This document shows, piece after piece, positions 1 through 64,000 of a stretch of DNA of 64,000 nt. How positions within the stretch are numbered: position 1 is the first letter of the stretch; each line of letters begins with the position of its first letter. The position numbers and the translations under genes are program-made. This DNA is from Bilabrum cf. latius (Eukaryota). The stretch spans positions 868,001 through 932,000 of the forward strand of contig OZ237752.1 in NCBI GenBank assembly GCA_965178125.1. The letters are read 5' to 3'. The notes below the pieces were generated by a model, which had not been told where the DNA came from, ran no database searches, and saw nothing but the letters and a program-made list of their open reading frames with translations.

Positions 1-916
1 GAAGCACGTCGCGAGCGGGCACAGCTTCACATTCTCCCCGGTGGGGGCCTTGAGACAATGGCACAGCCGCCAGGTACAGACATTATAGACGGATGACAAC
101 CCCGTATCGGCCACGAACTGTGACCCGTCCTTCGTGTCTGAGTACTCGGGGGAGCTTGCTTGCAGCTCCATGGCAGGCAGCTCATCTGCAGCCGAATCTG
201 GGGACGCTGGCACCACATACTCATGGCCATCACTAGCCAGTGATGTCAGCATCAGATTGAACAGGTCACCTGAAGCCTCGCTGCCGATGGACCGCCTCCG
301 CCGGCAGGGTGACATTCTGTTCGCTTGCGAAGTGGTGCTCTTCGACGACGACCTGCACGACATGGGCATCAGCAAGGCCGTGGTGAAGCTTCGAGTCATG
401 AAAGACTGTTTCCTGCTCCTCTACAGGCATTTCTATTACAATGCGCTAGACGCAACCGACAAGCTCCGCCTTCGCGATGTGCGCCTGGCCGCCTGCCTTG
501 ACGAAGCACCGAGCAAGTGCTCGTGCGAGTTGGTCGCAGATATCTAGCTCCGCACAGGTGCAGCCATCGAGGTAGCCAGAAAGACTCCCGGACTCGGAGC
601 CGGAGCCGCTCCCTGGGCCTCGGCCTCGGCTAGGCCTGTGCCTGGCGGCGCTTCGGCTGCTGCGACCGGCGGCAGCAGGGCAGGCGCCCCTGCAGCGGCG
701 GTCGCCGGCAGCGCTGTGTCTCGGCCTGCGACTAGTGGCGCGGACTCGGGGGCGGGCGTGGCTGAATCAGCGCTGCGGCGCGTTGCACCAGCCCCTGATT
801 CGATTAGCGCCCCAGGGTCGGATGCTGCGAGGGCCCTGCGGGTGACCGAGCAAGAGGTGTTTGCTGCCCTCGAGCCGACCGAGCACATTGTGGCTGCACT
901 TCCACTGAAATCGTGA
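1..916 (+). CDS. TIP41: TIP41/TIPRL-like PP2A regulator, 5'-truncated by the window edge; in-frame TAG at 86-88 and 545-547 read as Gln
   Basis: Frame from nt 2 gives H..SGHSFTFSPVGALRQW...DPSFVSEYSGEL and ILFACEVVLFDDDLHDMGISKAVVKLRVMKDCFLLLYRHF...LRLRDVR, which matches the TIP41 core (ILFYDEVVLFEDELADNG..LSVKIRVM). ORFs 134..547 and 638..916 share a frame and end at TGA 914-916. Confidence 0.85.
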
Positions 917-1095
917 TTGCGTTGCTGCAGCAAGACCGTTGAACAGATAGATCTATTCGAATCTACACCGTGGGCATTTGTTCTCATTCTCATTTCATCG
1001 AGAACGAGGTTAAATGACCGCACAGTTTATTCGTTTCGACGTATTCACAGTTCAACGCAGGCTGTCTCACGCAGCTATAGTATTTTGACTCCGAT

Positions 1096-2490
1096 ATGAG
1101 CGGCATTTGGACCAAAGAGACAGTAGCAGAGAGAATCGGAGCGAATGCATCGGATGCCTTGCTGCTACCGCCAAAGGGAATGGGGACCACGCACGAGCAC
1201 AGCTCCATTGTTGAGGATGCGAATGTTACTCTGTACCATGCTTCTGCATAGGCACTTCGTAGCTGTAAATGGATGGAATCGAATGGGATTGTTGCGATCG
1301 TGAACGCTGCTGGTTTCGAGCTTCGAAAGTTTCCGCGAGAGGCCCTAAAGGCATCCGGTATTCACTTGCACGATATCGACATGGATGACTCTGAGAAGTG
1401 GGTCGGTAGCAACGATGCGGTGGAGTTCCTGGCGGCGGCAGCAGCGCATACGCAGGCAGGGCTGGAGCGAGCGATGTGGCTCGTTCTCGAGGCCTCAAAA
1501 CCGGGCAGCGCCGGGACAAAAGGGCGACCAGCCCATGCGAGCAGTACGATAGAAGATACACCTTACTCTGGGAACGCAGGCCCCTCCGCGGAGCCACCGC
1601 TGCCGAAAGCCGGCGTGCTAGTGAACTGCGCGATGGGCCGCAGCCGCAGCTCCTCGGTCGTCCTCTGGTGGATCCTGACTTACGCACAGCCAGACTGGAC
1701 GCTCCTGGACGCGCTGTGCTTCCTGCGAAGCAGACGCACGTGGGCCTACCCCAGGCTGTGCTTCCTCAAGATTCTGTACCGCCTGTCGCTCGTGCCCGGC
1801 AGGCTCCGCGCCTCGGTCGCTCGCGGCGGGGACCTGGACGAGCTGACAGTGCATCCAGTGGGCCATTCTATGGATGACACGGCGGCATCGGGCCATTCTA
1901 TGGATGACACGGCGGTATCTGGCCATTCTATCGATGACACGGCGGCATCGGGCGGGGCTGCGGCTGCCACGGATACGGTAGCTGTGGTGAAGGCGGGGTA
2001 GGTGGCTGCCGCAAGACCGGTTGCTGCAACCGCCGAGACACAGAGGATAGCAAGTGGCCCAGTCGAGTCGGCTGCTTCAAAGATAGCAGCAGCGTCAGCT
2101 GGGCCTACGATTGAATCAGCTTCGGGAGTTTCCGCTGCTGTAGAGGATGAATCATCCAAGGGAGGGATGGGCAAGGATGCAAGGGAGCTCGATTCCGAGC
2201 TCGATTCCGAGCTCGATTCCGAAGCAGTTGCTCGAGCCTTTGCTCGCTTCTGCGCCTCCATGGTGAACCCGCGGGAGGACGAGCACGCAGGAAAGTCGCT
2301 CCCGGGAGGCGTGGAGGACCTAGAGTGGCTCCATTCTGCGGGCAAGCATTATCTGCACAAGGCGGGCGCCGCCGTGGCGACTCTGATTGCAATCCAGCCT
2401 TTGCTTTCCATCGAGGACGCCAAGGCCCTCCTCACGAAGCACAGGGGGAATGCCGAGCTAGCTGCCAACGAGGCTTTGGCGCTGAGATGA
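1096..2490 (+). CDS. Dual-specificity protein phosphatase with C-terminal UBA/CUE-like segment (~464 aa; TAG at 1249 and 1999 read through)
   Basis: ATG 1096 is in frame with ORFs 1273..2001 and 2002..2490. DSP motifs GIVAIVNAA, DIDMDDS, VLVNCAMGRSRSSSVV and ALCFLRSRR..AYP are present. The tail LSIEDAKALLTKHRGNAELAANEAL is UBA-like. Ends TGA. Confidence 0.8.
1861..1950 (+). repeat. Coding 30-bp tandem repeat x3 (GHSMDDTAAS)
   Basis: ggccattctatggatgacacggcggcatcg-type unit at 1861, 1891 and 1921. Confidence 0.9.
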
Positions 2491-2833
2491 CCGACGCGCG
2501 GTTTGGCGCGTATTCTGTTGTTTGATGTAGTGCTGCCGACGCCCAAGGTCCAGGTCAATTCGTTAGCCGAACCTTACCTTACTAAACACGAAACCGAATT
2601 ACCTGCGGATTCTGAAGAAACGACGTCTATACCTCCATCCCTTGGAAGTTTTCTTTGATTCCTTTTGCCATGCAAGCTGATATTAGTACAAAAATTGCGC
2701 TATGCCGAGAAGATATCGTAAGTCCGGGCTTGAAGTGTTTCGGGGATCCGTCGCATTCAACGGCACTCCTACCACTGCTGTTTCACGCCCTCTCTAGCCG
2801 CAGAGTCGGGTGCGTCGAGCTGTTTAGCAGTAC

Positions 2834-3663
2834 ATGAGTGTTCTTCGCGATGCCGAGGAGGCTGCTTCGAAATCTGCCGCTGATGTAGACAGGGTAAGGG
2901 CACCTTGGTACTATTGAGCTCGACCGAGCTCGAGGCCGCTTGCTGCACTTTTACGTTCCAAAGGCATCACATATTTTTTTCGTAGATAATTGGAGAGAAA
3001 GAGGTGGTAAAGAAGAATTATATGCGAGCGAAAGAGAGTTTTCGAACAAATATTGGGTTCGTCCCGGGGACAGAGGCCGGACCGCTCAAGTCCCAGTTTG
3101 ATTAGCTCAAGGGAAGGTACACCGAGCTGAGAGACCAGTTCAAGGCAACTGGCATCGAGGAGAAACAGACACGGGAATCGCTGCTCGCAGGAGCAAACCG
3201 AGCTGGAGCCGCGGACGCCGAGTTCGGTGGCGGGGCCGCTGGGGCCGCCGGGGGCAGCAAGAACATGGCCGGCCTCAGGCGCGCAAAGGACACGGAGATG
3301 TAGAACGAGCGCGACTTAGAGCAAGGCCTCCGTACGATGCGGGAAGCGAACGAGACGCAGCGCGCCACGAACGAAAAGCTGGAGGAGCAGACCACCAAGC
3401 TGCGCGAGGTGGACGACACGCTCGAGAGCATGGACCAGGAGCTCAACAGGGCCAGCGCGCTGCTCTTCGACTTTATCCGGAGGATGTACACGGACAAGAT
3501 CATCATTGCGTTCACGTGCCTCATCTTCCTGGGCATCCTCGGGATCGTCATATACTCGTCGGTGTCCAAGAACGACCCCTTCAACGTCCCGGATGAGGCC
3601 AAGCCGCCGGAGGACGTCGTAAACTCAGCGACAGGGGTTGTAGATGATTCGCAGGGCTCATGA
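2834..3663 (+). CDS. Qb-type SNARE (Vti1/NPSN-like); exons ~2834-2893 and 2986-3663; TAG at 3103 and 3301 read through
   Basis: ATG 2834, donor GTAAGG at 2894, acceptor TTTTTTCGTAG ending 2985. SNARE heptads (ATNEKLEEQTTKLREVDDTLESMDQELNRASALL), RRMYTDKII, then a C-terminal TM helix. Ends TGA. Confidence 0.8.
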
Positions 3664-3961
3664 TGCACGAGTGCTCGGTTGGTGCTCGTCCCAATGCGCT
3701 TTGGGGGGGCGAGCACTTCCGCGCGGTGTGCCTCGCTGGCGCTGGTGGTGGCCGTCTGTCTTTGTTGTTGTGCTTTGTGTGATTGTACCGGGCCATGGCT
3801 GGCATCCAGGCGACTGGAAGCCGCTAATGTGGTACCGAGAATTAAATAACACGGAATCCCTGCTGACTTCTGTCCACAACTCGAAACCACCCCTAGACTA
3901 CTACTCTGCACCGCAACAAAATGCAGAAACATGATGACATACATGTATTTCGTTTAATCAA

Positions 3962-4444
3962 TCAATCTTTTGGCTCAGGAAACACGTTCTCGCGGATTAA
4001 TGTGAGGAGCTCAGGGGGATTCGCACCGCTGAGCTTCCCAATGATAACCTTGTGTTTGATCACTGCAAACGCCGGTTTGCAGCCGTCTTGAGTAGGGAAC
4101 TATTCCTTCTGCACGTCAGAGAGCAAGCTGTCGTCCATGGTCAAGAATTTAACGCGCTTCTCCCACTTCTCAAGCTCCAAGGTTAGCATTTCTAAAGTAG
4201 GCCCCATCACGACGCATGGCCCACACCAATCCTTGTGCAGGTCCAATACTGCTTGGATTAGGCCGGAATAGGGAGAAAGGACGTAAAATCAGCGTGAGAC
4301 GGTAAATCCAAACATGCGCGTCCGGTTCAAGCTCGCCAATCTCTTACCTACCAATATATTATCGCTTTTCTCCACCCATTCGTCAAGATCATCCGCTGAT
4401 GCAACAGGAAACTGGATCTACTGCTTCCCTCTTCGTCTAGCCAT
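3962..4444 (-). CDS. Thioredoxin-like protein of the NME8/TXNDC3 or outer-arm dynein light chain type (127 aa); exons 4444-4348 and 4248-3962; TAG at 4418-4420 and 4100-4102 read through
   Basis: Manual translation: MARRRGKQ(Q)IQFPVASADDLDEWVEKSDNILVVLDLHKDWCGPCVVMGPTL...KE(Q)FPTQDGCKPAFAVIKHKVIIGKLSGANPPELLTLIRENVFPEPKD-TGA. WCGPC active site; GTAAG...CAG intron 4347-4249. Confidence 0.85.
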
Positions 4445-4803
4445 GATACAATAGAGCTGCAATGCTTGTATTGCCGTTGACGATCCGAGTTCATGCCAAA
4501 TGACACGTTATCACTATATTGTTGACGAGCTCCCCGCAAAAGTGACGCTTGGCGAAGCAATCCAAATAAAATCTTTCTTTTATTTCTTTTTATATCAGCC
4601 AGCTGGTTCGAAATCTTGCGTCGCTGTTGCCGTTGCCATTTTGGTAGTTGCACATAATTGGAATTTGGTTGCCTTTCGCAAGAAAACTGGTTGTACCAAG
4701 TGCGTACTGTGTGAGGGGGGCGTACAAAATAAGCTGCCTGTATCCAAATTGCTGACAGGTGGGTCAATTCGGGTCTGTGTTGCAATCGGAGGCGCTACCA
4801 AGG

Positions 4804-7800
4804 ATGGACTTTGAGCAACGTTCCCGGTTTAAAACAAGCCCATCAGGCGATCGTTCAGCGGATGAAATGCCAGACAATGTGAACCATGGCCACCTTTTGA
4901 GCGGAATTAGTGGCCACTCGGCTGCCGCGCCAGCCCGGCCTGTGGAGCGAACCTCCGTGCGGGCTGCTTCATCTTTGATGCAAACACGGCATGGCGTCGG
5001 CATAGCCGTAGGCTCTGTTTTTGATGTCGATGGGGATCGTCGCGCATCACCCTCCCATCCGCGGTTGCCAACAGCGCCGGCTGCATCGGCCCGGGAGGGG
5101 GCGTTGCGAGAAGCTCCGGCAACCGGCCCGCACCTGCCAAGCAGCGCGGGAGCGCAGTTGCACCCAGATGACGCGGAATCTGCCGGCAGATCACCTCACA
5201 CCCAATCGTACGTGCGCGTTTCCGGTTCTCGGGCCGGGGACGCGACCGGTCGCACAGTGCGGGGGCGGCGAGGCCGCGCATGGGGGCCTGGGTCGGACGC
5301 CGGCAGCAGCAGGACCACGACAGCACCTTGCATTGGCAGTGGCAGTGGCAACAGCAGTAGTATTCGGAACGGATTGGGCCCATCGCGGCTCCCTGTCGCT
5401 TCTGCGGGAGATGGGGGGGCCATATCGGATGCAGATGCAGGCAGCACCAGCGGAGGCGGCAGCCCAACGCGGGTGTCAACAGGTCGAAAACGGGCGGGTC
5501 AGCCCGTCCACGCACTTGGAACAGCTGCGCCTGCTGGGGATGGGGAGGGGGGCCAGTCCACCGGCAGGAGTGGCAGCACGCAGCGGTCGGGGCCGGGCCA
5601 GCGCAGCTCTGTCGGTGCTGCGCTGTTGGGAGGTAGAGGTAGAGGTAGAGGTGCCGGGCAGGGGGCTGGCACGGGGCCTGGCACGGGGCCTGGGCCTGGG
5701 CGGGGCCCCTCGGCGTCTCGGAGGAGGCCGGCGGCGAGGGACGGCAGTGTGACGAGTGATAAGTCTCGGGGGTCTGTCGGGCGGCAAGGGGCGCAGGGGC
5801 GGAAGCGGAACGGGAGGCAGGGCAGGGCCAGGGAACAGCGGTCCCAGAGAGGGGCTGCCGCCGGTCAGGGCAGGAGCAGGGCACACGGAGGCGCCAGGGG
5901 CGCGGGCCCGTCCTCCTCCTCCTCGTCATCGCGGCAGAGTAGCGCCCGCGTGCGACTCAAGTGCTACTGCAGGGGTGTCATCAGGGTGGTCACGGTGGGC
6001 TCTTCCTCATCCTTCAGGGGTCTCTTGGGCCGCCTGGCTCAGGACTTCGGTTTGCAGGCGGTCCCACAGCTGAGGTACGAGGACGAGGACGGCGACCTCA
6101 TCGTGCTGTCCTGCCAGAACGACCTCAACGAGATCGTTCACCACTTCGCGGGGGGTACCGCCAAAGTGCACCTTACCCCCAACCCTGAGGAACAGCAGGC
6201 GGTGGCCCACAGCGCCCTGGAATTGCCCACGCCGGGGGCATCGACCAGAGGGGCTTTGGATCCGCTGCCTGCTGCCGGCAGCCAGCAGCAGCAGCAGCAG
6301 CAGTCGGGGGAGGGCAGGTCCGGTCATGCCGCTGCTGCAAACGGGAGCGCCGAATCGAAAGATGCCGCTACCGGAAGTGAAACTGCCTCGCCGCCCCTTG
6401 AGGTGGCGGGCAGTGGTAGAGCGGCGGGCACTGGCACGGTGGCAGCCGGTCTCTTTGTGCCTGGAATCGGCCCGAGGGACGGTGGAAGGGGGGTTGCCAA
6501 CGCAGCGATAGTCGTTGCAACCGCAGCTCCGTCATCGTCGGCCGCTGCCGAAATACCCGGGGGGTCTTCCGTGCATTTTGGAGCCGCGAGCCGCAGACGG
6601 GCCGGTTCACCGGACGTCACCCGGCCCGGTTTCAGCAGGGGATCTATGCTTCGGTCCAGGAATGACAGCAGGAGGAGCGGAAGGGCCGTGCGGACGATTC
6701 GGAGGTGGCAGCGGGGCGAGAAGCTGGGTCAGGGCGCTTTTGGCGAGGTGTACGTGGGGCTGGACAAAGACACGGGCGAGATCTTCGCCGCCAAGCAGAT
6801 CGACGAGGACGAAGTGGGCCCGTCGGAGCTCTCGTCCATGCAGCACGAGATCACCATGCTGCAGAGAATGGACCACGACAACATCGTGAGGTACCTGGGC
6901 ACCCAGAAGGAGGGCTCCACTCTCAGCATCTTCCTTGAGTACGTTCCCGGGGGCTCCATCCGCTAGCTGCTCAACCGCTTCGGGGCGCTAGACGAGGCTG
7001 TCATTCGCGTGTACACGAGGCAGCTGCTGCTGGGGCTCGAGTACCTGCATTCGGCTGGCATCGCGCACAGAGACATCAAGGCTGGGAATCTGCTGGTGAC
7101 GAACGACGGGACGGTCAAAGTCGCCGATTTCGGGGCCTCCAAGCGTATGCAGATGGCATCGATGAAGTCCGCTTCCCTGCTGGCATCGCCGCGCCCGGGA
7201 ACGGCCGGGAAACGCAAGAAGGGCGGTGGCGACGACTCGGAGCGATCTGGGGGGTCCATGCAGCAGGGGCCCATCGGGACAGCGCTCTTCATGGCACCAG
7301 AGGTCATCTAGCAGACGCAGAGCGGGAGGGGCTGGCGGCGGGCGGACGTGTGGTCTGTGGGCTGCACCGTCCTTGAGATGGCCACTGGTAGGCCTCCATG
7401 GTCGGAATACAGCAACCCAGTGACGGCCATGTATCACATTGCGTGCACCGATGCCGTCCCCGAGCCGCCCGAGTCGCTCTCCGCAGAGGGCAAGGACTTT
7501 CTGAGGCAGTGCTTGCAGCGCGACCCAGGCCGGCGCCCCGACGTCACAAAGCTGCTGCTGCACCCGTTCGTGTCGAAGATTCCGGACGCCTCACTGCGAG
7601 CCACATCGGCGACGCTCTTGCATGCATTTCCACAGAGACCGTCCACGGGGCACGGCAGGCCGGCCACGTCCCTCCGGGGCGATTCCAGCTGGCTGGGTGC
7701 CATGTCTCCGGCAATGGGCTCGAGGCTGGCAGGGGCGGACTCCGACGCGTTCGGGCTGGAGCAGTGGGCCCCGGTGCCTCCCGCCGGTCGGCTCGAGTGC

Positions 7801-10800
7801 AGCTCTCCGACGAGCGCGGCCGCGGGAGGAAGGGCCGCATCGAGAGGGGCCAGGGTGCGAGCAGGCAGCACTGGCAGCGGCAACGGCAGGAACACGAAAG
7901 ACGAGAACGAAAGGGGGTTCGACCACGCGGGTGAGCTTCCCTAGATCGTGTCGGGTGGGCCCGACCGTGCCGAGGTGGAGGGCGAGGGCATCGGCCTGGA
8001 GTCGGCGCCTGGTACTGCCTCTGCCTCCGACGCGACAAGCGCCTCCTCGTCGGCCAGGAGGTCCCCGGCAGCGGACTACATGCGCGTGCACGGCTCGCCC
8101 GATTCTTCCGTTCGGACTGTCCTAGCCCCCAGCAGCGCGGATGTGGAGGGTAGCCTCGCTGACAGCGAAGGCAGCGACTCAGCAGGGGGAGAGGGAGACG
8201 GAGCGGGCGCGATGCCGAGCAGTGGTCGGCGCGGGCGAGGTAAGAAGCGGCGCGGCAAGATGCCCTCACTATTCGAATCACTGGGCTTTCCCCTGCCTGA
8301 TGAAGAAGGTGCAGCTGGCCTGTCCTCGTCTGACGCCGGTGCGGCCCGCAAGGACCTGACGGCTGGAGGTTCGGAGGAGCAGAATGAAGACGGGCTGGCG
8401 TGGGCGCCGCCGCTCGATGGACCCACGGACGGGCTGGCGCAGGGCTCCCTGCCCAGCATCGTGGAGGATGACGACGAGAGCGGGGAGGGGCGGCGGGGCA
8501 TGCACCGGTTGGGTGGCGACGGTTCTGATAGCGATGCTGGTGAGGGTGATGGGATTAGCATGGCTTTCGCTGGGAACGGCGCTGTGGCTCGAATAGGCCG
8601 TGGTGACATTAACACAGGTGAGGATTCGTCCGATTTGTCCGCCTCTGGCGAGGCCATCCACCGCGGGATCATTCCTGGGCGTCCTGCCCTGGGGTCCCTG
8701 GGAGGCTCCATGGAGCTCATGTCATCGATGGAGGAGGGAAGCCAGGCGGAAGCGGAAGGGGAGTCGGTGGACGAGAGCGGTACGACCGGGCGCGATGATC
8801 CCCGTGATGACAGGCCCAGCCCGGTCGCCCGTCGAGGCTAGAAGTCTCCCAGGCCCAGAGGAGACGCGGACCGACTGGCAGTGCGCCGAAGGGAGAGGAC
8901 AGGTCCCGCCGACAGGCCCAAGACGACCATGACCCGCGGTGCCAAGTCGGTAGGGAGGGGCCTGCGCGCTGGCTCCAGGGAGCAGTCCCCGAGCGGCGGC
9001 AGGGCGGGGCGGCAGAAGCGCGTCAGAGGTGCCGGCGGCGCTCTACGCAGGCCTGCCGCCAGCAGGCCACGCGCGCTGAGTCCGGCGGCGAGGGAGGCTC
9101 AGCTGCGCAGAGCGGCATCGGCACAGGACCGGACCTCTTCGGGTGGTCGCGTTGCTGGGCTGCGTGCCGGTGGCGTGGGCAGGCAAACTGCCGGGAAGGC
9201 GTTCGCTGGCAGCCCGCCAAAATCCCGCCAGCGGCCAGGGCCCAAGCCAGGGGACGGTGCTAGCGCCGGAACGAAGGGGAGCGGCGGTGGCGGCCGGGGA
9301 AAGGGAAGGGCAGGGTCCCCGCTGGCCACTGCAACGCAAGCGAACGGTAGCAAGACGGTCGGCAGGGTCGCGACGAACGGCAATCGTGGCAAGAAGCAGG
9401 CGACGGCTCGCGCCATCCGTGCGCAGGGGGCGACCACCGGTCGCGGCGACAGGCCGGGGGCAGAAGGGTTCGTCGTGGAAGGGGGTGCAGGAGCGATGCA
9501 TGGGGGAGACGCCTTGGATGAAGAGGAGACTCGGGCTTAGATCACCAGTAGCAGCAGCAGCAGCCATGATAAACCAGGTGGGAAATGGACGAAAGAGCAT
9601 GGCTCAAAGCCGTTGGCTGCTGGTGCGACGGGAGTGCTCCCGGACGGCTCGCCACTCCAGAGGAGAGGTGGGGACGGGGGCCCTGTGGGAAACCCGCCCG
9701 CTGCTTCTCTGTCTCTGCAACCAGACAGTCGTGACGGCAGCAGCATGCTGGATGCATCGGAGTCCAAGCGTGGCGACCGGTCTTCCATGCACCGCTACCA
9801 AGCGCTGTCGCCCCGCAAGAGCCCCATCACCGCGGGCGAGGCCATCACGCCTCCTAGGAAGGAACCTGGCCTGTCCTCCTTTGCTGATTCGCACGCCGGT
9901 GGCAGCGGCAGCCTCCGGCTGCCCAAGCAGGAAGCCAGCCCGTTGCCTGGAAGCCGTCGGCTGGCACCCCTGCCCCTGCGTGACGACCCGCTCGACCGGA
10001 CAGGCGGGAGTCTGGCCATGAGCATCGCCACTGAGCTGTCCGGGGCTGGCGATACCGGTGCAGCTGCGAGCCCAGCCGATGGCGGCCAGGCGGTTGACCC
10101 CTTCGCCCAGGCCGATGCGAACGGACTAGACCGAGCGGGAATCGCGCAGCAGGGCGTCTCTGTCCGCCTAGGGACCGGCATCCTTGGGGGCACTGGCAGG
10201 ACCATCGGCACGGTGCTGTCCGTTGACGATGATCGAGACGCCGACGAGCTCGCCAACGTGACGCCGGGTGGCTCCATCGTGCTTGGCAGGGAGCAGAGCG
10301 GCGGCGGTTCATCCTCCTCCTCCGCGGATGGGCCCGCACTCGAGGTGGCGTCAGACAAGGGCAGTGGGTCAGACGATGAAGATGAGTACGAAGATGATTT
10401 CAGCGACGGGTCTGACAGCGTGCTGTCGTACGGCGCCACTCCCGAGGCATCTGCTGCTCGAGAAATTGCGGCTGGTAGCAGGGGCTCTGCAGGCAGTTTG
10501 CTCGCGCACGAGGAGGAGGAATGGGAATCGCGCTGTAGTGGGCGTGGACTAGAAGGTGCAGAGGATGGTCCAGTCAGCGGCAGGAGCCCTCATCCCGGTG
10601 CTCCACAACACAACGGACGACGGACAGGAGGAGACGAGGGCGCAGTCAACGATGCTAGAAGTCCGCGGCATCGTGTGCAAGAACCATAGGATAGCTGGCT
10701 CCGGTGGGTAAACCACGAGGCCCAGCGCATCGCAGCTGCGGGCTCGGGCAGCCTCGACCACGTGAGCTGCCTGGAGCACGGGCACTCAGCCACGATCACG

Positions 10801-12942
10801 TCTGTCAGCTGCGGACCGAGGTTCGCTGCAACTGGTTCCATGGATGGCCTGGCGATCGTGTGGCCTGGACCTAGGAGCAGCGAGGGGAGGCCTGGCAGTG
10901 CGATGCACCTAGGATAGGGTGGTGTGCAGCACCGCGATGGATCCGAACCCCTCGGTGGGTCGCAATCCATGCAGCCGCTTGCGCGCCTTGCCCACAGACG
11001 CGAGCAGCCCCAGTCGTCATCTGCCACTTCGCCAGGCGGACCTTCGCGACCGGTCCGAAGTGGCCAGGCCGAGAAAAGCAGCCGTAGTGCCGCCCCGATT
11101 GCCGTGACCTCTGTGCACGTGTCGAGATCCGCAGTGGAGGGCAAGTTGGCTCTGCTCACCGGCGACGAAGACGGCGTGGTGCGCGTGTGGGAGGCAACTC
11201 CAGGTGATCTGGCGTCCGGTAGAAAACCAGCGTCCCCGGCTGGTGCTTCACGCAGTGCCAAAGGGCGCGATGTAGATGAGGCAGATGGTTCAGGCCCGTT
11301 CGAGCTGCAGCAGGTCATGCAAGGGCACAAAGGAGCCATTCGATGCTTGGCTTCCGCGGTTCGCACCACAGCACGGAGACTCTCGACACTCGGTGGGGCG
11401 GGCGCCGCTGACGCCACTGAGGGTTTGAACCCTACCCCGCCATCACTGCAGCCGCAAAAGCAGCAAGTGCTTGTAGTTGTGTCTGGATCCACGGACCAGA
11501 CCATCAAGGTGTGGGAACCGATGCGACGGAGACCCCTCGTTCGCACGCTACGGGGCCACCGCGGGGCAGTGGCTGCGCTCGCTATGACTCCAGAAGGAAT
11601 GCTCTTGTCATCGGCAGCGGACAGAACCGTGCGGTGCTGGTCACTCAGCAGCGGGAGGCAGGTGATGGTGCTGGCTGACCACCTGGCGGCCGTGACCTGC
11701 ATCGCTGTCGCACCGGACTGGCTGAGGCGGGCGCAGGCAGTGCGACTGCTAGCATCGCACAAGGCAGACGCGCAGAGCGGGTCGGGCACACAGGCTGCCA
11801 TCCCTGCAGCGCAGTCCGGCGGGAGCGGTGCTGCCGTTGCAGGCGCTGGAAATGTTGGGACCGGTGCAGCTGCCACGGTGTCGCCAGGTAGAGTTGGGTA
11901 GACTAGGCCGGCGGTGGCGGTGAGCGCAAGCGCGGGAAGCGCTGCTGCGGTGGCAGGTCGTCCTCCGAGGCACGGGGACGGCGCTGCTCTTCGTGAGATG
12001 CTGAGCTCCGCAGCTGGCAGCAACCAGGGCTCTATATCGCACGGTGGTGCGCACGGGGCTCCTGCAGCTGCCAGCGGTGTGGCTGCCGGCTCCATTGTGC
12101 AGCAGCAGGTTGCTGCAGCGCACGAGAGGACGAAGGGCAAGGAGCGCGCAGTGGCAAAAGTGGCCCTGAGCGAAGCAGTCGCAAAAGTGGCAAGGGTCAA
12201 GAGGGTGGGTGAAGCGGTCCCAAGCACTCTCAGAGGGGAACTGCCGCTGGTGGTGTCTGGCTCCCGTGATGGATTCGTCCGCGTATGGTCCGAGGCAGGA
12301 ACGCTCATGCAGCAGCTCAAGGCTCACAGAGGCACAGTGCAGCACGTTGGATTTGCGCCTTTGCACGAAGCAGTGCATGCGATGCACCGGAAGAGCATGC
12401 GGGCCTCCCATGCCGCGCTCCATGCTGACCTGGCAGCCCGGGGCGGGGATACGAATGGCGCTCTCCGATTGTACGGCGCGACCGGGATAGCGCTTGCGGT
12501 TTTGGATGCCCTGCCCAAGCCGATGCAGCGCCTGTGCGACTGTGTCGTGTCGAGCGGGACTGACGGTGTCATCCGGCTGCATGACGCGCTGGTGGGGAAA
12601 CCTGTCGCTGCCCTGCAACCGGCCTCGCACCGGTCACCGGTTACCAGCCTGGCTTGGACGCACCTGGGTACTGCGGCAGCTGGGCATGCCGACGGGACAG
12701 TGAGGATGTGGGACATGGGGGGCAAAGAGGAGCGGGGTTCTTTTCCTGCCGGCGTGGGGCAGCCCGCGGGTGCCAACGCAACGAGCAACACCAAGGCTGG
12801 CGGGACTGGCGCTACCTCTGTCGGCGTGACCAGGATGACTACCTGCGGCGGAGCGCTCGTGTGTGGCACGAGGTCTGGTCAAGCGTGGATGCTGCATGCG
12901 AGCGGGGCGGGCGGAGCTCGGCCTCCCTCAATGCTGGGTTGA
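4804..12942 (+). CDS. Giant STE11/MEKK-type MAP3K with PB1 domain and C-terminal WD40 repeats (~2712 aa, 8 in-frame TAG)
   Basis: Eight ORF-track fragments share one frame, separated only by TAG (6964, 7309, 7942, 8839, 9538, 10687, 10915, 11899). PB1: [14 protein letters not shown]...[13 protein letters not shown]. Kinase: [69 protein letters not shown]40: [63 protein letters not shown]. Ends TGA. Confidence 0.88.
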
Positions 12943-13068
12943 TCCGGATCTGATCCGGATCCAATGAATGAATCCTGCAAAGTCAGTGAACACATCATAA
13001 GCTTGTCATAGCAACAAATACAAGACCAAGCTAATACACTACTCCCGAACGAAGCCTAGGGCCCTTGT

Positions 13069-16000
13069 TCACACTGCTGTGACGATACCACGAGGCATGC
13101 CCATCGAGAGATACATGTCCTTCATGGTCGTCACGAAGGTGTTGCTACCGCACAGCGTCACACTAAGAAGATCTCGAGGTGGCAAGATCGCTGCTAGCTG
13201 CTTGTCATCGACCCTGCCCACATGCAGGTTCTCGTACGAATGCAGCGGATGAGATCCCAGCACCTTCCGCTTGATGTTGATGTGAAGCTCAAAGTATGGG
13301 CACTTATTAGCCGCGTCCAGCAGCCACTCCGCTTCGAGCACCTCGTCCTCGCATCCGAACACCACGAGCAGCACCAGCTTAAGGTCGTTGAAGCTCTTCT
13401 TGTCGATGCCGCTAGAATTCTCCGAGTCGCTGGAGGACTCCACCTCGGACGGCTCTGCAGTAATGAGCCGTGAGCTCTTCACGGACGCTCGCTGAGACTT
13501 TACGTACCTCTTGGCCGCCTACAAATCCACACCAGCGGAAGCTGCTATGTCGTCGTCTGTGGGGGCAGATCTCCGCTGCGTCCTGCCGCCTGTACCTGCT
13601 TGATGGTGCGGTGCTGATGGAAGCGAATTGCGTCGACCAGCGACAGCCATGGGCTGCAGGCGCCGCGACGAGTCGCTCGACCGCTTGGACTCGCCACGGC
13701 TGGTGGTTCCTGCCCCTTCCAATGAGCTTCCCGAGTGGGTCCTACCTTTGCCCGAGGTGAAGGGCACGTGAGCGCTGTTCAAGAGCTTGTCCGGGTCATC
13801 CACACCGACCACGCTCTCGTTCCCGCTCGACTTCTCAGTTACATCTGACGAGCGCCGCATGCCCATCCTCTTGGGACTCAGCTGCCGACCGATATCGTTC
13901 GTAGCATGAAGGATATCTGCAGCCGAGCTGTTCTTGGCCAAGAATATATCAGCATCCTTCAAGGTTCCGCCGTGCATCGGGGTGTGAGCGGGTGCAACCG
14001 CTGCGGCTCCGTGCGGCGACAGTTGATGAGCAGCCACGTGGGGCAAGCTTCCCATGGAAGCCGCCCTATGGAGCGTGGCCCTCGACAGATACACGTTCTG
14101 GTGCTCCTTCAGCTGGATGCCCTGCTCTTTCTCGTACTCGAATTTGGCAATAAGGTACTGGATCAGGTCGTAGTACGTGAAGGAGCATGTGCCGAGGGCC
14201 ACGCCCACCACCACTCCAGAGCTCGTGTCGTCGAGATGCAGCCCGACTCCTCTAGGCCCTGACATCTCGATGGAGCCGCCGTCGTGTACCTTGTGAATCA
14301 AGGGAGACACCTCACCGCCCTCGTACTTGCGCACAAACAGCTCCATCCCTGGCTTGCCTGGCCGCCTCACGATCGTGTACGGACGCATCACGTATCCCTG
14401 GCCCTCCGAGGCCAAAGACGTACCATAACTCCCTAGGTAGGACATCTGAGTGTGATTGCACTGCATCCGAACAAGCATGTAGCGGCCGAAAGTGGATGGC
14501 TTCCACTCGTGTGGCTCCGAACCCTCTGCGCCTGGCCGCCGCAGCACGAGCCGCTTCACGGGGCGCTTGTCGCGGAGGCTGATCGATTCAGCGCGCCGGA
14601 CCGTCCAAGCCTCCCAGACATCGTTATCTTCGACCGTGGCCTCTGCCCATGCCTTTCCCTTCTTTCCCTTGGCTGCCCCGTGCTTCAACACCCCCACGCA
14701 CATGCTGCGTAGGAGATCTCTGGCCCTGGTGCTGTGCACGTGCTTGCCCACGTGGCGGTCGGATGCCTCCCGTCCGTAGAAGAACTGGTGGATGTCGGAA
14801 CCGATGCACCGCTCCACGAGGTAGGCCCCACCAGGATGGTTGCGGACGAAATTCGTCACGTCGAACACCCAGCCCTCCAGTAGCACCAGCTTGCTGCCGT
14901 TGCGGACGCTCCGCCTCACGTCTTGCATCGACATTGACTGCGCGCTGTTCGCGATGAAGTCGCGCTTGAGCGTAGTGACGGTCTTGCCACCAACGATGGA
15001 GGCAGGAGCTGCCAGCGTCTCCCGCATCACCTCGTCGTACACGCCCAGGGCAGCGTACGCGAGGCAGATGAGCACGAGATACCCCAGAACGTAGTATCTT
15101 GCCTCGGGCAGCAGCATGGACACGCCGAGGTACACGTTCACCATGCCCAGCCCCGCCATGAGCCAACCTAGGATTCGGTGCCCTTGCATCACCCAAACGA
15201 ACTCAGAGGGCGGCTTCTTCTCTCCTCTTAGCCAGTTGCGGGCCGCGGCACCGAGCACGACCTGGATGATGATGACGATGGCGAGAGTCACGCCGAAGTA
15301 GGCATGGATCTAGGCGTTGCTAGTCTGGGTCGCCGCAATGGCCGCGCCTGCCGCAGGGATGGTCAAAGTGGCGGCCATCATCATGGTCCACCGGTGGAAC
15401 TGCTGGTAGAAGGAAAGGTGCCGGAAGAAGCGCACCGTGAACACGCCCATGGGCACCATGAGTCCCCAGGTGGCGAACATGCTGATGCCGTGGAAGCCGT
15501 ACGCGGCCAGGCGGGCGTTCCGGTAGGCATTTCCACCGGCGCCGCTGATTCGTGCTGTTGCGGTGCCGTTGCCGGTGGGCTGCTGAAAGAGATCCACAGA
15601 TGCCATGGCTCTGTTAGGCCCGTGCGCTCCAACGGCGTCCGAGCCCGTGTCCCACGCGAAGATCAATGGCGTGTCGCCAGTCGTGATTGGAATGTCGTCT
15701 CCATCTCCAGTATCTAGCGCGCGTCGGAATGTGATCGATGTCACCCCGTCAGCCTCTGTAGCTGATACCACCTCTGCGTCCTGCTGACCGTCCCGAACAG
15801 GCATGGCATAGCCAGCGGAGATCGTGTCTGAAATCTCGGCCTCGCCATTCCTGACGGCCATCGTGATGATGTCCGCATTGGACATGCCCTGACCGACCCC
15901 CCAAGCCATCCACCCGGTACCCTGCAGCGTGAGAGTGATGTCGATGCTGGTGTCGGTGTCTGCCGGTGGCGCCCACTCCATGCTGATCACGTCCTCGACG

Positions 16001-18781
16001 ATCACGATCGTGTTGGTCAAGGGGACCGCGCCTCCGGAGCCAGCGCCGCCAGAGCCGGCTGGGCTGTCGCTGCTACTCGAGTTCTCGGTCGGCGACGCTC
16101 CAGTGTCTGGGGGGTCGCTGGCGGGACACACGGGGCATTGGGTGCAGATAGTTGAACCATCGCTGTTGCCGGTGCCGGTGCCGGTGCCAGTTGTCGAACC
16201 GCCGGTTTCACTCTGCGCAAAGAGAGGCACTCGAACCGAGATTCGCTGATTTCCATGGAACCCAACAGTGCTCTCGGTGGTGGACCACGCGAACAGCATC
16301 TCGACGCTGCCGCCGTCCGCCCATGTCAGCTGGAAGTCGTCCCCATCGACAGTGATGAGATCTCTCTCTACCGTCCACGTGGTCGCCCCGCCGGTCTGGG
16401 AGGCAGATACGACCCGCCAGTCCTGCTGCGCGTCCACATCGGGCAGAGCATACGAAGTTGCTTTGCCGTCCACTGCAACTCCCCTGCCGTTTGCGAACGT
16501 CAGGGAAACGACGTCGCTGCCCCGCATCCGGGTGCCGAAGCCTGCACCCACCCACCCCGTGCCGTCCAGCTCCAGCGTGACAAGTATCTCCGTGTCGGTT
16601 TCCGTGACCTGGTTCCAGCGCATGGTGAGCTTGTCCGAGACCGCCAGCTCCATGGTGGGTCCGCCCGGCGAGGAAGTTTGCGGGTCGCTGCCCTGAGCTG
16701 GGGTGGCTTCGATGGGCACTGCAGGAGCCACGGCGCCCTCGGGCTGCACCTCGAGGCCCATGAAAGTGACTTCATCAATGGTGCGAAACACGGATGATGG
16801 CGCGTTGGTGAAGTCGGTGTTCCGCCGGATGACGTCGGAGAGCTTGGTCGCATCGATCTCCTCGATCTCCTCATCGCTGAGGTAACGCACGAAGCGGCCG
16901 TCCTTGAACCCCCCCGCCTCCCGGTTCTTGTAGTAGAAGCGGTCGCTGTCCCTGGATCGGATCATTTGTTCCCTGATGATGACCCGGAAGGTCTCGGACA
17001 CGAAGGCCTGCCCCGAGGACTCCTCCGCAAGCCCACCCACCCACAGGTCGACGTCGTCCACCGAGGCGTACAGGGACCTGAGCTTCTCTGCCACCTGCAG
17101 GTTGGAGGTGATGTCCTCGAAGTCACGAGGGCGAGATAGACCGTACTGCTGCCTTGCCGTGGCATAGGACGCGATGCCCGCGTCCCTACCCCTGACAATG
17201 TCGATCACGGCGAGGTCTTGCTTGATGCCCTCCACCCAGTTCCGGACGTCATCCACCATGGCCGTGTCGATTGCCTGCTCGGGCTGCAGCACCAAGCCCC
17301 GCAGATAGTCTCCAATGGTGCTCCACTCCAAGTAGGACGGGTTGAAGTAGACATCCCGTAGCAGCAGGTGGCCTTGGGGGCAGTTGGTCCCGTCTGGCTT
17401 CACGCACCAGTACACCTGGTTGATCCCGCTGTGGCCGTAGCGGTAGGCCGCCACCGCAAACGCCAGGTCAACGGATGGATCTAAGCCGGGGTTGTAGCCC
17501 GTGTAGTCAGGCAGCGGTTCGCCCAAAAGTAGCGGGGTGTACTCGTTGTAGGTGATGGACTAGATGATGGCGCGAACACGGATGCGGGCCTCCTGGAAGA
17601 GCAGCTCGTCGGACCAACTCGGATGCTCTTGGTGCAAGCGTTCTGCTTGACGATTGTGCTCGAGGATGAAAAGGCAGTGTAGCGCCAGGATGCCGGGGTT
17701 TACGTTGCCCCGGTCGTCGCCAGTGAGCCGTTGGCTGGCCGAGTTTCCGAATGGACCCGCCATCGGTGCCGTCTGACTGTTTCGCGGGCAGCCATTCACG
17801 GAATCGTGCTTCAATTGACCCCAATGAAACGTCCTTAATTCGCGAACCCTACTAAACGAAGCTCCGTACACAGTGCTGCCATCAATGAAAGCGGTTTGGG
17901 CATTGAGGGGCTGCCGCGGGTTCTGCGGGCTCGAGCCAGTCAAGGGGTCATAGCTGCACAAGAAAAAGTAAAATGTGTAGCAGTGGAAGAATGTGTAGCA
18001 ACAGTAATAGCGTGGTGGTTCTAGAAGTGTACATCAATGGTCGCGGCACGAAGCTGGGAGGATGCATGCGAACAGTCGACGTAACTTACTTCATCCGCTT
18101 GACAGGAATGCTATGCCCCTCGAAATGCGTGTCACCGGTGGGTACTGCAACAGAAATTACTTCGTTGGGATCGGACGCATTGTGAGGCGTCGTTCGAATC
18201 ACATCATGGGCGATGAACTGCGAGGTTGGGCGCTTGGAAGGCATGAATTGATTGCTGCATTTGTAATCCGCACGAGCCGCATGCATCAAGCCTTCGAAAG
18301 GAACTCATGACACATGATTCCAATGATGGCGCTTACCTGACCTGCGATGCAGAAGTGGTCGGCGAGAGTTGTGAGAGAGTGATACACGTAGAGCCGGAGC
18401 ATGATGACCTGCTCATGAATGTCCAAACTGATACTCGCTGCGTCCACGCCACAACATGGAAGGGTACACACTGGTTAATAGTTAGGCGCTCTTACCCCAT
18501 GCTGCAGCCATAAACGCTATTTGAGCTTTGTTGTACGAGAAAGGTGGCACGCCGAAGAGCTCGGAGGACACCAGCCGAGCATTTGGAAGATGGGCACCAA
18601 TTGAGCCCGTGCCGTCGCTGAAGAACGCCATCTGATGCTTCCTAAGAAATCTACTGCCGGGTGTTCCCATGTTTCCATCGATCGGGTTGTTGCTTCTTCC
18701 ATCAATTGCGCTGTGGACAGCACTCTGTCCTGCTGCCAGCGATCCGGAAATGGTAAGCAGACACATAATACGGCACGGCAT
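13069..18781 (-). CDS. Multidomain protein: signal peptide, animal-type heme peroxidase, 2x DOMON, cytochrome b561, cytochrome b5, FAD/NAD(P)H reductase (~1767 aa); exons 18781-18496, 18341-18337, 18217-18090, 17953-13069
   Basis: Peroxidase: IDGRSNN, LPNARLVS, WGQFIAHD (spliced), TAFIDGSTVYG, GDDRGN, FILEHNR, AII(Q)SITYNEY, AAYRYGHS, DIVRGRDAG, DVDLWVGGLAE. DOMON x2: GWVGAGFG..MRGSD..FHG and GWMAWGVG..MSNAD..AHG. b561 with four His: FHGISMFATWG, FHRW, IHAYFG, GHRILG. b5: VFDVTNFVRNHPGG..HVHS. Reductase: RPYT, VRKYEGGEVS, SGPRG, LCGS. TAG at 17560, 15310, 13519; ends TGA. Confidence 0.88.
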
Positions 18782-19136
18782 GACAGCGTGGTACTGATTT
18801 TCGGGTGGATTGCGATGCAATGGACAAAGTACTGTGCCTGCACTACACACTGATGTCGCACAGCGGTCGCTAGAGTTGTTTTGGTCGCACCGAGCGCTGG
18901 CGCAGCGCTCGCTAGAAAAGCTCACGTTACCTCAAATCCGATTAGATAAAACACCACCTGCATGAGTTCCTCTTGGCAGCATCTTGATCGAAGTTCCTTT
19001 ATTCAGGTCGGCGTGGAATAATTGCTGAACCACTTGTTGGCTGCACGGTGCCAGCCTCGAGCCAAACCTGCAATCACTTGCCAGCTTCTCCCGAGCGGAG
19101 CAACCGGCCAGAAGGCATGCCATCGAACGGTGGCAG

Positions 19137-22100
19137 TCACTTGTGGCGCCAAAAAAGCGCGTGCGAGCAAGCTGCGGCCAAGACTCCAACCAGAGCAAGC
19201 AGTAGCGGCGCACCGAGTACTGCAACTCGCTCCAGGACGAAGAGCCGCTACGGTGCTCGTCGAGGTCCCACGCTGTGGGCACCAGATACATCGCATGCTT
19301 CCCACGGACACGCCCCAACCGCGCACACCACGGACCAAGCAACCGTCACAAGAATAACAATGGCCTCAAACCCCCGGGGCAGCCACGAGTACTGCTGCAA
19401 GGCTCGCACCCAATCCGCTCGCGTGTCCCGCCCGGTTCTACCTCCCTGCCATATCACTCCTTGCGCGTCCCAGTCGATCAGAGCCAAGGCGATGGATGCA
19501 TTGACGGCCGCTGGCGACCACTGCGCTCGAGCCCTCCATTCATCGGAGCGCATAGCAACCACAGACTCGAGACTCGCCCACGGCCCGTCAGATCCAAAGT
19601 CCCGGCTCCCTGCTTGCGCGCTAGCGTGCGCGTCGTCTGTGAAACTGCTCCGACTGTTTAGATCATATCTCCCGAGCGAGGCAAGCCCGCTGAAGCGCTG
19701 TGACCTGGCCAGTCGAGAGGGCTGCTCAACTTCAGACAGGGGCAGCTCTGGCTCTGGGCTGGAAGCCCACTCCTCGCCGCTATGCATGGGAGGCGCGCCT
19801 GCCTCGTCCTGTCGATCGTCTCGCTCTGCAGTGTAATCCGCGACCACATCGTTCTCACGCTCCGACGGAATAATGCCAACCCTACCCTGCTCCGTGGTGC
19901 CAGTGATGTCAGTGCCGCTCGTGTCTGTGGCAGAATGGCGAGCTTGCTGGTGCATGCCTTTGGAACTGCCCATGCCGGCAACGCTCCACTCTTCCATGCC
20001 CACGCCCATGCCGTGGCCTCGGATACTCCGCCCTGCGGTCTAAGCATTGGATGCTCCTCCTTCCCAGGCCTGCTTCCTGACCGTTACCCCCTCACGGCGG
20101 TCCTCCTCGCTGGAAGCAAGGAGCTTTCCGAGCGCCGCATTGCCCTGGTGCCTGCACGGCCTTGCAGGGCCCGGCTCTTCGAGTGCAACGCGTGGCGTGT
20201 CTGGCAGGTAGCCAGCAGATTCTGGCAGGGTAGGTCCCTCGAGCATGGCCAAATCCACCATCTGAATACCCGCGCCTTCCGGTGCGACAGGCACAGCTGT
20301 GGAGCCCATGCTCCTCTCAGCTGGCCCCGCGGTGGTCTTTGCCACCTGAGGGATGGAGCTCAGCGCCACGTCGCGCCTGCCAACTACGAGAGTCATGCGG
20401 TAGAGAAAGAGCACTAGCACAGTTACTGAGAGCAGCACTGCTGGCAGCCCCAGCCTGGCCCGGCTCAGTGCAACTATACACACGACCAATGCCACTTGCT
20501 TGAACAAGCCTAGCACACCCACTGCACGGAACTGGATAGACGTCTTCCAAGTGTCTTCAGCCCTATTGCCGTTGCCACGCCCGCCCTAGGTCAGTGATCG
20601 CGTACGATCGGCGGCTAGCAGCATTTGATGGCCCGATGTGCTGCCAGTCTTCCGCTCTGTTGGCTCACACCAGCACGTGTATGCTGCAGCGGTCAGCACA
20701 GCCACGGTAGCAATGGCGAGGCACATGATCGCAGCTAGTGAGGCTCCGTTGGTAACTCGGGAACCGCACGCAGCTGGCGACGATGCAACGCCTCCGGCGA
20801 GGCAAGGCAGCATTACTCGCACGTCTATGCTATCCAGCCGAGCCGCTGGCAGCCACACCCCGGCAGGAACCCCTGCGAGCAGATGTTGCTGCAGCTGCCG
20901 GGCCACCGCTCCAGAAGATCTGCTCCGTGCGACAGACGGGTTATAGTTGGACACCCGCTGGTCTTTGTTCGTGGGCCGCAGAGGTTCTAGCTCAACCACG
21001 ATATCGATCTCCATGGCCAGCTTCGGTGGGCTGGTTGCAACATCGTCCGTGCGCAAGCAATCGCCCGACAGTGTCTGGTCGTAAGGCGAATCCGTGGGAA
21101 GAATCGACCGCAAGTCCTGAATATCAACGCGTACAACTCGATCGAAGCTAGTGCTGCTATTGGGGTGCTGCCTCCACTCTCCTGTCAGGTCCCTGACGTC
21201 ACTCTCAACCTCGTGCATCATGTACTGCAGCTGCGCCGCAGTCGGCATCGGGAAAGAGAGGCCCGGTCCGACAGTCACAGTCTCATCCACCGATACAGAA
21301 GCGGGGTACTAGTTCCTGTCAAATGCTAGCGTGAAGGATACGAGAGCGATGCCAGCCGGTTCGCGCTCGGCAAACCGTGGCCACGCGTTCCACGCCCGCA
21401 GCCACTTCGACACCCCTGCTGGCCCGTCCTGCATGCACTGTATGGCAGGCAAATCAGGCATCCCTGCACCAGAAGCGCCCCCTGGATTAAGGTACGATGG
21501 CGGTTGCACTGGCCTGCGTCTGTCGGCAAACAACCCTTTTGCAAACGGAGGCAGGTCAGACCCGAACCCCACTTGGTCTACCTCAGGCTGCTGCAGGGCA
21601 GGGGTGCCAGTCCAGAAGGACCACCATATGCGGGCAAGCGACGCAGACATCCTCCAACCTTCAGCATCCACTGACGAGTGGCCATCGGACGTGTTGGACT
21701 GACTCTCCACCCATGCCTCGAGCGCAAGGTCCACAGGGACTTGGCTTGGGTCCCGACAAACCATCCTGCACAGCGGCCTGCCCACGAATCCACCCGTTTC
21801 AGACGCCTGCCCGCATTCCCAGTACCCGCCCACGATCGAAGGCAGGCTGCGATTCAGTGCCACTGAAGGAACAGCGCGAGCCAACGCATTCCCACGGTAC
21901 CTCGCGATCGGCCCGATGACCGGGGATACGTCAAAGGGAAGTCTCCAGGGCACAGAGGCAGGTGGCATGAGCTCTCTGCGGCTCGGATCCGGCACATCGG
22001 TCAGGGGACATATCACGTTATCCACGTACTGATACTGAGCTGGGCTCGAACCGTTCCACCTGCCGCGCCGAGCGGGAGACACGGAGAACCCCATGCCACC

Positions 22101-23666
22101 CACCGTGGCGGCTCTGGAAGAGCTCCCAGCCGGGTAGTCAAAGTGGGTGAGGTCGACGTTCCACTCGCTCGTGTTGAGCGTGTATGTGGGGGAACAGCCT
22201 ATCCGGACCGAGCGGTCGTGGGCAGGCAGGGTGAGCTGATGCCTGATCCAATGCTATGCAGCCGCCTGATATGCTGTGGAATTGGGCTATGCGCCTTTGG
22301 GAGGCTTGAATCCGTCAGACTTGCAGGAGCGACTTGAGATGCAGTCCGGGTTGTCCAGCAGCACCATAGTTGCTCTGACCCGTGGCTGACCGGGTACGAA
22401 CTGGTTTGCCGCCGGCTTGGTGTAGCACCTGATATCGCCTGGTGCTGCTCCATCGATCGCGACCTGCTGCACGTGCATTGGGTTCACCCGCCAGGGGTAG
22501 TCAAGCCGGGGATCATCTTTGCGCCAGGACCCCAGCATCGCGAGGGGGAGCTCTGCAACGGTACCAGGGGGATACGTCACCGTGATGGCCTGGTGCCAGC
22601 GTCTGTGCACGATCTGGCTCTGTTGGCTCTCCCCTGAGGGCAGCATGGGCTAGCCAGAGTTCATCGCGAACGCAGTCATGGAGTACTGGTGCAGTGCACG
22701 ATCGTCTCGAGGGTAGCTCCGGTCGTCTGCCGCAGAGGCTGGGCCAGGGGAGTGCGGGCATGCTTCCGCGTCGGACACACTGGTATCGTTCTGCAGTTTG
22801 AATGCAATGTCATCTGGTTCATGCCTTGCTGCATTTTCTCCGCTCCACGCTGGCCACACGGTGGCTTGCCTGCACGTGTCATTCGGCAGCACTGGCTGGT
22901 CCATGGGCATGCACTCCGGCGACGTTGCCTAGCGTGGACAGACCGTCAGTCCCATGGCAGAGACAAGGGTCCGTTCGTACGAGTACGGGGTCCAGTGGAT
23001 GTTGCTTCCGTGCCGAAGCCAGTTGAATTGAAGCGTCGCCGTTCCGATGGGACCGATGTCCATTGGCCTCGGCAGCCAGTCGTATCCCGCTTCTGCCGCG
23101 CCACCAGCTGCTGGATGCGTCCACTACCCTCCCCGATACACTCCGTACCCAGACCCGAACAGACCGCCAGTTTTCTGATTATCAGCCTGACTGGGCTGCT
23201 GGAACAGGTAGAACCATACCTCCTCCGTCCACGGCTCCACGGATCGCGTGGGGGGGTGCAGGCCGGAGATCTGCGAGGCATCTGCAAGGCCCATGGTGGG
23301 CGGTTCTTGCGGCGAGGCAAGGGCAGGCGTGCAGCCGCTGTCACCCGCCATCACGCTTGGTACGAGGCTGGGAGCTCGCAGTCGGTCCGTGGCGCCGAGG
23401 ACCGGGGGCGTAGCTGGCGGCAGCATGGGGCCGGTGGACCAGTTCCACCGCTGCGTGGGAGAGCGAAATCGTTGGGCATCCCACGGTTGCGCCTCGAGAT
23501 TACACGGTCTTTCTGCTTGGACCGTCCTGGCGTCCTTTGAAAGAATTGCACGGGCAAGTCTGTTGCCTGATGTGCCGACACCAATGGAGACTGGGGTTGG
23601 TGTAAGCACCCATGTAGCTGCGAAGAGTGAAATGAAAATTACTAACACCGCGGTATCATTGAACAT
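19137..23666 (-). CDS. Large uncharacterised membrane/secretory protein (~1509 aa, 9 in-frame TAG)
   Basis: Seven ORF-track fragments are in one frame, broken only by TAG (23124, 22929, 22650, 22287, 22254, 21309, 20586, 20040, 19248). N-terminal hydrophobic segment (AVLVIFISLFAATWVL), Trp/Pro/Cys-rich body, several C-terminal TM-like segments. Ends TGA 19137-19139. No family recognised. Confidence 0.7.
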
Positions 23667-24124
23667 GCTAAGGCTACACCATTTCCTTCTCGGCCGCACG
23701 CGCGTGTGGTCACCCGAATTTTGACTTACTGTTGCACATCTGGTTCCGCTCCTAAGTTACGGGCGATCCAAGTGTGATAAGAACCTATGTTTTTCTAGCG
23801 TGCATCACTCTCTAGATCGTGTTACCCTAAATAGGCAGTGGGGATGCGACCGACATCGCGAGGAATACAAGCACAAAAGCAACGAGCACGCCAAGCATCG
23901 AATAATTGCCCGCTATAGTAACGAGTCGGATGCCTGGCCGGACACTATTTATATTAGCACGGTATACTCTCATCAAAGTCGGTGCAGGCTGCGCAATGTC
24001 TAGATTTCAACGAGGTATAGAAAAACCGGAACTTTTTCGTGCCGGCTGCATCAGTTGGTCGCAACAATCAATTGGATCGCGTGGGTCCACCAATACAACA
24101 AAAATCCAGTCAAGCCTAAAAAAT

Positions 24125-24993
24125 ATGGCCGGTCGCACAGGTTCAGTTATCTCTAGAAACTCTCGGGCTGTGTGGCTTGGTGATCGCGGTGTGAGTATCT
24201 GCCGTGTTCAGGACGCCGCCACAGTTGTGGATCCACCTTACGCTCCCAGCTTCCGCTGCTTCGCCAGTAACATCAAGCAAAAACAACCCTTTCGCTGCGC
24301 AGACGTATCCAGTTCTAGCTGCTCTAGGATTTGGCGTCGTGTTCGCCTCGTACACTAGCTACAGAACGCTTGTGAGCGCTGTTGCACTTAGGCTATGCCT
24401 AGCCGTTTGCAAGTTTCTGTGCGCCTACCATGCCATTGCGAACTAGCATCCGATTTATATCGCAGGTGTATAACCCTGACGTACAGTAAGACTCACTATC
24501 TGCGTTGATTGTTTGGAGGGCGCATGCATTCGAGCTATATTGTGCTACGTGTAGCGTCGTCACCCCTACCGCGAATCACCCGTTGAGGATCTCTTCTGGA
24601 TTGGAGCCCTCCATGCCGCAACACGTTCAGTTGGCCCGCCTAATATGAAACTAAATGATATTTTCTTGGAGTACCTGAGTGGGGCCATGTCTTGCGCAAG
24701 AGAGAGTACTCGTTCTTGGTGTTTCCCGGCACGCTCGGTTGCGTGGTGGCTATCACCGGCTGGCAAGGCTACGTGGGGTTGAAAAGTGCCAAAATTTCCA
24801 CTTTATTATATTCATTTGACTTGAACCCGTTCGCAGCTTTGACCGCTCCTACCGGAGCCAGCCCGTGAGGCCGGATGACCGCAGCGAGCAGGACTGGTGG
24901 CTGAAGCACCAGAAGAAGTGGTCCTACGGAGCCGACAAGAACCAGCGCCTAGCTTCCATCGGGCTGCATTCGCAAACCCCTGGTCGCCAGTGA
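24125..24993 (+). CDS. B12D/NDUFA4(MLRQ)-like small mitochondrial membrane protein (103 aa); exons 24125-24190, 24303-24371, 24466-24485, 24837-24993
   Basis: Canonical GTGAG/GTAAG...GCAG introns join MAGRTGSVISRNSRAVWLGDRG|TYPVLAALGFGVVFASYTSYRTL|VYNPDVH|FDRSYRSQPVRPDD...-TGA. The pattern W..D.G.YP-hydrophobic-R.L..NPDV is typical of B12D/NDUFA4. Confidence 0.75.
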
Positions 24994-25787
24994 TGTGGTC
25001 GACTCTGCAGCCGTCGAGGCTCTGCCAGTCGTGTCGATTGCGTGCATGCAGTGCTGCGAGGGTTGCGCTCTGGGGTGGGGTGGGTGGCGTGCCGACTCGG
25101 CTTCTTGGCACTGTCGTCTCCCGGTGTGCTGGAGCTTAAGGAGTGGCTACGAACGCTCGCGTACATGTTTCCTTTCAAAGCTGGTTGCACACGTGGCGCC
25201 GTGCAGTGCGGGCCGCATCGGTGTGACAGGCGTAGCGTGTCGCAGGCCGGACCTCTGGGTGGATCACTGTGCCTGCAGATTCGGGGTGTAGCCTGCTTGG
25301 TCTTGCCATAATTGATGTATGACAAGTCATTTGCGTGTTAAGCTTCTCTTGTTATGATCCAGTTCGTATTTCTGCGTTGGATGGTTGCGACCGGACCGGC
25401 CCAGTGTATGCCCCGCGAGCTGCAGCAAAGCCCCATTGCCATACGGTCCGCCGTTAGGCGCATCTGTTCAAAAATATCTTTTATTTATTTGTCGGTGAGA
25501 TAATTCGAGTGTAGTACGGAACGTTGGCCATCATCCGACACTCGCACCCGCAACGGACTTCTGCAAGACAAGTACTTGCCACCGCTATTTGTGCCCCATT
25601 TCCATCGCGACTATGCTCTCTCCCTTTCTATTCACCCATGTGCTGCGATACTGGGGCTTAAGACAGCCCGTATTTTCTGTAAAGCCATCCTGGATAGAGA
25701 CTAGGTGACCCTTAATGCTTGGAGCATGATTAACTGAGCCTGCTTACGCGTTGCAGGTACTGAGAGACTAAGAGCTTAGATTATATC

Positions 25788-28700
25788 ATGAACCGAGAAG
25801 GATCCTCCAGCGCGAATACCTACTTCCCGCTCGATGTTCCCAACGCATCGACCCTAACCGGTTAGCATGAGATGTGTCTCGCACTAGCGGCGCATCTTCC
25901 GACACTACCATTCACGACATTTGGACCATTTCATAGTCATTCGTATTCAACTCGTGCAGACCGCGGCATCCCGCGTGGCTCCGTCAGAGGCATAGGCGAA
26001 CGGCAGCAGCGTGCCAAACGACAAGCTCGCCTACATGAGGATAGGTCAAGATCTGGGCTGGATGCATTGCTATCGCAAGATTCTATTCCTATGTTGCACA
26101 CGGTCGGATCAGTGATGCCAGGTGCTTCGCCCGTCGGGGCGGGAGCTTTGCCGTCTGGTCTCCCGTCGGTTCCAGCATCTCCACCGGAAGGCCTCGAGCA
26201 AGGCTCGTCTGTGTTTTCTGGCACTGGGGCATCTGGCAACGGCCTTCGGGCTGCGTCGGACTTCTAGGGGACATGGGGGGCGCCGAGCGACAACGGGGCC
26301 AGCTCGCAGCAGCACTTCGCTCTCCTTAAGCGGGCGGGCCAGACCTCTCATCATGCTGGCGGCCACAGGAGGTCGCAGACCTCTGGCGGCGCAAGGGCAA
26401 GGGCAAGGGCGGGTGCTGGACCGCATAGGAGCAGAGCGCGACCACCCGGAGCCAGACATAGGGGAAGCACCACCGCAGGGCACAGGCACGCGCGCTCGGG
26501 ATCGTCGCCCGCGTACTACCGAGGAACCACGGCACCTACGGGGCGGGCCAGCGATGCTTCCCTACTCGGCACCTACGGGGCGGGCCCCTCGCCTGCCGAG
26601 CTGAGGTCGGTACTGGGACCACACACCCACGGTGGGCTGGGGTCAGGCACTCATTACACTAGGAGATCATCCCGATCAGGCTCTCCGCATGCAAGAGCCG
26701 GTGCAGGCGTGGTAGGCATGAGCGACTCGATTGCGGACAAAGTGGGCGACTTTGACGAGGACTCGTTGATTGCGGATGCGATCCGTGCCAGTGGCCAGGA
26801 CTACAACCCAAGCGCTTCCATGGGCAGGGAAGAAGCCAGAGAACAAGGACTGTTGGAGGCACTTGGTGCATCCGCAGGTGCACGCGGCACACTCCCGATC
26901 GAGCAGCAGGGCTGGGCTGGCTCAGGGCAGGCGCTAGCACTGGTGCTCGGGGTAGAGGGAAGGAACGGGCCGGTGGCGGAGTTACCACCCGTACCTAGCG
27001 CAAGCACTTTATCATAGTTGAGAGCAACGATGAGGGCGCACGCGAATTTCTCCAGGTCGAGCGGGCTGCCGCAGAGCTTTGCGTTCTTGCACTGGGGCCA
27101 GGACAGCAGTCGCCGGTCAGGTCGGCGAAGGTCGGTGCACCGGGTGCCCATTCCTCGCTGGGTTGAAGACCAGGTACTGGTAGAGAACAGGGACATGCCG
27201 CTCCCGGGCCAGGCAGGATACGACAGAGCAATGGCCAGGGATCCTGCGGCAGAACCTGCTGGACCCGTGGTGTGGGTACGACTGCTCACCCCTGCGCAAG
27301 ACAGGCTAGCGGACGAGACTGCAGTCCGACGAAAGCTAGACGAGCAGCGGAGGCTGGAAGAGGCCAGACACCGGGGTGATCCTGCATTGAGTATCCCAGG
27401 GTATGCCTACGCCCGCGCCACCGCAGAGATGGACAAGCTGAGGGCGAAATCGAGGCAGGCAGGCAGCGGCATCACGGAGCACGACGTGATGGAGCGAGCC
27501 GCTGCCATGGTATCCCGGGGATAGACCAGGGGAATCGTCTGGACACCCACGAGCTCGGCAGCGTCGCGCCGAAGCAGCACTGCGTGTAGAGAGGCTGCCA
27601 GCACGGGGCTTCCAGTGCCGAGTGGTCACGCAGAGAGCAAGTCGAGTGGCGACAGCCGTGACTCTCTGGCTGGCACGCTGGACGCCTCCAGGTCCAGCGT
27701 GGACGGTGGTTCTTCGCTGTCCAGAGCAGGTGCCCAGGCGGTCGGCACTGGACATGCCAGAGAGTTGCAGTTCGATGCACCCAAGAAGCACCGTTTCTTC
27801 CAGACTATGGAGGACCGCGAGGCGACCCGCAAGCGGAACGAAGAAAGGGAGCGGAAGTGGCGGAAGAAGCAGGACGAGGCAGCCGCTAGGCGAGCAGATG
27901 AGTTGGCTGCGGCAGATCAAGCAGAAAGGTTAGCCCAGAAGCAGAATAAGCTGCGCTCCGAAGTCACGCACCCGCCTTTGCCGTCGAAGACCCCTGCTCG
28001 ACGCGACCAGACGTCAAAGGCAGGAAATGAGGAAGCCGGTGCCGAATTCGTTCCATCTGCAAATCCGGACACAGCCATGGGTAGCGGCAGCGGAGGAACA
28101 TCAGCCTTGTCACCTGCTGTTACAACCGGAAGCTCACCATCTGGCAGGCCAGCCGACGACAATCTTATATCGGCACCAGCTGCTAGGCCTAGGCCGGTCT
28201 TCGTGCTCTCAGAGAGCTCGCTGACCCCTGTGAAGGCAAAAGTGTCAGGCGATCAAAGTGCAGCCGGGTCGCAAGATGTCAGCATTGAAATGCTGTGCGC
28301 TACACTGCCGGATGGCACGTAGGTGCTGATACCTAGGCAAGCGCTTCAGTAGGAGCAGTCAACGCCGAAGTCGCTCGCGGTTGCACCTGCCCCTGCCCCC
28401 GAGCACGTACCTGCAACAGCATCATCAGCAACAGAGTTAGCAGCTGCACCAGCAGCCGCGCCAGCACCGGAGGCAGCGCCAGCACCAGCACCGGAGCCAG
28501 CACCGGAGCCAGGGCCAGCGGCCGCGCCAGCACCCGCTCCAGCACCGGAGCCAGCGCCAGCGGTCGCGCCAGCACCAGCGCCAGCACCAGCGCCAGCACC
28601 CGCTCCGGCACCCGCTCCGGCACCCGCTCCAGCACCCGCGCCAGCACCAGCACCGGAGCCAGCACCGGAGCCAGGGCCAGCGGCCGCGCCAGCACCCGCT

Positions 28701-31517
28701 CCAGCACCGGAGCCAGCGCCAGCGGTCGCGCCAGCACCAGCGCCAGCACCAGCGCCAGCACCCGCTCCGGCACCCGCTCCGGCACCCGCTCCAGCACCCG
28801 CGCCAGCATCCGCACCAGCACCGGAGCCAGCACCGGAGCCAGGGCCAGCGGCCGCGCCAGCACCCGCTCCAGCACCGGAGCCAGCGCCAGCGGTCGCGCC
28901 AGCACCAGCGCCAGCACCAGCGCCAGCACCCGCTCCGGCACCCGCTCCGGCACCCGCTCCAGCACCCGCGCCAGCATCCGCACCAGCACCGGAGCCAGGG
29001 CCAGCAGCCGCGCCAGCACCCGCTCCAGCACCAGCACCGGCACTGGCGCCAGCACTGGAGCCAGCTGCAGTACCAGCGGAAGTATCTAAGGCAGCACCTA
29101 TTTCTGCACTAGATCCCGTTGAATCTCACAACGCGGCATCGGAACTGCAGTTGGTTGTACCGCAGGAGGAAGGCACACCGCACCCGTCCCCTCCCACAGC
29201 GCGGCGAGGAATCTCTCAGGGTACCAACAACAGCCGGTCGTCTTCGCCTGGAGCGGAGCATACGCAGGAACCCTTAGAGACAGATCTGGCGTCTCAAACA
29301 GCTGATAAGCGGCCGTTTCAAGAGGAAGAAGAGCCTGAAGACCAGGGCAAGAGCGAATACCAATTGCCAGACGATTTGGAACTCGCTGATTCTTCGTAGG
29401 ACGCGACGAAAGCAGACGCGGGCGAGACTCAGACCGCCACCGCAGAGTCGAGCCTGAACGAGGCGAACCGACCCAAGCGAAACAGCCAAGACAAGTCCAG
29501 TTAGCCCCAGCCATAGCCTGGTCCAAGGCGCAGGCCGCGACGAGCCTCTTTCATCCTATCGGTGGATCTGGGGGGCGGGCAGGAGGGCAAGATCGAGGTC
29601 TCCTCTTCCAAGCCAGAGAGCCCTACAGAGCTGGCGAAGCGGTTCCTAGAGCAGCATGGGGCGGCTGCAGGCGAAGATGTGGAGGCGTAGGACGTAGCAG
29701 AGGTCGTGCGCGATACAATGAGGCAATTGAATGCAGACCCAACGAGCTCGCCCAAGTCACGGGTGCCCTTCAGCTCGGAAGCGCAGGCTGCCAAGGCAAA
29801 ACACGCGTCATTGACGCTGCAGCTCGTCTTTCCGAACGGTTTTGAAGGCGAAGTAGACGTACCTACTGAGGGTGCATAGGCAGCCGCGATTGCAAGAAAG
29901 TTTGTGCGTGAGCACGACAAGGAGCTGAAGTCGTGCGGGCTGCTGGATGCGGCTTCCACATCGCAAGACAGAGCCGAGCTGGAGCAGGGAGTGGCAGAGT
30001 TCATCGCGGATAGTCTGCAGCAGTACAAATAGCAAGCAGCTGATGCTGCTCACAAGCAGCAGGAGGATGAGGCTGGTGTTCGCAAGCAGGGCGGCAAGCC
30101 AGCGGATAGCCGCCCTGGCAGTGGTGCAAACCGCGAATCAAGCCAGAGTGCAGCCGAGCCTGCCGCGGAGCAATCCAGTTCAGTCAAGAAACCCGAACAG
30201 CCAGTGAAGTAGAGGCGCGTTCGATCCACGCGCCGCGCTTCCGTATCCATCACGCTTGACATCAACGGGGAGCAGATGCCCGTGCACGTAGGGCAGGGTG
30301 CCAACCTCAGCAAGGTGGCGGCCGAGTTTGCCATCAAGCAGGGTCTGGTGGGCGAGCCCGGGCCAGCCACAGGCAAGACTGGCGGACCTACTGGCCTTCA
30401 TCTGACGCATGAAGACGTGGAGGCAATCAAGCAGATTCGGGACGTGATCTCATCAGAGCTCGAAAACGAAGGTCTCATGTCTGCGCGGTCCACCGATGGG
30501 TCCCGCACGCCTGGCTCGCCCCGGTAGCCGGGGGCCGGGCCCGAAGAGGCTTCGGATGGGTACATGCAGGGCTCCGTGGTTGATGCCATCGGAATTACCC
30601 CTGACGTTGAGATCGACAGCGGTGACCTGTTCCAGCCCAAGCGGGGGCAGCACCGTGCGGTGCCCAAGTCGAAGCCGAAGCGTTCCACCAGGCGCGCGTC
30701 ACTAGTGGTTGGTATGGCGGTGGGCGAAGGAGATCCAGTCGAGGTTCGCATCAAGCGCGGTGCTGACTTGAGCCAGGTAGCAGAGAAGTTTGCGAGCGAG
30801 CAGGGGTTGCTTTCTGGGGACGAGCCTGCAGGTGAGCGGCACGAAATCATCGAAGAGGTGCGGGAGGCGCTGCAGGGACAGCTCGATGGCATGGGGCTGG
30901 CCAGCGCACGGTCCAGTGCGAGCCACTTGGAGGCGCACTCGGATCTAGAGCAAGAACCAGAGCATGAGCCAGAGGAGGACGAGAGGCCGAGCAGGCGCAA
31001 TCGACATGCGCCTGCGCCTGCGCCTGCGCCTGCACATGCACCTGCGCCTGCGCCTGCGCCTGCGCCTGCACATGCGCCTGCACATGCACCTGCGCCTGCA
31101 CCTGCACCTGCGCCTGCACCTGCACCTGCACCTGCGCCTGCACCTGCACCTGCACCTGCACCTGCACCTGCACCTGCACCTGCACCTGCACCTGCACCTG
31201 CACCTGCACCTGCACCTGCTCCAGCTCCAGCACATACCGACGGTGCTGGCGAATTGCCATCAAAGCATTCTTCCAAAGGTAAGAAGCGGAGCAAGCGGTC
31301 CTCCGTGAAGATGAAACTCGACCTTGGCGACGGCGAGGAGGAGGTGCTACGGGTGTACCTGGACGAAGATCCGATGGAGGTAGCTAAGGCTTTTGCTGCG
31401 AGGCACAATATAGAAGACGACACGGAGGCCGTAAAAGACACTGCAGATGCCATCAAGCAGTATGTTGAGGCTTACAGGGAGCGCAAGAGGAGAAAGCGGG
31501 CAAGCCAGGGCAAGTGA
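25788..31517 (+). CDS. Large low-complexity protein with coiled coil, Ala-Pro linkers and five PFU-like repeats (~1880 aa, ~13 in-frame TAG); 5' end uncertain, likely intron 25861-25959
   Basis: ORF-track fragments 25872, 26709, 27018, 27615, 29151, 30276 and 30564 share one frame, broken only by TAG; ends TGA 31515-31517. Repeated motif such as [36 protein letters not shown]. Confidence 0.72.
28441..29065 (+). repeat. Coding Ala-Pro(-Glu) hexamer repeat with a higher-order ~156-168 bp unit (about 3.5 copies)
   Basis: GCACCA/GCGCCA/GAGCCA hexamers; landmark AGGGCCAGC recurs at ~28511, 28673, 28841 and 28997. Confidence 0.9.
31007..31232 (+). repeat. Coding (GCACCT/GCGCCT)n hexamer repeat encoding (AP)n
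   Basis: Directly visible tandem hexamer inside ORF 30564..31517. Confidence 0.95.
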
Positions 31518-31699
31518 AATGCTGGTAGGTAGAGCCCTCGCGTGACATCATCACCTCTCTAAAGGCATCTTGGTCGAAGCCTGTACAATAATTACCTTGT
31601 TGCTGTTCATTCGTGCAATTACCTTTTTCATTCCTCTGCCTTTGGCCAGACTAGCAAATTTTGCTACAAATAGCCCGACTCGTTCTGGCGGACGCCTCT

Positions 31700-34600
31700 T
31701 CATTGCGTTGTCTGCACCGCAGATGCCCGGGCCTGCGCGTCTTCGAAAGAGATGACGAGGGCCAGTCGCAGGAAGGACACGGCCTTCTCCATCGAGTCCC
31801 AGCCTGTGATTGGCCTTGCGGTGCCCAGGCTGACTTCCCGGCCACGGACCACCATGCTTCCTGCCGCCTGGGCGCCTGCAGGTGCTCCTTTGCGTGTCAT
31901 CTTCCTCCTCCTCCTTCGCCTCCTGCTTCTCTTGTCTTCCATGGACTGCTGCCCTCCACCAGAACCGTCCAGCTCCGCCGGGCAGGCAATGGTCCTGAGG
32001 TCCAGCATGGTGTGCAGGTAGAACCGAAGCGAAGAGTACCCTGAGACACCGCGAGCCTAGGCCATCTCGAGGCGAGTTCTCATGCTTGGGCCTCCGATTG
32101 AGCCTGGTGCGCTCGCCATCGAGTCCTGTGGGGAGGCTTCCGCAACAGTGGCGCTCCCTCCCACCGTCGATCGAGTGCCCAGAGCACTTCCAGTCCGGCC
32201 TGCTCGCGGCAGTCCCGGTTGTAGAGCCTGGCTACGGTCCTTTCGAGTGCAGTGACGGGGCCCCATCCAGGACTGTGCCGGCCCAGCGTACACTTCCCCC
32301 CTCTCTTGGTACCCCTGCATCGCCAGCGCGATGTCGCTTGGCTGGGAACTTGGTGCTTCCAGCTCCTGCGGTGCCCACGCACCACCGCTCTCTGGAGCAC
32401 CCCTGTCGCTTACCACGCTGCTTTGACTGGCCGACCTTCTCTCGTACTCTGACAGCACGTAGGTGGCCCCTTTACGCTTCATGTTCACACCTGACAACGG
32501 ATTCTTCCTCGTGTACGACATGCTATGCGAGAGCTGCTGGGAGGATCCGCCGAAAGCCTCTGGAGGCGCGAGCTCACCAAAGCAAAACCCTGAATCAAGG
32601 TCCCTTGCGCTTGCGCTCCTGTGCGGCGGTGGAGTTGCAGTCAGCTCCCCACCAGCAGCGAAGTTTGGCTCCTTGCTCAGAGATGTCAAGTCAGGTGTGG
32701 AGTTCGACTGCTGCCGCACCCGCCGCAGGTCACCCACCGGGATTGACACGGGATTGGCTGCATCCAGGGATGCCTTCCTTGGCGACGACTGGTCGCCGTG
32801 CGGCTGGATGGCGGATCGAGCGATGGCTGCGGCCACGCCACGCAGCGGGACTAGAGGGGACTATAGAGACATTGGCTGGTGATCATGGCGCTGTTGTGCA
32901 CTATCAGACTCGTTCTATCCATTGCCGTGCTCTGCGATTGTAAGTGGGGTGTCATCGCCGGTATCCTCCTCCTCCTCCTCTTGCACGGCAGGCGGCAAGA
33001 TCAGCATGCCAGGGAAACCAGGAGCCAGCTCCTTTCCCTCCACACCCTCTCTTGGGTTGTAGCTGTCCTCGCTCGAGCATCCGCTGTCCTCGCTGTCAGA
33101 ATCAGTTGACCCCAAACCCGAACCCGTTGCTACAACAGCAATAGTATCCTACCGGTGGGTGCTGGCGTCGCCAGACGCTTTGCGCCCGAATCCCGAAGCC
33201 TTAGACGCGGAAGCACCGTCACCTAGCCCCGAAGCCTTAGACGCGGAAGCACCGACACCTAGCGCGAGATCCATTGCATCATTGCTCACCTCTTTTTCGT
33301 GCGACTGGGCCGCGCTATTTGACTGGTTCTTGCTGGACGACCCCCAGAAGATTTCTTCACCGACAAGCAGCTCATCACCATTTAGGATACCGAGGCGTCG
33401 CACACCACTGCCAAGAGCCCGAGAGTCTGGGTTGTCGCTCAGCCTGCGACTGCTGCCAGCGTGGTGGTGGTTCCTGCGACGGCGTGGCCGAGACGAGCTG
33501 CGTTTCTGCGGCACATCATGGCTCGCCCCTTCCTTGCTCGCATCGGGTTCGACAAGCTGGGTAGCAAGAGAGGCCTCCTAGAGGGCCTATTCGAGCGCGC
33601 TGCTGCAGCCCACCAACGCTACAAAGACTCGTCGTCTTGCAGCCTCCACCATCCAGTCAGCTATCACTTGCAGGGCTAGTTGGTTCATTCCAGCTCGGCC
33701 GATCCTGGAGACGTCCAAGGCAAGGAACATCCGCCTGAAGGGGCCCATCAGTTGGTTGGACGCGCCTGCCATGTGCAAGTCGCCTTCTAGTTGAGAAAAC
33801 GCGCGGATCACGGAGCCCACGTCCGGCAGGACCGGCAAACTCACCGCGCGCATGCGGGCATCCTGAATGCTGCGAAGCACGGGCGATGTGCGCAGGGCGT
33901 GCTGTGCCAAGAGGGGCAGCCCTACACCGGTGGAATCTGTGGCGGCTTCGCTGTCTGCATCCGTTAGTGGTACAGCAACCGGCTCTTGGCTCTACCGGCG
34001 GCTCGTCGCTTGCTCCAGAGCAGACAGAGACCCATAGGAAGACCCATACCACGAGGGCACGGCAGGGACGCCACGCCTATTTGCACCATGCCACACGTGG
34101 CCATCTGATCTGCTACCTCGAGCATCGCACACCGGAGGTAGTGATTGGGAAACAATGGAGTACGCCGCAGCGTGGGATTGGGCTGCCTGGGAGTGAAGCG
34201 CACAGGCAGCCAGCGCAAGTGCAAAGCCGTATGCGGGTCCCCAAACGATGGACAGCACGACGATTCCAGCGGTTGTCACCCCAGGCCAAGCGTATGTGGC
34301 AAGCCCGACGGTCCAATGAGATGCACTGGTGGTGACCATACCCAAGCCAAGGCACTCGTGCGCCTACACGATGCACTGCAGTGCGATGATCAGGATCCAG
34401 GCGCTGGGGATCAGCCGTGGCAGGACCAGCATCAGTCGTCCAGCCAATGCGTAGGCGGCAATGACAACAAAGAGATCGGTAATCGCCGGCCACCGCCATG
34501 AAACTACCGAAATCCAGTTCATCGCATTCGATTGGCACTGCTCGGATTGCTGGCAGATAGACGACATGGACCCGGAAGCATCAGCGTCAAGTGCATCTAG

Positions 34601-36423
34601 GGCGTGCTGCTCGTTGGTGCAAGAGACCGCCAGGGCCTTTGTTGTCGCGCCAGACCGATCTCTGACGCTGTTCTCAGCTACAGGCTGCACGCCAGAGAAT
34701 GCACTGCTTCCTCCCTGTTCGAAATTGGGATGGACGGTATTCGCGCTTCGCTGTTGTGGATGGCCGCAGCTGGGCACTCTTGCCTTTTGTCTGGGTGCAG
34801 CAGCACCAGCGGCTCCGTAATTCTATCGCTCCACTGGAGACAAGAGTGGGCAGCCAAGGGCACCTCCGTGGCCTTGGCGGCATGAATCATGATCCGAAGT
34901 GCATTGCTCGCATCGGTTATTTGATTTGACAGAGTTGGTCCGCGGTCGGTCGGGCAAGTCATGGGCACAGGCCGATGCCAGGCCAGCTCTTGTCGGGCCA
35001 GTCCCCGCGGCGCACACACTCCCGAGGAAGACAGCCAGCAGCGAATTGAGGCCTGCTTCACGCCCAGACTGCAGCATCGACTAGAGGCGAATCAGCTTCG
35101 CTCGGTCGCTGAAAGCACCCCTGGCTGAATGACTAGCACGCATGGCGCGAACGACTGACTCGAACTGCTGCTCAAGCGCACACACGATGGCCCCGGACAG
35201 GATGCCAGGCACAGCGTGCAGCAGGGCGAGCCACACGCCAGGCTCAACCTTCGTCTCAATGCCCCATGCCCATGCTGCCGGGCCCAGCTGCCTGAGCCCG
35301 CTGTCGAGCAAGGGCCCGCACGCCAGCGGGCTCGTTGCAGGGATGCCAGTGCCGTTGGAGGAGGCGGCGTCCACAGTTAGGTCCAACCCTGGCTGGGCGT
35401 CATTGTCCGTTTCATTACCAGCGTAGTGCCCCTGTTCGTGTCCCGATTGGCACGCCAAGCTCATCCATCTGTTCTGAGCGAGGTCGTGCAGGCCAAACCC
35501 GCTCAGGGAGGCAAACAGGGCGAACAGGCCTCCGACGATCAGGCACCACAGCCCTGTCACGCGCGCCGGCGACCACTCTGTCTTGATCGCGATCGTGTGA
35601 TACATTGCCACGGCAACAAGTGTCGCCACGATGCCTCCAGCAGCCGACCCAGTCTGGGCTTGAGCCGCCACGTGCGTCCACGTTCCTACCGACAAGGACG
35701 CTGAATTCGGCAACACCACGCCAGTGCCAACCATAAGGCCTCCCAGCAGAAGAACAATGCCAGTGAGCCCCTTGAAACCGGCCACGAGAGGCCCCCATAG
35801 GTTGGCACCAGTAACGGGGTGCTGGCATGCTGCCAGGCAGCTTCGAATGGTAGCGGCAGCAGAACCAATAGCAACCATGGCAAGCAAAAATACCTGAGCG
35901 CGCCCCACTGATGCTGTGCTATCGATATCACTTGCTGATTGGTTGCCGTATTCCTAGTCAGAATACGCAAAAGAGGCAGCGAGCGCGAACGGAATGCCGG
36001 TCCCTGCGAGGGAGTGCAGTGAGAGGCGGGTTAGGAGGGGGGCGCAGAGGAGGATGCGCTTGGAATCACCGAACGAGACGCAGCCGGGACCAATCAAGAA
36101 TGGAAACACACACGCAGGTCAAGGAAGACGATCTAGGCCGACTCACACTGCACGCCCTGCAAGCTCCATGGCTGCCAGTGCGCTCCGTTCCCCCAAGCAC
36201 CTACCCCGTGGAGTAACGCCGCGAGCCAGTACGCCCTGGATGCGTCCACGGCCATCGGTGCGATCCTGCCATCAGCTTGTTCAGAAGAAACATTACCGTG
36301 GTTCAGCAGCAGCTGGAATGCCATTCCAAACGCAGTCCCGTCCAGGACGACAAGGGTGGATTGGCAGAAAAGCGCCTGGAGCTGCGAGGGAGGAATAGGA
36401 CTCATAGGCGAGGAGCAGTGCAT
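31700..36423 (-). CDS. Uncharacterised protein with N-terminal multi-pass membrane region and long Ser-rich tail (~11 in-frame TAG); 5' exon structure uncertain
   Basis: ORF-track fragments with lower coordinates 35081, 34823, 34364, 33992, 33587, 33149, 32915 and 32057 all end in TAG in one frame; final TGA at 31700-31702. The frame extends to an acceptor-like CTCGCAG near 36005. ORF 36133..36423 is a probable upstream exon. Several hydrophobic helices lie in 35100-35910. Confidence 0.62.
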
Positions 36424-37264
36424 CCATCCAAGGTCATTAGAAGTTCAGGACCCTTATTTAGTCAAGTTAGTAAAGAATATTTGCAGTCGCGGTGACAGAG
36501 CAGCTCTCTGCAGCTGTGGGCATTCGAGCATCCTGGAGATGCACTGTTGATTGCCGAAGATGCGGGAGCCTTGTCGAGCTTAGTTCCGGGCAATTTGACA
36601 CGATATGGTCCTCAAAATATACAATCAATACAAACTATCAGGACGATACCGCTTGTATTTTATTGCTGCCCTGGTAAGCGACTAACAAAGTTCAGGACAC
36701 TTGCCCGCGGTTCTCTCTAGTTCGCTATTGCCAGCTATCAATCGCCGTTTTGGTCAAATCTCACCCTTGGCCAGAACCTGTCAGTACTGTTATCGGGTCT
36801 GTATGCAGCAAATTTCTCCGAAGCTTCATCATTGTCCAGATCGTACTCGCTTGTTGGTTCTGCTGACGTGTCGTTGCCATTCTTTGGTAAATTTTTGCTG
36901 GTTTGTCGGAGCAAGCTTAGCACAGGCCCATCAGTTGGATTCATGCCCAACATATTTTGCAGCAGCCTGGTCTTAGCAAGTACCGGTGAGCGTGGTAGGT
37001 TCGTGATTTTAAATCGGTTTCCTCGCCCTTGTTGTAGCACAGTGCAGTGCAGTTTCACCAACGTTCAAATATTTCTTCTTCTTTCATTTACGCCTACTTA
37101 CGCAATTCGATGCACAGTACGCATGGCCCTGCACGTGATTCTGCCGCTGGCCAGTCATCGTCAGCTGCGGCACAGCAGATTCTCACACCGTCTACAGGAT
37201 CACTAGTGCCACCCATACAGGGCAACTATGGCACTTCATCTAGCCTATCCCCACCGTATGGCCT

Positions 37265-39692
37265 TCACAAGAAATCGTCCAGATCCATGGGAAGCCCAAA
37301 GTCAACCCCTAGCGAGGCAGGACCTGCCGCAAGGTCACCGCCGGCATCGACATCGTGTCCCCCCTCCTACTACGAGCCCTAGCTCGCGTCTGCTGCGTCC
37401 ATGGCCTGCCCCTGCCTGCCCAGCAGCTCCCCCGTCCCCTCCTGCCCAAGTGAAACCGGAACCCGGCCACTCTCAGCATCCATGGCACTGCAACCCTCTG
37501 CTTCGCTGTCCTTGTCTCCTGTCGGCCGATTGTCTCGGCAGGCAAGGGTCATGCTCCCGGGCTGCGGCGCAGCAAAGGCCTCTCCCGCTTGCTCGGCACC
37601 CTGTGTCCACGCCGGTGGCTGCCCGTGCTGCTCGACAGATTGGCCAGCCCCGCGCTCGCCGTGGTTCCGGGGCTCCGTATCCTGCATCAAAGCCGCAGCC
37701 TCCACCTTGGCATCGGCAAAGGCACCAACCAGTTCAGAGCCAGATGGGCCGCCGAACGAGCTGGCATCGGTGCCGTTGCTTCCAGAGTCCACGCTCGCAC
37801 CCACGTGCAAAGAGTCGTCTTGGTCCTCACCGTGTGCCAAGGCGGGCCGCACCTCGCTGTCTTCCATCTGGGCAGCACCACTGACGACTGGACTGCCGCG
37901 ACCGCTCGTTCCAAAAGACGCACTTCTCGAATGCAACTCTGGTGCGGTCCGACGTCGCCCGGACAGCGGCTGCAGCTGCGACTGCAGCACCCCGCTGGTA
38001 GCCGACGCACGCACCGGTGTATCGCAACTCGCGCCGGCTGTACCCCCCGAGTCGTCGGCACCCGCACTCCACTCGTCCACAAGCCGCTGGCAGGCTCGAT
38101 CCAGGGCTCCGCTGGCACCCCGAGCACCAATGGCTTCGTGCCTGGAACCCACGAGCTGCACGACGGACCCGCTTCCACGGGCGAGACACGCCGAATCGCT
38201 CCCCTTGAACTGCCTGATCCCGCCGGGCAGTCGCCTAGCTAGCCCCTCCACGACGCCCCAGCAGCTGGTCTGCCGTGCTGCCACCCGGCTGCAGACCAGC
38301 ACCACGTGCCGCATCGCCCGAGACACGGCGACGTTCACCCGAAAGGGATCATCCGCGAAGGCCATGCTCGAGGTACCCGCACGAATATTGCTGCCAGCAG
38401 TGCTGTCCGGCCCGCGCACTGTGCTCACCAGCACCACCTGCCTCTCCTCGCCCTGGAAGGCGTCCACGGTGGCCACCTGCACCCGCTGCAGCTACTGAGA
38501 GAGTTCCTCAAGAGACCTCGATGCAGCAGCGGCAGAACCACCACCACCAGCCTCACAGCCAGCGTCTGCATCGTTAGGCAACCCTAGTCCAGTGCCGTCA
38601 ACTTCTTCGTCCAGCCCTACCCCCGCCGCTGGCTTGGAGCCAAGCACCCTGGCCGCCAGCCGCCCGATGGCATCCCGCACCTCACGCACCTGCTTGCGGT
38701 ACACGCACACCACGCCGATCTCGCTGGCGTCGAGGAGGCTGCCAGGCGCAGCGCCCTACCCACGGCAGATCAGCTCCAACGCGCATCGCGCCACGCAGCT
38801 CGCTTCTTCCGGGCTCGACAGCTCCCTTCCTTGAGATGCCGTGGAGGCTGAGGAGGAAGCAACAGAGTACAGCGACGAAGACCCCGCCGCTCGAGGCACG
38901 TCCACGACCGTCACGGGCGGCAGTCCATCAAGCAGAGCCCGCCGCTGCTGCATGGACACGCCGCTCGTGAGCCCACCCCTTCCGTATGCGATCCGAGCAC
39001 ACGCGAGCGCGATGACGGGGTGGCAACGGTACTGGGTCCTGAGGCGGACCAGGGGCGCGGCCTGTGCCAGCCTCGGTGCACCTGTCGAGCGTGAAATGGT
39101 GGCTAAGGGTCTGCTCTAGGACAGCATCCGGTCCAGCAGCGTCGCAGCACCCGCATCGGCTGCACCTGTAGTACAATCGTGTGGGCCCGCGCTGGTTGAA
39201 CTCTGTCCAGACCTCGCGCGCCTCGCGCCGTCGAAGTCGTGCTCGTGCTCGTGCTCGCCTTGCACCCAGCGGGGCGGCCCCGCCACCACGGGGGGCAGCT
39301 GCTTCGAGTCGCCCGCCGCAACGAGCATGGCTGCACCGAACTGCAGCGCAGGCGCGAGTGCCACGCCCTCAACGACCTGAGAGGCCTCGTCCAGCACCAC
39401 GAGGTCGAACTGGTGCCCCTGCAGCACCTCAAACTAGGACGCGGCCAGCGTGCATCCCACCACATCGGCACTGGCGAGGCGCGCACGCCGTCGCTTTCTG
39501 TCGCCCGCTGCGCGCAAAGCCTCGTCCAGGTGCAGCAACTCGCCCTGAAGCTCCTTGACACGGTTGCGCAGCGTCAGCCTTGCCACAAAGTGCGGGTCTT
39601 CCTTCCTCGAACGGGAGGCAGGGTCGGTACGCGGTCCGCCAGCTCCGCTCGTATCCCCGCTGTCAACGATATCACATGGCTGCTGATACTCG

Positions 39693-39742
<50 letters not shown>

Positions 39743-42700
39743 TGAGTCGCTCAGGATGGGCACACCACTGGCATTGGAGCGGTCGGAGCGCTGCGACAGC
39801 AGGCGCGGTGCGTCGGGCAGCAGCCCGAGCTCGGCCCTCTCGTCCTAGGGCAGGCCCCACGGAGGCAGCGGGACCTTGGCAAGCTCTGCCCTGGCCGCAT
39901 GCAGCGCATTTGCCGCCTGCGTCCGCATCAGGCCGATCTCCCTGAGGTCGCCGTCCACGGACTCATCGCTGGCGCTGAGGTGCAGAGGGAGCAGGGGCTT
40001 GGCCACGCGCCGGACGCTGCCCACCCGGGCCACGCGCAGCGCTGCAAGGGGGTTCAAATCGTCCGAGGTAGCCTCTTGGTCGGACAGACTGGCAGCGGCA
40101 GCGGACCCGTCCCTTGCACCGTCATCGATGAGCTGCAGCAGCACGCGGTCCACGGCCGTGTTGGTGGCCCCCAGCACCAGCACACGGCCGGGGGTGCTTC
40201 CATGAAGAGCCTGCCTGCCCACTGCCTTGTCGAATCGCCTCGGCCCGTGTGAGCTAGCGCCCGGCGCTGATTTCCCAGAGCTGCTCCGCACCGTGAGCCC
40301 ACGCTGCCAGATCGCAAGCCGCACCAGCGCAGTCAGCGTGCGGGACTTGCCCGACCCGAAGACTCCCTCCAGGCACATGACACGGGGCGACTCCGTGCTC
40401 GGGCCTTGCGATGATGGTGATGATGAAGAGGATGAAGATCCCGTGTCCCTGCGTTCCACCAGGTTGCCGTGCCACAGCGCGGCAAATGTCTGCAGAGCCT
40501 GGCGCTGGTCTCCGTTCAGGCCGGGAGCCTGCGCTCGCATCCACTCGTGAATCAAACCATGCAGCTCAGGGCCGCCATTTTCCGACCCGACGCGCGTCAC
40601 AGCACTGGAAGCAGCAGTGCTCGATGATGATGAGGATGATGAGGTCGGCAGCATTGCTTGTGCCGACGAGGCGGCACCAGCTGCAGCAAGGGGCCGAGGC
40701 ACAGCGCCCTGCGACGGGCCCGCATGCAGCGCGGCGCGGGCCACGTGGGTCGCGACCGCTAGGCACCGCGGGTCCAGCTGGCCCCGCTGCATCATCCCAG
40801 CCGCCCCCGCGATCAGCCTCAGCGCGTGCACCACCTGGGTGCCCCCGCCCGCCCCATCCCCCCCTCGCAGAGCAATGACCTTGAGGCATCGACCGGATCC
40901 CACGTCTGGGAAGCTCCCTTTCGCCTCGGGGGATGCCAGCACCGCCTCTAGTGGCAGACACTCTCGAGCTTGACGATGAGACGCGCGACCGGAACGGGCA
41001 TTCAATGCTACAGCCGCGGGCGCTACGGGCAGGGGCAGCAGCTCAAGCATGCCTTGGGAGCTGGGCCCGTGCCACGCCGCCTCGCACACCACGGAGAAGG
41101 GTGGTGCAGCCCGTGCAGGCGCGAAGAAAGGCCTGCCCCCACCCCCACCGCGCCCCCTGCCCCTGCCGCTGCCCCTGCCACCAGAACCAAGGGGGCCTCC
41201 ACCGCGCGACGCACCGGGCAGCCCTGGGGCCCATCCAGGACTCGACGCTCCTTGTTCCCCGGCTGAATGCAGCGATGGCACTGAAGACACCACCCACAGC
41301 TGGCCCCGCTCGAATCCGGAGCTAGATCTAGAGGATCCCGTCGGGGACTTGGAGCGTCCCGCTCCCGCGCCCAGCTTCAGGAACCAGCGCTCCTGCCCCT
41401 TGCCGGCGAGGTCCTCGTCTCCCTCGTCCTCCTCGCTGCTGCCGTCGTCTCCATCGTCGTTGTCATCATCGCTCAAGTCAGCCATGCGGCTCCCGTTGCC
41501 TTTCTTCCACCCTCCCTTCTGCTTGCGCTTGCGACCGCCCCACTTGCCGCCCCTGCCTCCCGCCTTTTTCTAGTAGCCCTTGCCCTTGCCCTTCCACTGC
41601 CCGGTCCTAGTCTTTGGCAAGCTCCGCACCAGCTCGCACTGCGCTTCCATCCAGCAGCCCCTGCGCCGCGCAGCTCTCGCGACAGCGATGGGACCGCACC
41701 GAGGCACCGCAGCCTCGCCAGACAGCACGTCCAGCAAGCCACTACCACGCCCACCGGCCCTACCGCCGGCACATCCCACGGCCCCAGCTGTGCGTGCCTC
41801 CCCCTCTGCCTCGGCCAGGGCCTCGTAGTACCCTGCGAGAGGGCCGGCCAGCCCGGCCGTGAGCTCCCGCAGGAGCAGACGGGCGAGCAGGGCGAGGTGC
41901 CGACGCGCGTGCTCATCGCTCCCACGGTGGTGGTGGTGGTGGTGGTGGTGATACTCCTACTCCTCCTACTACTCCTTTCCGGGCCCCGCGCGGCTCATGG
42001 AGGACGGTGCCGCTGCGCCCGAGCAGCCCAATCCCGGGCCCCTCCGGCGCTGGCCACCTTGCTCACTAGCTGTCTGCCGCACTGCAGGGCCTGCCCCGTC
42101 CTTATTGTGCCCTGGCGCATCCCAGAACTGCCTTGCCAGCCGCAGGTGCTCCAACCTGTTGTTCCCTGGCCAGGGCCGCGTGAGACCGGAGGTTGGCGCG
42201 ACCGCTCGCCGTGGGGCCACCATGCCACCCCTCCGGCCCCGCTTGTGCCCTGGCCTCGGGCCACTCGCGCCTGCACCATCCCTATCCTGTGCTGCTCCCG
42301 CTGCAGCAGCAGGTGCCAGTGGAGCGAGCTTCCACGGGGGCAACACCGCCCAGGGCGGGGGCACCCGCACCATAGCGTGGGTGCACCAGGGGTCCTCTCG
42401 GCCCCCGTGCCGGGCGGCAGGCCCTGTGCCTGCACCGGCACCGGCACCCGCTCGTGAGTGCGACGGTTCCGGCTGTACTGGCTACAAGGCGGCCTGTGGT
42501 GCGGTGAAGCTGTTCCCTGGACCACTGTTCCCTGGACTACTGCTGCTGCTGTTCGCCCGTGCCTCACTGATCGTCCTGCCGGCAGCAGCCATTGCACGAC
42601 GCGCCGTCTGGTACCCGGGGGGACGGACGACGTCGGGCGTGGTATCTCCTCCAGTGCTGTCAGCACGGCCGGCACCAATCTGTGGGGGAGCACCTGTGTG

Positions 42701-43442
42701 AAGGTTTTTGCCGAGGACGTCAGGAGGAGAGGTCATGCCTCTGGGCCCTAGCGATGCCAGAGCTGAGCGGGGCTGGGTCGCCCGCTTGCTGCGTCCCTCT
42801 GGTCGGGTGGTGTCCTGACGGAAGGTGGGCGGCAAATCGTGCAAGTCGGATATTGGATGGTCCCCGGGATGACCCTCCCGCTTGCTGGTGCCAGGTGCGC
42901 CCGCCCTGCTCGCCTCCACTGGTGACCCTGGCGGGGTCCCTGCGCCCGCGCCCGGGGCTCCTGAACAACGGAAGCCAGGCGCCCCATCCACACATCCCTT
43001 CCCACTCCCACTCCCACTCCCACTCCCACTCCCACTGGCACGCATCGAGTCGAGAGGCGCTCCGGCCGCACCCTCAGGCCCCATGCCCATCTCTAAACCC
43101 CTTCCCGACCCAACACTGTCCAGCCCCAGCCCCAGCCCCAGCCCCAGCCCCAGCCCCATTTCCAGCCCCAGCCCGAGGTCCGTTCCCAGCCCGAGACCCA
43201 AGCCAATACCCAGGTCGGCTGCACCACCCCCCCCGGCATCGTGCCTCGACTCAGCCCCTATCCCTGTCCCTGTCCCCATCCCTCCACGGGCAGCCTGCGA
43301 CTCGCCCCACGCGCCGGGTGCACCGCCGGGCAAGGAGGCATGGCACTGGCTGCTGCTGGGAGCCGCCACCTGAGGAGGAGGACGAGACCCATGCTGCTGC
43401 TGCTGCTGCTGCTCCTACTGCTACTGCTGCTGCTGCTGCGTG

Positions 43443-43481
<39 letters not shown>

Positions 43482-44050
43482 GTTAGCGGCGAGGATGACG
43501 ATAAGGACCGCGAGCCACCACGGGAAGCCGGATGTGGGGCCCGGAACATTCCGGGACCGCCGCCGCTGCCGCCTCGGGAGCGCAGCGCCACCCGCCTGCG
43601 CTTGGGCGGCCTGGCTCTGGCAGTGGCACCACTGCCAGCGGGTGCCGGGACCGAAGCTCCTTCCCCCGCTGCACCAGGGAATGGGCGCGGCGGGCCCGAG
43701 CCGGTGCTGTGGCGTCCATTCCAAGCGGCAGAGGCCTGTGCCGATGAAACCCCACCCGGGGGCGGGCTGTCAGCGGGTTGCTGCTGCTGCGGAGGCGGCC
43801 CGGCCTCGTCCACCTGCACGAGGTGCCCGTCCATCTCCAGCTCCTCGCCCACGAGGCTGCCGTTCGTTGCCATGCAGATTTCATCGTCCGTTGCGAATCG
43901 CTAATCCAGGCTGACGTTCTTGCGCGGGCCCTCCAGCGGATACACGAGCATCTTGCGTGATTCCGTGTCGAGCGACATCGTGCCGTCCTGCCAGACCTTG
44001 CGCTTCTTGCGCTTCTGGTGCGTGTATAAGACAGTGAACAAAAGCTTCAT
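37265..44050 (-). CDS. ZGRF1: ZGRF1-like 5'-3' DNA helicase: N-terminal DUF2439 and C-terminal UPF1/DNA2-like SF1 helicase (~2261 aa, ~16 in-frame TAG)
   Basis: N-terminus MKLLFTVLYTHQKRKKRKVWQDG...GEELEMDGHLVQVDE (DUF2439). Helicase motifs LEGVFGSGKS, VLVLGATNTAVDRVL, RVGS, VVGCT, VVLDEASQ, GDSKQLPP, LRTQYRCHP, VATVDAFQGEER, RVNVAVSRA. Single frame; ends TGA 37265-37267. Confidence 0.85.
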
Positions 44051-44351
44051 GGCAGGCCTCCACAGGCGGGCGAAGCGGCAGACCCGGCCCTCTCGGGAGA
44101 TTCAGCCGAGCAGATGCTCGCGCCTTGCGCCTCAAGCGGCACCCACCATGTCGCAAGTCTTTGCGACACGCGAGGGGTCTTCTACTATCTACTTAGTGAC
44201 AAGCTGTCCGATGTACGGGAATATTGTGTTCGTTGCACAAGAACGGGACCGTGCCGCCGTGGATGAGCAGGTCCGATTCAAATTGCTACGCACAAAATTT
44301 TCTGCGGCTAGTATGCGGTATTTGTATACCTACTTTTCGCCGGCCACTTAT

Positions 44352-44434
44352 GCAAGTTTGCCCGAGCTGGTCTAAGGGGTTGTGTTCAGGTCGCAATGTA
44401 TTCGTACTCGTGGGTTCGAATCCCACAGCTTGCA
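44352..44434 (+). tRNA. trnL-CAG: tRNA-Leu(CAG), class II with long variable arm
   Basis: Acceptor GCAAGTT/AGCTTGC, D-arm CCCGAGCTGGTCTAAGGG, anticodon arm TTGTG-TT CAG GT-CGCAA, variable arm GTA-TTCG-TAC, T-arm GTGGG-TTCGAAT-CCCAC. No encoded CCA; TTTTT follows within ~10 nt. Confidence 0.93.
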
Positions 44435-45445
44435 CACCCGAGTTTTTCTTTCTTCATCCTCCCCCTCGCCCTCGACTTTCGCTCGCCCGTTTGTTTGTTT
44501 TTGGCACCCGTCCACCCGTCTGGCTCGCTGGGGCGGCGGCCCGTCCGCGTCTCGGGGACACCCACCCACAGCTTGCACACCCGAGTTTTTCTTTCTTCAT
44601 CCTCCCCCTCGCCCTCGACTTTCGCTCGCCCGTTTGTTTGTTTTTGGCACCCGTCCACCCGTCTGGCTCGCTGGGGCGGCGGCCCGTCCGCGTCTCGGGG
44701 ACACCCACCCACAGCTTGCACACCCGAGTTTTTCTTTCTTCATCCTCCCCCTCGCCCTCGACTTTCGCTCGCCCGTTTGTTTGTTTTTGGCACCCGTCCA
44801 CCCGTCTGGCTCGCTGGGGCGGCGGCCCGTCCGCGTCTCGGGGACACCCACCCACAGCTTGCACACCCGAGTTTTTCTTTCTTCATCCTCCCCCTCGCCC
44901 TCGACTTTCGCTCGCCCGTTTGTTTGTTTTTGGCACCCGTCCACCCGTCTGGCTCGCTGGGGCGGCGGCCCGTCCGCGTCTCGGGGACACCCACCCACAG
45001 CTTGCGCACCCGAGTTTTTCTTTCTTCATCCTCCCCCTCGCCCTCGACTTTCGCTCGCCCGTTTGTTTGTTTTTGGCACCCGTCCACCCGTCTGGCTCGC
45101 TGGGGCTGGCCCGCTGGCCGGCTTGTCGGCTGGCCCGCCTCCCGGTATCTCGGCGGCCCGTCCGCGTCTTGGGACACCCACCCACAGCTTGCACCGCGTT
45201 TTTGCTTCTCCCACTCGCCCTCGACTTTTCGTTTTTACTCCCGTCCACCCGTCCACCCGTCTGGCTCGCTGGGGCTGGCCCGCTGGCCGGCTTGCCGGCT
45301 TGCCCGCCTCCCGGTATCTCGGCGGCCCGTCCGCGTCTTGGGACACCCACCCACAGCTTGCACCGCGTTTTTGCTTCTCCCACTCGCCCTCGACTTTTCG
45401 TTTTTACTCCCGTCCACCCGTCACCCGTCTGGCTCGCTGGCGGCT
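44422..45445 (+). repeat. Tandem minisatellite array; each unit begins with the tRNA-Leu 3' end (CCCACAGCTTGCA)
   Basis: Unit starts at 44422, 44565, 44708, 44851, 44994 (143-bp period, near-identical), then 45181 and 45350 (variant units, 187 and 169 bp spacing); the last unit is truncated. Confidence 0.95.
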
Positions 45446-45769
45446 GGGGTGTGTCATGGCGCCTAGTTGGCCACCAGGTGCAGCTGCTGTGACAACGATC
45501 TGCTCATTGCTTTATTCTGCAGCAAGTGTGGAATTATTACTTGAAACTTGAATCCATTTGAATGCTGTTGTTCGCTGAAATTTTGAGTTTTTATTTTTTA
45601 TTTTACTTTTTTATCTGCTTTTCGGTCATTTATTGTTTGGGTGCGCTATCTGGGTTACCACCTCACCGCCATTTCCAGCCCATTTGTCTCCTTTACTTCA
45701 GCCACCAGCTGCTCTTCAGCCGCCTCCACCTGCCAACCCATCCCCCGACTAAGTTGCATCCCCATAGTA

Positions 45770-45899
45770 GCAGGGGCAGGGGCAGGGGCAGGGGCAGGGG
45801 CAGGGGCAGGGGCAGGGGCAGGGGCAGGGGCAGGGGCAGGGGCAGGGGCAGGGGCAGGGGCAGGGGCAGGGGCAGGGGCAGGGGCAGGGGCAGGGGCAG
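45770..45899 (+). repeat. Perfect (GCAGGG)n hexamer microsatellite, ~21 copies
   Basis: Directly visible. Confidence 0.97.
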
Positions 45900-46278
45900 C
45901 GTGTGCCACATGCGCTGCTGGGAGGCAGACAGTCTCAAGAGGCAAGCGAAAGAATGTAGGTAATGTCCAATGCAAGGTACCCTAGACGAGCCTTGGGTGG
46001 GGTGCGCCTGCATGCGCCAGCCTGGGTGCTGCCGAGGACCGACCCACGGTGCCTATGTCGCAATATTGCCAGAATGATTACGAAATGTATATTGATAGTA
46101 TCAAATGCAAGCCATCAAATGCAGTGTTCGTGCGCCAGGCGCGTACTTGGGTGCCGCTAAAAACGAAACCAATATTTTCTACGGCCCAAACAGCACCGTA
46201 CTAGTCGCGGAATGCGACGCACACTTCCCAGCCGCCTACTGCATCAGCGCAAAGAGATACGACCATCTCACCAGAGAA

Positions 46279-47997
46279 ATGCGACAAATCATTTCTGTAC
46301 TAGTGGCTCTCCTCGCCTGCCCGGCGCTCAGTGTGCATGGGCGACGAGCAGCAGGCCAGCAGCACCTTCGCAGCGCTGGCTCTACGTTGTCAGCCTCGGT
46401 CCGCGCCAACAGCAGGCACCAGAGCCGCGGCAGCCATGCGGCACAAGTAAACAGTAAGTCTGATAAGCTTGACACGCACTCCTGCGACGTCAGCGCCTTG
46501 GCCGCGAGGAAGCCAGCAAAGGGCGACACGCTCCGGAGAGGCGAGATTATGCAGTCCGCCGCCGGCCCACTCGAAAATGGCTTGTCCAAGGATTCGACGC
46601 GTGTGTGGCTCCGGGCTGACTGCAAGCTGGTCGTAGATGGCAAGGATAAGGCGGGATTGTTCATCTCGGGTAACTCCGAGAAGCTGGCCGACCACTGCGC
46701 GCTGCTCTTGACGGATGCGTCGTGCAGCACGCAGGGAGACCTGGCCATCATCGACACGGACACTGGCAAGTACCTCTGGCGGGTGGAATCATCTATATTC
46801 ACACCTGAGGTGGACACGTTTCTGGTCCAGGGGGACGGCAATGCCGTTCTCCTCCAGGAAGGCGCGCAGCTGCTGTGGAGCACCGATACCGGAGATAACA
46901 AGGAGGGGTCGGGGGAGTTCCACTTTGACCTGGAGGTGCGGGAGGACGTGCACAGTCTGCAGTGCGGTGCAGGGGCCCTGCAGTCGTCGTACCACCAAGT
47001 GACCGACGTCGACGTGCTGTCTCCGGGGCAGGTGCTGCGAGCCGGGGCCGCCTTGAAGGCGGGCGAGGGGGAGGGGGCCGAGCTGCGCATGCAGGGAGAC
47101 TGCAACTTGGTGGTGTACCGAGGGGGCAAGGCGCGCTTTGCGACCCATACGGCGGGCAAGGGGACCGAGGGGAAGTGCGCACTCGTCATCACGGGGGACG
47201 GGTGCGACACCCAGGGCGACCTGGCCATCGTGGACAGCGCCTCCGGGCAGTACATCTGGCGGGCGCCTACCTCGCTGATGAACCCGGGTGCAGATACCCT
47301 TCGTCTGCAGGGGGACGGGAACGCCGTCCTGTTCCAGCAGGGAGGTGCTATCGCGTGGTCTGCGGGGTCGGCGAACCTGGATAGTCCTGGCGAAGACAAG
47401 ACCTTCGGCAATGGTCTCAAGGCGGCGGAGCTGCAGGTGGCCATCAAATTGGCGGCTTCGAGTCGATGCGACCCCTAGGCTCTTGCTAAGCGACCTGCCG
47501 CCAGTGGCGAGTAGCTGTGGAGCGATGAGGTGCTGGCCATGGGGCAGTCGCTCCGGTCAGGTGGGGCCTACAGCAAGGCCTCTCTGACGGTACAGGACGA
47601 CTGCAACCTGGTGTAGACGGATATGAACGGACATATCAACTGGAAGACGGATAGCCAGGGCAAGGCCCAGAAGTGCGCACTCGTCATCACGGGGGAGGAG
47701 TGCGACCGCGCGGGAGATCTCGCTCTTGTGGACATGGACAGCGGGGCGTACCTGTGGAGCATCGACACGTCCTACATGCGGCCCACGGCCAGGGTGTTGC
47801 AGTTATTGGACAGAACCATGTACCTGCGCCAGCAGGCTACGCTCTCAAGTATGTGGTGGTCGGTTGTCGACGAAGGATTCTAGTCAGATGATCCCATGTT
47901 GGACGAAGCCAACCACCACCCTCCGCCCCGTGAGGGACAACCGGAAGGCAGTTTCGTGGAGGCGTTCACTTATTTGAGCTAGCCCCAGCAGAAGTGA
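46279..47997 (+). CDS. Secreted protein with three bulb-type (GNA-like/B-lectin) domains (~572 aa, 5 in-frame TAG)
   Basis: Signal peptide MRQIISVLVALLACPALSVHG. Motifs LVQGDGNAVL, MQGDCNLVVY, LQGDGNAVLF, VQDDCNLV. Three internal repeats of C.L.[LI]T...C...GDLA..D...G.Y.W. TAG at 47476, 47512, 47614, 47881, 47980; ends TGA 47995-47997. Confidence 0.8.
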
Positions 47998-48718
47998 TAG
48001 AGGGGGGGCGGGGCTTGTTCGGCGGCCGTGGATGCCAGTGGCATCATGACCCGAGATTGGCATCATGACGGAACCCGCTCTCGCTTTCTCGGCGGATGCC
48101 TGCGTAATCGGATATGGATGCTTCCACACCGAATGGCGCGAATCGAAAAGATTGCGATAGTCACCGCTTTCAATCTGAAGCACATCCTGGATGCGCTATA
48201 AGTCACAACAATCTGGATCAACCCGATCTGCTGAAGGGCCGAGCAGGAAATTCCACTGGGTGACCACGGCGGTCACAACCCGAATTCGGAAAATGTTGCA
48301 ATCATTTTGTCCCGCGTCTCTGCGTCGGCGAGGCGCTGAAGTGTGCTTTGGACAGGCGTCGGGTGAGGAGCCAGCGGAGGCACCAGCAGCAGACCAGTCG
48401 CCGGTGACAGCTCCCTGATCCGAGATATCCCTGACTTGGACGCAGTCATTTTGACTCCAGTAGCGGCAGCTGAAACTTCGTCACCTGCACCTGCACCTGC
48501 ACCTGCAGCAGGTGATCAGGGTTTCCGCTTCCGCCGCGGCGCCTGGAACAGGCCGGGACTCAAAAGGCCCAGGCCTTGGCGAGACTTAAGTCGCAGCTGC
48601 CAGTGCAGCCAAAGCACCATATGCATGACTGCCTGACTCTCCTCTCCTCTATCCGTCCCATCGTCGAGTCTTGCATCCACTGGCATTGCTGTTGAGCAGC
48701 GATCAATCAGGTTTCGAA

Positions 48719-51700
48719 TCACGCTAGCCCGCCCGTGGCAGCCCCCTGCATGACGCTGTCGTGCACCCACGACGCATCGGCCGAGCCAGTCGTGTCTCCT
48801 TCCGTCTCGCTGGCGGATGCATCCACGCTCTCGTCGCCCACGCTGCCCTTGCTGCCGCTTCGGGTAGGAGTCATCCCCGCCCCTGCAGCGTTTGTTCCCT
48901 GCTCCTCCCCTTGGCCCCGGTCTTCTCCCCTCTCGTCTCGGTCAAAGTCTCCTGCTAAGTCGCCTGCTTGACTCTCCCCCGCCACCGAACCTGCCTGCTC
49001 AAGCCCAAACCAGCCTCGCACCATGTCAAGCAGTCCGGGCGCCTCTCCCCGGGACCCTAACTCCTTGGGGGTCTGTCTGCCACTGCCACCATCACACCGT
49101 TCAATCTGGCTGGAAGCAGGATCGGATAATCCACTGCCCTCAGGCCCACCCTCGCTCCTCCTCGACAGGCCATCCACTTTGCTAGCAGACTCCCCACCGG
49201 ACCTGTCTGCCTAGATCTACTCAATCCCACATCGGCTGCTGCCAGTCGCAGCGCTGCCTCCGGCGCCACTGCAGCCCGTGCCAAAACCGGGCTCTTCAGA
49301 TCCGCGGCCGAATGACATGCCCCTGCCAGCCACGCCCTCCCCACGGATCGGGGACGGCATGTCTCCAACACCAGCTTGGGTGCTGGCACCGACCTCTGAC
49401 GACGAGCCATTCGATGATTCGTTGGGCGCCGCCGACGCCGCATGTGACGAGTGCACTCCAGCAGGAGCAGCAGCTATTGCACCTCCAGATGCACCATTCC
49501 CAGCCTCACCCGCACCGCCGTTCGAGCTCATGTCTGTTGTGTTTGCGGACAGGGACAGCAGCGAGCCTGACGATACCTGCGCCTCACCACCTACTTGGGA
49601 CGGACTTGTACCGCCGCTTGCGCTGCTGCTGCCCCCACCAGTGGCCTGGCTCGAGCGCGGTGCAGAGCCTCCAGGATCTCCACGAGCAGGGTCCGATACA
49701 GCCGAGGAGGCAGACAGCAACGAGGCCGATGAAGACTCTTGCTGGAGCCGTTCGAGACGATTGGAACTGCTCGACCCGCTCCCACTCGTGGCACTCGTGG
49801 CACCTGACTCCGCACTTCCAGCACGACTAGATCGCGCCCCCTCCTGGCAATCTCCTCCGCCTGGGATCAGGGTGCGACTGGCCTGCTCGCTCGTTGGGAG
49901 TAGGAGCACCACCTCTCCAGGCACCCAGGCAGCGTTGACTCGGCGGTACCGCAGCTGTAGCATCTGCTTCCCGGCGGAGGAGCGGACCGTTTCCGCCTTG
50001 GCCTCCATCAGAACGACCTCGTTCCTCGCGTCGCTGAGAGTGCCCGGCTCGGGCATGACAAGCCGCGGCCCCGGGGTGCCATCGGGGCCTGGAGGCAGCT
50101 GGCCGTCCCAGGGCAGGGCGAGGCCGCAGTGCCCGCACAGGACGAATAGGCTCTCGCCAGTGCCGATGAGGCGCTGCCTCCGATCCAGCTGGGGCATGTC
50201 CCACTCTATCTCCCCGTCGTCCTCGTCCTTCACCCGCAGCCTTAGCTCCCAAGCGAGGGCGGCCAGAGGGCCAGCACCGGTACCCGCGCTGGGCTGGGAC
50301 CTCCGTGCGCTCAGCACGCTGGCACGACCAGCCTCTCTCGCAGCCCGGAGGGTCTCTGCCACCATCGCGGGGTCCAATTCGTCCCCTGCATCGGCCGCTT
50401 CGTCGGGGCCTGCCCCTGCCCCTGCCCCGTGCACGGAATCTGCACCGTTGGCGCCGCCAACAAGCCCACTCGTGCCCGTGCCGGAGCCGCCTCTGGGCCT
50501 CGTAAAGCTGGGCATGGGCGCGTCTCCCTATGAGGGGAGCAGCCAGTCTCCGCCTGCCGCGATGCACAGCCGCTGCAGGCCCTTCTGCACATCGCCCACG
50601 GTGGCCTCGGGCAGCAGCTGTATGGAGCGCCACTCCGTCGTGTACGGCTGCCGTCGCTTCGGCTTTGCAACCCGCTCTTCCTGCGCCTTGGCATCGTTGG
50701 ACGAGCCTTTGCTTGCCTCGAGCGATGTAGAAGACTTATTTGGGACGGGCGTCGCCGATGGTTGGCCTTGCCCAGCTGGTGCTGGTGCTTCGCTCGATGG
50801 ACGAGGCGCAGCAACCGCTCCCTGTGGATGTCCTTGCACAGCGGCTGGCGCTGCAGTTGGCGTCAGAAGACGTCCATTATCGTGCTGGTTGGCATCGCTG
50901 GAGCTGTCAGCACGTCTCGCGACAGGGGTGTGCTGCAGGGCGGGCGCAGCGCTCTGCCCTCTCTGCATGCGGCCTGTGCTGCTGCCCTCTGATGACCCCA
51001 TGCTCGATCGCTGGCTCTTGTCGCCCGCTGGAAGGATGGACCCGTGAGGGTGCATGCTCAGCAGGGTGTCCTGGTGGTCGCCCGCCGTGCTCCTCGATCT
51101 CTGGGACTGCAGGGGCCGCGAGACGGTATGGGTGCGACCACGCGCGGGTGGGTCCGCCACATGGGTGGCGCTCCCCGCCTGCCCGCAGCTAGCATCGGCC
51201 CGCTGTTCGTGGCGCAGGGAGCTAGTACCGGTTGCATGTCCCAGCTGCACCTTGCGCTGCACGCTGTGCCAGGCAGCGACCATGCTCCCGCTCTGTGTGC
51301 TGGGCGGGCCCACAATCGGCGAGATGTGGACTGTGCCCGCATCGGCGTCGGAGTCACTCGTGTCACCGTCCTCCACCGAGTAATTGCTCGACTCCCAGCC
51401 GCGGCCGGTGGCGCCAGCGCCGTGCTAGTCACGTTCGCTCTCGCTCCGCTGGCTGGCACTGGCATTATCCGTAAAAGAATCAGGAACTCGCGGCGTGCCG
51501 CGGTAGCCACCAGCACCATCGCAGGGCACGCCGGTACTGAACCCACCGGAACCGCCGAGACCACGGGTCCAGGCAGGTGGGCGGTGTACCATGCCGGACC
51601 TCGTCCTCGGCGAGGCCTGCGTCCCGGAGGCAGCCGAAACGGCGTGCCAGCCCATGCGCCCAGGCCCGCTCGTATCGGCGCCTCCAGCCCCCGCAACCGA

Positions 51701-53917
51701 TCCACGCGCCGAATGAGCCGCAGCGCCAGTGCCGCTCCGACGAGTGGGCCCGCACTCGCTGCGCACCCCATGGCTCCCTGCGGCGCCCCTGCCGCTGCTG
51801 CTGCCGAAGCCCTCGACCACCCATTGGCGGTTGCTGCCCAAGATGCCGCGAGGCATGTCCGCGGGGAGGGCACCGGAGGCGGTCCGGGGAACAAAGCCCA
51901 TCATGCCCCTGGTTTCTCGCGGGCTGGGAGTGGACGGGGCCCCGCCTCTGCCCATCGCGCTTGTCCTCGTCCTCGTCCTGGACCTGGTGCCCGTCGACCG
52001 GGCGGAGTCCACGCCAGACCGCCCGTCCGGCAGCCTCTCTCTCAAGTCCCCGTGGCTGCCGCGATACGGACCAAGCGCTCGCTGCATGACCGCAGCAGGG
52101 CGTCCCACCGCACCCCGCCCCAGCGGCAGCAGACGAAGCCTGTGCTCCGCCCCGGCCCCCCCGCTCTCGCTGCTGCCGCCAGAGGGCCCCCCCTCGAGAG
52201 GACTTCCTCCCGGACCTGAGCCTGTATGCTCCCGACCAATCACAGGCCCAAACCCGGGCCCGATCGCCAGCATGCCATTGCCGTGCTACCCCTTCAGCTC
52301 ATCGCTATCGTCACCGCGATCGCCATCCATCGGGTCGTGGTCGCGCGCTGCACCCGGCAGGCTGTCTGTGGCCCACCCTCCCCAAGCATCCGCCGCCACC
52401 CTCCCGAACCTCCCCACGCCTACCGATCCATCTGCACGGTTACCCACGTCCCAGCTGCCCCGTCGGCCCTCCGAGGCCAGCTGAAGCCCCTCTGCCTCGG
52501 CCAGAGCCAGCCCAAGGTCGCCTGACCTTCGATCTCGCCTGCGCTCCGCCTGCAGCTGCCTGATCCGGCGATCCTCCTCGAGCTCAACGGATAAATGGCT
52601 GATCTTGGGCGCAGCGCGCTTCTTCCTTGATGACCGGCTGCCCCTATTGCTCTTCCTGCTGGAAACTCTCCCCGTCTTGCTTCCACTGGCAGTTTCCGAC
52701 CTGCTGCCTGCGGACCGATCGTCGGCCGTGTTGGGCCCTGCGTGGTGGCCTGCCTGACCAGGAACAGCGTTGCTGCTGCCAGCGCCGTGGGGATCCCTTC
52801 CTGCTGTTCCCCCCCGCGAATTCGAGCCGGCATCGTGCTCAGAGCTCTCCCTGGAAGCCGCAGACGCCGCCATGGAGGAGGCCGCGGAGGGCAACCTGCT
52901 CGAATACTCCCCCGTCAGACCGACCGATGGGAGACCCGCGATGGTGCCATTGTGCTCCCTGGATACCAATCCAGAGCCGCCCCCGGGAAGGACATCACCG
53001 CCTGCGAGGTGACCGCCGCCTCCAGTTGGCGAGGATGGTGACCCGTCCTCGTCCCCGGAGCCCTCCCAGGCGTGGGCGCCCCACCCGCCGGCGGGGTAGC
53101 GCACCGCGGTGCCGGACGAGGAGGCGCTGAGCAGCGCAGGCGGGGGTGCCTGAAGCGTTCCATTGCAGTGCACTGCGCCCGCAACAACTTGCGCGTCGCT
53201 GAGTGGCCCTGTGGAGCTGCTCCTGCTCCTACTCCTACTCCTGCTCCTGCTTACTTGCGGCTGCACGGCGAACCCCTCTTCAACGAGCGCGCTGGCGCTT
53301 GCTCGCTCTTGCGGCATGGCCATATCCCGACATTCCAATTCGTTGGCATCATCATCGCCATCGCCGGTTGCACTGTCGTCGTCATCGTCCAGGTCAGTGG
53401 CGGTAGACTCGTCGGCCTCCACTGGCACCGTCTCCCTGCGGACGAGGGGCGTGCGAGAGCCAGCCTGCTCATCCGGTGCGCCCCCTTCATTCGATGTGAC
53501 TGCATCATCGTTGGCGGATGTTCTGCCCAGCCCAGCAGGTGCCTGGAACGACTCTTCCTCGTCGAGCTGCAGAGGCCCTCCGGGGAGGACCAGCCTTGGC
53601 ACTGCTTGTGCTCTCTGTGGGCCTTTGCTCGTGGATTTTGCGCCCGACTCCGAAACCTTTTGCGATGAGTGGGATTTATCTTCATGCCGAGGCACTCCTT
53701 GATCGCTGGATGAGCTACTTCTGTCGCTCCCGGAGTGCTTGGATTCAACTGCTGCGCTCGGTCGCTCCTCGGCGGGACATGCAGTTGCTCCTGCTTGCTC
53801 TGCAAGCTCGTCGGAGAGCTCGCTTAGTTTTCTGGAACGATTGCCACTGTCAACATTCCCTGTCGGCAGTTGGTGCAACCCGTGCACATCTCCTAGGCCA
53901 CCAGGACTAGATGGCAT
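48719..53917 (-). CDS. Large Ser/Gly-rich low-complexity protein of unknown function (>=1730 aa, 5 in-frame TAG); may have further 5' exons up to ~54350
   Basis: Five ORF-track fragments are in one frame, separated by TAG (52286, 51425, 50528, 49217, 49211); TGA at 48719-48721. Only short globular-looking islands, at ~49900-50650. Acceptor-like TTATTCGCAG upstream near 53995. Confidence 0.65.
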
Positions 53918-54652
53918 GTCGTGCTGTGGGAAGAGGTCATCACTGCCGGCAGAGCTTGTCGGCGTAGCATCAAGTAGCTCTTCTGGAAGGCTCTGCGAAT
54001 AAGAGAAGGATGCGAAGGAGACAGTGAAGCAGCAAATTCGACATCATCGGCATAATGGCTCGAGTTGCCAGGCCTTCAGCAGCAGCGTATGCACCCCCGC
54101 AGCATTATGGAGGCAGACACGACAATGTATTACATGGAAACATACACGATAGGAACCGCAACGATCGAATTTGCGAAGTTTGGACGGCAAATGCGACAAT
54201 CCTCACTGGATCAACGTTTGCAACCTGTGCTGGAGCTTTCTACTGTACCTGCCTTAGTCTCTCTCGCAGCGATGATGCGTTCACAACATCCCCGTTTGAT
54301 ACTCGGCGAAGCTAGGCTGGAGGTTCGAGCCGCCACCTGGATGCGCCCGACATGGACTGCGACCGGTCGACCTGCACTTGATTCGAGCCTCCGCACCCAG
54401 CCAGAGCAGACCACTAGGGAGTAGGATAGGGGCCGATACAGGTATATTAAGAAAACAAAATTAATCAGGACGGGTCAGTCATGTTTGATCTGGCTAAATG
54501 TGGTCATACAAGACAGCGAAGAAACCGCAAATGTGGCGAAGGTTCCGAGCACGTAGGCGTGAAACTGCCCATTGCAGCACCAAGCACACGCACGAAACGC
54601 GATACAAGAACCAGCATTAAAAAGAACTGTTTAATCAATTCTCATGATCGAC

Positions 54653-56344
54653 TCACGAGGGCTTCAGCGAGCCCCCTTCCCGGCTGGCTGACATGGATGG
54701 GTACAGCCCACCAGCTGCAACCGCCGGGCGGCCGCTCGCTCCGCCAGCCCCAGCGCGGCGCACCGCCCTGTCCATGCCGCTTGAGGCGATATGTGCGGGG
54801 GTCCGGCGCGCGGAGGGGCCCGCCCTCCCGCCGGCCCCGCCGCTCGATGCAGCCGCGCGCAGCATGGCCTCAGCGTCCATCGAGCCTGCGGAACCACCGG
54901 TTGCGTGCGCGGCGACAGGACCCACCCCGGGGGGTGGCGGCGGAGGCGGGAAGGACTGCATTCCCGGGGGTGGGGGCGGTGGGGGATTTCCCCCGGCACT
55001 CCCCCTCGGTGGGGGCGGGGGCAGAGAGGGGGGTGCCGACGGAGCGGACTCTGACCCCAACAACGCCCCGCTCCCACCCCCAGACCCCCCCCGCTGGGCC
55101 CACCCGATTCGGAGCCGCACCCCGTCCACGACCAGCCGCCCGCGGGTGCGGTGCAGCGCCGACTGCGCGTCCTCCGTGGAGGAGTACTCCACAAAGGCCA
55201 TTTTCCGCTCCGAGTTGACCCGCACAGACTCGAGGGCACCGTAGGCCCCCATGGCCCGCCTGACCCCCGCCTCCCCCAGGGGCGGCTCCACCCCCCACAG
55301 GCACAGCGTGGCGGCATCCGCGCCGGCCTTGCCCGCGTCCAGCGCCTTCATCTTGGCGTCCTCCCTCTCCATGAGCCTGTCCGCCGAGCGGTCCGACGTG
55401 CCGAAGAACCTGTCCTTGATGCCCTGCTGCACCCCCTTGTGGTAGTAGTCCTTGTTCTCCCAGTAGTCCGCGGGGATGTCGTGGCTGTAGGGGCACTCCG
55501 CCCCCCGAGTGCATGTCCCCCTCAGGAAAAAGGTGCAGAGCTTGGGCCGGTTGCGCTCGTACCTCGGCTTGCTCCTCTTCAGCCGGAGCAGCTCCTCGTG
55601 CGCAGCGGGGGGGACTGCGCTCGCTGTGAATCCGGCGGCGCCCACGTCGCTGCCCGTTGTGGCCAGCTGCTGCCCGGCAGAGGCGCCGCCGCCTGCGGAA
55701 CCGCCGTTCGTGAGAGCGAGGGGCTGCTGGGCGCCTCCCGACGCGGCGCCGGCCCCGCGGGCGGCCTGGAGGGCGGCCAGCGCGGTCGTCTGCGTCTGAT
55801 TCTCGATTGTTTTGCCCGCCTCCTGGGCGTAGTATAGCATCATCGTGTCGCTCTTCGGCTGCACTGCGCCCGGGGCGAGGCCGCCGCCTGCCTGAACCGA
55901 CGAGCCGGCGGCGCCAGAGTACTTCCGGATCACCGCATCCCTTACTTTCAGAGGGAGACCGTACGTCAGGTCGTACAAGCAGCACTGGCAGCAGTTCTTC
56001 AGCTTCGAGCAGACCTAGCAGATGACCGTTCGCTTCATCCTAGCTTTGCGCCCCGGCTGCCACAGGAACTACGTCGTCACCCTACCGCACACGTTGCATT
56101 CAGCCCCGGCAGGTTTCTTCATCATCCGGGCGTAGGGATTGTCTCCTAGGCAGGTCTCTGCGATTTGATAGGGAAGAAAGGCGGTTCGAGTGGTATGCGG
56201 TGCTTTGGGAACGTTGGAAGGTGCCCGAACTGGATGTAGCAGCAGAAGCGGACGACAAATACCATAAAACTCACCGCACAAACGAGGCATTTCAACCTCT
56301 TCTGCCTTTGCGAGATTCGTATTGCTCGGTAGGCCAACCGCCAT
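54653..56344 (-). CDS. RBM22: Pre-mRNA splicing factor RBM22/Slt11 (N-terminal Zn-binding region, CCCH finger, RRM); exons 56344-56275 and 56157-54653; TAG at 56069 and 56015 read through
   Basis: Spliced translation PRLCETCLGDNPYARM...ECNVCGR..(Q)FLWQPG...KRTVIC(Q)VCSKLKNCCQCCLYDLTYGLP matches RBM22 ([43 protein letters not shown]). Also PRYERNRPKLCTFFLRGTCTRGAECPYSH, QGIKDRFFG and an RRM (AFVEYSS). Ends TGA. Confidence 0.93.
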
Positions 56345-56542
56345 GGTGCTGGGCGGATTCGAAATGACGGGAACTTGATCGATTGTCGCCAACCGGGTTC
56401 GCGGCGAACTTCTTGAAGGTTCGTTCGGTTTCGCCAAGGCCTTGTGCGAGGCGTGCGTGCGCAAGACAGCTTGAACGAGGAATGGTAACTCGCGCGAAGC
56501 CTACAAAAGAAAGAATTCTGTTCTTGAACCGAAGCACCTGGA

Positions 56543-57749
56543 TCAGAGAGCCTCCACCTCTGCCCTCGAGAGCCCCTCGTGCGCCGTCAGCCCCTCGTGG
56601 TTCTGGATCGTGTCGTCCGCGCCCTTGCTCACAAGGTACTCGCCCAGCTCTCTGAACCCGTACGCGAACAAGAAGTGCAGCGCGGTATTCCCCGCGCTGT
56701 TCTGCACGTTGGGGTCCGCTCCTCGCCTCAGCAGCTCCTTGAGGAGCCGCTTGTTGCCGTTCTGGCAGGCCGTGATGACGAGTGTGTTCCCCTTCTCGTC
56801 CCTGTCCCTGTCCATGTCCAGCACGCCCTGGCTCAGCACGTCCCTGAGCTCCTCCATCTTGCCCGCCCGCACGAGAGAGAAGGCAAGCCGCACCGTCTCG
56901 GCCTTCCGGTCGTCCTCCGATTTCTCGCTGGGGTCCACCTGCTGCACCCTCTTCTCGCCCGTCCGAGGGTCCACCACCACCTTCATGCGGTCCGTCTCTC
57001 CCTCCAGGTCACCGACCATGAAGGGGCCGGGGGTCGGGTGCGGGGCCGTGTCCAGCCGCACGCTCACGTCCACGGGGGCCACGAGGCCCACCACGGCCGG
57101 CACGTTGGGCAGGTTCAAATCCCTAGAAAATTGAGCCCCCAGCACGCGAGCCTCGCGGGCCCGAGCGCGCAGCTTCTGCGCGTCTTTGGGCGGCCGCAGC
57201 CTCCTCCACTGCGCCCCCGGGGCGGCGGGCGGGCCTGTCTTGGGCCGCCCATGGTCCCCTGCATCCCCCCCCCAGAGGGCCATGTCATTCCCACCCCCCT
57301 TGCCTTGGTCCTGGTCTTGTTCCCCCGATGGCACCACCCGGCCGCCAACCTCCTCCCATCCTTCGTCGCTTGATCCCGCGCTCCCGATGCTCCCCTGCAT
57401 GCCCATGCCACCGCCCATGCCCATGCCCACGGACCCGCCCATGCCACCCTCCGTCACACGCGCCCCGATGGCGGTGCCACCCATGATGGTCGCCATTTCA
57501 CCCCCGTGACGACCATCAGCACCACCGTGAGATGCACCCATGCCCCCGCTTTCGCCGTGAGTGGGCGCGGGCGGGGGCTGGGGCAGCCCGAGCGCTGCAG
57601 CGAGCTGGGCCAGAAGCTGCGGGTCCTGCTTGATCTGCGCCACCACGTCAGCCGACGTGGCGGGTGGCCCGCCCCCGCCTCCACCTGAGGGAACAAGCGC
57701 CATGGAGTCACCGCTGCCGCTATGCGTGTGTTCCCCCTCGAGAGCACCG

Positions 57750-57790
<41 letters not shown>

Positions 57791-60718
57791 GTGCCCCCTG
57801 CCTCCTTGCCCCCCCTCACCCCCGGCCTCCTGCCCAGAGGGAAGCCCCAGTGCCTGGGCACCCACCCGCGCGACCGCAGCCGTCCGCCTCAGAGCCGCCC
57901 TGCAGAGCCTCTCCTCCGCCCTCTCCTCCATGTCCAGCCGGGCCACCGCCTGGAATCGCGCCGCGGAGTCCGCCCGCAGCTGCGGCTTGCCCTTGCTCCA
58001 CACGCTGGCACCGGTCCGGGACGACACCCAGTACACCGCCCCCGAGGCGGGGTCAATCGCAGGGGCGTACTCCGCGGCCTCCTCTACCAGGTTCCGCAGC
58101 CCGTGCGCGGCGTGCCACTGCTTCACGGGCAGGAACAGCCCCAGCGAGGAGCCCAGCCCGAACCAGTCGCCCCCGTCCGCGCTCCCCACTGCCCACCGCA
58201 TCCAGTCACCGTAGGTCGTGTGTGCCCTGGCCTTGTCCCTGTGCCGCCGCTCTGGGAAGGCTCGCGCCCGCTTCACATCCAGGAACACGCGAAGCCTCAC
58301 ACCGGGAGACAGCAGGCTCCGCATCCGACGGGCCGCGTCCGAGGGGCCATCGCACTGGCCCAGGGGCCGCAGCGGGGGCACGTGGTCCCCCGCCGAGGGG
58401 GCACCGTCCTCCAGCCCGCCGTCCCGCCCCTCCATGGGCAGCCCCAGCGCCTCTCTCGCGTCCTCGTCCAGGAGGCCGGGGACCGTCTCCTCCAGGAGGG
58501 GCCTCAGGGCGGGGGGCATGGTGCGCGCCAAAGAGGCGCAGAAGTAGGGCCACACCGAGGCGAGGAGCAGCTCGGCGGCATCTTGGTCTTCGGGGCGCAC
58601 GGGGGCCGGCGGGGGCGCCTTGGGTCCGTGCCTGCCCGCCTCCCGCATGGCCTCTGTGGCGTCCATGGGAGGCGCCGTCTCGGCCCCGGTGGCCTTGGCC
58701 CAGTCCCGCAAGGACACGGTCCCGTCCCCGTCCCTGTCCAAGAGCCGGAGCAGGTGGCCCAGGTCGAAGGCATCGCGGACGGAGGGGCGCCAGGGGGCGG
58801 AGGAGCCCGACTCGCCGCCGGACCCGGGGTCCAGCCCGCAGGTGAGGGTGGAGACGTCTCTGTCGTCCCAGGCCGTGGCCCGCTGCGGGTGCATCGCACT
58901 GCCGTGCTCGCCCTGTCCCGCCAGCATCCCGGAGCTCCCGCCGATAGACTGGTCCAGGCTCCGCCCGGCAGACTCCCAGGGCGCTGTGGACGGCCGCCCT
59001 CCCACACTAGCACCGGCCTCCCCACCCGCCCCCGAAGCGCCCCCGGCCCCGCGCACCCTCATGGGCGTCAGCCTCCTGGCCCTGTCCAGGGAAACTTCCG
59101 CGTCGTCCACCACTGTGGCCGCCTCCATCATGCTGCGGTGGGCCGCCCCGGGGGCGAGCAGGTCGTGCCGGGCCACCGCGCCAGCCTCGCTGGGCCCGCC
59201 CTCGCCCTCCGATGACCCCGCCTTCCCCTTGCTCGCGGGATCCACGCACTCCCTGCACGCGGTCTCCACAGCCCACCGTCGGAACCCCCTCTCAAAAGCC
59301 CTGTAGATGCACTCCTCCACGGCACCGGACGCGGCCGCCGCCCGCATGGCCGCGCCCTCCCCTTCATCGAGGGGGTCAGCCGCCGCCCCCGCGCCCGCGC
59401 CCCGCAGAGTCGCCAGCGCAACCACCTCGGCAGGGGTGGCCCCCAGCACCGGTGCCGCCCCTGCCACCATGGCATTCGTGCTCATCGCCAGCTCCATCCC
59501 CCGGTCCCTCCGCTTGCTCGCCAGGAAATCATCGTCCCCCTCGTCCTCGTCGCCCTCGGCCACCCCGCCCAGGTGCCCCACCTGCCGCATGGTGGAGGAC
59601 CCCGCCGCCAGCGAGTCCTCCCGGAGTGCGTCCTCCAGCGAGGCACCCTCCGCGGCCGATGCATCCACCTCTGGCCACCCCGACGGTGGGTCCCACGAGC
59701 TCTCCTCCCGCTCGGGCTGGTAGTACCAAACCGCCGTGACGCGAGCACCGGCACCGGCACCGGCTATTCCACCAACGGCACTGCTTCCCGCGGCGGTACC
59801 GTCCTCCAGCAGCAGCTGTTCCCCCTGGTACGTCCTACCGCCCTCTTCCATTTCACCGTCCTCCTCCTCCACGTGCACCCACCTCTCCCACCCCGCGTGC
59901 CTCGCCGTCATCCGGGCCCTCGGGTCTGCACGCATGCTCTCCCATTCCCCCCGGGCCAGACCCAGGGCCACAGACGTCCCCCGGAGCCGTGCCGCGTCCC
60001 GGATGCTCTTGTCTCTCCACTGCCTCGCCAGGTCTGCCCTCTCCCTGGCCCTCGCCTCGGCCTCATCCGCCACCCTCCGTGCATTCGCCGCCTCTGCCTC
60101 CCTCCTCCTCAGCTCCGCCCTCTTCTCCTCCCTCCGTCTCTCCTCCTCGAAATACTCGGACAGGGACGTGGAGTCCACCCGGGCGAGCCGCTCGAAGTCC
60201 AGCCGAGCCGTGAACACCGAGGGCTGCGCGGGGCCGCTGGTCCTGGACTTGTTCTGCAGCAGGTGGATGAACGTGTCCCGCGTGTGCGTGAATCCGGTCC
60301 GCACTGCCACGTCGGAGTGCCACGTGTACCTCCGCTTCCACACGGTGGCCGTGTTGGGCGTGGCCGCGCCCTTGGTCACCCCGAAGGCAGCCGCGGAGAG
60401 CCCGCCCATGGGTCGGGTGGCCAGCTCGGTCCGCTGCATGACCCGGAATCCCAGCCCCGGGGGTGCCTCCACCTCGAACTCGAGCGAGTCCCAGGCCGTC
60501 TGCGGCAGGGAGGCGGCGATCGCGTCCGTGCCCGTGCCTGTGCCTACACCTCCGAGTGCCATCAGGGACCCACCACCACCACTACTGCCTCCGCCGCCGC
60601 CGCCGTCTCGGAACCCGCTGCGGGGCGTCCACACGGCCCGCGAAAGGTCCGTTGAGTTGGACGGCACCGGGGCGATTGGTCTGGGCGGGCCCTTGCTGCC
60701 CACTCCTCTCGACGGCTA

Positions 60719-60749
<31 letters not shown>

Positions 60750-63700
60750 GTGAGGACGTACCAGCGCGGAAGCGGGGCCTGCTCATCCATGGCCGGCCTC
60801 GGGTCGTACCCCCGGCGATGCCCCAGCGCCTCTGCAGGCGCGTCGTACCTGTCTACTGCCCACCCGTTGGCAGCGGTCACCGGCGGGGGCAGCGCCCAGT
60901 CGTTGGCGGTCTCCGGTGCGGGGAGCGCGTGCGGGGGCACTGCTGCCGTGGTGCAGTGGCCGATGACGTGCTCCGTGGAGGCAGGCGGTGCAGCCATCAG
61001 CGCGAATGCGACGGCTCGGAGGGTACCCGCCAGTCCCAGCTCCGATGCGTTGTCTCCCAAAGAGCCGTCCTCCTTTCCCTCTACGTCCTCGGCCTCGTCC
61101 TCCCCTACGAGCTCGATCCCCGCCTTGGCTGCTGCCTCCCTTGCCTCTGCCTCCCCCGACAGGTGCCCGGCGTCCACCACGGGGTCGTCTGCCGCCAGCG
61201 CCAGCAGACACACCTTCTCGCCCCCCGCCGCACCTTGTTCCCTGAGAACCATCGCGGCGGCCTCGAGACGACCCACGACCGTGGCGCCAGGCACCTGCCC
61301 GAGGAGACCGGCTGTACCACTGAGCAGCAGGGAGGCGGGCTCGTAGGGCAGGCCGCACGCGAGGTGAGGTGGCAGCGAGCTGGCCGAAGGGCCGGCCGCC
61401 GCTCGAGCAGGGGACCTGTCCTGGACCCCTTCCGCCCCTTCACCCTCCTTTCCTTCCTCCTCCTCCCGTGCCTGATTTCCGGGACTCGCCCCAGCCACCA
61501 CCACCTCCCCTCCCGGTCCCCGAAGCAGCCTGCCCGCCCCGGGCCCGTGCCTCCACACCGACTGCAGCGGCGCGGGAGGCGTGCCCACCTGGGGCCCGTG
61601 CAGCCCCGGGGGCGGCTCCAGGCTTGTTCCCTGGAGCGCCGTCTCGCCCACGGCGTACGCGGATCGCTCCAGGCGAGCCCAGGTGCCAGGGTCCATGAGA
61701 TTGGGTCCCATGGCCTGCAGCTGGGCCCGGCGGATGTCGCCCTTGCCGAACGCCACGTCAGCGTACGCCAGCGTGAAGGCGCGGCTGCCCGTGCCTCGAC
61801 CCTCGTCGTCGAAGCGCCCCGGCTCCCGCGTGCCCCCGACACCCGGGTGCACCTGGACGCTGGTCCCATCGCCGTCGCTCCACCGCATTGCGTCCTGCCA
61901 GCGCCGCAGGGCGCTGCCACGGGGTGGCAGCGGCACGCTCTCGGCCGCAACCACCAGCCGCACGAGCCGTGCGAGCGCCCGCACGGCCTCCCTGTTCGGC
62001 GGCATGGGCAGGTCCGTGGACGTGCCCCCCAGCGCGCGCGCGTCCGCCCCGTCGAGCCCCACGACAGAGGGGTCCCCCACGCGGCCCGCCACGCCCCTCT
62101 CCCGGTCCAGCCGGGCCCGCCTCTGTGCCCTGGCGGCGGCCAGCCGCACCGCTTCCCTTGGAAACGCCACGCCCACCTCCTGGCTCGCCACCTCTTGTGC
62201 CCCCAGCGCCCACTAGACAGCGTCAAAGGCGCGCAGCTCCGCGCACTCCGCCTCCCGCAAGGAGGAGACCAGCCCCGCAGCGCGGGCCTCCTCCGCGGCC
62301 TCCTCCGCCGTGGCCCGCTCGATACTCGTCAGCTCTGCAGGCAGTCCCGGTGACGAGGCCTCGCCGCCCGGATTGTTCTAGCCTGCCACCGTCTGCCTGG
62401 GGGCAAGCGAGCCGGCCCCGGCCTCCATGGACACGGGCGTGGCATCTGTGCCGCTGAACTCTGTGGCGCCGTCCGTCGCATCTTGCGGCTGCGAGCCGTC
62501 TTCCTCTTCCGCTGCGTGCTCCCGGCCGCCTCCATCTTCCACAGCACCACCATCGCCACCGTCGCCAGCTGCTGCTGACGATGCCAGCCTCGCCGCATTC
62601 TGGGCCGCCTTGCTGACCCCCTCCTGCTCCGGGGGCCCGCCGATGAGCTGCCTCGCCGCCTCGCCCTCCGTCTCCTCTCGAGCAGCCCTCCTCGCCTCCC
62701 GCGCCTCGGCGATTTGTTCTCTGGCGTCCCGGAGGGCACCCTCGGCTGCTTCCCGCTCCGAGGTGCGCCGCTCGGCGTCTGACCGAAGCATGCGCACGAG
62801 CGGGGCCCAGAAGGCCTCCTGGGGAACAGGGCAGCGCATGGTGCACCCCATCCGGGGAACAACGGCCTCCAGGACGACCCCGCGAGCCACCCCGCTGGCT
62901 TCGAGCACCATGCCCCGGCCGGGCCTCGCGTCGTCCTCGTCGTCGTCGTCGTCCTCTTCTTCTTCTTGCTGCTCGGCCCCGTCCGCACCCACCGCCCTGC
63001 CACCGTCAAAGAACGCGACGGTCTGCTCCCCCGGAGTGTCTGCCCCGCCTCCCGCCTACGGTGACGTCGCCCGTCCCGCCTGATTCCCGCTCAATATCGA
63101 CTCCGGGTCCTCAGCCCGCTCCAGCGCGGCCTCCTCGGCCCCCGGCTCGGTGGCGGGCACCACCGCGCTGACCAGCAGCTCCAGCGAGAGCCGGACCTTG
63201 CCCCAGACCGGGTCACCACCTGGAGTGAAATGGCCAGAAGCGCTGCCTCCTCCTCTTCCTCTTCTTCCTCCTTCTTCCCCACCCGCCATCAGCTCATCGT
63301 CCTCGCCCTCCTGCGCCTCCAGCCCGCTCTCCGCATCTGCAGGCACCGAGGGCCCCGCCCCCATCGACAACCAGACCGGCTGCTCTAGCCAGGGCACCTG
63401 CACCGACACGCCGCAGCTGACGGGCTCCCGGAGAGGGGGCGGGGCCCCGTTGAGCAAATCGCTGCCCCGCTGCCGCACCTTGGACAGGTCCGAGTGGCCC
63501 TCCCCGGTTGCAACCGCGCCGTCCAAGGCCCGGGCCAGGGACACGGACTGCACCTGGTGGTGACCCGCGTGCAGGGAGGCCTCGTCCCGCCTGCCCTCCA
63601 GGGCCCGACGGGCCACCACCACCTCGGGGTGCTGCGGGGCCCCCGCCCGATTGGCACCCCCCACGAGCGCCGCGTGACCCCCGTATGGGGTCCGCCTCCA

Positions 63701-64000
63701 CGCCATGGGGGCATCCGCTGGAAGATCGCCCGCCAGCCACACGGCGCGCACGTCGAGCGTGTAGACGCGCCTGGCGGCCCGCTCCCGAGCGGCGGCCCTG
63801 GCGGCTCTGTTCTCCGACGCAATGACGTCAGCGACACCACGGAACAAGGGGTGCTGCTGCGCCTGCACCACCGGCACCACAACGCCTTCTTCCTCCTCCA
63901 ATCTCTGGGCCTCTTCAGCGGCGGCCCGGCCCGCCTCGTACGCACGCTGCCTCGCCACTTCGTCTCGGAAGCGTCGGTACAGGGAGCGAATGGTCCAGTC
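56543..64000 (-). CDS. Giant protein (>2480 aa, 5'-truncated) with WW-like domains, an EF-hand and C-terminal ankyrin repeats; 4 in-frame TAG
   Basis: ORFs 63056.., 62378.., 60716.. and 56543.. are in one frame with TAG at 63056, 62378, 62213, 60716. WW-like VWYYQPEREESSWDPP and IDPASGAVYWVSSRTGASVW. EF-hand DRDGDGTVSLRDW. Ankyrin DEKGNTLVITACQNGN..LLRRGADPNVQNSAGNTALH. Ends TGA. Confidence 0.8.

Follow-up and report, generated by a model that had tools for sequence, protein, structure and literature searches.

UAG as a sense codon, most likely for glutamine, in nuclear genes of a GC-rich flagellate

The 64,000 nucleotides analysed here (the window) are probably best explained as a piece of the nuclear genome of a flagellated eukaryote, rich in GC and poor in introns, whose cytoplasmic translation takes UAG for an amino acid, most probably glutamine, with UGA as the working terminator and UAA not used as a sense codon. 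That UAG is a sense codon in the nuclear genes of the window is strongly supported, because TAG interrupts homology-supported domains without any change of frame and is kept unedited in spliced mRNA contigs. The code looks like a further case of an already known, rare kind. A code with UAG alone as glutamine corresponds to NCBI table 15, which is also the code of Blepharisma. By analogy with known cases, UAG would be decoded by a tRNA with the anticodon CUA, probably derived from the tRNA-Gln with the anticodon CUG, and eRF1 would have lost the recognition of UAG. The only tRNA prediction in the window is a Leu-CAG tRNA from ARAGORN that lacks Rfam confirmation, as Rfam finds no tRNA in the window; eRF1 is not among the genes of the window.

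When the 14 stop-to-stop ORFs on both strands (Table 1) are taken together, their 18,270 codons contain 88 TAGs in frame and neither TAA nor TGA. In the two off-frames of the same stretches, TAG occurs 116 and 103 times, TAA 32 and 44 times, and TGA 237 and 289 times, so that an off-frame TAA or TGA is met about once per 60 codons, whereas the long coding frames stay open over 1,472 to 2,728 codons. An interruption of open frames by TAG only is far beyond chance, and as 88 in-frame TAGs compare with 116 and 103 off-frame ones, there is no selection against TAG in frame. The number of ORFs of at least 1000 amino acids in the window depends on the code in the same sense: there is one with the standard code and one when TAA is taken as sense, but there are nine when TAG is sense; the five that are found when TGA is sense arise because TAA and TAG are scarce where GC is high (58-72% GC in the window). 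The sequence-only reading had estimated about 80 in-frame TAGs in 14 of 15 genes on both strands; at least one of the TAGs (25863) turned out to be intronic, and six precede the first ATG of their ORF, the other 82 of the 88 being located 3' of the first in-frame ATG.

Table 1. Genes, open frames and introns along the window, with their in-frame TAG codons.
Feature	Position	Strand	TAG codons	Extent and ends	Basis
TIP41-like gene	2..913	+	86, 545	5' end cut by window edge; TGA end	Pfam TIP41 E=1.2e-17, residues 14-162
Dual-specificity phosphatase-like gene	1018..2487	+	1078 (before ATG), 1249, 1999	TGA end	Pfam DSPc E=7.5e-9; PDB DUSP13/DUSP10 matches
Sec20-like SNARE gene, C-terminal membrane anchor	2884..3660	+	2983 (before ATG), 3103, 3301	TGA end	Pfam Sec20 E=8.3e-5, below curated cut-off
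Thioredoxin-fold gene	3965..4288	-	4100-4102	TGA end	Pfam Thioredoxin
PB1 + protein kinase (MAP3K-like) + WD40 gene	4756..12939	+	8: 6964, 7309, 7942, 8839, 9538, 10687, 10915, 11899	2728-codon open frame; TGA end	Pfam Pkinase E=2.1e-63, residues 652-939, two TAGs within
Haem-peroxidase fusion: animal-haem-peroxidase + 2 DOMON + cytochrome b5 + FAD-binding	13072..18033	-	codons start 17562, 15312, 13521	upstream exon(s) not found; TGA end	Pfam An_peroxidase E=1.8e-102
1539-codon open frame	19140..23756	-	9	upstream boundary TAA; TGA end	no Pfam match
1917-codon open frame, Ala-Pro repeats, five copies of a ~70-aa module	25764..31514	+	14	TGA end	
Intron	25860-25958	+	25863		GT..AG; joint 25859>25959 in X5, X6, X7; absent from X1
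Membrane-protein-like 1472-codon open frame	31703..36118	-	11	TGA end	no Pfam match
Intron in the 5' part of gene 31703-36118	36003..36145	-		143 nt	GT..AG; joint 36002>36146 in X5, X6, X7; not X1
Second intron	36382-36764			383 nt	GT..AG; joint 36381>36765 in X5, X6, X7; not X1
ZGRF1-like SF1 helicase gene	37268..44101	-	16	2278-codon open frame; TGA end	Pfam AAA_11, AAA_12, ZGRF1-like_N; five TAGs in matches: residues 67, 1419, 1556, 1782, 1870
Gene with three bulb-lectin-like repeats	46096..47994	+	6, one of them the first codon of the ORF	TGA end	Pfam B_lectin E=1.6e-9; PDB monocot lectins
Low-complexity 1774-codon open frame	48722..54043	-	5	TGA end	
RBM22/SLT11 splicing-factor gene	54656..56542	-	codons start 56071, 56017 (both STL11_N domain), 56503 (upstream of ATG)	ATG 56344; TGA end	Pfam STL11_N E=2.1e-23
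Predicted in-frame intron in RBM22	56158..56274	-	none	117 nt; lacks in-frame TAA, TAG and TGA	GTGAGT...GCAG
2485-codon open frame, C-terminal ankyrin repeats	56546..64000	-	4	5' end beyond window; TGA end	Pfam Ank_2/Ank

All TAG coordinates that had been quoted earlier, for the kinase, the peroxidase and RBM22, were found as given, with the contexts GGSIR-X-LLNRFG (6964) and MAPEVI-X-Q (7309) in the kinase, AII-X-SITYNEY (17560-17562, minus strand) in the peroxidase, and VIC-X-VCSKLKN (56015-56017, minus strand) in RBM22. The thioredoxin-fold protein, with its TAG at 4100-4102 (minus strand), is closest to dynein light-chain thioredoxins, its best PDB matches being the LC3BL chains 7k58_P and 7kek_P. 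Also the claim that the frame continues after TAG, and that TAGs lie within conserved domains, agrees with the data: 13 TAGs are inside Pfam domain matches, where their density in the best-stretch matches (13 in 2,484 residues, 0.52%) compares with 0.48% overall, and the PDB alignments cross the TAGs of kinase and peroxidase without gaps.

The fate of these codons in RNA was followed in RNA contigs from the runs X5, X6 and X7, which come from two studies, with the DNA run X1 as control. Three GT..AG introns are skipped in the contigs of X5, X6 and X7 but not in X1, and among the RNA contig pieces listed, 26 of 27 TAGs are present unchanged in spliced RNA, the 27th being the intronic one. In the gene at 25764..31514, 13 of the 14 TAGs are present in RNA contigs, and all 11 TAGs of the gene at 31703..36118 are found in one spliced RNA contig of 5277 nt (X5 record 11, covering 31238-36002). 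The RNA contigs differ from the window at no position over 25959-28591, 28901-30995 and 31238-36002, nor in two further short pieces, and none of the variants listed for the RNA contigs falls on a TAG codon, although contigs drop rare variants and a partial editing of TAG could thus persist. The persistence of TAG in spliced mRNA, which the sequence-only reading had proposed to check, is thereby borne out for all of these 27 codons but the intronic one.

These data bear on the alternative that TAG is still a stop codon and that the in-frame TAGs are spliced out, edited, located in pseudogenes or passed by occasional readthrough. The TAG at 25863 and the six TAGs upstream of a first ATG would fit with this, and there are stop-free in-frame introns, such as the one predicted in RBM22, which corresponds to a 39-column insertion that is absent from 11/11 covering homologues and was recognized by the alignment and the splice-site letters. 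However, the spliced contigs of X5, X6 and X7 retain 26 TAGs without any change of letter, homologues align without gaps across TAGs in the kinase, the peroxidase, the helicase and RBM22, the 14 genes are interrupted by TAG but never by TAA or TGA, and the in-frame density of TAG is close to that off-frame, which indicates no counter-selection. TAG as a stop codon is therefore extremely improbable, and UAG as a sense codon is the reading that is followed below.

All 14 ORFs end in TGA, and in the case of RBM22 this TGA coincides with the end of the protein P0001 of a relative. The ORFs have 26 boundaries in total, a single one of which, upstream, is TAA; the other 25 consist of TGA or lie at the window edge (upstream 11/12 TGA, downstream 14/14 TGA). 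In these genes, codons ending in A are about a quarter as frequent as those ending in G (CAA/CAG 145/561 or 0.26, GAA/GAG 0.31, AAA/AAG 0.24), so that about 23 TAAs would be expected in the 18,270 codons if TAA were sense like TAG, but none is found. It is thus supported that UAA is not a sense codon here, because TAA is absent where about 23 are expected and ORFs are not split at TAA. The earlier claim that UAG is uncoupled from UAA holds in that TAA never occurs in frame, but a TAA terminator was not seen either (0/14 ORFs), in a sample of 14 genes that is too small to distinguish a rare from an unused terminator. Glutamine at both UAA and UAG is the common code of ciliates, hexamitids and ulvophytes, known as NCBI table 6. 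The absence of TAA at gene ends, with TGA at 14/14, would be compatible with such a code if TAA were merely rare in a GC-rich genome; yet the A/G ratios predict about 23 in-frame TAAs, genes are unbroken at TAA and are nearly always bounded by TGA, and the TAA-sense control lengthens no ORF. This makes a joint reassignment of both codons very improbable, and a table-6-like code is ruled against by the 88 TAGs versus no TAA in frame.

As to the encoded residue, glutamine is most likely the meaning of UAG, judged from a small sample of alignment columns in which glutamate is the main alternative. The TAG of the peroxidase aligns to Gln in 5/5 solved homologues among the PDB matches listed. In the closest relative, which is 87% identical in 1,854 aligned residues, eight TAG sites of the window are occupied by Q, Q, Q, E, H, S, G and A, and helicase comparisons with relatives of about 50% identity show Q in 2/5 cases. 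Two poly-Q runs contain TAGs: residues 227 and 229 in the helicase, and residue 1095 in the gene at 56546..64000. In one of these more distant relatives, the end of the ORF P0032 falls immediately in front of a Gln that is invariant in 145/145 helicase homologues, and its gene goes on in P0033, which shares the contig of 4877 nt. The stop of P0032 is known from the end of the ORF, not from the letters of the codon, and a phase-2 intron at this place would mimic the result. When BLOSUM log-odds were summed over 20 pairwise observations in 9 columns, with a substitution-matrix model that is crude, Q reached 14.1 nats, E 7.4 and K 2.3, and all others stayed below 1 (R 0.6, S -0.8), with Leu outside the ten best residues and hence below -6.7. 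Glutamine as the most likely meaning, which had been proposed from the sequence, is thus retained, but not all of the four columns that had been given as examples carry it: the peroxidase column does, whereas those of the kinase (D/A and S/D) and of RBM22 (residue 158, with nine V, one L and one A) are variable and do not favour Gln, and the thioredoxin column is K (7k58_P, 7kek_P). Most TAG columns are variable and uninformative on the residue, like those of the helicase family with S/P/T/A, V/I/A and E/S/A/D over 142, 45 and 99 sequences. Between the window and the closest relative, Q is kept at 3/8 TAG sites versus 83% at ordinary Q sites, which suggests a rapid turnover of TAG sites and is a reason why the matrix model behind the log-odds is crude.

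Glutamate as the meaning of UAG, as reported for an uncultured oligohymenophorean ciliate and for UAR in Blastocrithidia, is unlikely but the main alternative. In the closest relative, E is almost as common as Q, with E at 1/8 TAG sites of the window, and G and A at two others, each one step from GAG; of its own three ORF ends, which are probably TAGs, two fall on GAG of the window and one on CAG; the stretch KE-X-X-EE-X-E of the window aligns to poly-E in this relative; D is present in kinase columns, and E is the commonest residue (22/99) in one helicase column. On the other hand, the peroxidase TAG is opposite to Q throughout the homologues listed, Q is found at 3/8 sites in the closest relative and at 2/5 in the intermediate ones, P0032 ends on an invariant Gln, and Glu is 6.7 nats below Gln. 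As ordinary E sites change to Q in 0/93 cases between the window and its closest relative, four alignments of a Glu codon to Q would be odd. Still less probable is another residue (Leu, Ser, Lys or Tyr) or an ambiguous decoding by more than one tRNA. This could be argued from hydrophobic columns at RBM22 residue 158, in UPF1 at helicase residue 1870 and, by eye, in repeats (one TAG of a lectin repeat aligns to V/V, and one in an internal repeat of the gene at 25764..31514 to I/I/V), from S being aligned in two comparisons, and from the low conservation of TAG sites, but none of the eight sites in the closest relative has L, K, Y or W, the log-odds of K, R, S and L are far below that of Q, and the conserved peroxidase and helicase columns are Q. 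Leucine, as in the rhizarian exLh, was rejected as a candidate with L at 0/8 relative sites and outside the ten best residues, some hydrophobic columns notwithstanding. Glutamine is thus kept as the preferred meaning.

In-frame use of TAG also appears in at least two relatives that are known from other assemblies alone, so it seems to characterize a whole lineage and not a single strain. The proteins of these relatives are present in public collections as fragments, such as P0030 and P0031, which match the gene at 31703..36118. Gene callers that use the standard or the bacterial code cut such genes into pieces, so the right table is needed both to annotate this lineage and to bin its sequences from metagenomes. 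The best named matches of the window are stramenopiles, namely Cafeteria and diatoms, and no report of a UAG-sense code in stramenopiles or bicosoecids was found in the literature search. It is conceivable, though we put it forward only tentatively, that this is an independent and undescribed reassignment of UAG in a lineage of GC-rich heterotrophic flagellates that are neither ciliates nor metamonads nor rhizarians and may be stramenopiles near the bicosoecids, that it is common to at least three divergent taxa known from assemblies alone, that UGA is the sole working terminator with UAA essentially unused, and that fast-turnover TAGs arise from both CAG and GAG, with a decoding that is perhaps not purely Gln. 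Each new case of UAG without UAA tests the mechanistic coupling of both codons via eRF1 and wobble decoding. A GC-rich case outside the ciliates would be one in which all genes apparently terminate at TGA, with TAA neither used as sense nor met as a stop. It would be a further, independent observation on the way in which GC pressure and the scarcity of stop codons make reassignment possible, and as an apparent clade rather than a single species is concerned, one could trace in which order tRNA and eRF1 changed.

Nuclear reassignments of UAG without UAA are described from no more than a handful of lineages (PMC11687900). In the account given of the fornicate Iotanema spirale, UAG encodes Gln and UAA is kept as the primary terminator (PMC5304391). 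The window resembles this system in that a non-ciliate flagellate has reassigned UAG alone, likely to Gln, with UAA not being sense, but it differs by its TGA at 14/14 gene ends without any TAA terminator seen, by its GC-richness and by best named matches among stramenopiles, not metamonads. Among ciliates, UAG only is assigned to Gln in two phyllopharyngean lineages and in Protocruzia tuzeti, as far as the list in PMC11687900 goes; the codon, probably its meaning, and the split from UAA are the same, but unlike in ciliates, the window belongs to a contig of more than 64 kb, is GC-rich, has genes of 1,500 to 2,700 codons, and has its nearest named homologues in Cafeteria and diatoms. UAG is split from UAA also where other residues are listed, with Leu in the rhizarian exLh and one phyllopharyngean lineage, Ser in Scotinosphaera, and, in the ciliate PL0344, UAG as Glu and UAA as Lys (PMC5304391, PMC11687900). 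The window shares this split with exLh, Scotinosphaera and PL0344, but its Leu and Ser scores are far below that of Gln, with Glu as the main alternative. The codes with Gln at UAR, as listed for ulvophytes, Hexamita, Streblomastix and Amoeboaphelidium (PMC11687900), likewise turn a stop codon into Gln and leave UGA as terminator, but they include UAA as a sense codon, which the window does not.

In the 14 open reading frames, which were delimited on the two strands from one stop to the next, counting TAA and TGA alone as stops, the coding frame (18,270 codons) contains 88 TAG, no TAA and no TGA codons, and 82 of the 88 TAGs lie downstream of the first in-frame ATG. The same stretches, read in the two other frames, contain 116 and 103 TAG, 32 and 44 TAA, and 237 and 289 TGA codons; TAG is thus about as frequent in frame as off frame, whereas TAA and TGA together occur about once per 60 codons off frame and are absent from coding frames of up to 2,728 codons. 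The window, whose GC content is 58-72% (4-kb windows), yields a single ORF of 1000 aa or more with the standard code and nine with TAG as sense, compared to one in the TAA-sense control and five in the TGA-sense control, the latter because TAA and TAG are rare in GC-rich DNA. Also the best-matching Pfam stretches (2,484 residues) contain 13 TAGs, or 0.52%, which equals the overall density. The kinase and the peroxidase align without gaps to solved structures across TAGs, and the multiple alignment of the zinc-binding N-domain of RBM22 has no gaps across both of its TAGs. The nucleotide 3' of TAG (G 32, C 22, A 19, T 15) gives no clear context signal.

The TAGs are also found in spliced RNA. 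Seven sequencing runs from three studies match the window, all of them without an RNA label on record, and four were compared over 25700-44200, namely X1 and, from the two other studies, X5, X6 and X7. The X1 contigs behave as genomic DNA and retain three introns that are skipped in the X5-X7 contigs, which therefore stem from spliced RNA. These RNA contigs show no difference from the window over 25959-28591, 28901-30995, 31238-36002 and two short helicase pieces, in which there are 5, 8, 11 and 2 TAGs (26 together), with thin RNA-contig cover across parts of the helicase gene that include the TAGs at 37369-37381, 38758 and 41959-41971. No variant position is listed at a TAG codon in the run contigs over 25700-44200. 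The sequence-only reading had expected TAGs to stay in spliced mRNA, and this is the case for 26 of the 27 TAGs examined, but the TAG at 25863 lies inside the first intron of the Ala-Pro repeat gene and is therefore non-coding. Editing or splicing accounts for this one TAG of the 27, and a minor edited fraction is compatible with the contigs. Introns of the window genes are few and short; a further, putative one in RBM22 corresponds to a 39-column insertion that is missing from all 11 homologues covering the region. The same reading had regarded UAG as a sense codon on the basis of about 80 in-frame TAGs; the positions that it quoted are all correct, and the codon counts in the 14 ORFs, the gap-free domain alignments and the TAGs kept in spliced contigs bear it out.

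Termination appears to be left to TGA, which ends all 14 ORFs, while TAA ends none. In RBM22, a protein fragment of a close relative (P0001) shares its end point with the window protein, other homologues have their ends close by, and judged by these alignments the TGA is the true gene end. In the 14 ORFs, codons ending in A occur at a quarter to a third of the frequency of the corresponding codons in G (CAA/CAG 145/561, GAA/GAG 240/768, AAA/AAG 86/356), and by this ratio about 23 in-frame TAAs are to be expected beside the 88 TAGs, but there is none in the 18,270 codons. ORF boundaries are TGA in 11 of 12 cases upstream and in 14 of 14 downstream, and genes are not split at TAA. TAA is not used as a sense codon, in agreement with the earlier claim that UAG is reassigned separately from UAA, and it may be nearly unused here, neither sense nor a common stop.

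Alignments make it quite probable that UAG stands for Gln, and this residue assignment is the weak point of the case. Most TAGs are at positions that vary among homologues. The kinase columns are D/A and S/D and the two RBM22 columns are V (nine times), L and A, and R/K/H, and the TAGs of these two genes, which had been among the examples given for UAG as a sense codon, do not favour Gln. The thioredoxin column is K, and the three helicase columns (150 representatives) are S/P/T/A..., V/I/A... and E/S/A/D.... Distant homologues of helicase, kinase, thioredoxin, lectin, TIP41 and phosphatase do not indicate the residue, the columns being variable or the TAG unaligned, and the ZGRF1 N-domain has no PDB matches. 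The peroxidase TAG, for which a conserved Gln had been claimed rightly, faces Gln in all five homologues among the alignments listed (a bacterial-type lactoperoxidase entry, Dictyostelium peroxinectin A, two DUOX1 entries and eosinophil peroxidase). Over the informative alignments, summed BLOSUM log-odds, in nats, are 14.1 for Gln, 7.4 for Glu, 2.3 for Lys, 0.6 for Arg and -0.8 for Ser, with Leu outside the ten best residues, and it is very improbable that UAG encodes any residue other than Gln or Glu. The TAG sites seem evolutionarily young and derived from both CAG and GAG, and for that reason the substitution model overstates the odds.

The close relative, known only from a Logan assembly (fragments P0001, P0014, P0015, P0030 and P0031; 87% identity to the window proteins over 1,854 aligned residues), gives Glu some weight. 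Opposite eight TAGs of the window, its residues are Q, Q, Q, E, H, S, G and A, and three Gln in eight, compared to 83% conservation at ordinary Gln sites, speaks against a simple Gln assignment. Three ORF ends of the relative face the window codons CAG, GAG and GAG, all of them one step from TAG (about 15% of all codons are), and one gene is represented by both P0030 and P0031, with four codons between them. As these ends fall on window sense codons, the relative too has in-frame stops, at other sites (P0014, P0015, P0030 and P0031 against 31703-44101), and TAG positions turn over quickly between two species with 87% protein identity. If the ORF ends are counted in, Glu is nearly as frequent as Gln, and a KE-X-X-EE-X-E stretch lies opposite poly-E in the relative. 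What separates Gln from Glu are the conserved columns, that of the peroxidase TAG and one in the helicase, where the ORF P0032 of a relative at about 50% identity breaks off directly in front of the Gln in the GDxxQLPP motif (Q in 145 of 145 homologues). P0032 is the sole protein among 146 aligned with a C-terminus inside the alignment, and its 4877-nt metagenome contig also bears its continuation, P0033; a phase-2 intron instead of an in-frame stop is possible at this end. Relatives at about 50% identity have Gln in two of five helicase comparisons and otherwise S, N and R. Reading UAG as Glu is thus unlikely, and Gln is preferred.

Like in the described cases, UAG would be expected to be decoded by a tRNA with the anticodon CUA, and eRF1 would be expected to have lost UAG recognition. 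In the window, ARAGORN calls a single tRNA, tRNA-Leu(CAG), and Rfam at the gathering threshold gives no match, so that this call is without Rfam support and no rRNA is present. The call adjoins a tandem repeat in the repetitive region 44352-45447, and it may belong to a satellite or SINE-like array as its tRNA-like head.

Pfam matches mark 10 of the 14 ORFs as eukaryotic genes, and the other four, all long, have none. The Pfam match of the peroxidase begins at position 141 of the profile, and the start of the ORF resembles an intron, which means that an upstream exon is probably missing. In the Ala-Pro repeat blocks, the depth of contigs from all runs goes from hundreds up to thousands, and variants and false joints are numerous there; the number of repeat copies in the assembly is probably not reliable. 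The Ala-Pro repeat gene and the membrane-protein-like gene are convergent, with ends 185 bases apart, and as an RNA contig of the latter reaches 31238, the 3' UTR of that gene extends into the end of the former.

Genes, introns and repeats of the window (window-relative positions)
Feature	Position	Strand	Remarks
TIP41			Pfam
Dual-specificity phosphatase			Pfam
Sec20-like SNARE			Pfam, score under Pfam cut-off
Bulb-lectin repeat protein			Pfam
Ankyrin protein			Pfam
Thioredoxin	3965-4288	-	Pfam; nearest dynein light chains
PB1-kinase-WD40 protein	4756-12939	+	Pfam
Animal-haem-peroxidase/DOMON/cytochrome-b5/FAD fusion	13072-18033	-	Pfam; single open frame, unusual fusion: animal haem peroxidase, two DOMON, membrane segment, cytochrome b5, FAD-binding oxidoreductase domain
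Ala-Pro repeat gene	25764-31514	+	
Intron	25860-25958	+	GT..AG
Ala-Pro repeat blocks	28400-29100		long, GCN-CCN, within gene 25764-31514
Module of ~70 aa	29600-31400	+	~5 diverged copies (by eye, translation); basic stretch, short beta-like segment, amphipathic helix; no Pfam match
3' UTR of gene 31703-36118, overlapping the end of gene 25764-31514	31238-31702		
Membrane-protein-like gene	31703-36118	-	
Intron	36003-36145	-	edges CT..AC, GT..AG on minus strand
Intron	36382-36764	-	edges CT..AC, GT..AG on minus strand
ZGRF1-like SF1 helicase	37268-44101	-	Pfam
tRNA-Leu(CAG) call	44352-44435		ARAGORN
143-bp tandem repeat	44422-45106		4.8 copies, 99% matches
169-bp repeat	45077-45447		2.2 copies
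Hexanucleotide microsatellite	45770-45899		perfect, (GCAGGG) x 21.7
RBM22/SLT11	54656-56542	-	Pfam
Putative RBM22 intron	56158-56274	-	in frame, 117 nt, GTGAGT..GCAG

The best named relatives of RBM22 are diatoms (Fistulifera cluster, 33-36% identity; Atlas cluster mostly Bacillariophyta), and the best named helicase match is from Cafeteria roenbergensis, a GC-rich bicosoecid, with others scattered over Mastigella, Nonionella and Nannochloris. A thioredoxin of the dynein-light-chain type is in keeping with a flagellated cell. Such cluster look-ups give a mixed picture that is insufficient for placement, and a stramenopile affinity of the organism is suggested by them as a lead. A literature search of limited range found no report of UAG reassignment in stramenopiles or bicosoecids, and it is plausible that the lineage is new for UAG reassignment.

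The case joins the known but rare class of UAG-only nuclear reassignments. According to passages of PMC5304391, UAG alone has become Gln in Iotanema spirale, and passages there and in PMC11687900 describe UAG alone as Leu in a rhizarian and as Ser in Scotinosphaera, and UAG as Glu with UAA as Lys in the ciliate PL0344. Passages of PMC11687900 further report UAG alone as Leu once and as Gln twice in phyllopharyngean ciliates, and as Gln in Protocruzia. As far as these passages go, Iotanema and the ciliates with UAG as Gln have the codes nearest to that of the window, which differs from them in the GC-rich genome, the apparently TGA-only termination and the probable lineage.

Follow-up and report, generated by a model that had tools for sequence, protein, structure and literature searches.

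Reading of UAG, UAA and UGA in a GC-rich 64-kb window: a candidate nuclear variant code

Reading frames that run through TAG and close at TGA raise the question of which of the standard stop codons an organism still uses as stops, and in the stretch of DNA analyzed here (64,000 nucleotides, hereafter the window; GC content 58 to 72%, about 63%), this question centers on the status of UAA. The reading preferred here, to which we assign a probability of about 0.55, is a nuclear variant code resembling table 15, in which UAG is a sense codon (most likely for glutamine), UGA is the working stop codon, and UAA is a seldom-used terminator.

Gene models, their ends, and spliced contigs

Fifteen gene models were considered in the window, and as open reading frame models they are only approximate because the genome has introns. 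Thirteen of the 15 are solid, with Pfam matches in nine of these and a top-ranked codon-usage score in all 13. The plus strand opens with a TIP41-like gene (2..916, 5' end beyond the window; Pfam TIP41, E 7.5e-18), which contains two in-frame TAG codons and ends in TGA at 914-916. It is followed by a dual-specificity phosphatase-like gene (1096..2490; Pfam DSPc; two TAG; TGA 2488-2490) and a Sec20-like gene (2600..3663, 5' limit approximate; introns 2718-2803 and 2893-2984; TGA 3661-3663), whose Pfam Sec20 match of 23.5 bits lies under the 27-bit cut-off. A small gene on the minus strand (3962..4457; intron 4249-4347; one TAG; TGA 3962-3964) is supported by a spliced contig. The next plus-strand gene encodes a protein of 2712 aa with PB1, protein kinase, and WD40 domains according to Pfam (4804..12942; eight TAG; TGA 12940-12942), and it is followed on the minus strand by a gene with Pfam haem peroxidase, two DOMON, cytochrome b5, and FAD-binding domains (13069..19000, 5' limit approximate; introns 17954-18089 and 18221-18493; TGA 13069-13071), which carries three TAG codons in its long exon. 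Three further minus-strand genes have no known family, namely those encoding 1509 aa (19137..23666; nine TAG; TGA 19137-19139), 1392 aa (31700..35878; 10 TAG; TGA 31700-31702), and 1732 aa (48719..53917; five TAG; TGA 48719-48721).

The plus strand also contains a tentative short model of 57 codons without ATG (24820..24993; TGA at 24991; LOD 7.8), which is possibly the last exon of a gene, an Ala-Pro repeat gene of 1909 aa (25788..31517; 14 TAG; TGA 31515-31517), and a bulb-lectin repeat gene of 630 aa (46105..47997; five TAG; TGA 47995-47997). The remaining minus-strand models are a ZGRF1-like helicase gene of 2261 aa (37265..44050; Pfam ZGRF1-like_N, AAA_11, and AAA_12; 16 TAG; TGA 37265-37267), an RBM22/Slt11 splicing-factor gene supported by Pfam STL11_N and by PDB and database alignments (54653..56344; two TAG; predicted in-frame intron of 117 nt at 56158-56274; TGA 54653-54655), and a large gene with C-terminal ankyrin repeats (56543..64000, 5' end beyond the window; four TAG; TGA 56543-56545), which has the highest coding score of the models. 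Many overlapping antisense open reading frames are also listed for this GC-rich DNA. The first-pass annotation had placed a terminal TGA in every one of the 15 models, and a TGA is indeed present on the strand given at all 15 lower coordinates. In the lectin gene, the codon that follows the TGA is a TAG.

Spliced contigs from three studies (runs X5, X6, and X7) are essentially letter-identical to the window and carry the TAG codons unedited. These runs, whose label reads "RNA?", are termed RNA-type here because their contigs are spliced. The contig joints are GT..AG, with no mismatched letters in the pieces listed, and five introns are shown by spliced contigs within positions 1-20000. Splicing at GT..AG with TAG kept in the exons implies that the mRNA carries UAG. 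In five genes, a contig ends 32 to 196 nt 3' of the TGA, and TGA as terminator is backed by these nearby ends. For example, the contig of the phosphatase-like gene (1037-2577) ends 87 nt past the TGA, and the 150 nt that follow this stop contain neither TAA nor a further TGA in frame; the contig of the kinase gene (9101-12989) ends 47 nt past the TGA, with neither codon in frame before that end. The Sec20-like gene has GT..AG joints in contigs of all three runs and a contig end at 3859, the small gene is covered in three runs by a spliced contig (3930-4248 joined to 4348-4457), and the peroxidase gene, whose 5' exons were also seen, has a spliced contig as well as contig ends in two runs, at positions 12987 and 12990. 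No strain differences of the type TAG/CAG or TGA/TAA occur in the X5, X6, and X7 contigs across 20 kb, in which three C>T differences from the window are found (two silent, at Thr and Glu codons, and one replacing Gly by Asp). Run X8 yielded short mismatched pieces only.

Absence of UAA from frames and from gene ends

Codons were counted in 13 ATG-to-stop or open-ended models comprising 17,737 sense codons, and the in-frame totals are 82 TAG, 0 TAA, 0 TGA, 133 CAA, and 550 CAG. TAG is present in frame in 13 of 13 models, and Pfam domains run across TAG sites. These totals confirm the earlier statement that in-frame TAA is absent despite about 80 TAG and regular use of CAA. Because the frames were defined without reference to TAA, its absence is a result in its own right rather than a consequence of the procedure. 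When the 15 frames are extended from each TGA back to the preceding in-frame TGA, they contain 88 TAG and a single TAA (23757-23759, minus strand), which lies 15 codons into its frame and 31 codons before the first ATG and therefore in the leader of the gene at 19137..23666. Read in its two alternative frames on the sense strand, this coding DNA contains 24 and 41 TAA (65 in sum), so the trinucleotide itself is not scarce there. When TGA and TAA are both treated as stops, no coding-like open reading frame ends in TAA.

Composition lowers the number of TAA codons that should be seen in frame, since A-ending codons are disfavored in the 13 models (CAA share 0.195, TTA share 0.10). If TAA were used like TAG, 9.1 to 28.7 in-frame copies would be expected, with a probability of finding none between 1e-4 and 4e-13; the lower figure corresponds to the lowest A-ending share of 0.10 (P 1.1e-4). 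The comparison of TAA:TAG with CAA:CAG, which the first-pass annotation had proposed as a check, gives 19.9 expected TAA at the CAA share (P 2.4e-9), and the density of off-frame TAA gives 32.5, with the probability of none falling to 8e-15. TAA thus behaves as a non-sense codon (0 in 17,737 codons vs 9 to 32 expected), which argues against table 6.

Under the preferred table-15-like code, UAA would have remained a non-sense codon, which would account for its exclusion from reading frames. A change of a tRNA-Gln anticodon from CUG to CUA would allow pairing with UAG and not with UAA, in line with passages of PMC11687900 that reason that a CUA anticodon reads UAG only. In addition, eRF1 would no longer recognize UAG, and UAA would continue to act as a terminator that is seldom used in a GC-rich genome. 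Neither tRNA-Gln nor eRF1 genes are present in the 64-kb window, and Rfam at gathering thresholds gives no match in it and no rRNA; the only tRNA, tRNA-Leu(CAG), is seen only in a permissive Rfam run. The earlier proposal of a table-15-like code with UAA as a rare or nearly unassigned stop fits these data with the terminating role of UAA as a putative one, TAA being found at 0 of 13 to 15 gene ends, and its caveat that a 64-kb window cannot settle the status of UAA stands.

A distinctly less probable reading, which nevertheless carries some weight, is that UAA is unassigned, with an eRF1 specific for UGA, like that of table-6 organisms, and tRNA-Gln(CUA) as the only such tRNA. UAA would then be left without a decoding tRNA and without efficient termination, and selection would purge it from frames and gene ends alike, leaving UGA as the sole terminator. 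No other reading predicts the zero in frames (0/17,737) together with the zero among stops (0 of 13 to 15). If TAA made up 29 to 37% of TAA plus TGA stops, a range taken from the non-coding TAA:TGA ratio and a rough tally of relatives' open reading frames, its absence from 13 to 15 genes would have a probability of only 0.013 to 0.001. Of two peroxidase orthologues from metagenome relatives with the standard code, one ends in TAA and the other in TAG, and TAA stops therefore occur in the wider group. The pattern of tandem stops also gives no excess of in-frame TAA just past the TGA stops, as the first downstream TAA or TGA is TAA in two of the 15 genes and TGA in five, with none within 150 nt in eight. 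However, a sample of 15 long genes, probably of weak expression, is too small to exclude a terminator used at low frequency: the zero count bounds the TAA share of stops below about 20%, and a true share of 10% would leave 0/15 with a probability of 0.21. No nuclear genome is known to us in which one of the standard stop codons lacks an assignment. If UAA were unassigned here, the code would have 62 sense codons, UGA as sole terminator, and a single codon with no role in either decoding or termination, in a living GC-rich stramenopile caught between table 15 and table 6.

Table 6 itself, in which TAA and TAG both encode glutamine and TGA is the sole stop, appears improbable. It agrees with TGA at 15/15 listed stops within the window, and the rarity of TAA could be attributed to poor decoding or to GC bias, given the 58 to 72% GC content and the disfavored A-ending codons described above. 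However, no TAA occupies a glutamine position alongside the 133 CAA and 82 TAG, at least 9.1 would be expected even at a share of 0.10, and the 65 off-frame copies show that composition has not removed the trinucleotide. The earlier argument against a ciliate-type code, with UAA and UAG both read as glutamine, is accordingly upheld by 0 TAA vs 82 TAG, with 9 to 29 TAA expected.

The residue encoded by UAG

That UAG is a sense codon for glutamine is the most likely interpretation of the alignments. At a few sites, UAG occupies conserved glutamine columns, of which the clearest is the column at aa 68 of the peroxidase, with glutamine in 10/10 database homologues and in the 3/3 PDB alignments shown. 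Similarly, the TAG at aa 1539 of the helicase corresponds to glutamine in the relative's protein P0040 (79% identical), with identical flanks on both sides, and the TAG at aa 110 of RBM22 corresponds to glutamine in the 4/4 PDB alignments shown and to H, K, R, R, and R in five closer homologues. In a crude BLOSUM tally of 11 columns at nine sites, glutamine ranks first of the 20 amino acids by a modest margin (Gln 4.6, Ala 0.4, Glu -4.6, and Leu -11.4).

It is improbable that UAG is a sense codon for something other than, or in addition to, glutamine, such as the leucine or glutamate of other UAG reassignments, or that it is read ambiguously, in which case the picture for TAA and TGA would be the same. 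Three TAG sites align with hydrophobic residues of the I/V/L type, namely aa 818 of the peroxidase (I/V/L in 9/11 homologues), aa 92 of RBM22 (L/A/V/T in homologues), and aa 504 of the lectin (V in both internal repeats). In the helicase, the TAGs at aa 827 and 1402 lie opposite G and A in P0040, and the tract KE-TAG-TAG-EE-TAG-EY aligns with an E-rich tract of the same protein. TAG is also not enriched beside glutamine codons (7/164 neighbors, 1.1-fold), and in the kinase, TIP41, and helicase PDB alignments, the TAG sites fall at variable or unaligned positions. Against this reading stand the invariant peroxidase column, the helicase site with identical flanks, and the negative tally values for glutamate and leucine. 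In favor of the preferred reading, the open reading frame of P0040 stops exactly opposite a CAG of the helicase gene (aa 1616).

That a genome with the standard code produced this pattern by chance or through its composition, given many introns or errors of assembly, is very improbable, for although high GC lengthens random open reading frames, the 82 TAGs lie in frames across which Pfam domains run, the TAGs are kept in the exons of spliced contigs, and the longest frames (2727, 2485, 2261, 1909, 1732, 1630, 1520, and 1469 aa) exist only with TAG read through, compared with a longest frame of 1386 aa under table 11.

Comparison with known codes and relatives

Nuclear codes that treat UAG and UAA differently are rare, with about half a dozen lineages described in passages of two papers (PMC5304391, PMC11687900). 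Reassignment of UAG alone to glutamine with UAA retained as a stop, the table 15 pattern, is described there for Iotanema spirale, Protocruzia tuzeti, and two phyllopharyngean ciliate lineages. The window resembles these in that in-frame UAG fits glutamine, UAA is absent from frames, and UGA is a terminator, and it differs in being 58 to 72% GC and apparently of stramenopile origin. UAA is the predominant stop in Iotanema spirale and the phyllopharyngean ciliates, and the UAG-only lineages for which these passages give stop usage have UAA as main stop and are mostly AT-rich (PMC5304391, PMC11687900), whereas TAA ends 0 of 13 to 15 genes in the window. If UAA terminates here but rarely, its usage would be the reverse of that in those lineages. 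UAG has been reassigned to other residues, with UAA as a stop, in the rhizarian exLh and some ciliates (leucine) and in Scotinosphaera (serine), according to parts of the same papers (PMC5304391, PMC11687900). The uncoupling of UAG from UAA is shared with these organisms, but the conserved columns of the window favor glutamine, unlike the leucine of exLh and the serine of Scotinosphaera.

Table 6 is listed in portions of PMC11687900 and PMC5304391 for many ciliates, hexamitin diplomonads, some Ulvophyceae, Streblomastix, and Amoeboaphelidium. The window is like these in that TGA ends every gene and TAG fits glutamine, and unlike them in having no in-frame TAA (0 vs 9 to 29 expected). The GC contents of two Amoeboaphelidium genomes are 40.5% and 39.9% in an excerpt of PMC10608142, compared with about 63% in the window, and this genus is rejected as the source on that ground. 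Decoupled codes bear on how eRF1 distinguishes UAG from UAA and on the unused-codon stage proposed for reassignment by codon capture; if the pattern of TGA-only ends with TAA in neither role held genome-wide, the capture model could be tested on a natural case. A practical consequence is that gene callers using the standard code would truncate the proteins of this organism at TAG.

The window is most likely nuclear DNA of a GC-rich, intron-poor heterotrophic stramenopile near the bicosoecids, a placement that draws on the best named hits of two genes. Among named organisms, the best hits point to Cafeteria roenbergensis as the nearest relative, two of whose proteins share the peroxidase, DOMON, and cytochrome b5 domain set; at 48% identity, it is not a close relative. 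The best named match of RBM22 is to the diatom Fistulifera solaris (33 to 36% identity). No report of nuclear stop-codon reassignment in stramenopiles was found in the literature searched, in which PMC6733595 and PMC6723347 concern organelle codes only, and the code proposed here would, if true, be the first. The nuclear genome of Cafeteria roenbergensis, with ~70% GC and 1.67 to 1.89 introns per gene, is like the window organism GC-rich and poor in introns, but differs from it in that the available passages of its description mention mitochondrial UGA=Trp as the only non-standard code and note no nuclear departure (PMC6972860). The relatives' proteins P0001 and P0040 are present in the database as fragments only. 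L001 and L022, two metagenome relatives that do not bear on TAA in the window organism, follow the standard code, and their open reading frames are not longer when TAG is read through, with the exception of the L022 peroxidase orthologue, which ends in TAG and runs on when that codon is read through.

Stop codons and the status of TAA

All 15 gene models end in TGA on the proper strand (15/15), as the first-pass annotation had claimed. Coding frames were delimited by walking back from each TGA to the preceding in-frame TGA, a definition in which TAA plays no role, and the resulting frames contained 88 TAG and one TAA, the latter (23759, minus strand) lying 5' to the first ATG of that gene. In the 13 solid models (17,737 sense codons), frame 0 held 82 TAG, 0 TAA, 0 TGA, 133 CAA, and 550 CAG, which confirms the earlier count of no in-frame TAA against ~80 TAG, and the other two same-strand frames held 24 and 41 TAA. 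Were TAA to encode Gln and be used proportionally to TAG, 9.1 to 28.7 in-frame TAA would be expected, depending on whether the A-ending share is taken from TTA/TTG, CAA/CAG, or all third positions; the off-frame TAA density predicts 32.5. Across these expectations the probability of finding none is 1.1e-4 to 8e-15, and the absence of TAA from the frames is real and not a by-product of GC content.

Contigs from four sequencing runs (X5 to X8) were placed on positions 1-20000. The listed pieces from X5, X6, and X7 match the window without a differing letter and are spliced (GT..AG joints at 2718-2803 and 2893-2984; CT..AC joints of minus-strand genes at 4249-4347 and 17954-18089; a further joint at 18221-18493), and they are therefore mRNA-derived and carry the TAGs unedited. 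Contig ends, which approximate poly(A) sites only loosely, fall 32 to 196 nt past the TGA of five genes (2577, 3859, 3930, 12989, and 12987/12990), and for the genes with their TGA at 12940 and 2488 no further in-frame TAA or TGA precedes the contig end; TGA is therefore the terminator there. The convergent genes at 12940-13071 have stops 127 nt apart, and the contigs of the plus gene (end at 12989) and of the minus gene (ends at 12987 and 12990, in two runs) meet or overlap. The splice joints make the one-ORF models of the first-pass annotation approximate in structure. The peroxidase gene has 5' exons reaching ~19000, and the RBM22 gene very probably contains a predicted 117-nt in-frame intron (GTGAGT...GCAG) at 56158-56274 (minus strand), the excision of which restores the conserved ...PRLCETCLGDNPY..., matching the homologues.

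TAA is kept out of the frames as strictly as TGA and so is no freely used sense codon. As a terminator it was found in 0/13 solid models, 0/14 RNA-backed genes, and 0/15 listed gene ends of the window, which places its share of stops below 18 to 21% at 95%. With a true share of 29 to 37%, a range taken from a rough tally in relatives and the non-coding TAA to TGA ratio, the probability of seeing none would be 0.013 to 0.001; with a share of 10% it would be 0.2 to 0.25. By a codon-usage score trained on the same genes the 13 models rank on top, and when TAA as well as TGA was treated as a stop it yielded no TAA-ending coding-like ORF in the window, the exceptions being one exon that reads into a GTAAGT splice site and some short frames that are antisense or in repeats. 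TAA often serves as the stop in highly expressed genes, and the genes of this window are long and probably weakly expressed.

The best reading is that TAA is a seldom-used terminator (probability about 0.55). That TAA is unassigned and UGA the sole stop is a less likely but serious alternative, in keeping with the lack of TAA ends, and if it proves correct, the code would be a new variant beyond another UAG=Gln case. A ciliate-type code (UAA and UAG both Gln) with nearly no TAA is improbable, given 0 in-frame TAA against 9.1 to 28.7 expected and an exclusion as strict as that of TGA. The proposed table-15-like code, with UAA a rarely used stop or nearly unassigned, is thus supported in part: the case against table 6 holds, and TAA, seen at 0 of 13 to 15 ends, may still act as a terminator.

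The amino acid encoded by TAG

Some conserved columns point to Gln as the residue encoded by TAG. The TAG at aa 68 of the peroxidase lies in a column with Gln in 10/10 homologues having a residue there and in 3/3 PDB alignments shown, and that at aa 1539 of the ZGRF1-like helicase stands opposite Gln, with identical flanks on both sides, in P0040, a 79% identical relative. The 902-aa P0040 ORF starts just past a tract where the helicase gene has three TAGs and ends exactly opposite a helicase CAG codon (aa 1616), as would be expected if the relative also had a TAG=Gln code; the sister species behind it probably shares the in-frame stop-codon usage. The TAG at aa 110 of RBM22 is matched by Gln in 4/4 PDB alignments shown and by H, K, R, R, and R in five closer database homologues.

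Three TAGs at hydrophobic positions conflict with a straightforward assignment to Gln at those sites, namely peroxidase aa 818 (15310 region; I/V/L in 9/11 homologues), RBM22 aa 92 (56069 region; L/A/V/T), and lectin aa 504 (47614 region; both internal repeats have V). In P0040, helicase aa 827 and 1402 correspond to G and A, the kinase-gene TAG sites are variable positions, and no enrichment of TAG beside Gln codons was seen (7/164 neighbours). When 11 columns at nine sites were scored in a crude BLOSUM tally, Gln came first (4.6), against 0.4 for Ala, -1.9 for Val, -4.6 for Glu, and -11.4 for Leu. Judged from these alignments, Gln is very likely the correct reading, with few diagnostic sites behind it.

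Source lineage, known codes, and decoding

The best named matches of the peroxidase-DOMON-cytochrome b5 protein are from Cafeteria roenbergensis (48% identity, equal domain set), and that of RBM22 is from the diatom Fistulifera solaris. Best hits, rather than a tree, suggest a placement near bicosoecids, and the lineage with the variant code appears to be a stramenopile. Cafeteria has ~70% GC and 1.67 to 1.89 introns per gene, and the sole non-standard code mentioned in the available portion of that source is mitochondrial (PMC6972860). The fungus-related Amoeboaphelidium (UAR=Gln) was ruled out as the source by its ~40% GC, as given in Table 1 of PMC10608142. The peroxidase gene (13069-19000) is an unusual fusion of an animal-type haem peroxidase, two DOMON domains, a membrane segment, cytochrome b5, and an FAD-binding reductase. 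The same fusion is found in C. roenbergensis and, among metagenome and Logan sequences, in several proteins 1400 to 2000 aa long. Its metagenome relatives at L001 (6195-13060; 46% identity) and L022 (1171-6033; 34% identity) have ORFs that do not grow under TAG read-through, and the stop codons of their peroxidase orthologues are TAA and TAG. These more distant relatives therefore lack the code change.

According to the portions available of PMC5304391 and PMC11687900, UAG=Gln without UAA reassignment occurs in Iotanema spirale, Protocruzia tuzeti, and phyllopharyngean ciliates, a rhizarian, ciliates, and Scotinosphaera have UAG=Leu or Ser and retain UAA, and UAA is the predominant stop in I. 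spirale and the phyllopharyngean ciliates, whereas the genes of the window use TGA instead. A non-exhaustive literature search returned no report of nuclear stop-codon reassignment in stramenopiles, thraustochytrids, bicosoecids, or Bigyra.

A tRNA-Gln with anticodon CUA, a single change from CUG, could read UAG alone, following the reasoning outlined in PMC11687900 that CUA pairs with UAG only and UUA with both codons. eRF1 would have to have lost recognition of UAG, and whether it keeps UAA would decide between a seldom-used terminator and an unassigned codon; the 64-kb window holds tRNA-Leu(CAG) as its only tRNA gene and no eRF1 gene.

Gene content, repeats, and origin of the contigs

GC across the 64-kb window is 58 to 72%. 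The longest ORF under table 11 is 1386 aa, and reading through TAG yields frames of 2727, 2485, 2261, 1909, 1732, 1630, 1520, and 1469 aa. Pfam families were found in 9/13 translated models and none in four; they comprise TIP41, dual-specificity phosphatase, PB1 + kinase + WD40, ZGRF1-like helicase, haem peroxidase + DOMON + cytochrome b5 + FAD-binding, bulb lectin, RBM22/Slt11, and ankyrin, with a Sec20 match below cut-off in one model. The DNA is therefore eukaryotic, nuclear, and densely coding with few introns.

One sample contributes four runs that contain the region 8501-18500 in full; runs from two further studies, listed under different organism codes, contain most of it. The runs date from 2025. 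Letter-identical spliced contigs (1-20000, X5-X7) occur in runs assigned to three organism codes and three studies, and the source organism may grow together with other cultures or carry more than one label.

The tRNA-Leu(CAG) (44352-44434; ARAGORN) scored 46.2 bits with the Rfam tRNA model in a permissive run and was missed at the gathering threshold. After it comes a 143-bp tandem repeat (44422-45106; 4.8 copies, 99% matches), the unit of which starts with the final bases of the tRNA, followed by a 169-bp repeat (45077-45447) and by (GCAGGG)n at 45770-45899. The 1909-aa gene contains an Ala-Pro coding repeat with a 168-bp unit (28446-29065; 3.4 copies, 95% matches) and 35 copies of (TGCACC)n, also Ala-Pro coding (31007-31219), and antisense frames over these repeats likewise score coding-like.

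What the first reader, a model, noticed from the sequence alone, without database searches (positions are those of the whole stretch)
13069..18781. Single-chain transmembrane redox machine: peroxidase-DOMON-DOMON-b561-b5-flavin reductase (a DUOX analogue built from different parts)
Seen in sequence: one frame encodes a signal peptide, an animal-type heme peroxidase with distal His/Arg and proximal His, two DOMON domains each retaining the Met and His heme ligands, a four-His cytochrome b561, a cytochrome b5 (HPGG...H) and an FNR-family FAD/NAD module. Established: DUOX couples an extracellular peroxidase-like domain to a NOX electron conduit, and CYBDOM proteins pass electrons from b561 to DOMON. 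Inference: this protein forms a complete wire, NAD(P)H > FAD > b5 > 2 b561 hemes > 2 DOMON hemes > extracellular or phagosomal acceptor. It could make peroxide for its own peroxidase or reduce iron, for prey killing, surface cross-linking or iron uptake. I know of no characterised protein with this full architecture. It would be annotated as 4-5 separate genes under the standard code.
Basis: partly seen in the sequence, partly recalled or inferred. Interest (0 to 1): 0.87.

Follow-up and report, generated by a model that had tools for sequence, protein, structure and literature searches.

The report
Membrane-spanning NAD(P)H-wired haem peroxidase
One spliced gene of a protist that reads TAG as glutamine encodes a 1,767-residue chain that links an inside NAD(P)H-flavin-cytochrome b5 unit, a membrane cytochrome b561, two outside DOMON cytochromes and an outside haem peroxidase; unstudied relatives occur in several protist and fungal lineages.

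Summary
A minus-strand gene runs from the ATG at 18781 to the TGA at 13069: four exons, one a 5-nt microexon, 1,767 codons, three in-frame TAGs. Contigs of two runs carry the spliced form, cross all three TAGs unchanged and end in a poly(A)-like tail. TAG is best read as Gln. Pfam, fold searches and invariant ligands support: signal-like N-terminus, animal-type haem peroxidase (distal His/Arg and proximal His kept, both covalent-link residues lost), two DOMON cytochromes (Met/His), a five-helix four-His b561, cytochrome b5, and a b5-reductase-type FAD/NAD module holding a ~215-residue disordered insert. Five helices place the peroxidase outside and the reductase inside.

The protein is not unique. 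Of the 150 best representatives, 96 have the b561-b5 junction and 38 the full peroxidase architecture (Cafeteria, Platysulcus, Cyanophora). Others carry an unrelated plant-type peroxidase (Gonapodya) or a ceruloplasmin-like copper oxidase (Paulinella) on the same conduit. I found no paper on it.

The wire NAD(P)H>FAD>b5>b561>DOMON is well supported. The DUOX-like peroxide-making role is the least favoured endpoint. More likely the chain feeds electrons to the peroxidase, directly or through iron. Function is untested.

The parts
18496..18781 (-). Exon 1: ATG at 18781, hydrophobic signal-like N-terminus (MPCRIMCLLTISGSLAAG), first 95 codons of the peroxidase domain
   Evidence: Sequence. PF03098 hit E 6.7e-7. 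53% identity to Cafeteria P0004 residues 24-91. Covered by spliced contig X6 record 19.
18337..18341 (-). 5-nt microexon GTCAG, flanked by ag| and |gtaagc, supplying the G-Q of the conserved W-G-Q-F-I-A-H-D motif
   Evidence: The contig joint 18494>18220 is non-canonical as a single intron, but its letters equal those of two GT..AG introns around this microexon. AG|GTCAG|GT occurs once in the 273 skipped bases; 0.0007 expected by chance.
18090..18217 (-). Exon 3: distal His (FIAHD), with Ala where covalent-haem peroxidases have Asp
   Evidence: Aligns to P0004 FVAHD. P0004 aligns to QFLdHD of 8s6c. Joint 18090>17953 seen in X5 and X6, ends GT..AG on the minus strand.
13069..17953 (-). Exon 4: the rest of the protein (residues 140-1767) and the TGA stop at 13071..13069
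   Evidence: Open frame with TAG read through. Contigs X5 records 6 and 10 and X6 records 14, 15 and 18 cover it.
16708..17953 (-). Peroxidase domain, exon-4 part (to about residue 555): distal Arg (DDRGNV, with Val at the Glu-ester position) and proximal His (AAYRYGH)
   Evidence: PF03098 E 1e-103. Residue-level alignments to 8s6c, 6erc, DUOX1 and EPO.
17560..17562 (-). In-frame TAG, codon 271
   Evidence: The aligned column is Q in 7 of 7 homologues, in 51 of 53 family members with a residue there, and in all 5 aligned solved chains. Unchanged in contigs.
16213..16650 (-). DOMON 1 (residues ~575-720), Met in GTRM and His in GFHG
   Evidence: Pfam DOMON, 2 stretches. 40% identity to DOMON 2, E 1e-32.
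15583..16020 (-). DOMON 2 (residues ~785-930), Met in GQGM and His in GAHG
   Evidence: Pfam. Fold matches DBH DOMON and CDH/PDH cytochrome domains: Foldseek E 1e-8 to 1e-5, VIA Z 17.1-13.8. The Met is nearly invariant and the His invariant.
15022..15510 (-). Five-helix cytochrome b561-type membrane domain (residues ~955-1117) with four His: FHG, FHRW, IHAYFG, GHRILGW
   Evidence: PF03188 E 3e-4, 21.4 bits, below the cut-off of 23. Five helices in the model at pLDDT about 85. Five hydrophobic segments only. 4o6y Z 11.8 and 5zlg Z 11.6. The four His are invariant.
15310..15312 (-). In-frame TAG, codon 1021, two residues before the third b561 His
   Evidence: The aligned column varies (V, I, I, I, L, V, R, Y). 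Unchanged in contigs.
14686..14928 (-). Cytochrome b5 domain (residues ~1149-1229), HPGG and second His in HVHST
   Evidence: PF00173 4.5e-9. Aligned to solved b5 and b2.
14251..14613 (-). FAD-binding beta-barrel of the b5-reductase/FNR type (RPYT, GEVS)
   Evidence: PF00970 5e-6. Model strands at pLDDT 84-96. Foldseek to 2eix, 7rom and 1umk.
14056..14217 (-). First part of the NAD(P)H-binding subdomain (VVVGVALGTCSF, a variant of GxGxxP)
   Evidence: Model E257-264 and H265-287. Alignments of 522-552 columns to 243-272-residue reductases span both subdomains. No Pfam NAD_binding hit here. Relative P0227 has PF00175.
13408..14049 (-). Disordered Ser/Arg-rich insert of about 215 residues inside the NAD subdomain; holds the TAG at codon 1618 (13519..13521)
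   Evidence: pLDDT 26-38 over model residues 313-526. Variable in length in all relatives.
13072..13383 (-). Second part of the NAD(P)H-binding subdomain (LKLVLLV..., CGSNTF)
   Evidence: Model pLDDT 83-94. Foldseek.
12987..13068 (-). 3' UTR up to a poly(A)-like end
   Evidence: X5 contig record 6 ends at 12987 with a loose T10 on the + strand.

Best explanation
The gene encodes a type-I-like membrane protein.

Outside the membrane: a signal-like N-terminus, a haem peroxidase with non-covalently bound haem, then DOMON 1 on a flexible ~70-residue Ser/Thr/Gly tether, then DOMON 2. In the membrane: a five-helix b561 with an outer haem (His 1+3) and an inner haem (His 2+4). Inside: cytochrome b5 and a b5-reductase-type flavin module. 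That makes six b haems and one FAD.

Electrons from cytosolic NAD(P)H would pass FAD > b5 > inner b561 haem > outer b561 haem > DOMON 2 > DOMON 1. The fused b5/b5R would replace ascorbate, the usual b561 donor.

The most likely endpoint is the chain's own peroxidase. The DOMON cytochrome would act as its one-electron reducing substrate (Compound I/II back to ferric), as cytochrome c does for cytochrome c peroxidase and as the CDH cytochrome does for LPMO. The machine would then reduce outside H2O2 to water at the expense of inside NAD(P)H.

Shown here: gene model, spliced contigs, domains, ligands, number of helices, family. Inferred: cofactor binding, direction and endpoint of electron flow, location in the plasma or phagosome membrane.
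For: - Architecture and ligands.
- Topology: five helices and five hydrophobic segments only, all at residues 962-1117. The loops rich in Arg/Lys are the ones predicted inside (sequence). The His order outer/inner/outer/inner matches HYP1 H211/H245/H278/H314 (PMC10784544, passages).
- b5R fold with both subdomains.
- DOMON fold equals the CDH cytochrome fold. The CDH His/Met haem is +93 to +151 mV and is the physiological donor to LPMO (PMC6472588, passages).
- The peroxidase keeps distal His/Arg and proximal His. Across 59 fused relatives the proximal His is present in 47 of 55 with a residue at that column and the Arg in 38 of 50, so peroxidase chemistry is under selection.
- The same conduit carries three unrelated heads: An_peroxidase (46 of the 96 b561+b5 representatives), PF00141 peroxidase (P0180 and P0207, Gonapodya) and a ceruloplasmin-like copper oxidase (P0174, Paulinella). 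What these heads share is taking single electrons and reducing H2O2 or O2 to water.
Against: - No biochemistry exists for any member.
- b561 is below Pfam's cut-off in this protein, and its fold Z (11.8) is in the range helical bundles reach by chance.
- The NAD motif is altered (GTC for GTG) and no Pfam NAD_binding hit was found.
- The alignment around the distal His is poor: His in only 21 of the 38 relatives with a residue there.
- The Paulinella and Gonapodya proteins are unverified gene models, so the head-swap argument rests on 3 proteins.
- Compound I/II and b561 potentials are recalled, not measured here.
- A cell could remove H2O2 more cheaply inside, so the benefit is unclear.
- Direct DOMON-peroxidase contact was not tested.
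Confidence: 0.45

Rival explanations
1. Reductive-oxidative iron handling. The DOMON-b561 conduit acts as a ferric-chelate reductase, as CYBDOM and Dcytb proteins do. The fused head (peroxidase here, copper oxidase in Paulinella) re-oxidises the released Fe2+ for hand-off to a permease, like Fre-Fet3/Fox-Ftr1 or EfeB-EfeU. Iron is then the mediator between DOMON and peroxidase.
For: - CYBDOM HYP1 reduces ferric and cupric substrates through three b haems (PMC10784544, passages).
- Reductase, multicopper oxidase and permease form the classical uptake system (PMC4855317 and PMC9174327, passages).
- EfeB, partner of the Ftr1 homologue EfeU, is a haem peroxidase for which Fe2+ oxidation is discussed (PMC9174327, passages).
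- The Paulinella head matches ceruloplasmin, a ferroxidase by recall, at E 3e-123.
- The two enzyme classes fused to the conduit are the two classes that partner Ftr1-type permeases.
Against: - No permease or other iron gene lies beside the gene: 4 neighbouring frames were scanned, 3 without any Pfam hit and one a phosphatase.
- No animal-type peroxidase is known to me as a ferroxidase (recall).
- Reducing and re-oxidising iron on one chain is futile unless a permease is coupled.
- There is one copper-oxidase example only, and it is an unverified gene model.
Confidence: 0.25
2. DUOX analogue. The conduit reduces O2 outside to superoxide or H2O2, which the fused peroxidase then uses to oxidise halides, thiocyanate or surface tyrosines for killing prey or cross-linking.
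For: - The layout matches DUOX: outside peroxidase domain, membrane di-haem, inside flavin/NAD(P)H module. DUOX1 is among the closest solved chains to the peroxidase domain, E 8e-46.
- Unlike human DUOX1, this domain keeps both catalytic His, so it could use peroxide.
- Named relatives include phagotrophs such as Cafeteria.
Against: - DOMON-fold His/Met haems are six-coordinate and near +93 to +151 mV (PMC6472588, passages). That is far above the O2/superoxide couple (recalled, about -160 mV), whereas NOX haems are very low (recalled).
- The membrane domain is b561-type, not the NOX/FRD type.
- The same conduit is fused to a copper oxidase, which has no use for peroxide.
- Neither covalent-haem residue is present (Ala and Val), which by recall argues against chloride oxidation.
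Confidence: 0.15
3. No functional coupling. The peroxidase head works alone with external peroxide and substrates (adhesion or cross-linking, like peroxinectins), and the conduit is a general surface reductase that merely anchors it.
For: - The conduit exists without any head: DOMON starts at residues 22-57 in P0137, P0151, P0166, P0204 and P0224. Blepharisma and Protocruzia proteins lack a peroxidase.
Against: Three unrelated oxidant-reducing heads were recruited at the same N-terminal position, and 46 of the 96 b561+b5 representatives carry the peroxidase. Both are hard to explain by anchoring alone.
Confidence: 0.1
4. Annotation artefact. The TAGs are real stops, or the locus is a pseudogene, so separate shorter proteins or none are made.
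For: Three in-frame TAGs. No suppressor tRNA in the window. Translation itself was not observed.
Against: - There are 70 in-frame TAGs in the 8 longest frames of the window, all 8 of which end in TGA.
- TAG sits inside poly-Gln runs and at a column that is Q in 51 of 53 relatives.
- The frame stays open and conserved after each TAG.
- Spliced contigs cross all three TAGs.
Confidence: 0.03

Closest known systems
Dual oxidase (DUOX1/2)
   Same: Single chain with an outside animal-type peroxidase-homology domain, a membrane di-haem domain and an inside FAD/NAD(P)H module. DUOX1 matches the peroxidase domain at E 8e-46.
   Different: The membrane domain is five-helix b561, not six-helix NOX; 5o0t, 8u7y and 7d3e score lower (Z 10.1-8.7) than b561. 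No EF-hands and no PF01794, PF08022 or PF08030 hits. It has extra DOMON and b5 haems. Its peroxidase keeps the distal and proximal His that human DUOX1 lacks.
CYBDOM proteins (Arabidopsis HYP1/CRR; animal FRRS1/SDR2 by recall)
   Same: Outside DOMON with Met/His haem directly followed by a four-His b561. His order outer/inner/outer/inner. Three-haem conduit (PMC10784544, passages).
   Different: CYBDOMs take electrons from cytosolic ascorbate. Here a b5 and a b5 reductase are fused to the cytosolic end, a second DOMON and a peroxidase to the outer end. The one paper holding both 'CYBDOM' and 'cytochrome b5 reductase' is a plant phosphate-starvation review, seen as a listing only.
NADH-cytochrome b5 reductase, Ncb5or and the nitrate reductase C-terminus
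   Same: b5 followed by a b5R-type FAD/NAD fold. Best Foldseek matches are 2eix, 7rom, 1umk, 6mv1 and 5yly. RxYT and GxxS motifs are present.
   Different: About 10% identity. A disordered insert of about 215 residues splits the NAD subdomain. GTC in place of GTG. The module is tethered to a membrane cytochrome. No CS domain was seen.
Cellobiose dehydrogenase cytochrome domain donating to LPMO
   Same: A DOMON-like beta-sandwich His/Met b haem on a flexible linker that carries single electrons from a flavin module to a separate extracellular metalloenzyme (PMC6472588 passages; PMC10726044 abstract).
   Different: CDH is secreted and soluble and is fed by sugar oxidation. Here the feed crosses a membrane from NAD(P)H, and the acceptor would be a fused haem peroxidase.
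Short bacterial/protist peroxidases (8s6c 'Lactoperoxidase'; Dictyostelium peroxinectin A, 6erc)
   Same: Closest solved peroxidase domains: E 2.6e-76 and 7e-62. Distal Arg and proximal His align in both, and the loop I recall as the Ca2+ site aligns too.
   Different: 8s6c has both Asp and Glu at the covalent-link positions and 6erc has the Glu. This protein has Ala and Val. Neither solved protein has DOMON, b561, b5 or FNR modules.

Membership tests
Peroxidase-cyclooxygenase superfamily (Pfam An_peroxidase PF03098) | Profile match above the curated cut-off | tested here: met
   348 bits against a cut-off of 25, E 1e-103 on exon 4. Exon 1 scores 28.7 bits.
Peroxidase-cyclooxygenase superfamily (Pfam An_peroxidase PF03098) | Distal His and Arg and proximal His for haem and peroxide chemistry | tested here: met
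   The Arg in DDRGN and the His in RYGH align to 8s6c, 6erc and EPO. The distal His in FIAHD aligns to P0004 FVAHD, which aligns to QFLdHD of 8s6c.
Halogenating mammalian-type peroxidases (MPO/LPO/EPO) | Asp and Glu that form ester links to the haem (role recalled) | tested here: not met
   Ala stands before the distal His and Val after R-G-N. In 59 fused relatives, Asp occurs in 0 of 38 and Glu in 10 of 50 with a residue at those columns.
DUOX/NOX | Six-helix ferric-reductase (NOX) haem domain with FAD_binding_8/NAD_binding_6, and EF-hands in DUOX | tested here: not met
   None of these Pfam families hit. The membrane part has five helices and is nearest to b561. The flavin module is b5R-type.
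CYBDOM (DOMON + cytochrome b561) | DOMON with the Met/His pair | tested here: met
   PF03351 at 123 bits, two copies. Met and His align between the copies. The His is invariant and the Met nearly invariant in 20 sequences. Same fold as the CDH cytochrome.
CYBDOM (DOMON + cytochrome b561) | Cytochrome b561 core with two His pairs | tested here: inconclusive
   PF03188 at 21.4 bits is just under the cut-off of 23. Four His are invariant. Homologous relatives P0228 and P0240 score 32.3 and 29.6 bits. 4o6y Z 11.8 and 5zlg Z 11.6 tie with designed bundles. Taken together I accept it.
CYBDOM (DOMON + cytochrome b561) | Ascorbate as cytosolic donor | not tested
   The ascorbate-site residues were not compared. 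The fused b5/b5R suggests a different donor (inference).
Cytochrome b5 (PF00173) | HPGG His and second His | tested here: met
   36.7 bits against a cut-off of 23.7. Both His align to solved b5 2m33. Both are invariant.
FNR / cytochrome b5 reductase family | FAD-binding barrel with RxY(T/S) and GxxS/T | tested here: met
   PF00970 at 27.2 bits against a cut-off of 21.1. RPYT and GEVS, with R, Y and S invariant in 9 sequences. Fold match.
FNR / cytochrome b5 reductase family | NAD(P)H-binding Rossmann subdomain with GxGxxP and CGxxxM-type motifs | tested here: inconclusive
   The fold is present, TM 0.72-0.78 of whole reductases. There is no Pfam hit. The motif reads GTCSF, against GTGV in most relatives. 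CGSNTF is kept. Relative P0227 hits PF00175. Nucleotide preference is unknown.

The most novel reading that the evidence does not exclude
DOMON-b561-b5-b5R is a modular, pyridine-nucleotide-powered 'electron socket' of eukaryotic membranes. It would be the first b561 type driven by NAD(P)H instead of ascorbate. Different lineages have plugged at least three unrelated outside enzymes onto it that reduce H2O2 or O2: animal-type peroxidase, plant-type peroxidase and ceruloplasmin-like copper oxidase. This protein is its longest wire, with six haems and one FAD. The family would define a new class of trans-membrane NAD(P)H:peroxide/oxygen oxidoreductases, possibly a fused reductase-ferroxidase route of iron uptake in protists.
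Probability: 0.4. Interest if true: 0.85.

Novelty: new variant of a known kind. Interest (0 to 1): 0.7.

Why it matters
Known trans-membrane electron carriers come in two designs. NOX/DUOX/FRE proteins are NAD(P)H-driven, with low-potential haems that make superoxide or reduce iron. b561/CYBDOM proteins are ascorbate-driven, with high-potential haems.

This family would be a third design: b561 haems fed by a fused b5/b5-reductase and ending in a fused outside enzyme. If it works as read, it shows how cells can power an extracellular peroxidase or copper oxidase directly from cytosolic NAD(P)H. It would give a testable candidate for peroxide handling or iron uptake in abundant marine bacterivores such as Cafeteria. 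It would also offer a natural seven-cofactor single-chain wire for studying long-range electron transfer.

The locus is also a clean worked example of a nuclear TAG=Gln code in a GC-rich protist, and of a 5-nt microexon.

Tried and rejected
- Whole genome: none is held for this window.
I dropped the docking test, so direct DOMON-peroxidase contact is untested.
- phmmer of DOMON1-DOMON2-b561 against solved chains gave 0 hits at E<=10. Exon 3 alone gave 0 hits.
- Foldseek on the DOMON2+b561 model listed only beta-sandwich matches, no b561. The VIA wide search then found 4o6y and 5zlg.
- The profile of the whole alignment against PDB was swamped by peroxidases.
- The C-terminal 327 residues had no Pfam hit.
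- A regex count of catalytic motifs was too crude, with 31-41 of 59 showing 'no motif'. It was replaced by an alignment count.
- No RNA holder is listed for the stretch. Library types of X5-X7 are guesses; X5 also holds an unspliced contig at 18191..18425.
- Neighbouring frames were scanned to look for iron genes: 3 of 4 had no Pfam family and one is a dual-specificity phosphatase.
- No tRNA with a CUA anticodon in the window; only tRNA-Leu(CAG) was found. No Rfam family matched.
- Paper searches with no paper on the fusion: 32 papers held all 4 terms, 20 listed; those listed are on plant, algal or unrelated topics and none names the fusion; 2, irrelevant; 0; 0; 1, a plant review; 0.
- One search found no paper on a stramenopile UAG=Gln code (3 hits, none on point).
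- Supplements of papers were not open and were not used.
- I considered TAG=Leu because the column at codon 1021 is hydrophobic in 6 of 8 homologues. I rejected it because of the Q column at codon 271 and the TAGs inside poly-Gln runs.

Full report
**1. What is at 13069-18781**

On the minus strand an ATG at 18781 opens a frame that runs into a GT donor. The sequence and the contigs of public runs define four exons: 18781..18496, 18341..18337, 18217..18090 and 17953..13069. The CDS is 5,304 nt, or 1,767 codons, and ends in TGA at 13071..13069. It holds three in-frame TAGs, at codons 271, 1021 and 1618. With TAG read through, exon 4 is a single open frame of 1,654 codons.

'One frame' is true of exon 4 only.

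**2. Transcript evidence**

Four coded runs were laid on 12900..19000.

- X1 behaves as DNA: a contig runs through 16872..19000 with no joints.
- X5 and X6 come from two different studies and their library type is not on record. Each holds one contig with the joint 18090>17953, which skips 136 bases with GT..AG ends on the minus strand. Each also holds one contig with the joint 18494>18220, which skips 273 bases.
- The second joint is non-canonical as one intron. Its letters are identical to two canonical GT..AG introns around a 5-nt microexon, GTCAG, at 18341..18337.
- AG|GTCAG|GT occurs once in the skipped stretch, where 0.0007 matches are expected by chance.
- The joined codons give W-G-Q-F-I-A-H-D, in register with Cafeteria P0004 (FMGQFVAHD).
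- X6 record 19 (556 nt) links exon 1, exon 3 and exon 4.
- X5 record 6 (12987..15875) ends in a loose T10, which is poly(A) on the coding strand. It crosses the TAGs at 13519 and 15310.
- X5 record 10 and X6 record 18 cross the TAG at 17560.
- No letter differs at any TAG. The only differences are at 16157 and 16861.
- X5 also holds an unspliced contig at 18191..18425.

So the message is spliced and not split or edited at the TAGs. Translation itself was not observed.

**3. The code**

Reading TAG as sense raises the longest frames of the window from 1,391 codons to 2,729, 2,486, 2,279, 1,918, 1,775, 1,655, 1,540 and 1,473. These 8 frames hold 70 TAGs, and all 8 end in TGA. TAGs sit inside poly-Gln runs.

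The column of codon 271 is Q in 7 of 7 homologues, in all 5 aligned solved chains, and in 51 of the 53 family members with a residue there. The column of codon 1021 is variable. In this CDS Gln is written CAG 47 times, CAA 15 times and TAG 3 times. No suppressor tRNA lies in the window.

TAG=Gln is well supported. Whether TAA is also sense is open.

**4. Domains**

*Peroxidase.* PF03098 scores E 1e-103. The closest solved chains are 8s6c (2.6e-76), Dictyostelium peroxinectin A 6erc (7e-62) and DUOX1 (8e-46).
- The distal Arg (DDRGN), the proximal His (AAYRYGH) and the loop QTAFIDGSTVYG, which I recall as the Ca2+ site, all align.
- The distal His (FIAHD) lies in exon 3.
- The two residues that, by recall, ester-link the haem in mammalian enzymes are replaced by Ala and Val.
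- Among 59 fused relatives, Asp is present in 0 of 38 and Glu in 10 of 50 with a residue at those columns.
- Human DUOX1 lacks both His at these positions. This domain looks more competent than that of DUOX1.

*DOMONs.* There are two PF03351 stretches. The copies are 40% identical, E 1e-32, with Met (GTRM/GQGM) and His (GFHG/GAHG) aligned. The DOMON 2 model matches the DOMON of dopamine beta-hydroxylase and the cytochrome domains of cellobiose and pyranose dehydrogenase: Foldseek E 9.5e-9 to 8e-5, VIA Z 17.1-13.8.

*Membrane domain.*
- PF03188 covers profile positions 9-130 of 137, but at 21.4 bits against a cut-off of 23.
- The model has five helices.
- A hydropathy scan finds five segments, all between residues 962 and 1117, and none elsewhere.
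- The four His are invariant in 9 and in 20 aligned sequences.
- Relatives P0228 and P0240 pass the Pfam cut-off.
- The best natural membrane matches are Arabidopsis b561 (4o6y; Z 11.8, rmsd 3.5, 155 aligned) and human Dcytb (5zlg; Z 11.6, 164 aligned). They tie with designed bundles.
- I accept b561 on the sum of these lines, not on any one.

*Cytochrome b5.* PF00173 scores 4.5e-9. Both His align to solved b5.

*Flavin module.* PF00970 scores 5e-6. The model matches Physarum, yeast and human NADH-cytochrome b5 reductases, Ncb5or and the nitrate reductase fragment, at TM 0.72-0.78 of the target and E 4e-10 to 1e-7. The alignments span both subdomains. A stretch of about 215 residues (model 313-526, pLDDT about 30) interrupts the NAD subdomain. 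The nucleotide motif reads GTC where most relatives have GTG.

**5. Topology**

An odd number of helices (five), a hydrophobic signal-like N-terminus and Arg/Lys-rich loops after helices 1 and 3 together put the peroxidase and the DOMONs outside and b5/FAD inside. His 1 and 3 then lie near the outer face and His 2 and 4 near the inner face. HYP1 has the same pattern: H211/H278 apical, H245/H314 cytoplasmic (PMC10784544, passages read).

**6. The family**

The word-indexed search found 8 proteins with peroxidase, DOMON, b5 and FAD_binding_6 and 4 more with a conduit-only query. They include two Cafeteria roenbergensis hypothetical proteins.

The exhaustive representative search with DOMON2-b561-b5-FAD gave 2,153 hits at E<=1e-3, 463 at <=1e-10 and 69 at <=1e-30. 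I annotated the 150 best with HMMs built from this family:
- 96 have the b561+b5 junction.
- 46 of those also have the animal-type peroxidase.
- 38 have peroxidase+DOMON+b561+b5+FAD, and 2 of these 38 have two or more DOMONs.
- Some have no head: the DOMON starts at residues 22-57.

I looked up source names for 20 of these. Those with names:
- Platysulcus tardus and Cyanophora paradoxa: full architecture.
- Blepharisma stoltei and Protocruzia adherens: conduit only.
- Gonapodya sp. JEL0774: two proteins with a plant-type PF00141 peroxidase instead.
- Paulinella micropora: a ceruloplasmin-like six-domain copper oxidase, E 3e-123 to 4enz, ahead of DOMON and b5.

These last three are unverified gene models.

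Six searches that bear on the fusion found no paper that describes it. Subscription journals and supplements were not covered.

**7. Mechanism**

The upstream wire NAD(P)H>FAD>b5>b561 inner>b561 outer>DOMON follows from the domain order and the topology. It also follows from the established behaviour of each module:
- CYBDOM three-haem conduit (PMC10784544, passages).
- b5R to b5 transfer (recalled).
- The CDH cytochrome as a mobile one-electron donor with a His/Met haem at +93 to +151 mV (PMC6472588, passages).

The ~70-residue Ser/Thr/Gly linker between the DOMONs suggests that DOMON 1 swings between DOMON 2 and the peroxidase. This is inference.

For the endpoint I rank three readings.
1. 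*Direct reduction of peroxidase Compound I/II.* The machine would then be a trans-membrane NAD(P)H peroxidase.
2. *Iron as mediator.* Ferric reduction by DOMON and re-oxidation by the head, as in Fre-Fet3/Fox-Ftr1 or EfeB-EfeU (PMC4855317 and PMC9174327, passages).
3. *DUOX-like peroxide production.*

The third is disfavoured for three reasons:
- The haem potentials of this fold are high.
- The membrane domain is not NOX-type.
- A copper-oxidase head has no use for peroxide.

The first two share one logic: the heads are all enzymes that take single electrons and reduce H2O2 or O2. No neighbouring gene helps to decide. Nothing here is biochemical.

**8. Verdict**

It is not a DUOX and not a plain CYBDOM (see the membership tests). 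It is a new variant: a b561 conduit powered by a fused b5/b5-reductase and capped by a peroxidase. It belongs to an unstudied, patchily distributed eukaryotic family. Interest is high for redox biochemistry. It is tempered by the lack of any functional data and by the fact that the family already sits, unnamed, in public databases.

Noticed in passing
whole window; e.g. 4756..12942(+), 37265..44101(-), 25764..31517(+): TAG appears to be a sense codon, best read as Gln, throughout the window. The 8 longest frames hold 70 in-frame TAGs and all 8 end in TGA. TAGs lie inside poly-Gln runs. Whether TAA is also sense is open. Three shorter frames end in TAA.
   Followed up: partly
18337..18341 (-): A 5-nt microexon (GTCAG) between two canonical introns, needed to restore the WGQF motif of the peroxidase. 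Aligners place it as one non-canonical 273-base intron.
   Followed up: yes
16817..16901: An 85-base stretch inside the peroxidase exon has much higher contig depth than its surroundings: X5 277 against about 9, and an extra X1 contig at 25.7. The X5 contig carries a C>T at 16861. It may be a repeat or a conserved stretch shared with another locus or organism. Unexplained.
   Followed up: no
4756..12942 (+): A 2,728-codon frame with 8 TAGs. By eye it holds a protein kinase domain (GQGAFGEVY...HRDIKAGN...) and WD40-like repeats near the C-terminus. Not scanned against Pfam.
   Followed up: no
25764..31517 (+): A 1,917-codon frame with long Ala-Pro repeat tracts and 14 TAGs. No Pfam family.
   Followed up: partly
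37265..44101 (-): A 2,279-codon frame with 16 TAGs, poly-Gln and poly-His runs. By eye it has superfamily-1 helicase motifs (VLDEASQ, VDAFQGEE). Not scanned.
   Followed up: no
44352..44435 (+): tRNA-Leu(CAG) is the only tRNA found in the window. No Rfam family reached its threshold.
   Followed up: yes
protein P0101 (database, 4,632 aa): A relative with about 20 tandem DOMON domains ahead of b561-b5-FAD-NAD. It is either a very long extracellular haem wire or a mis-joined gene model.
   Followed up: no
proteins P0174 (Paulinella micropora), P0180 and P0207 (Gonapodya sp. JEL0774): The same DOMON-b561-b5(-FAD) conduit carries a ceruloplasmin-like multicopper oxidase in P0174 and a plant-type PF00141 peroxidase in P0180 and P0207, in place of the animal-type peroxidase.
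   Followed up: partly
1018..2490 (+): A frame with 3 TAGs encoding a dual-specificity phosphatase domain (PF00782, E 5.6e-9).
   Followed up: yes
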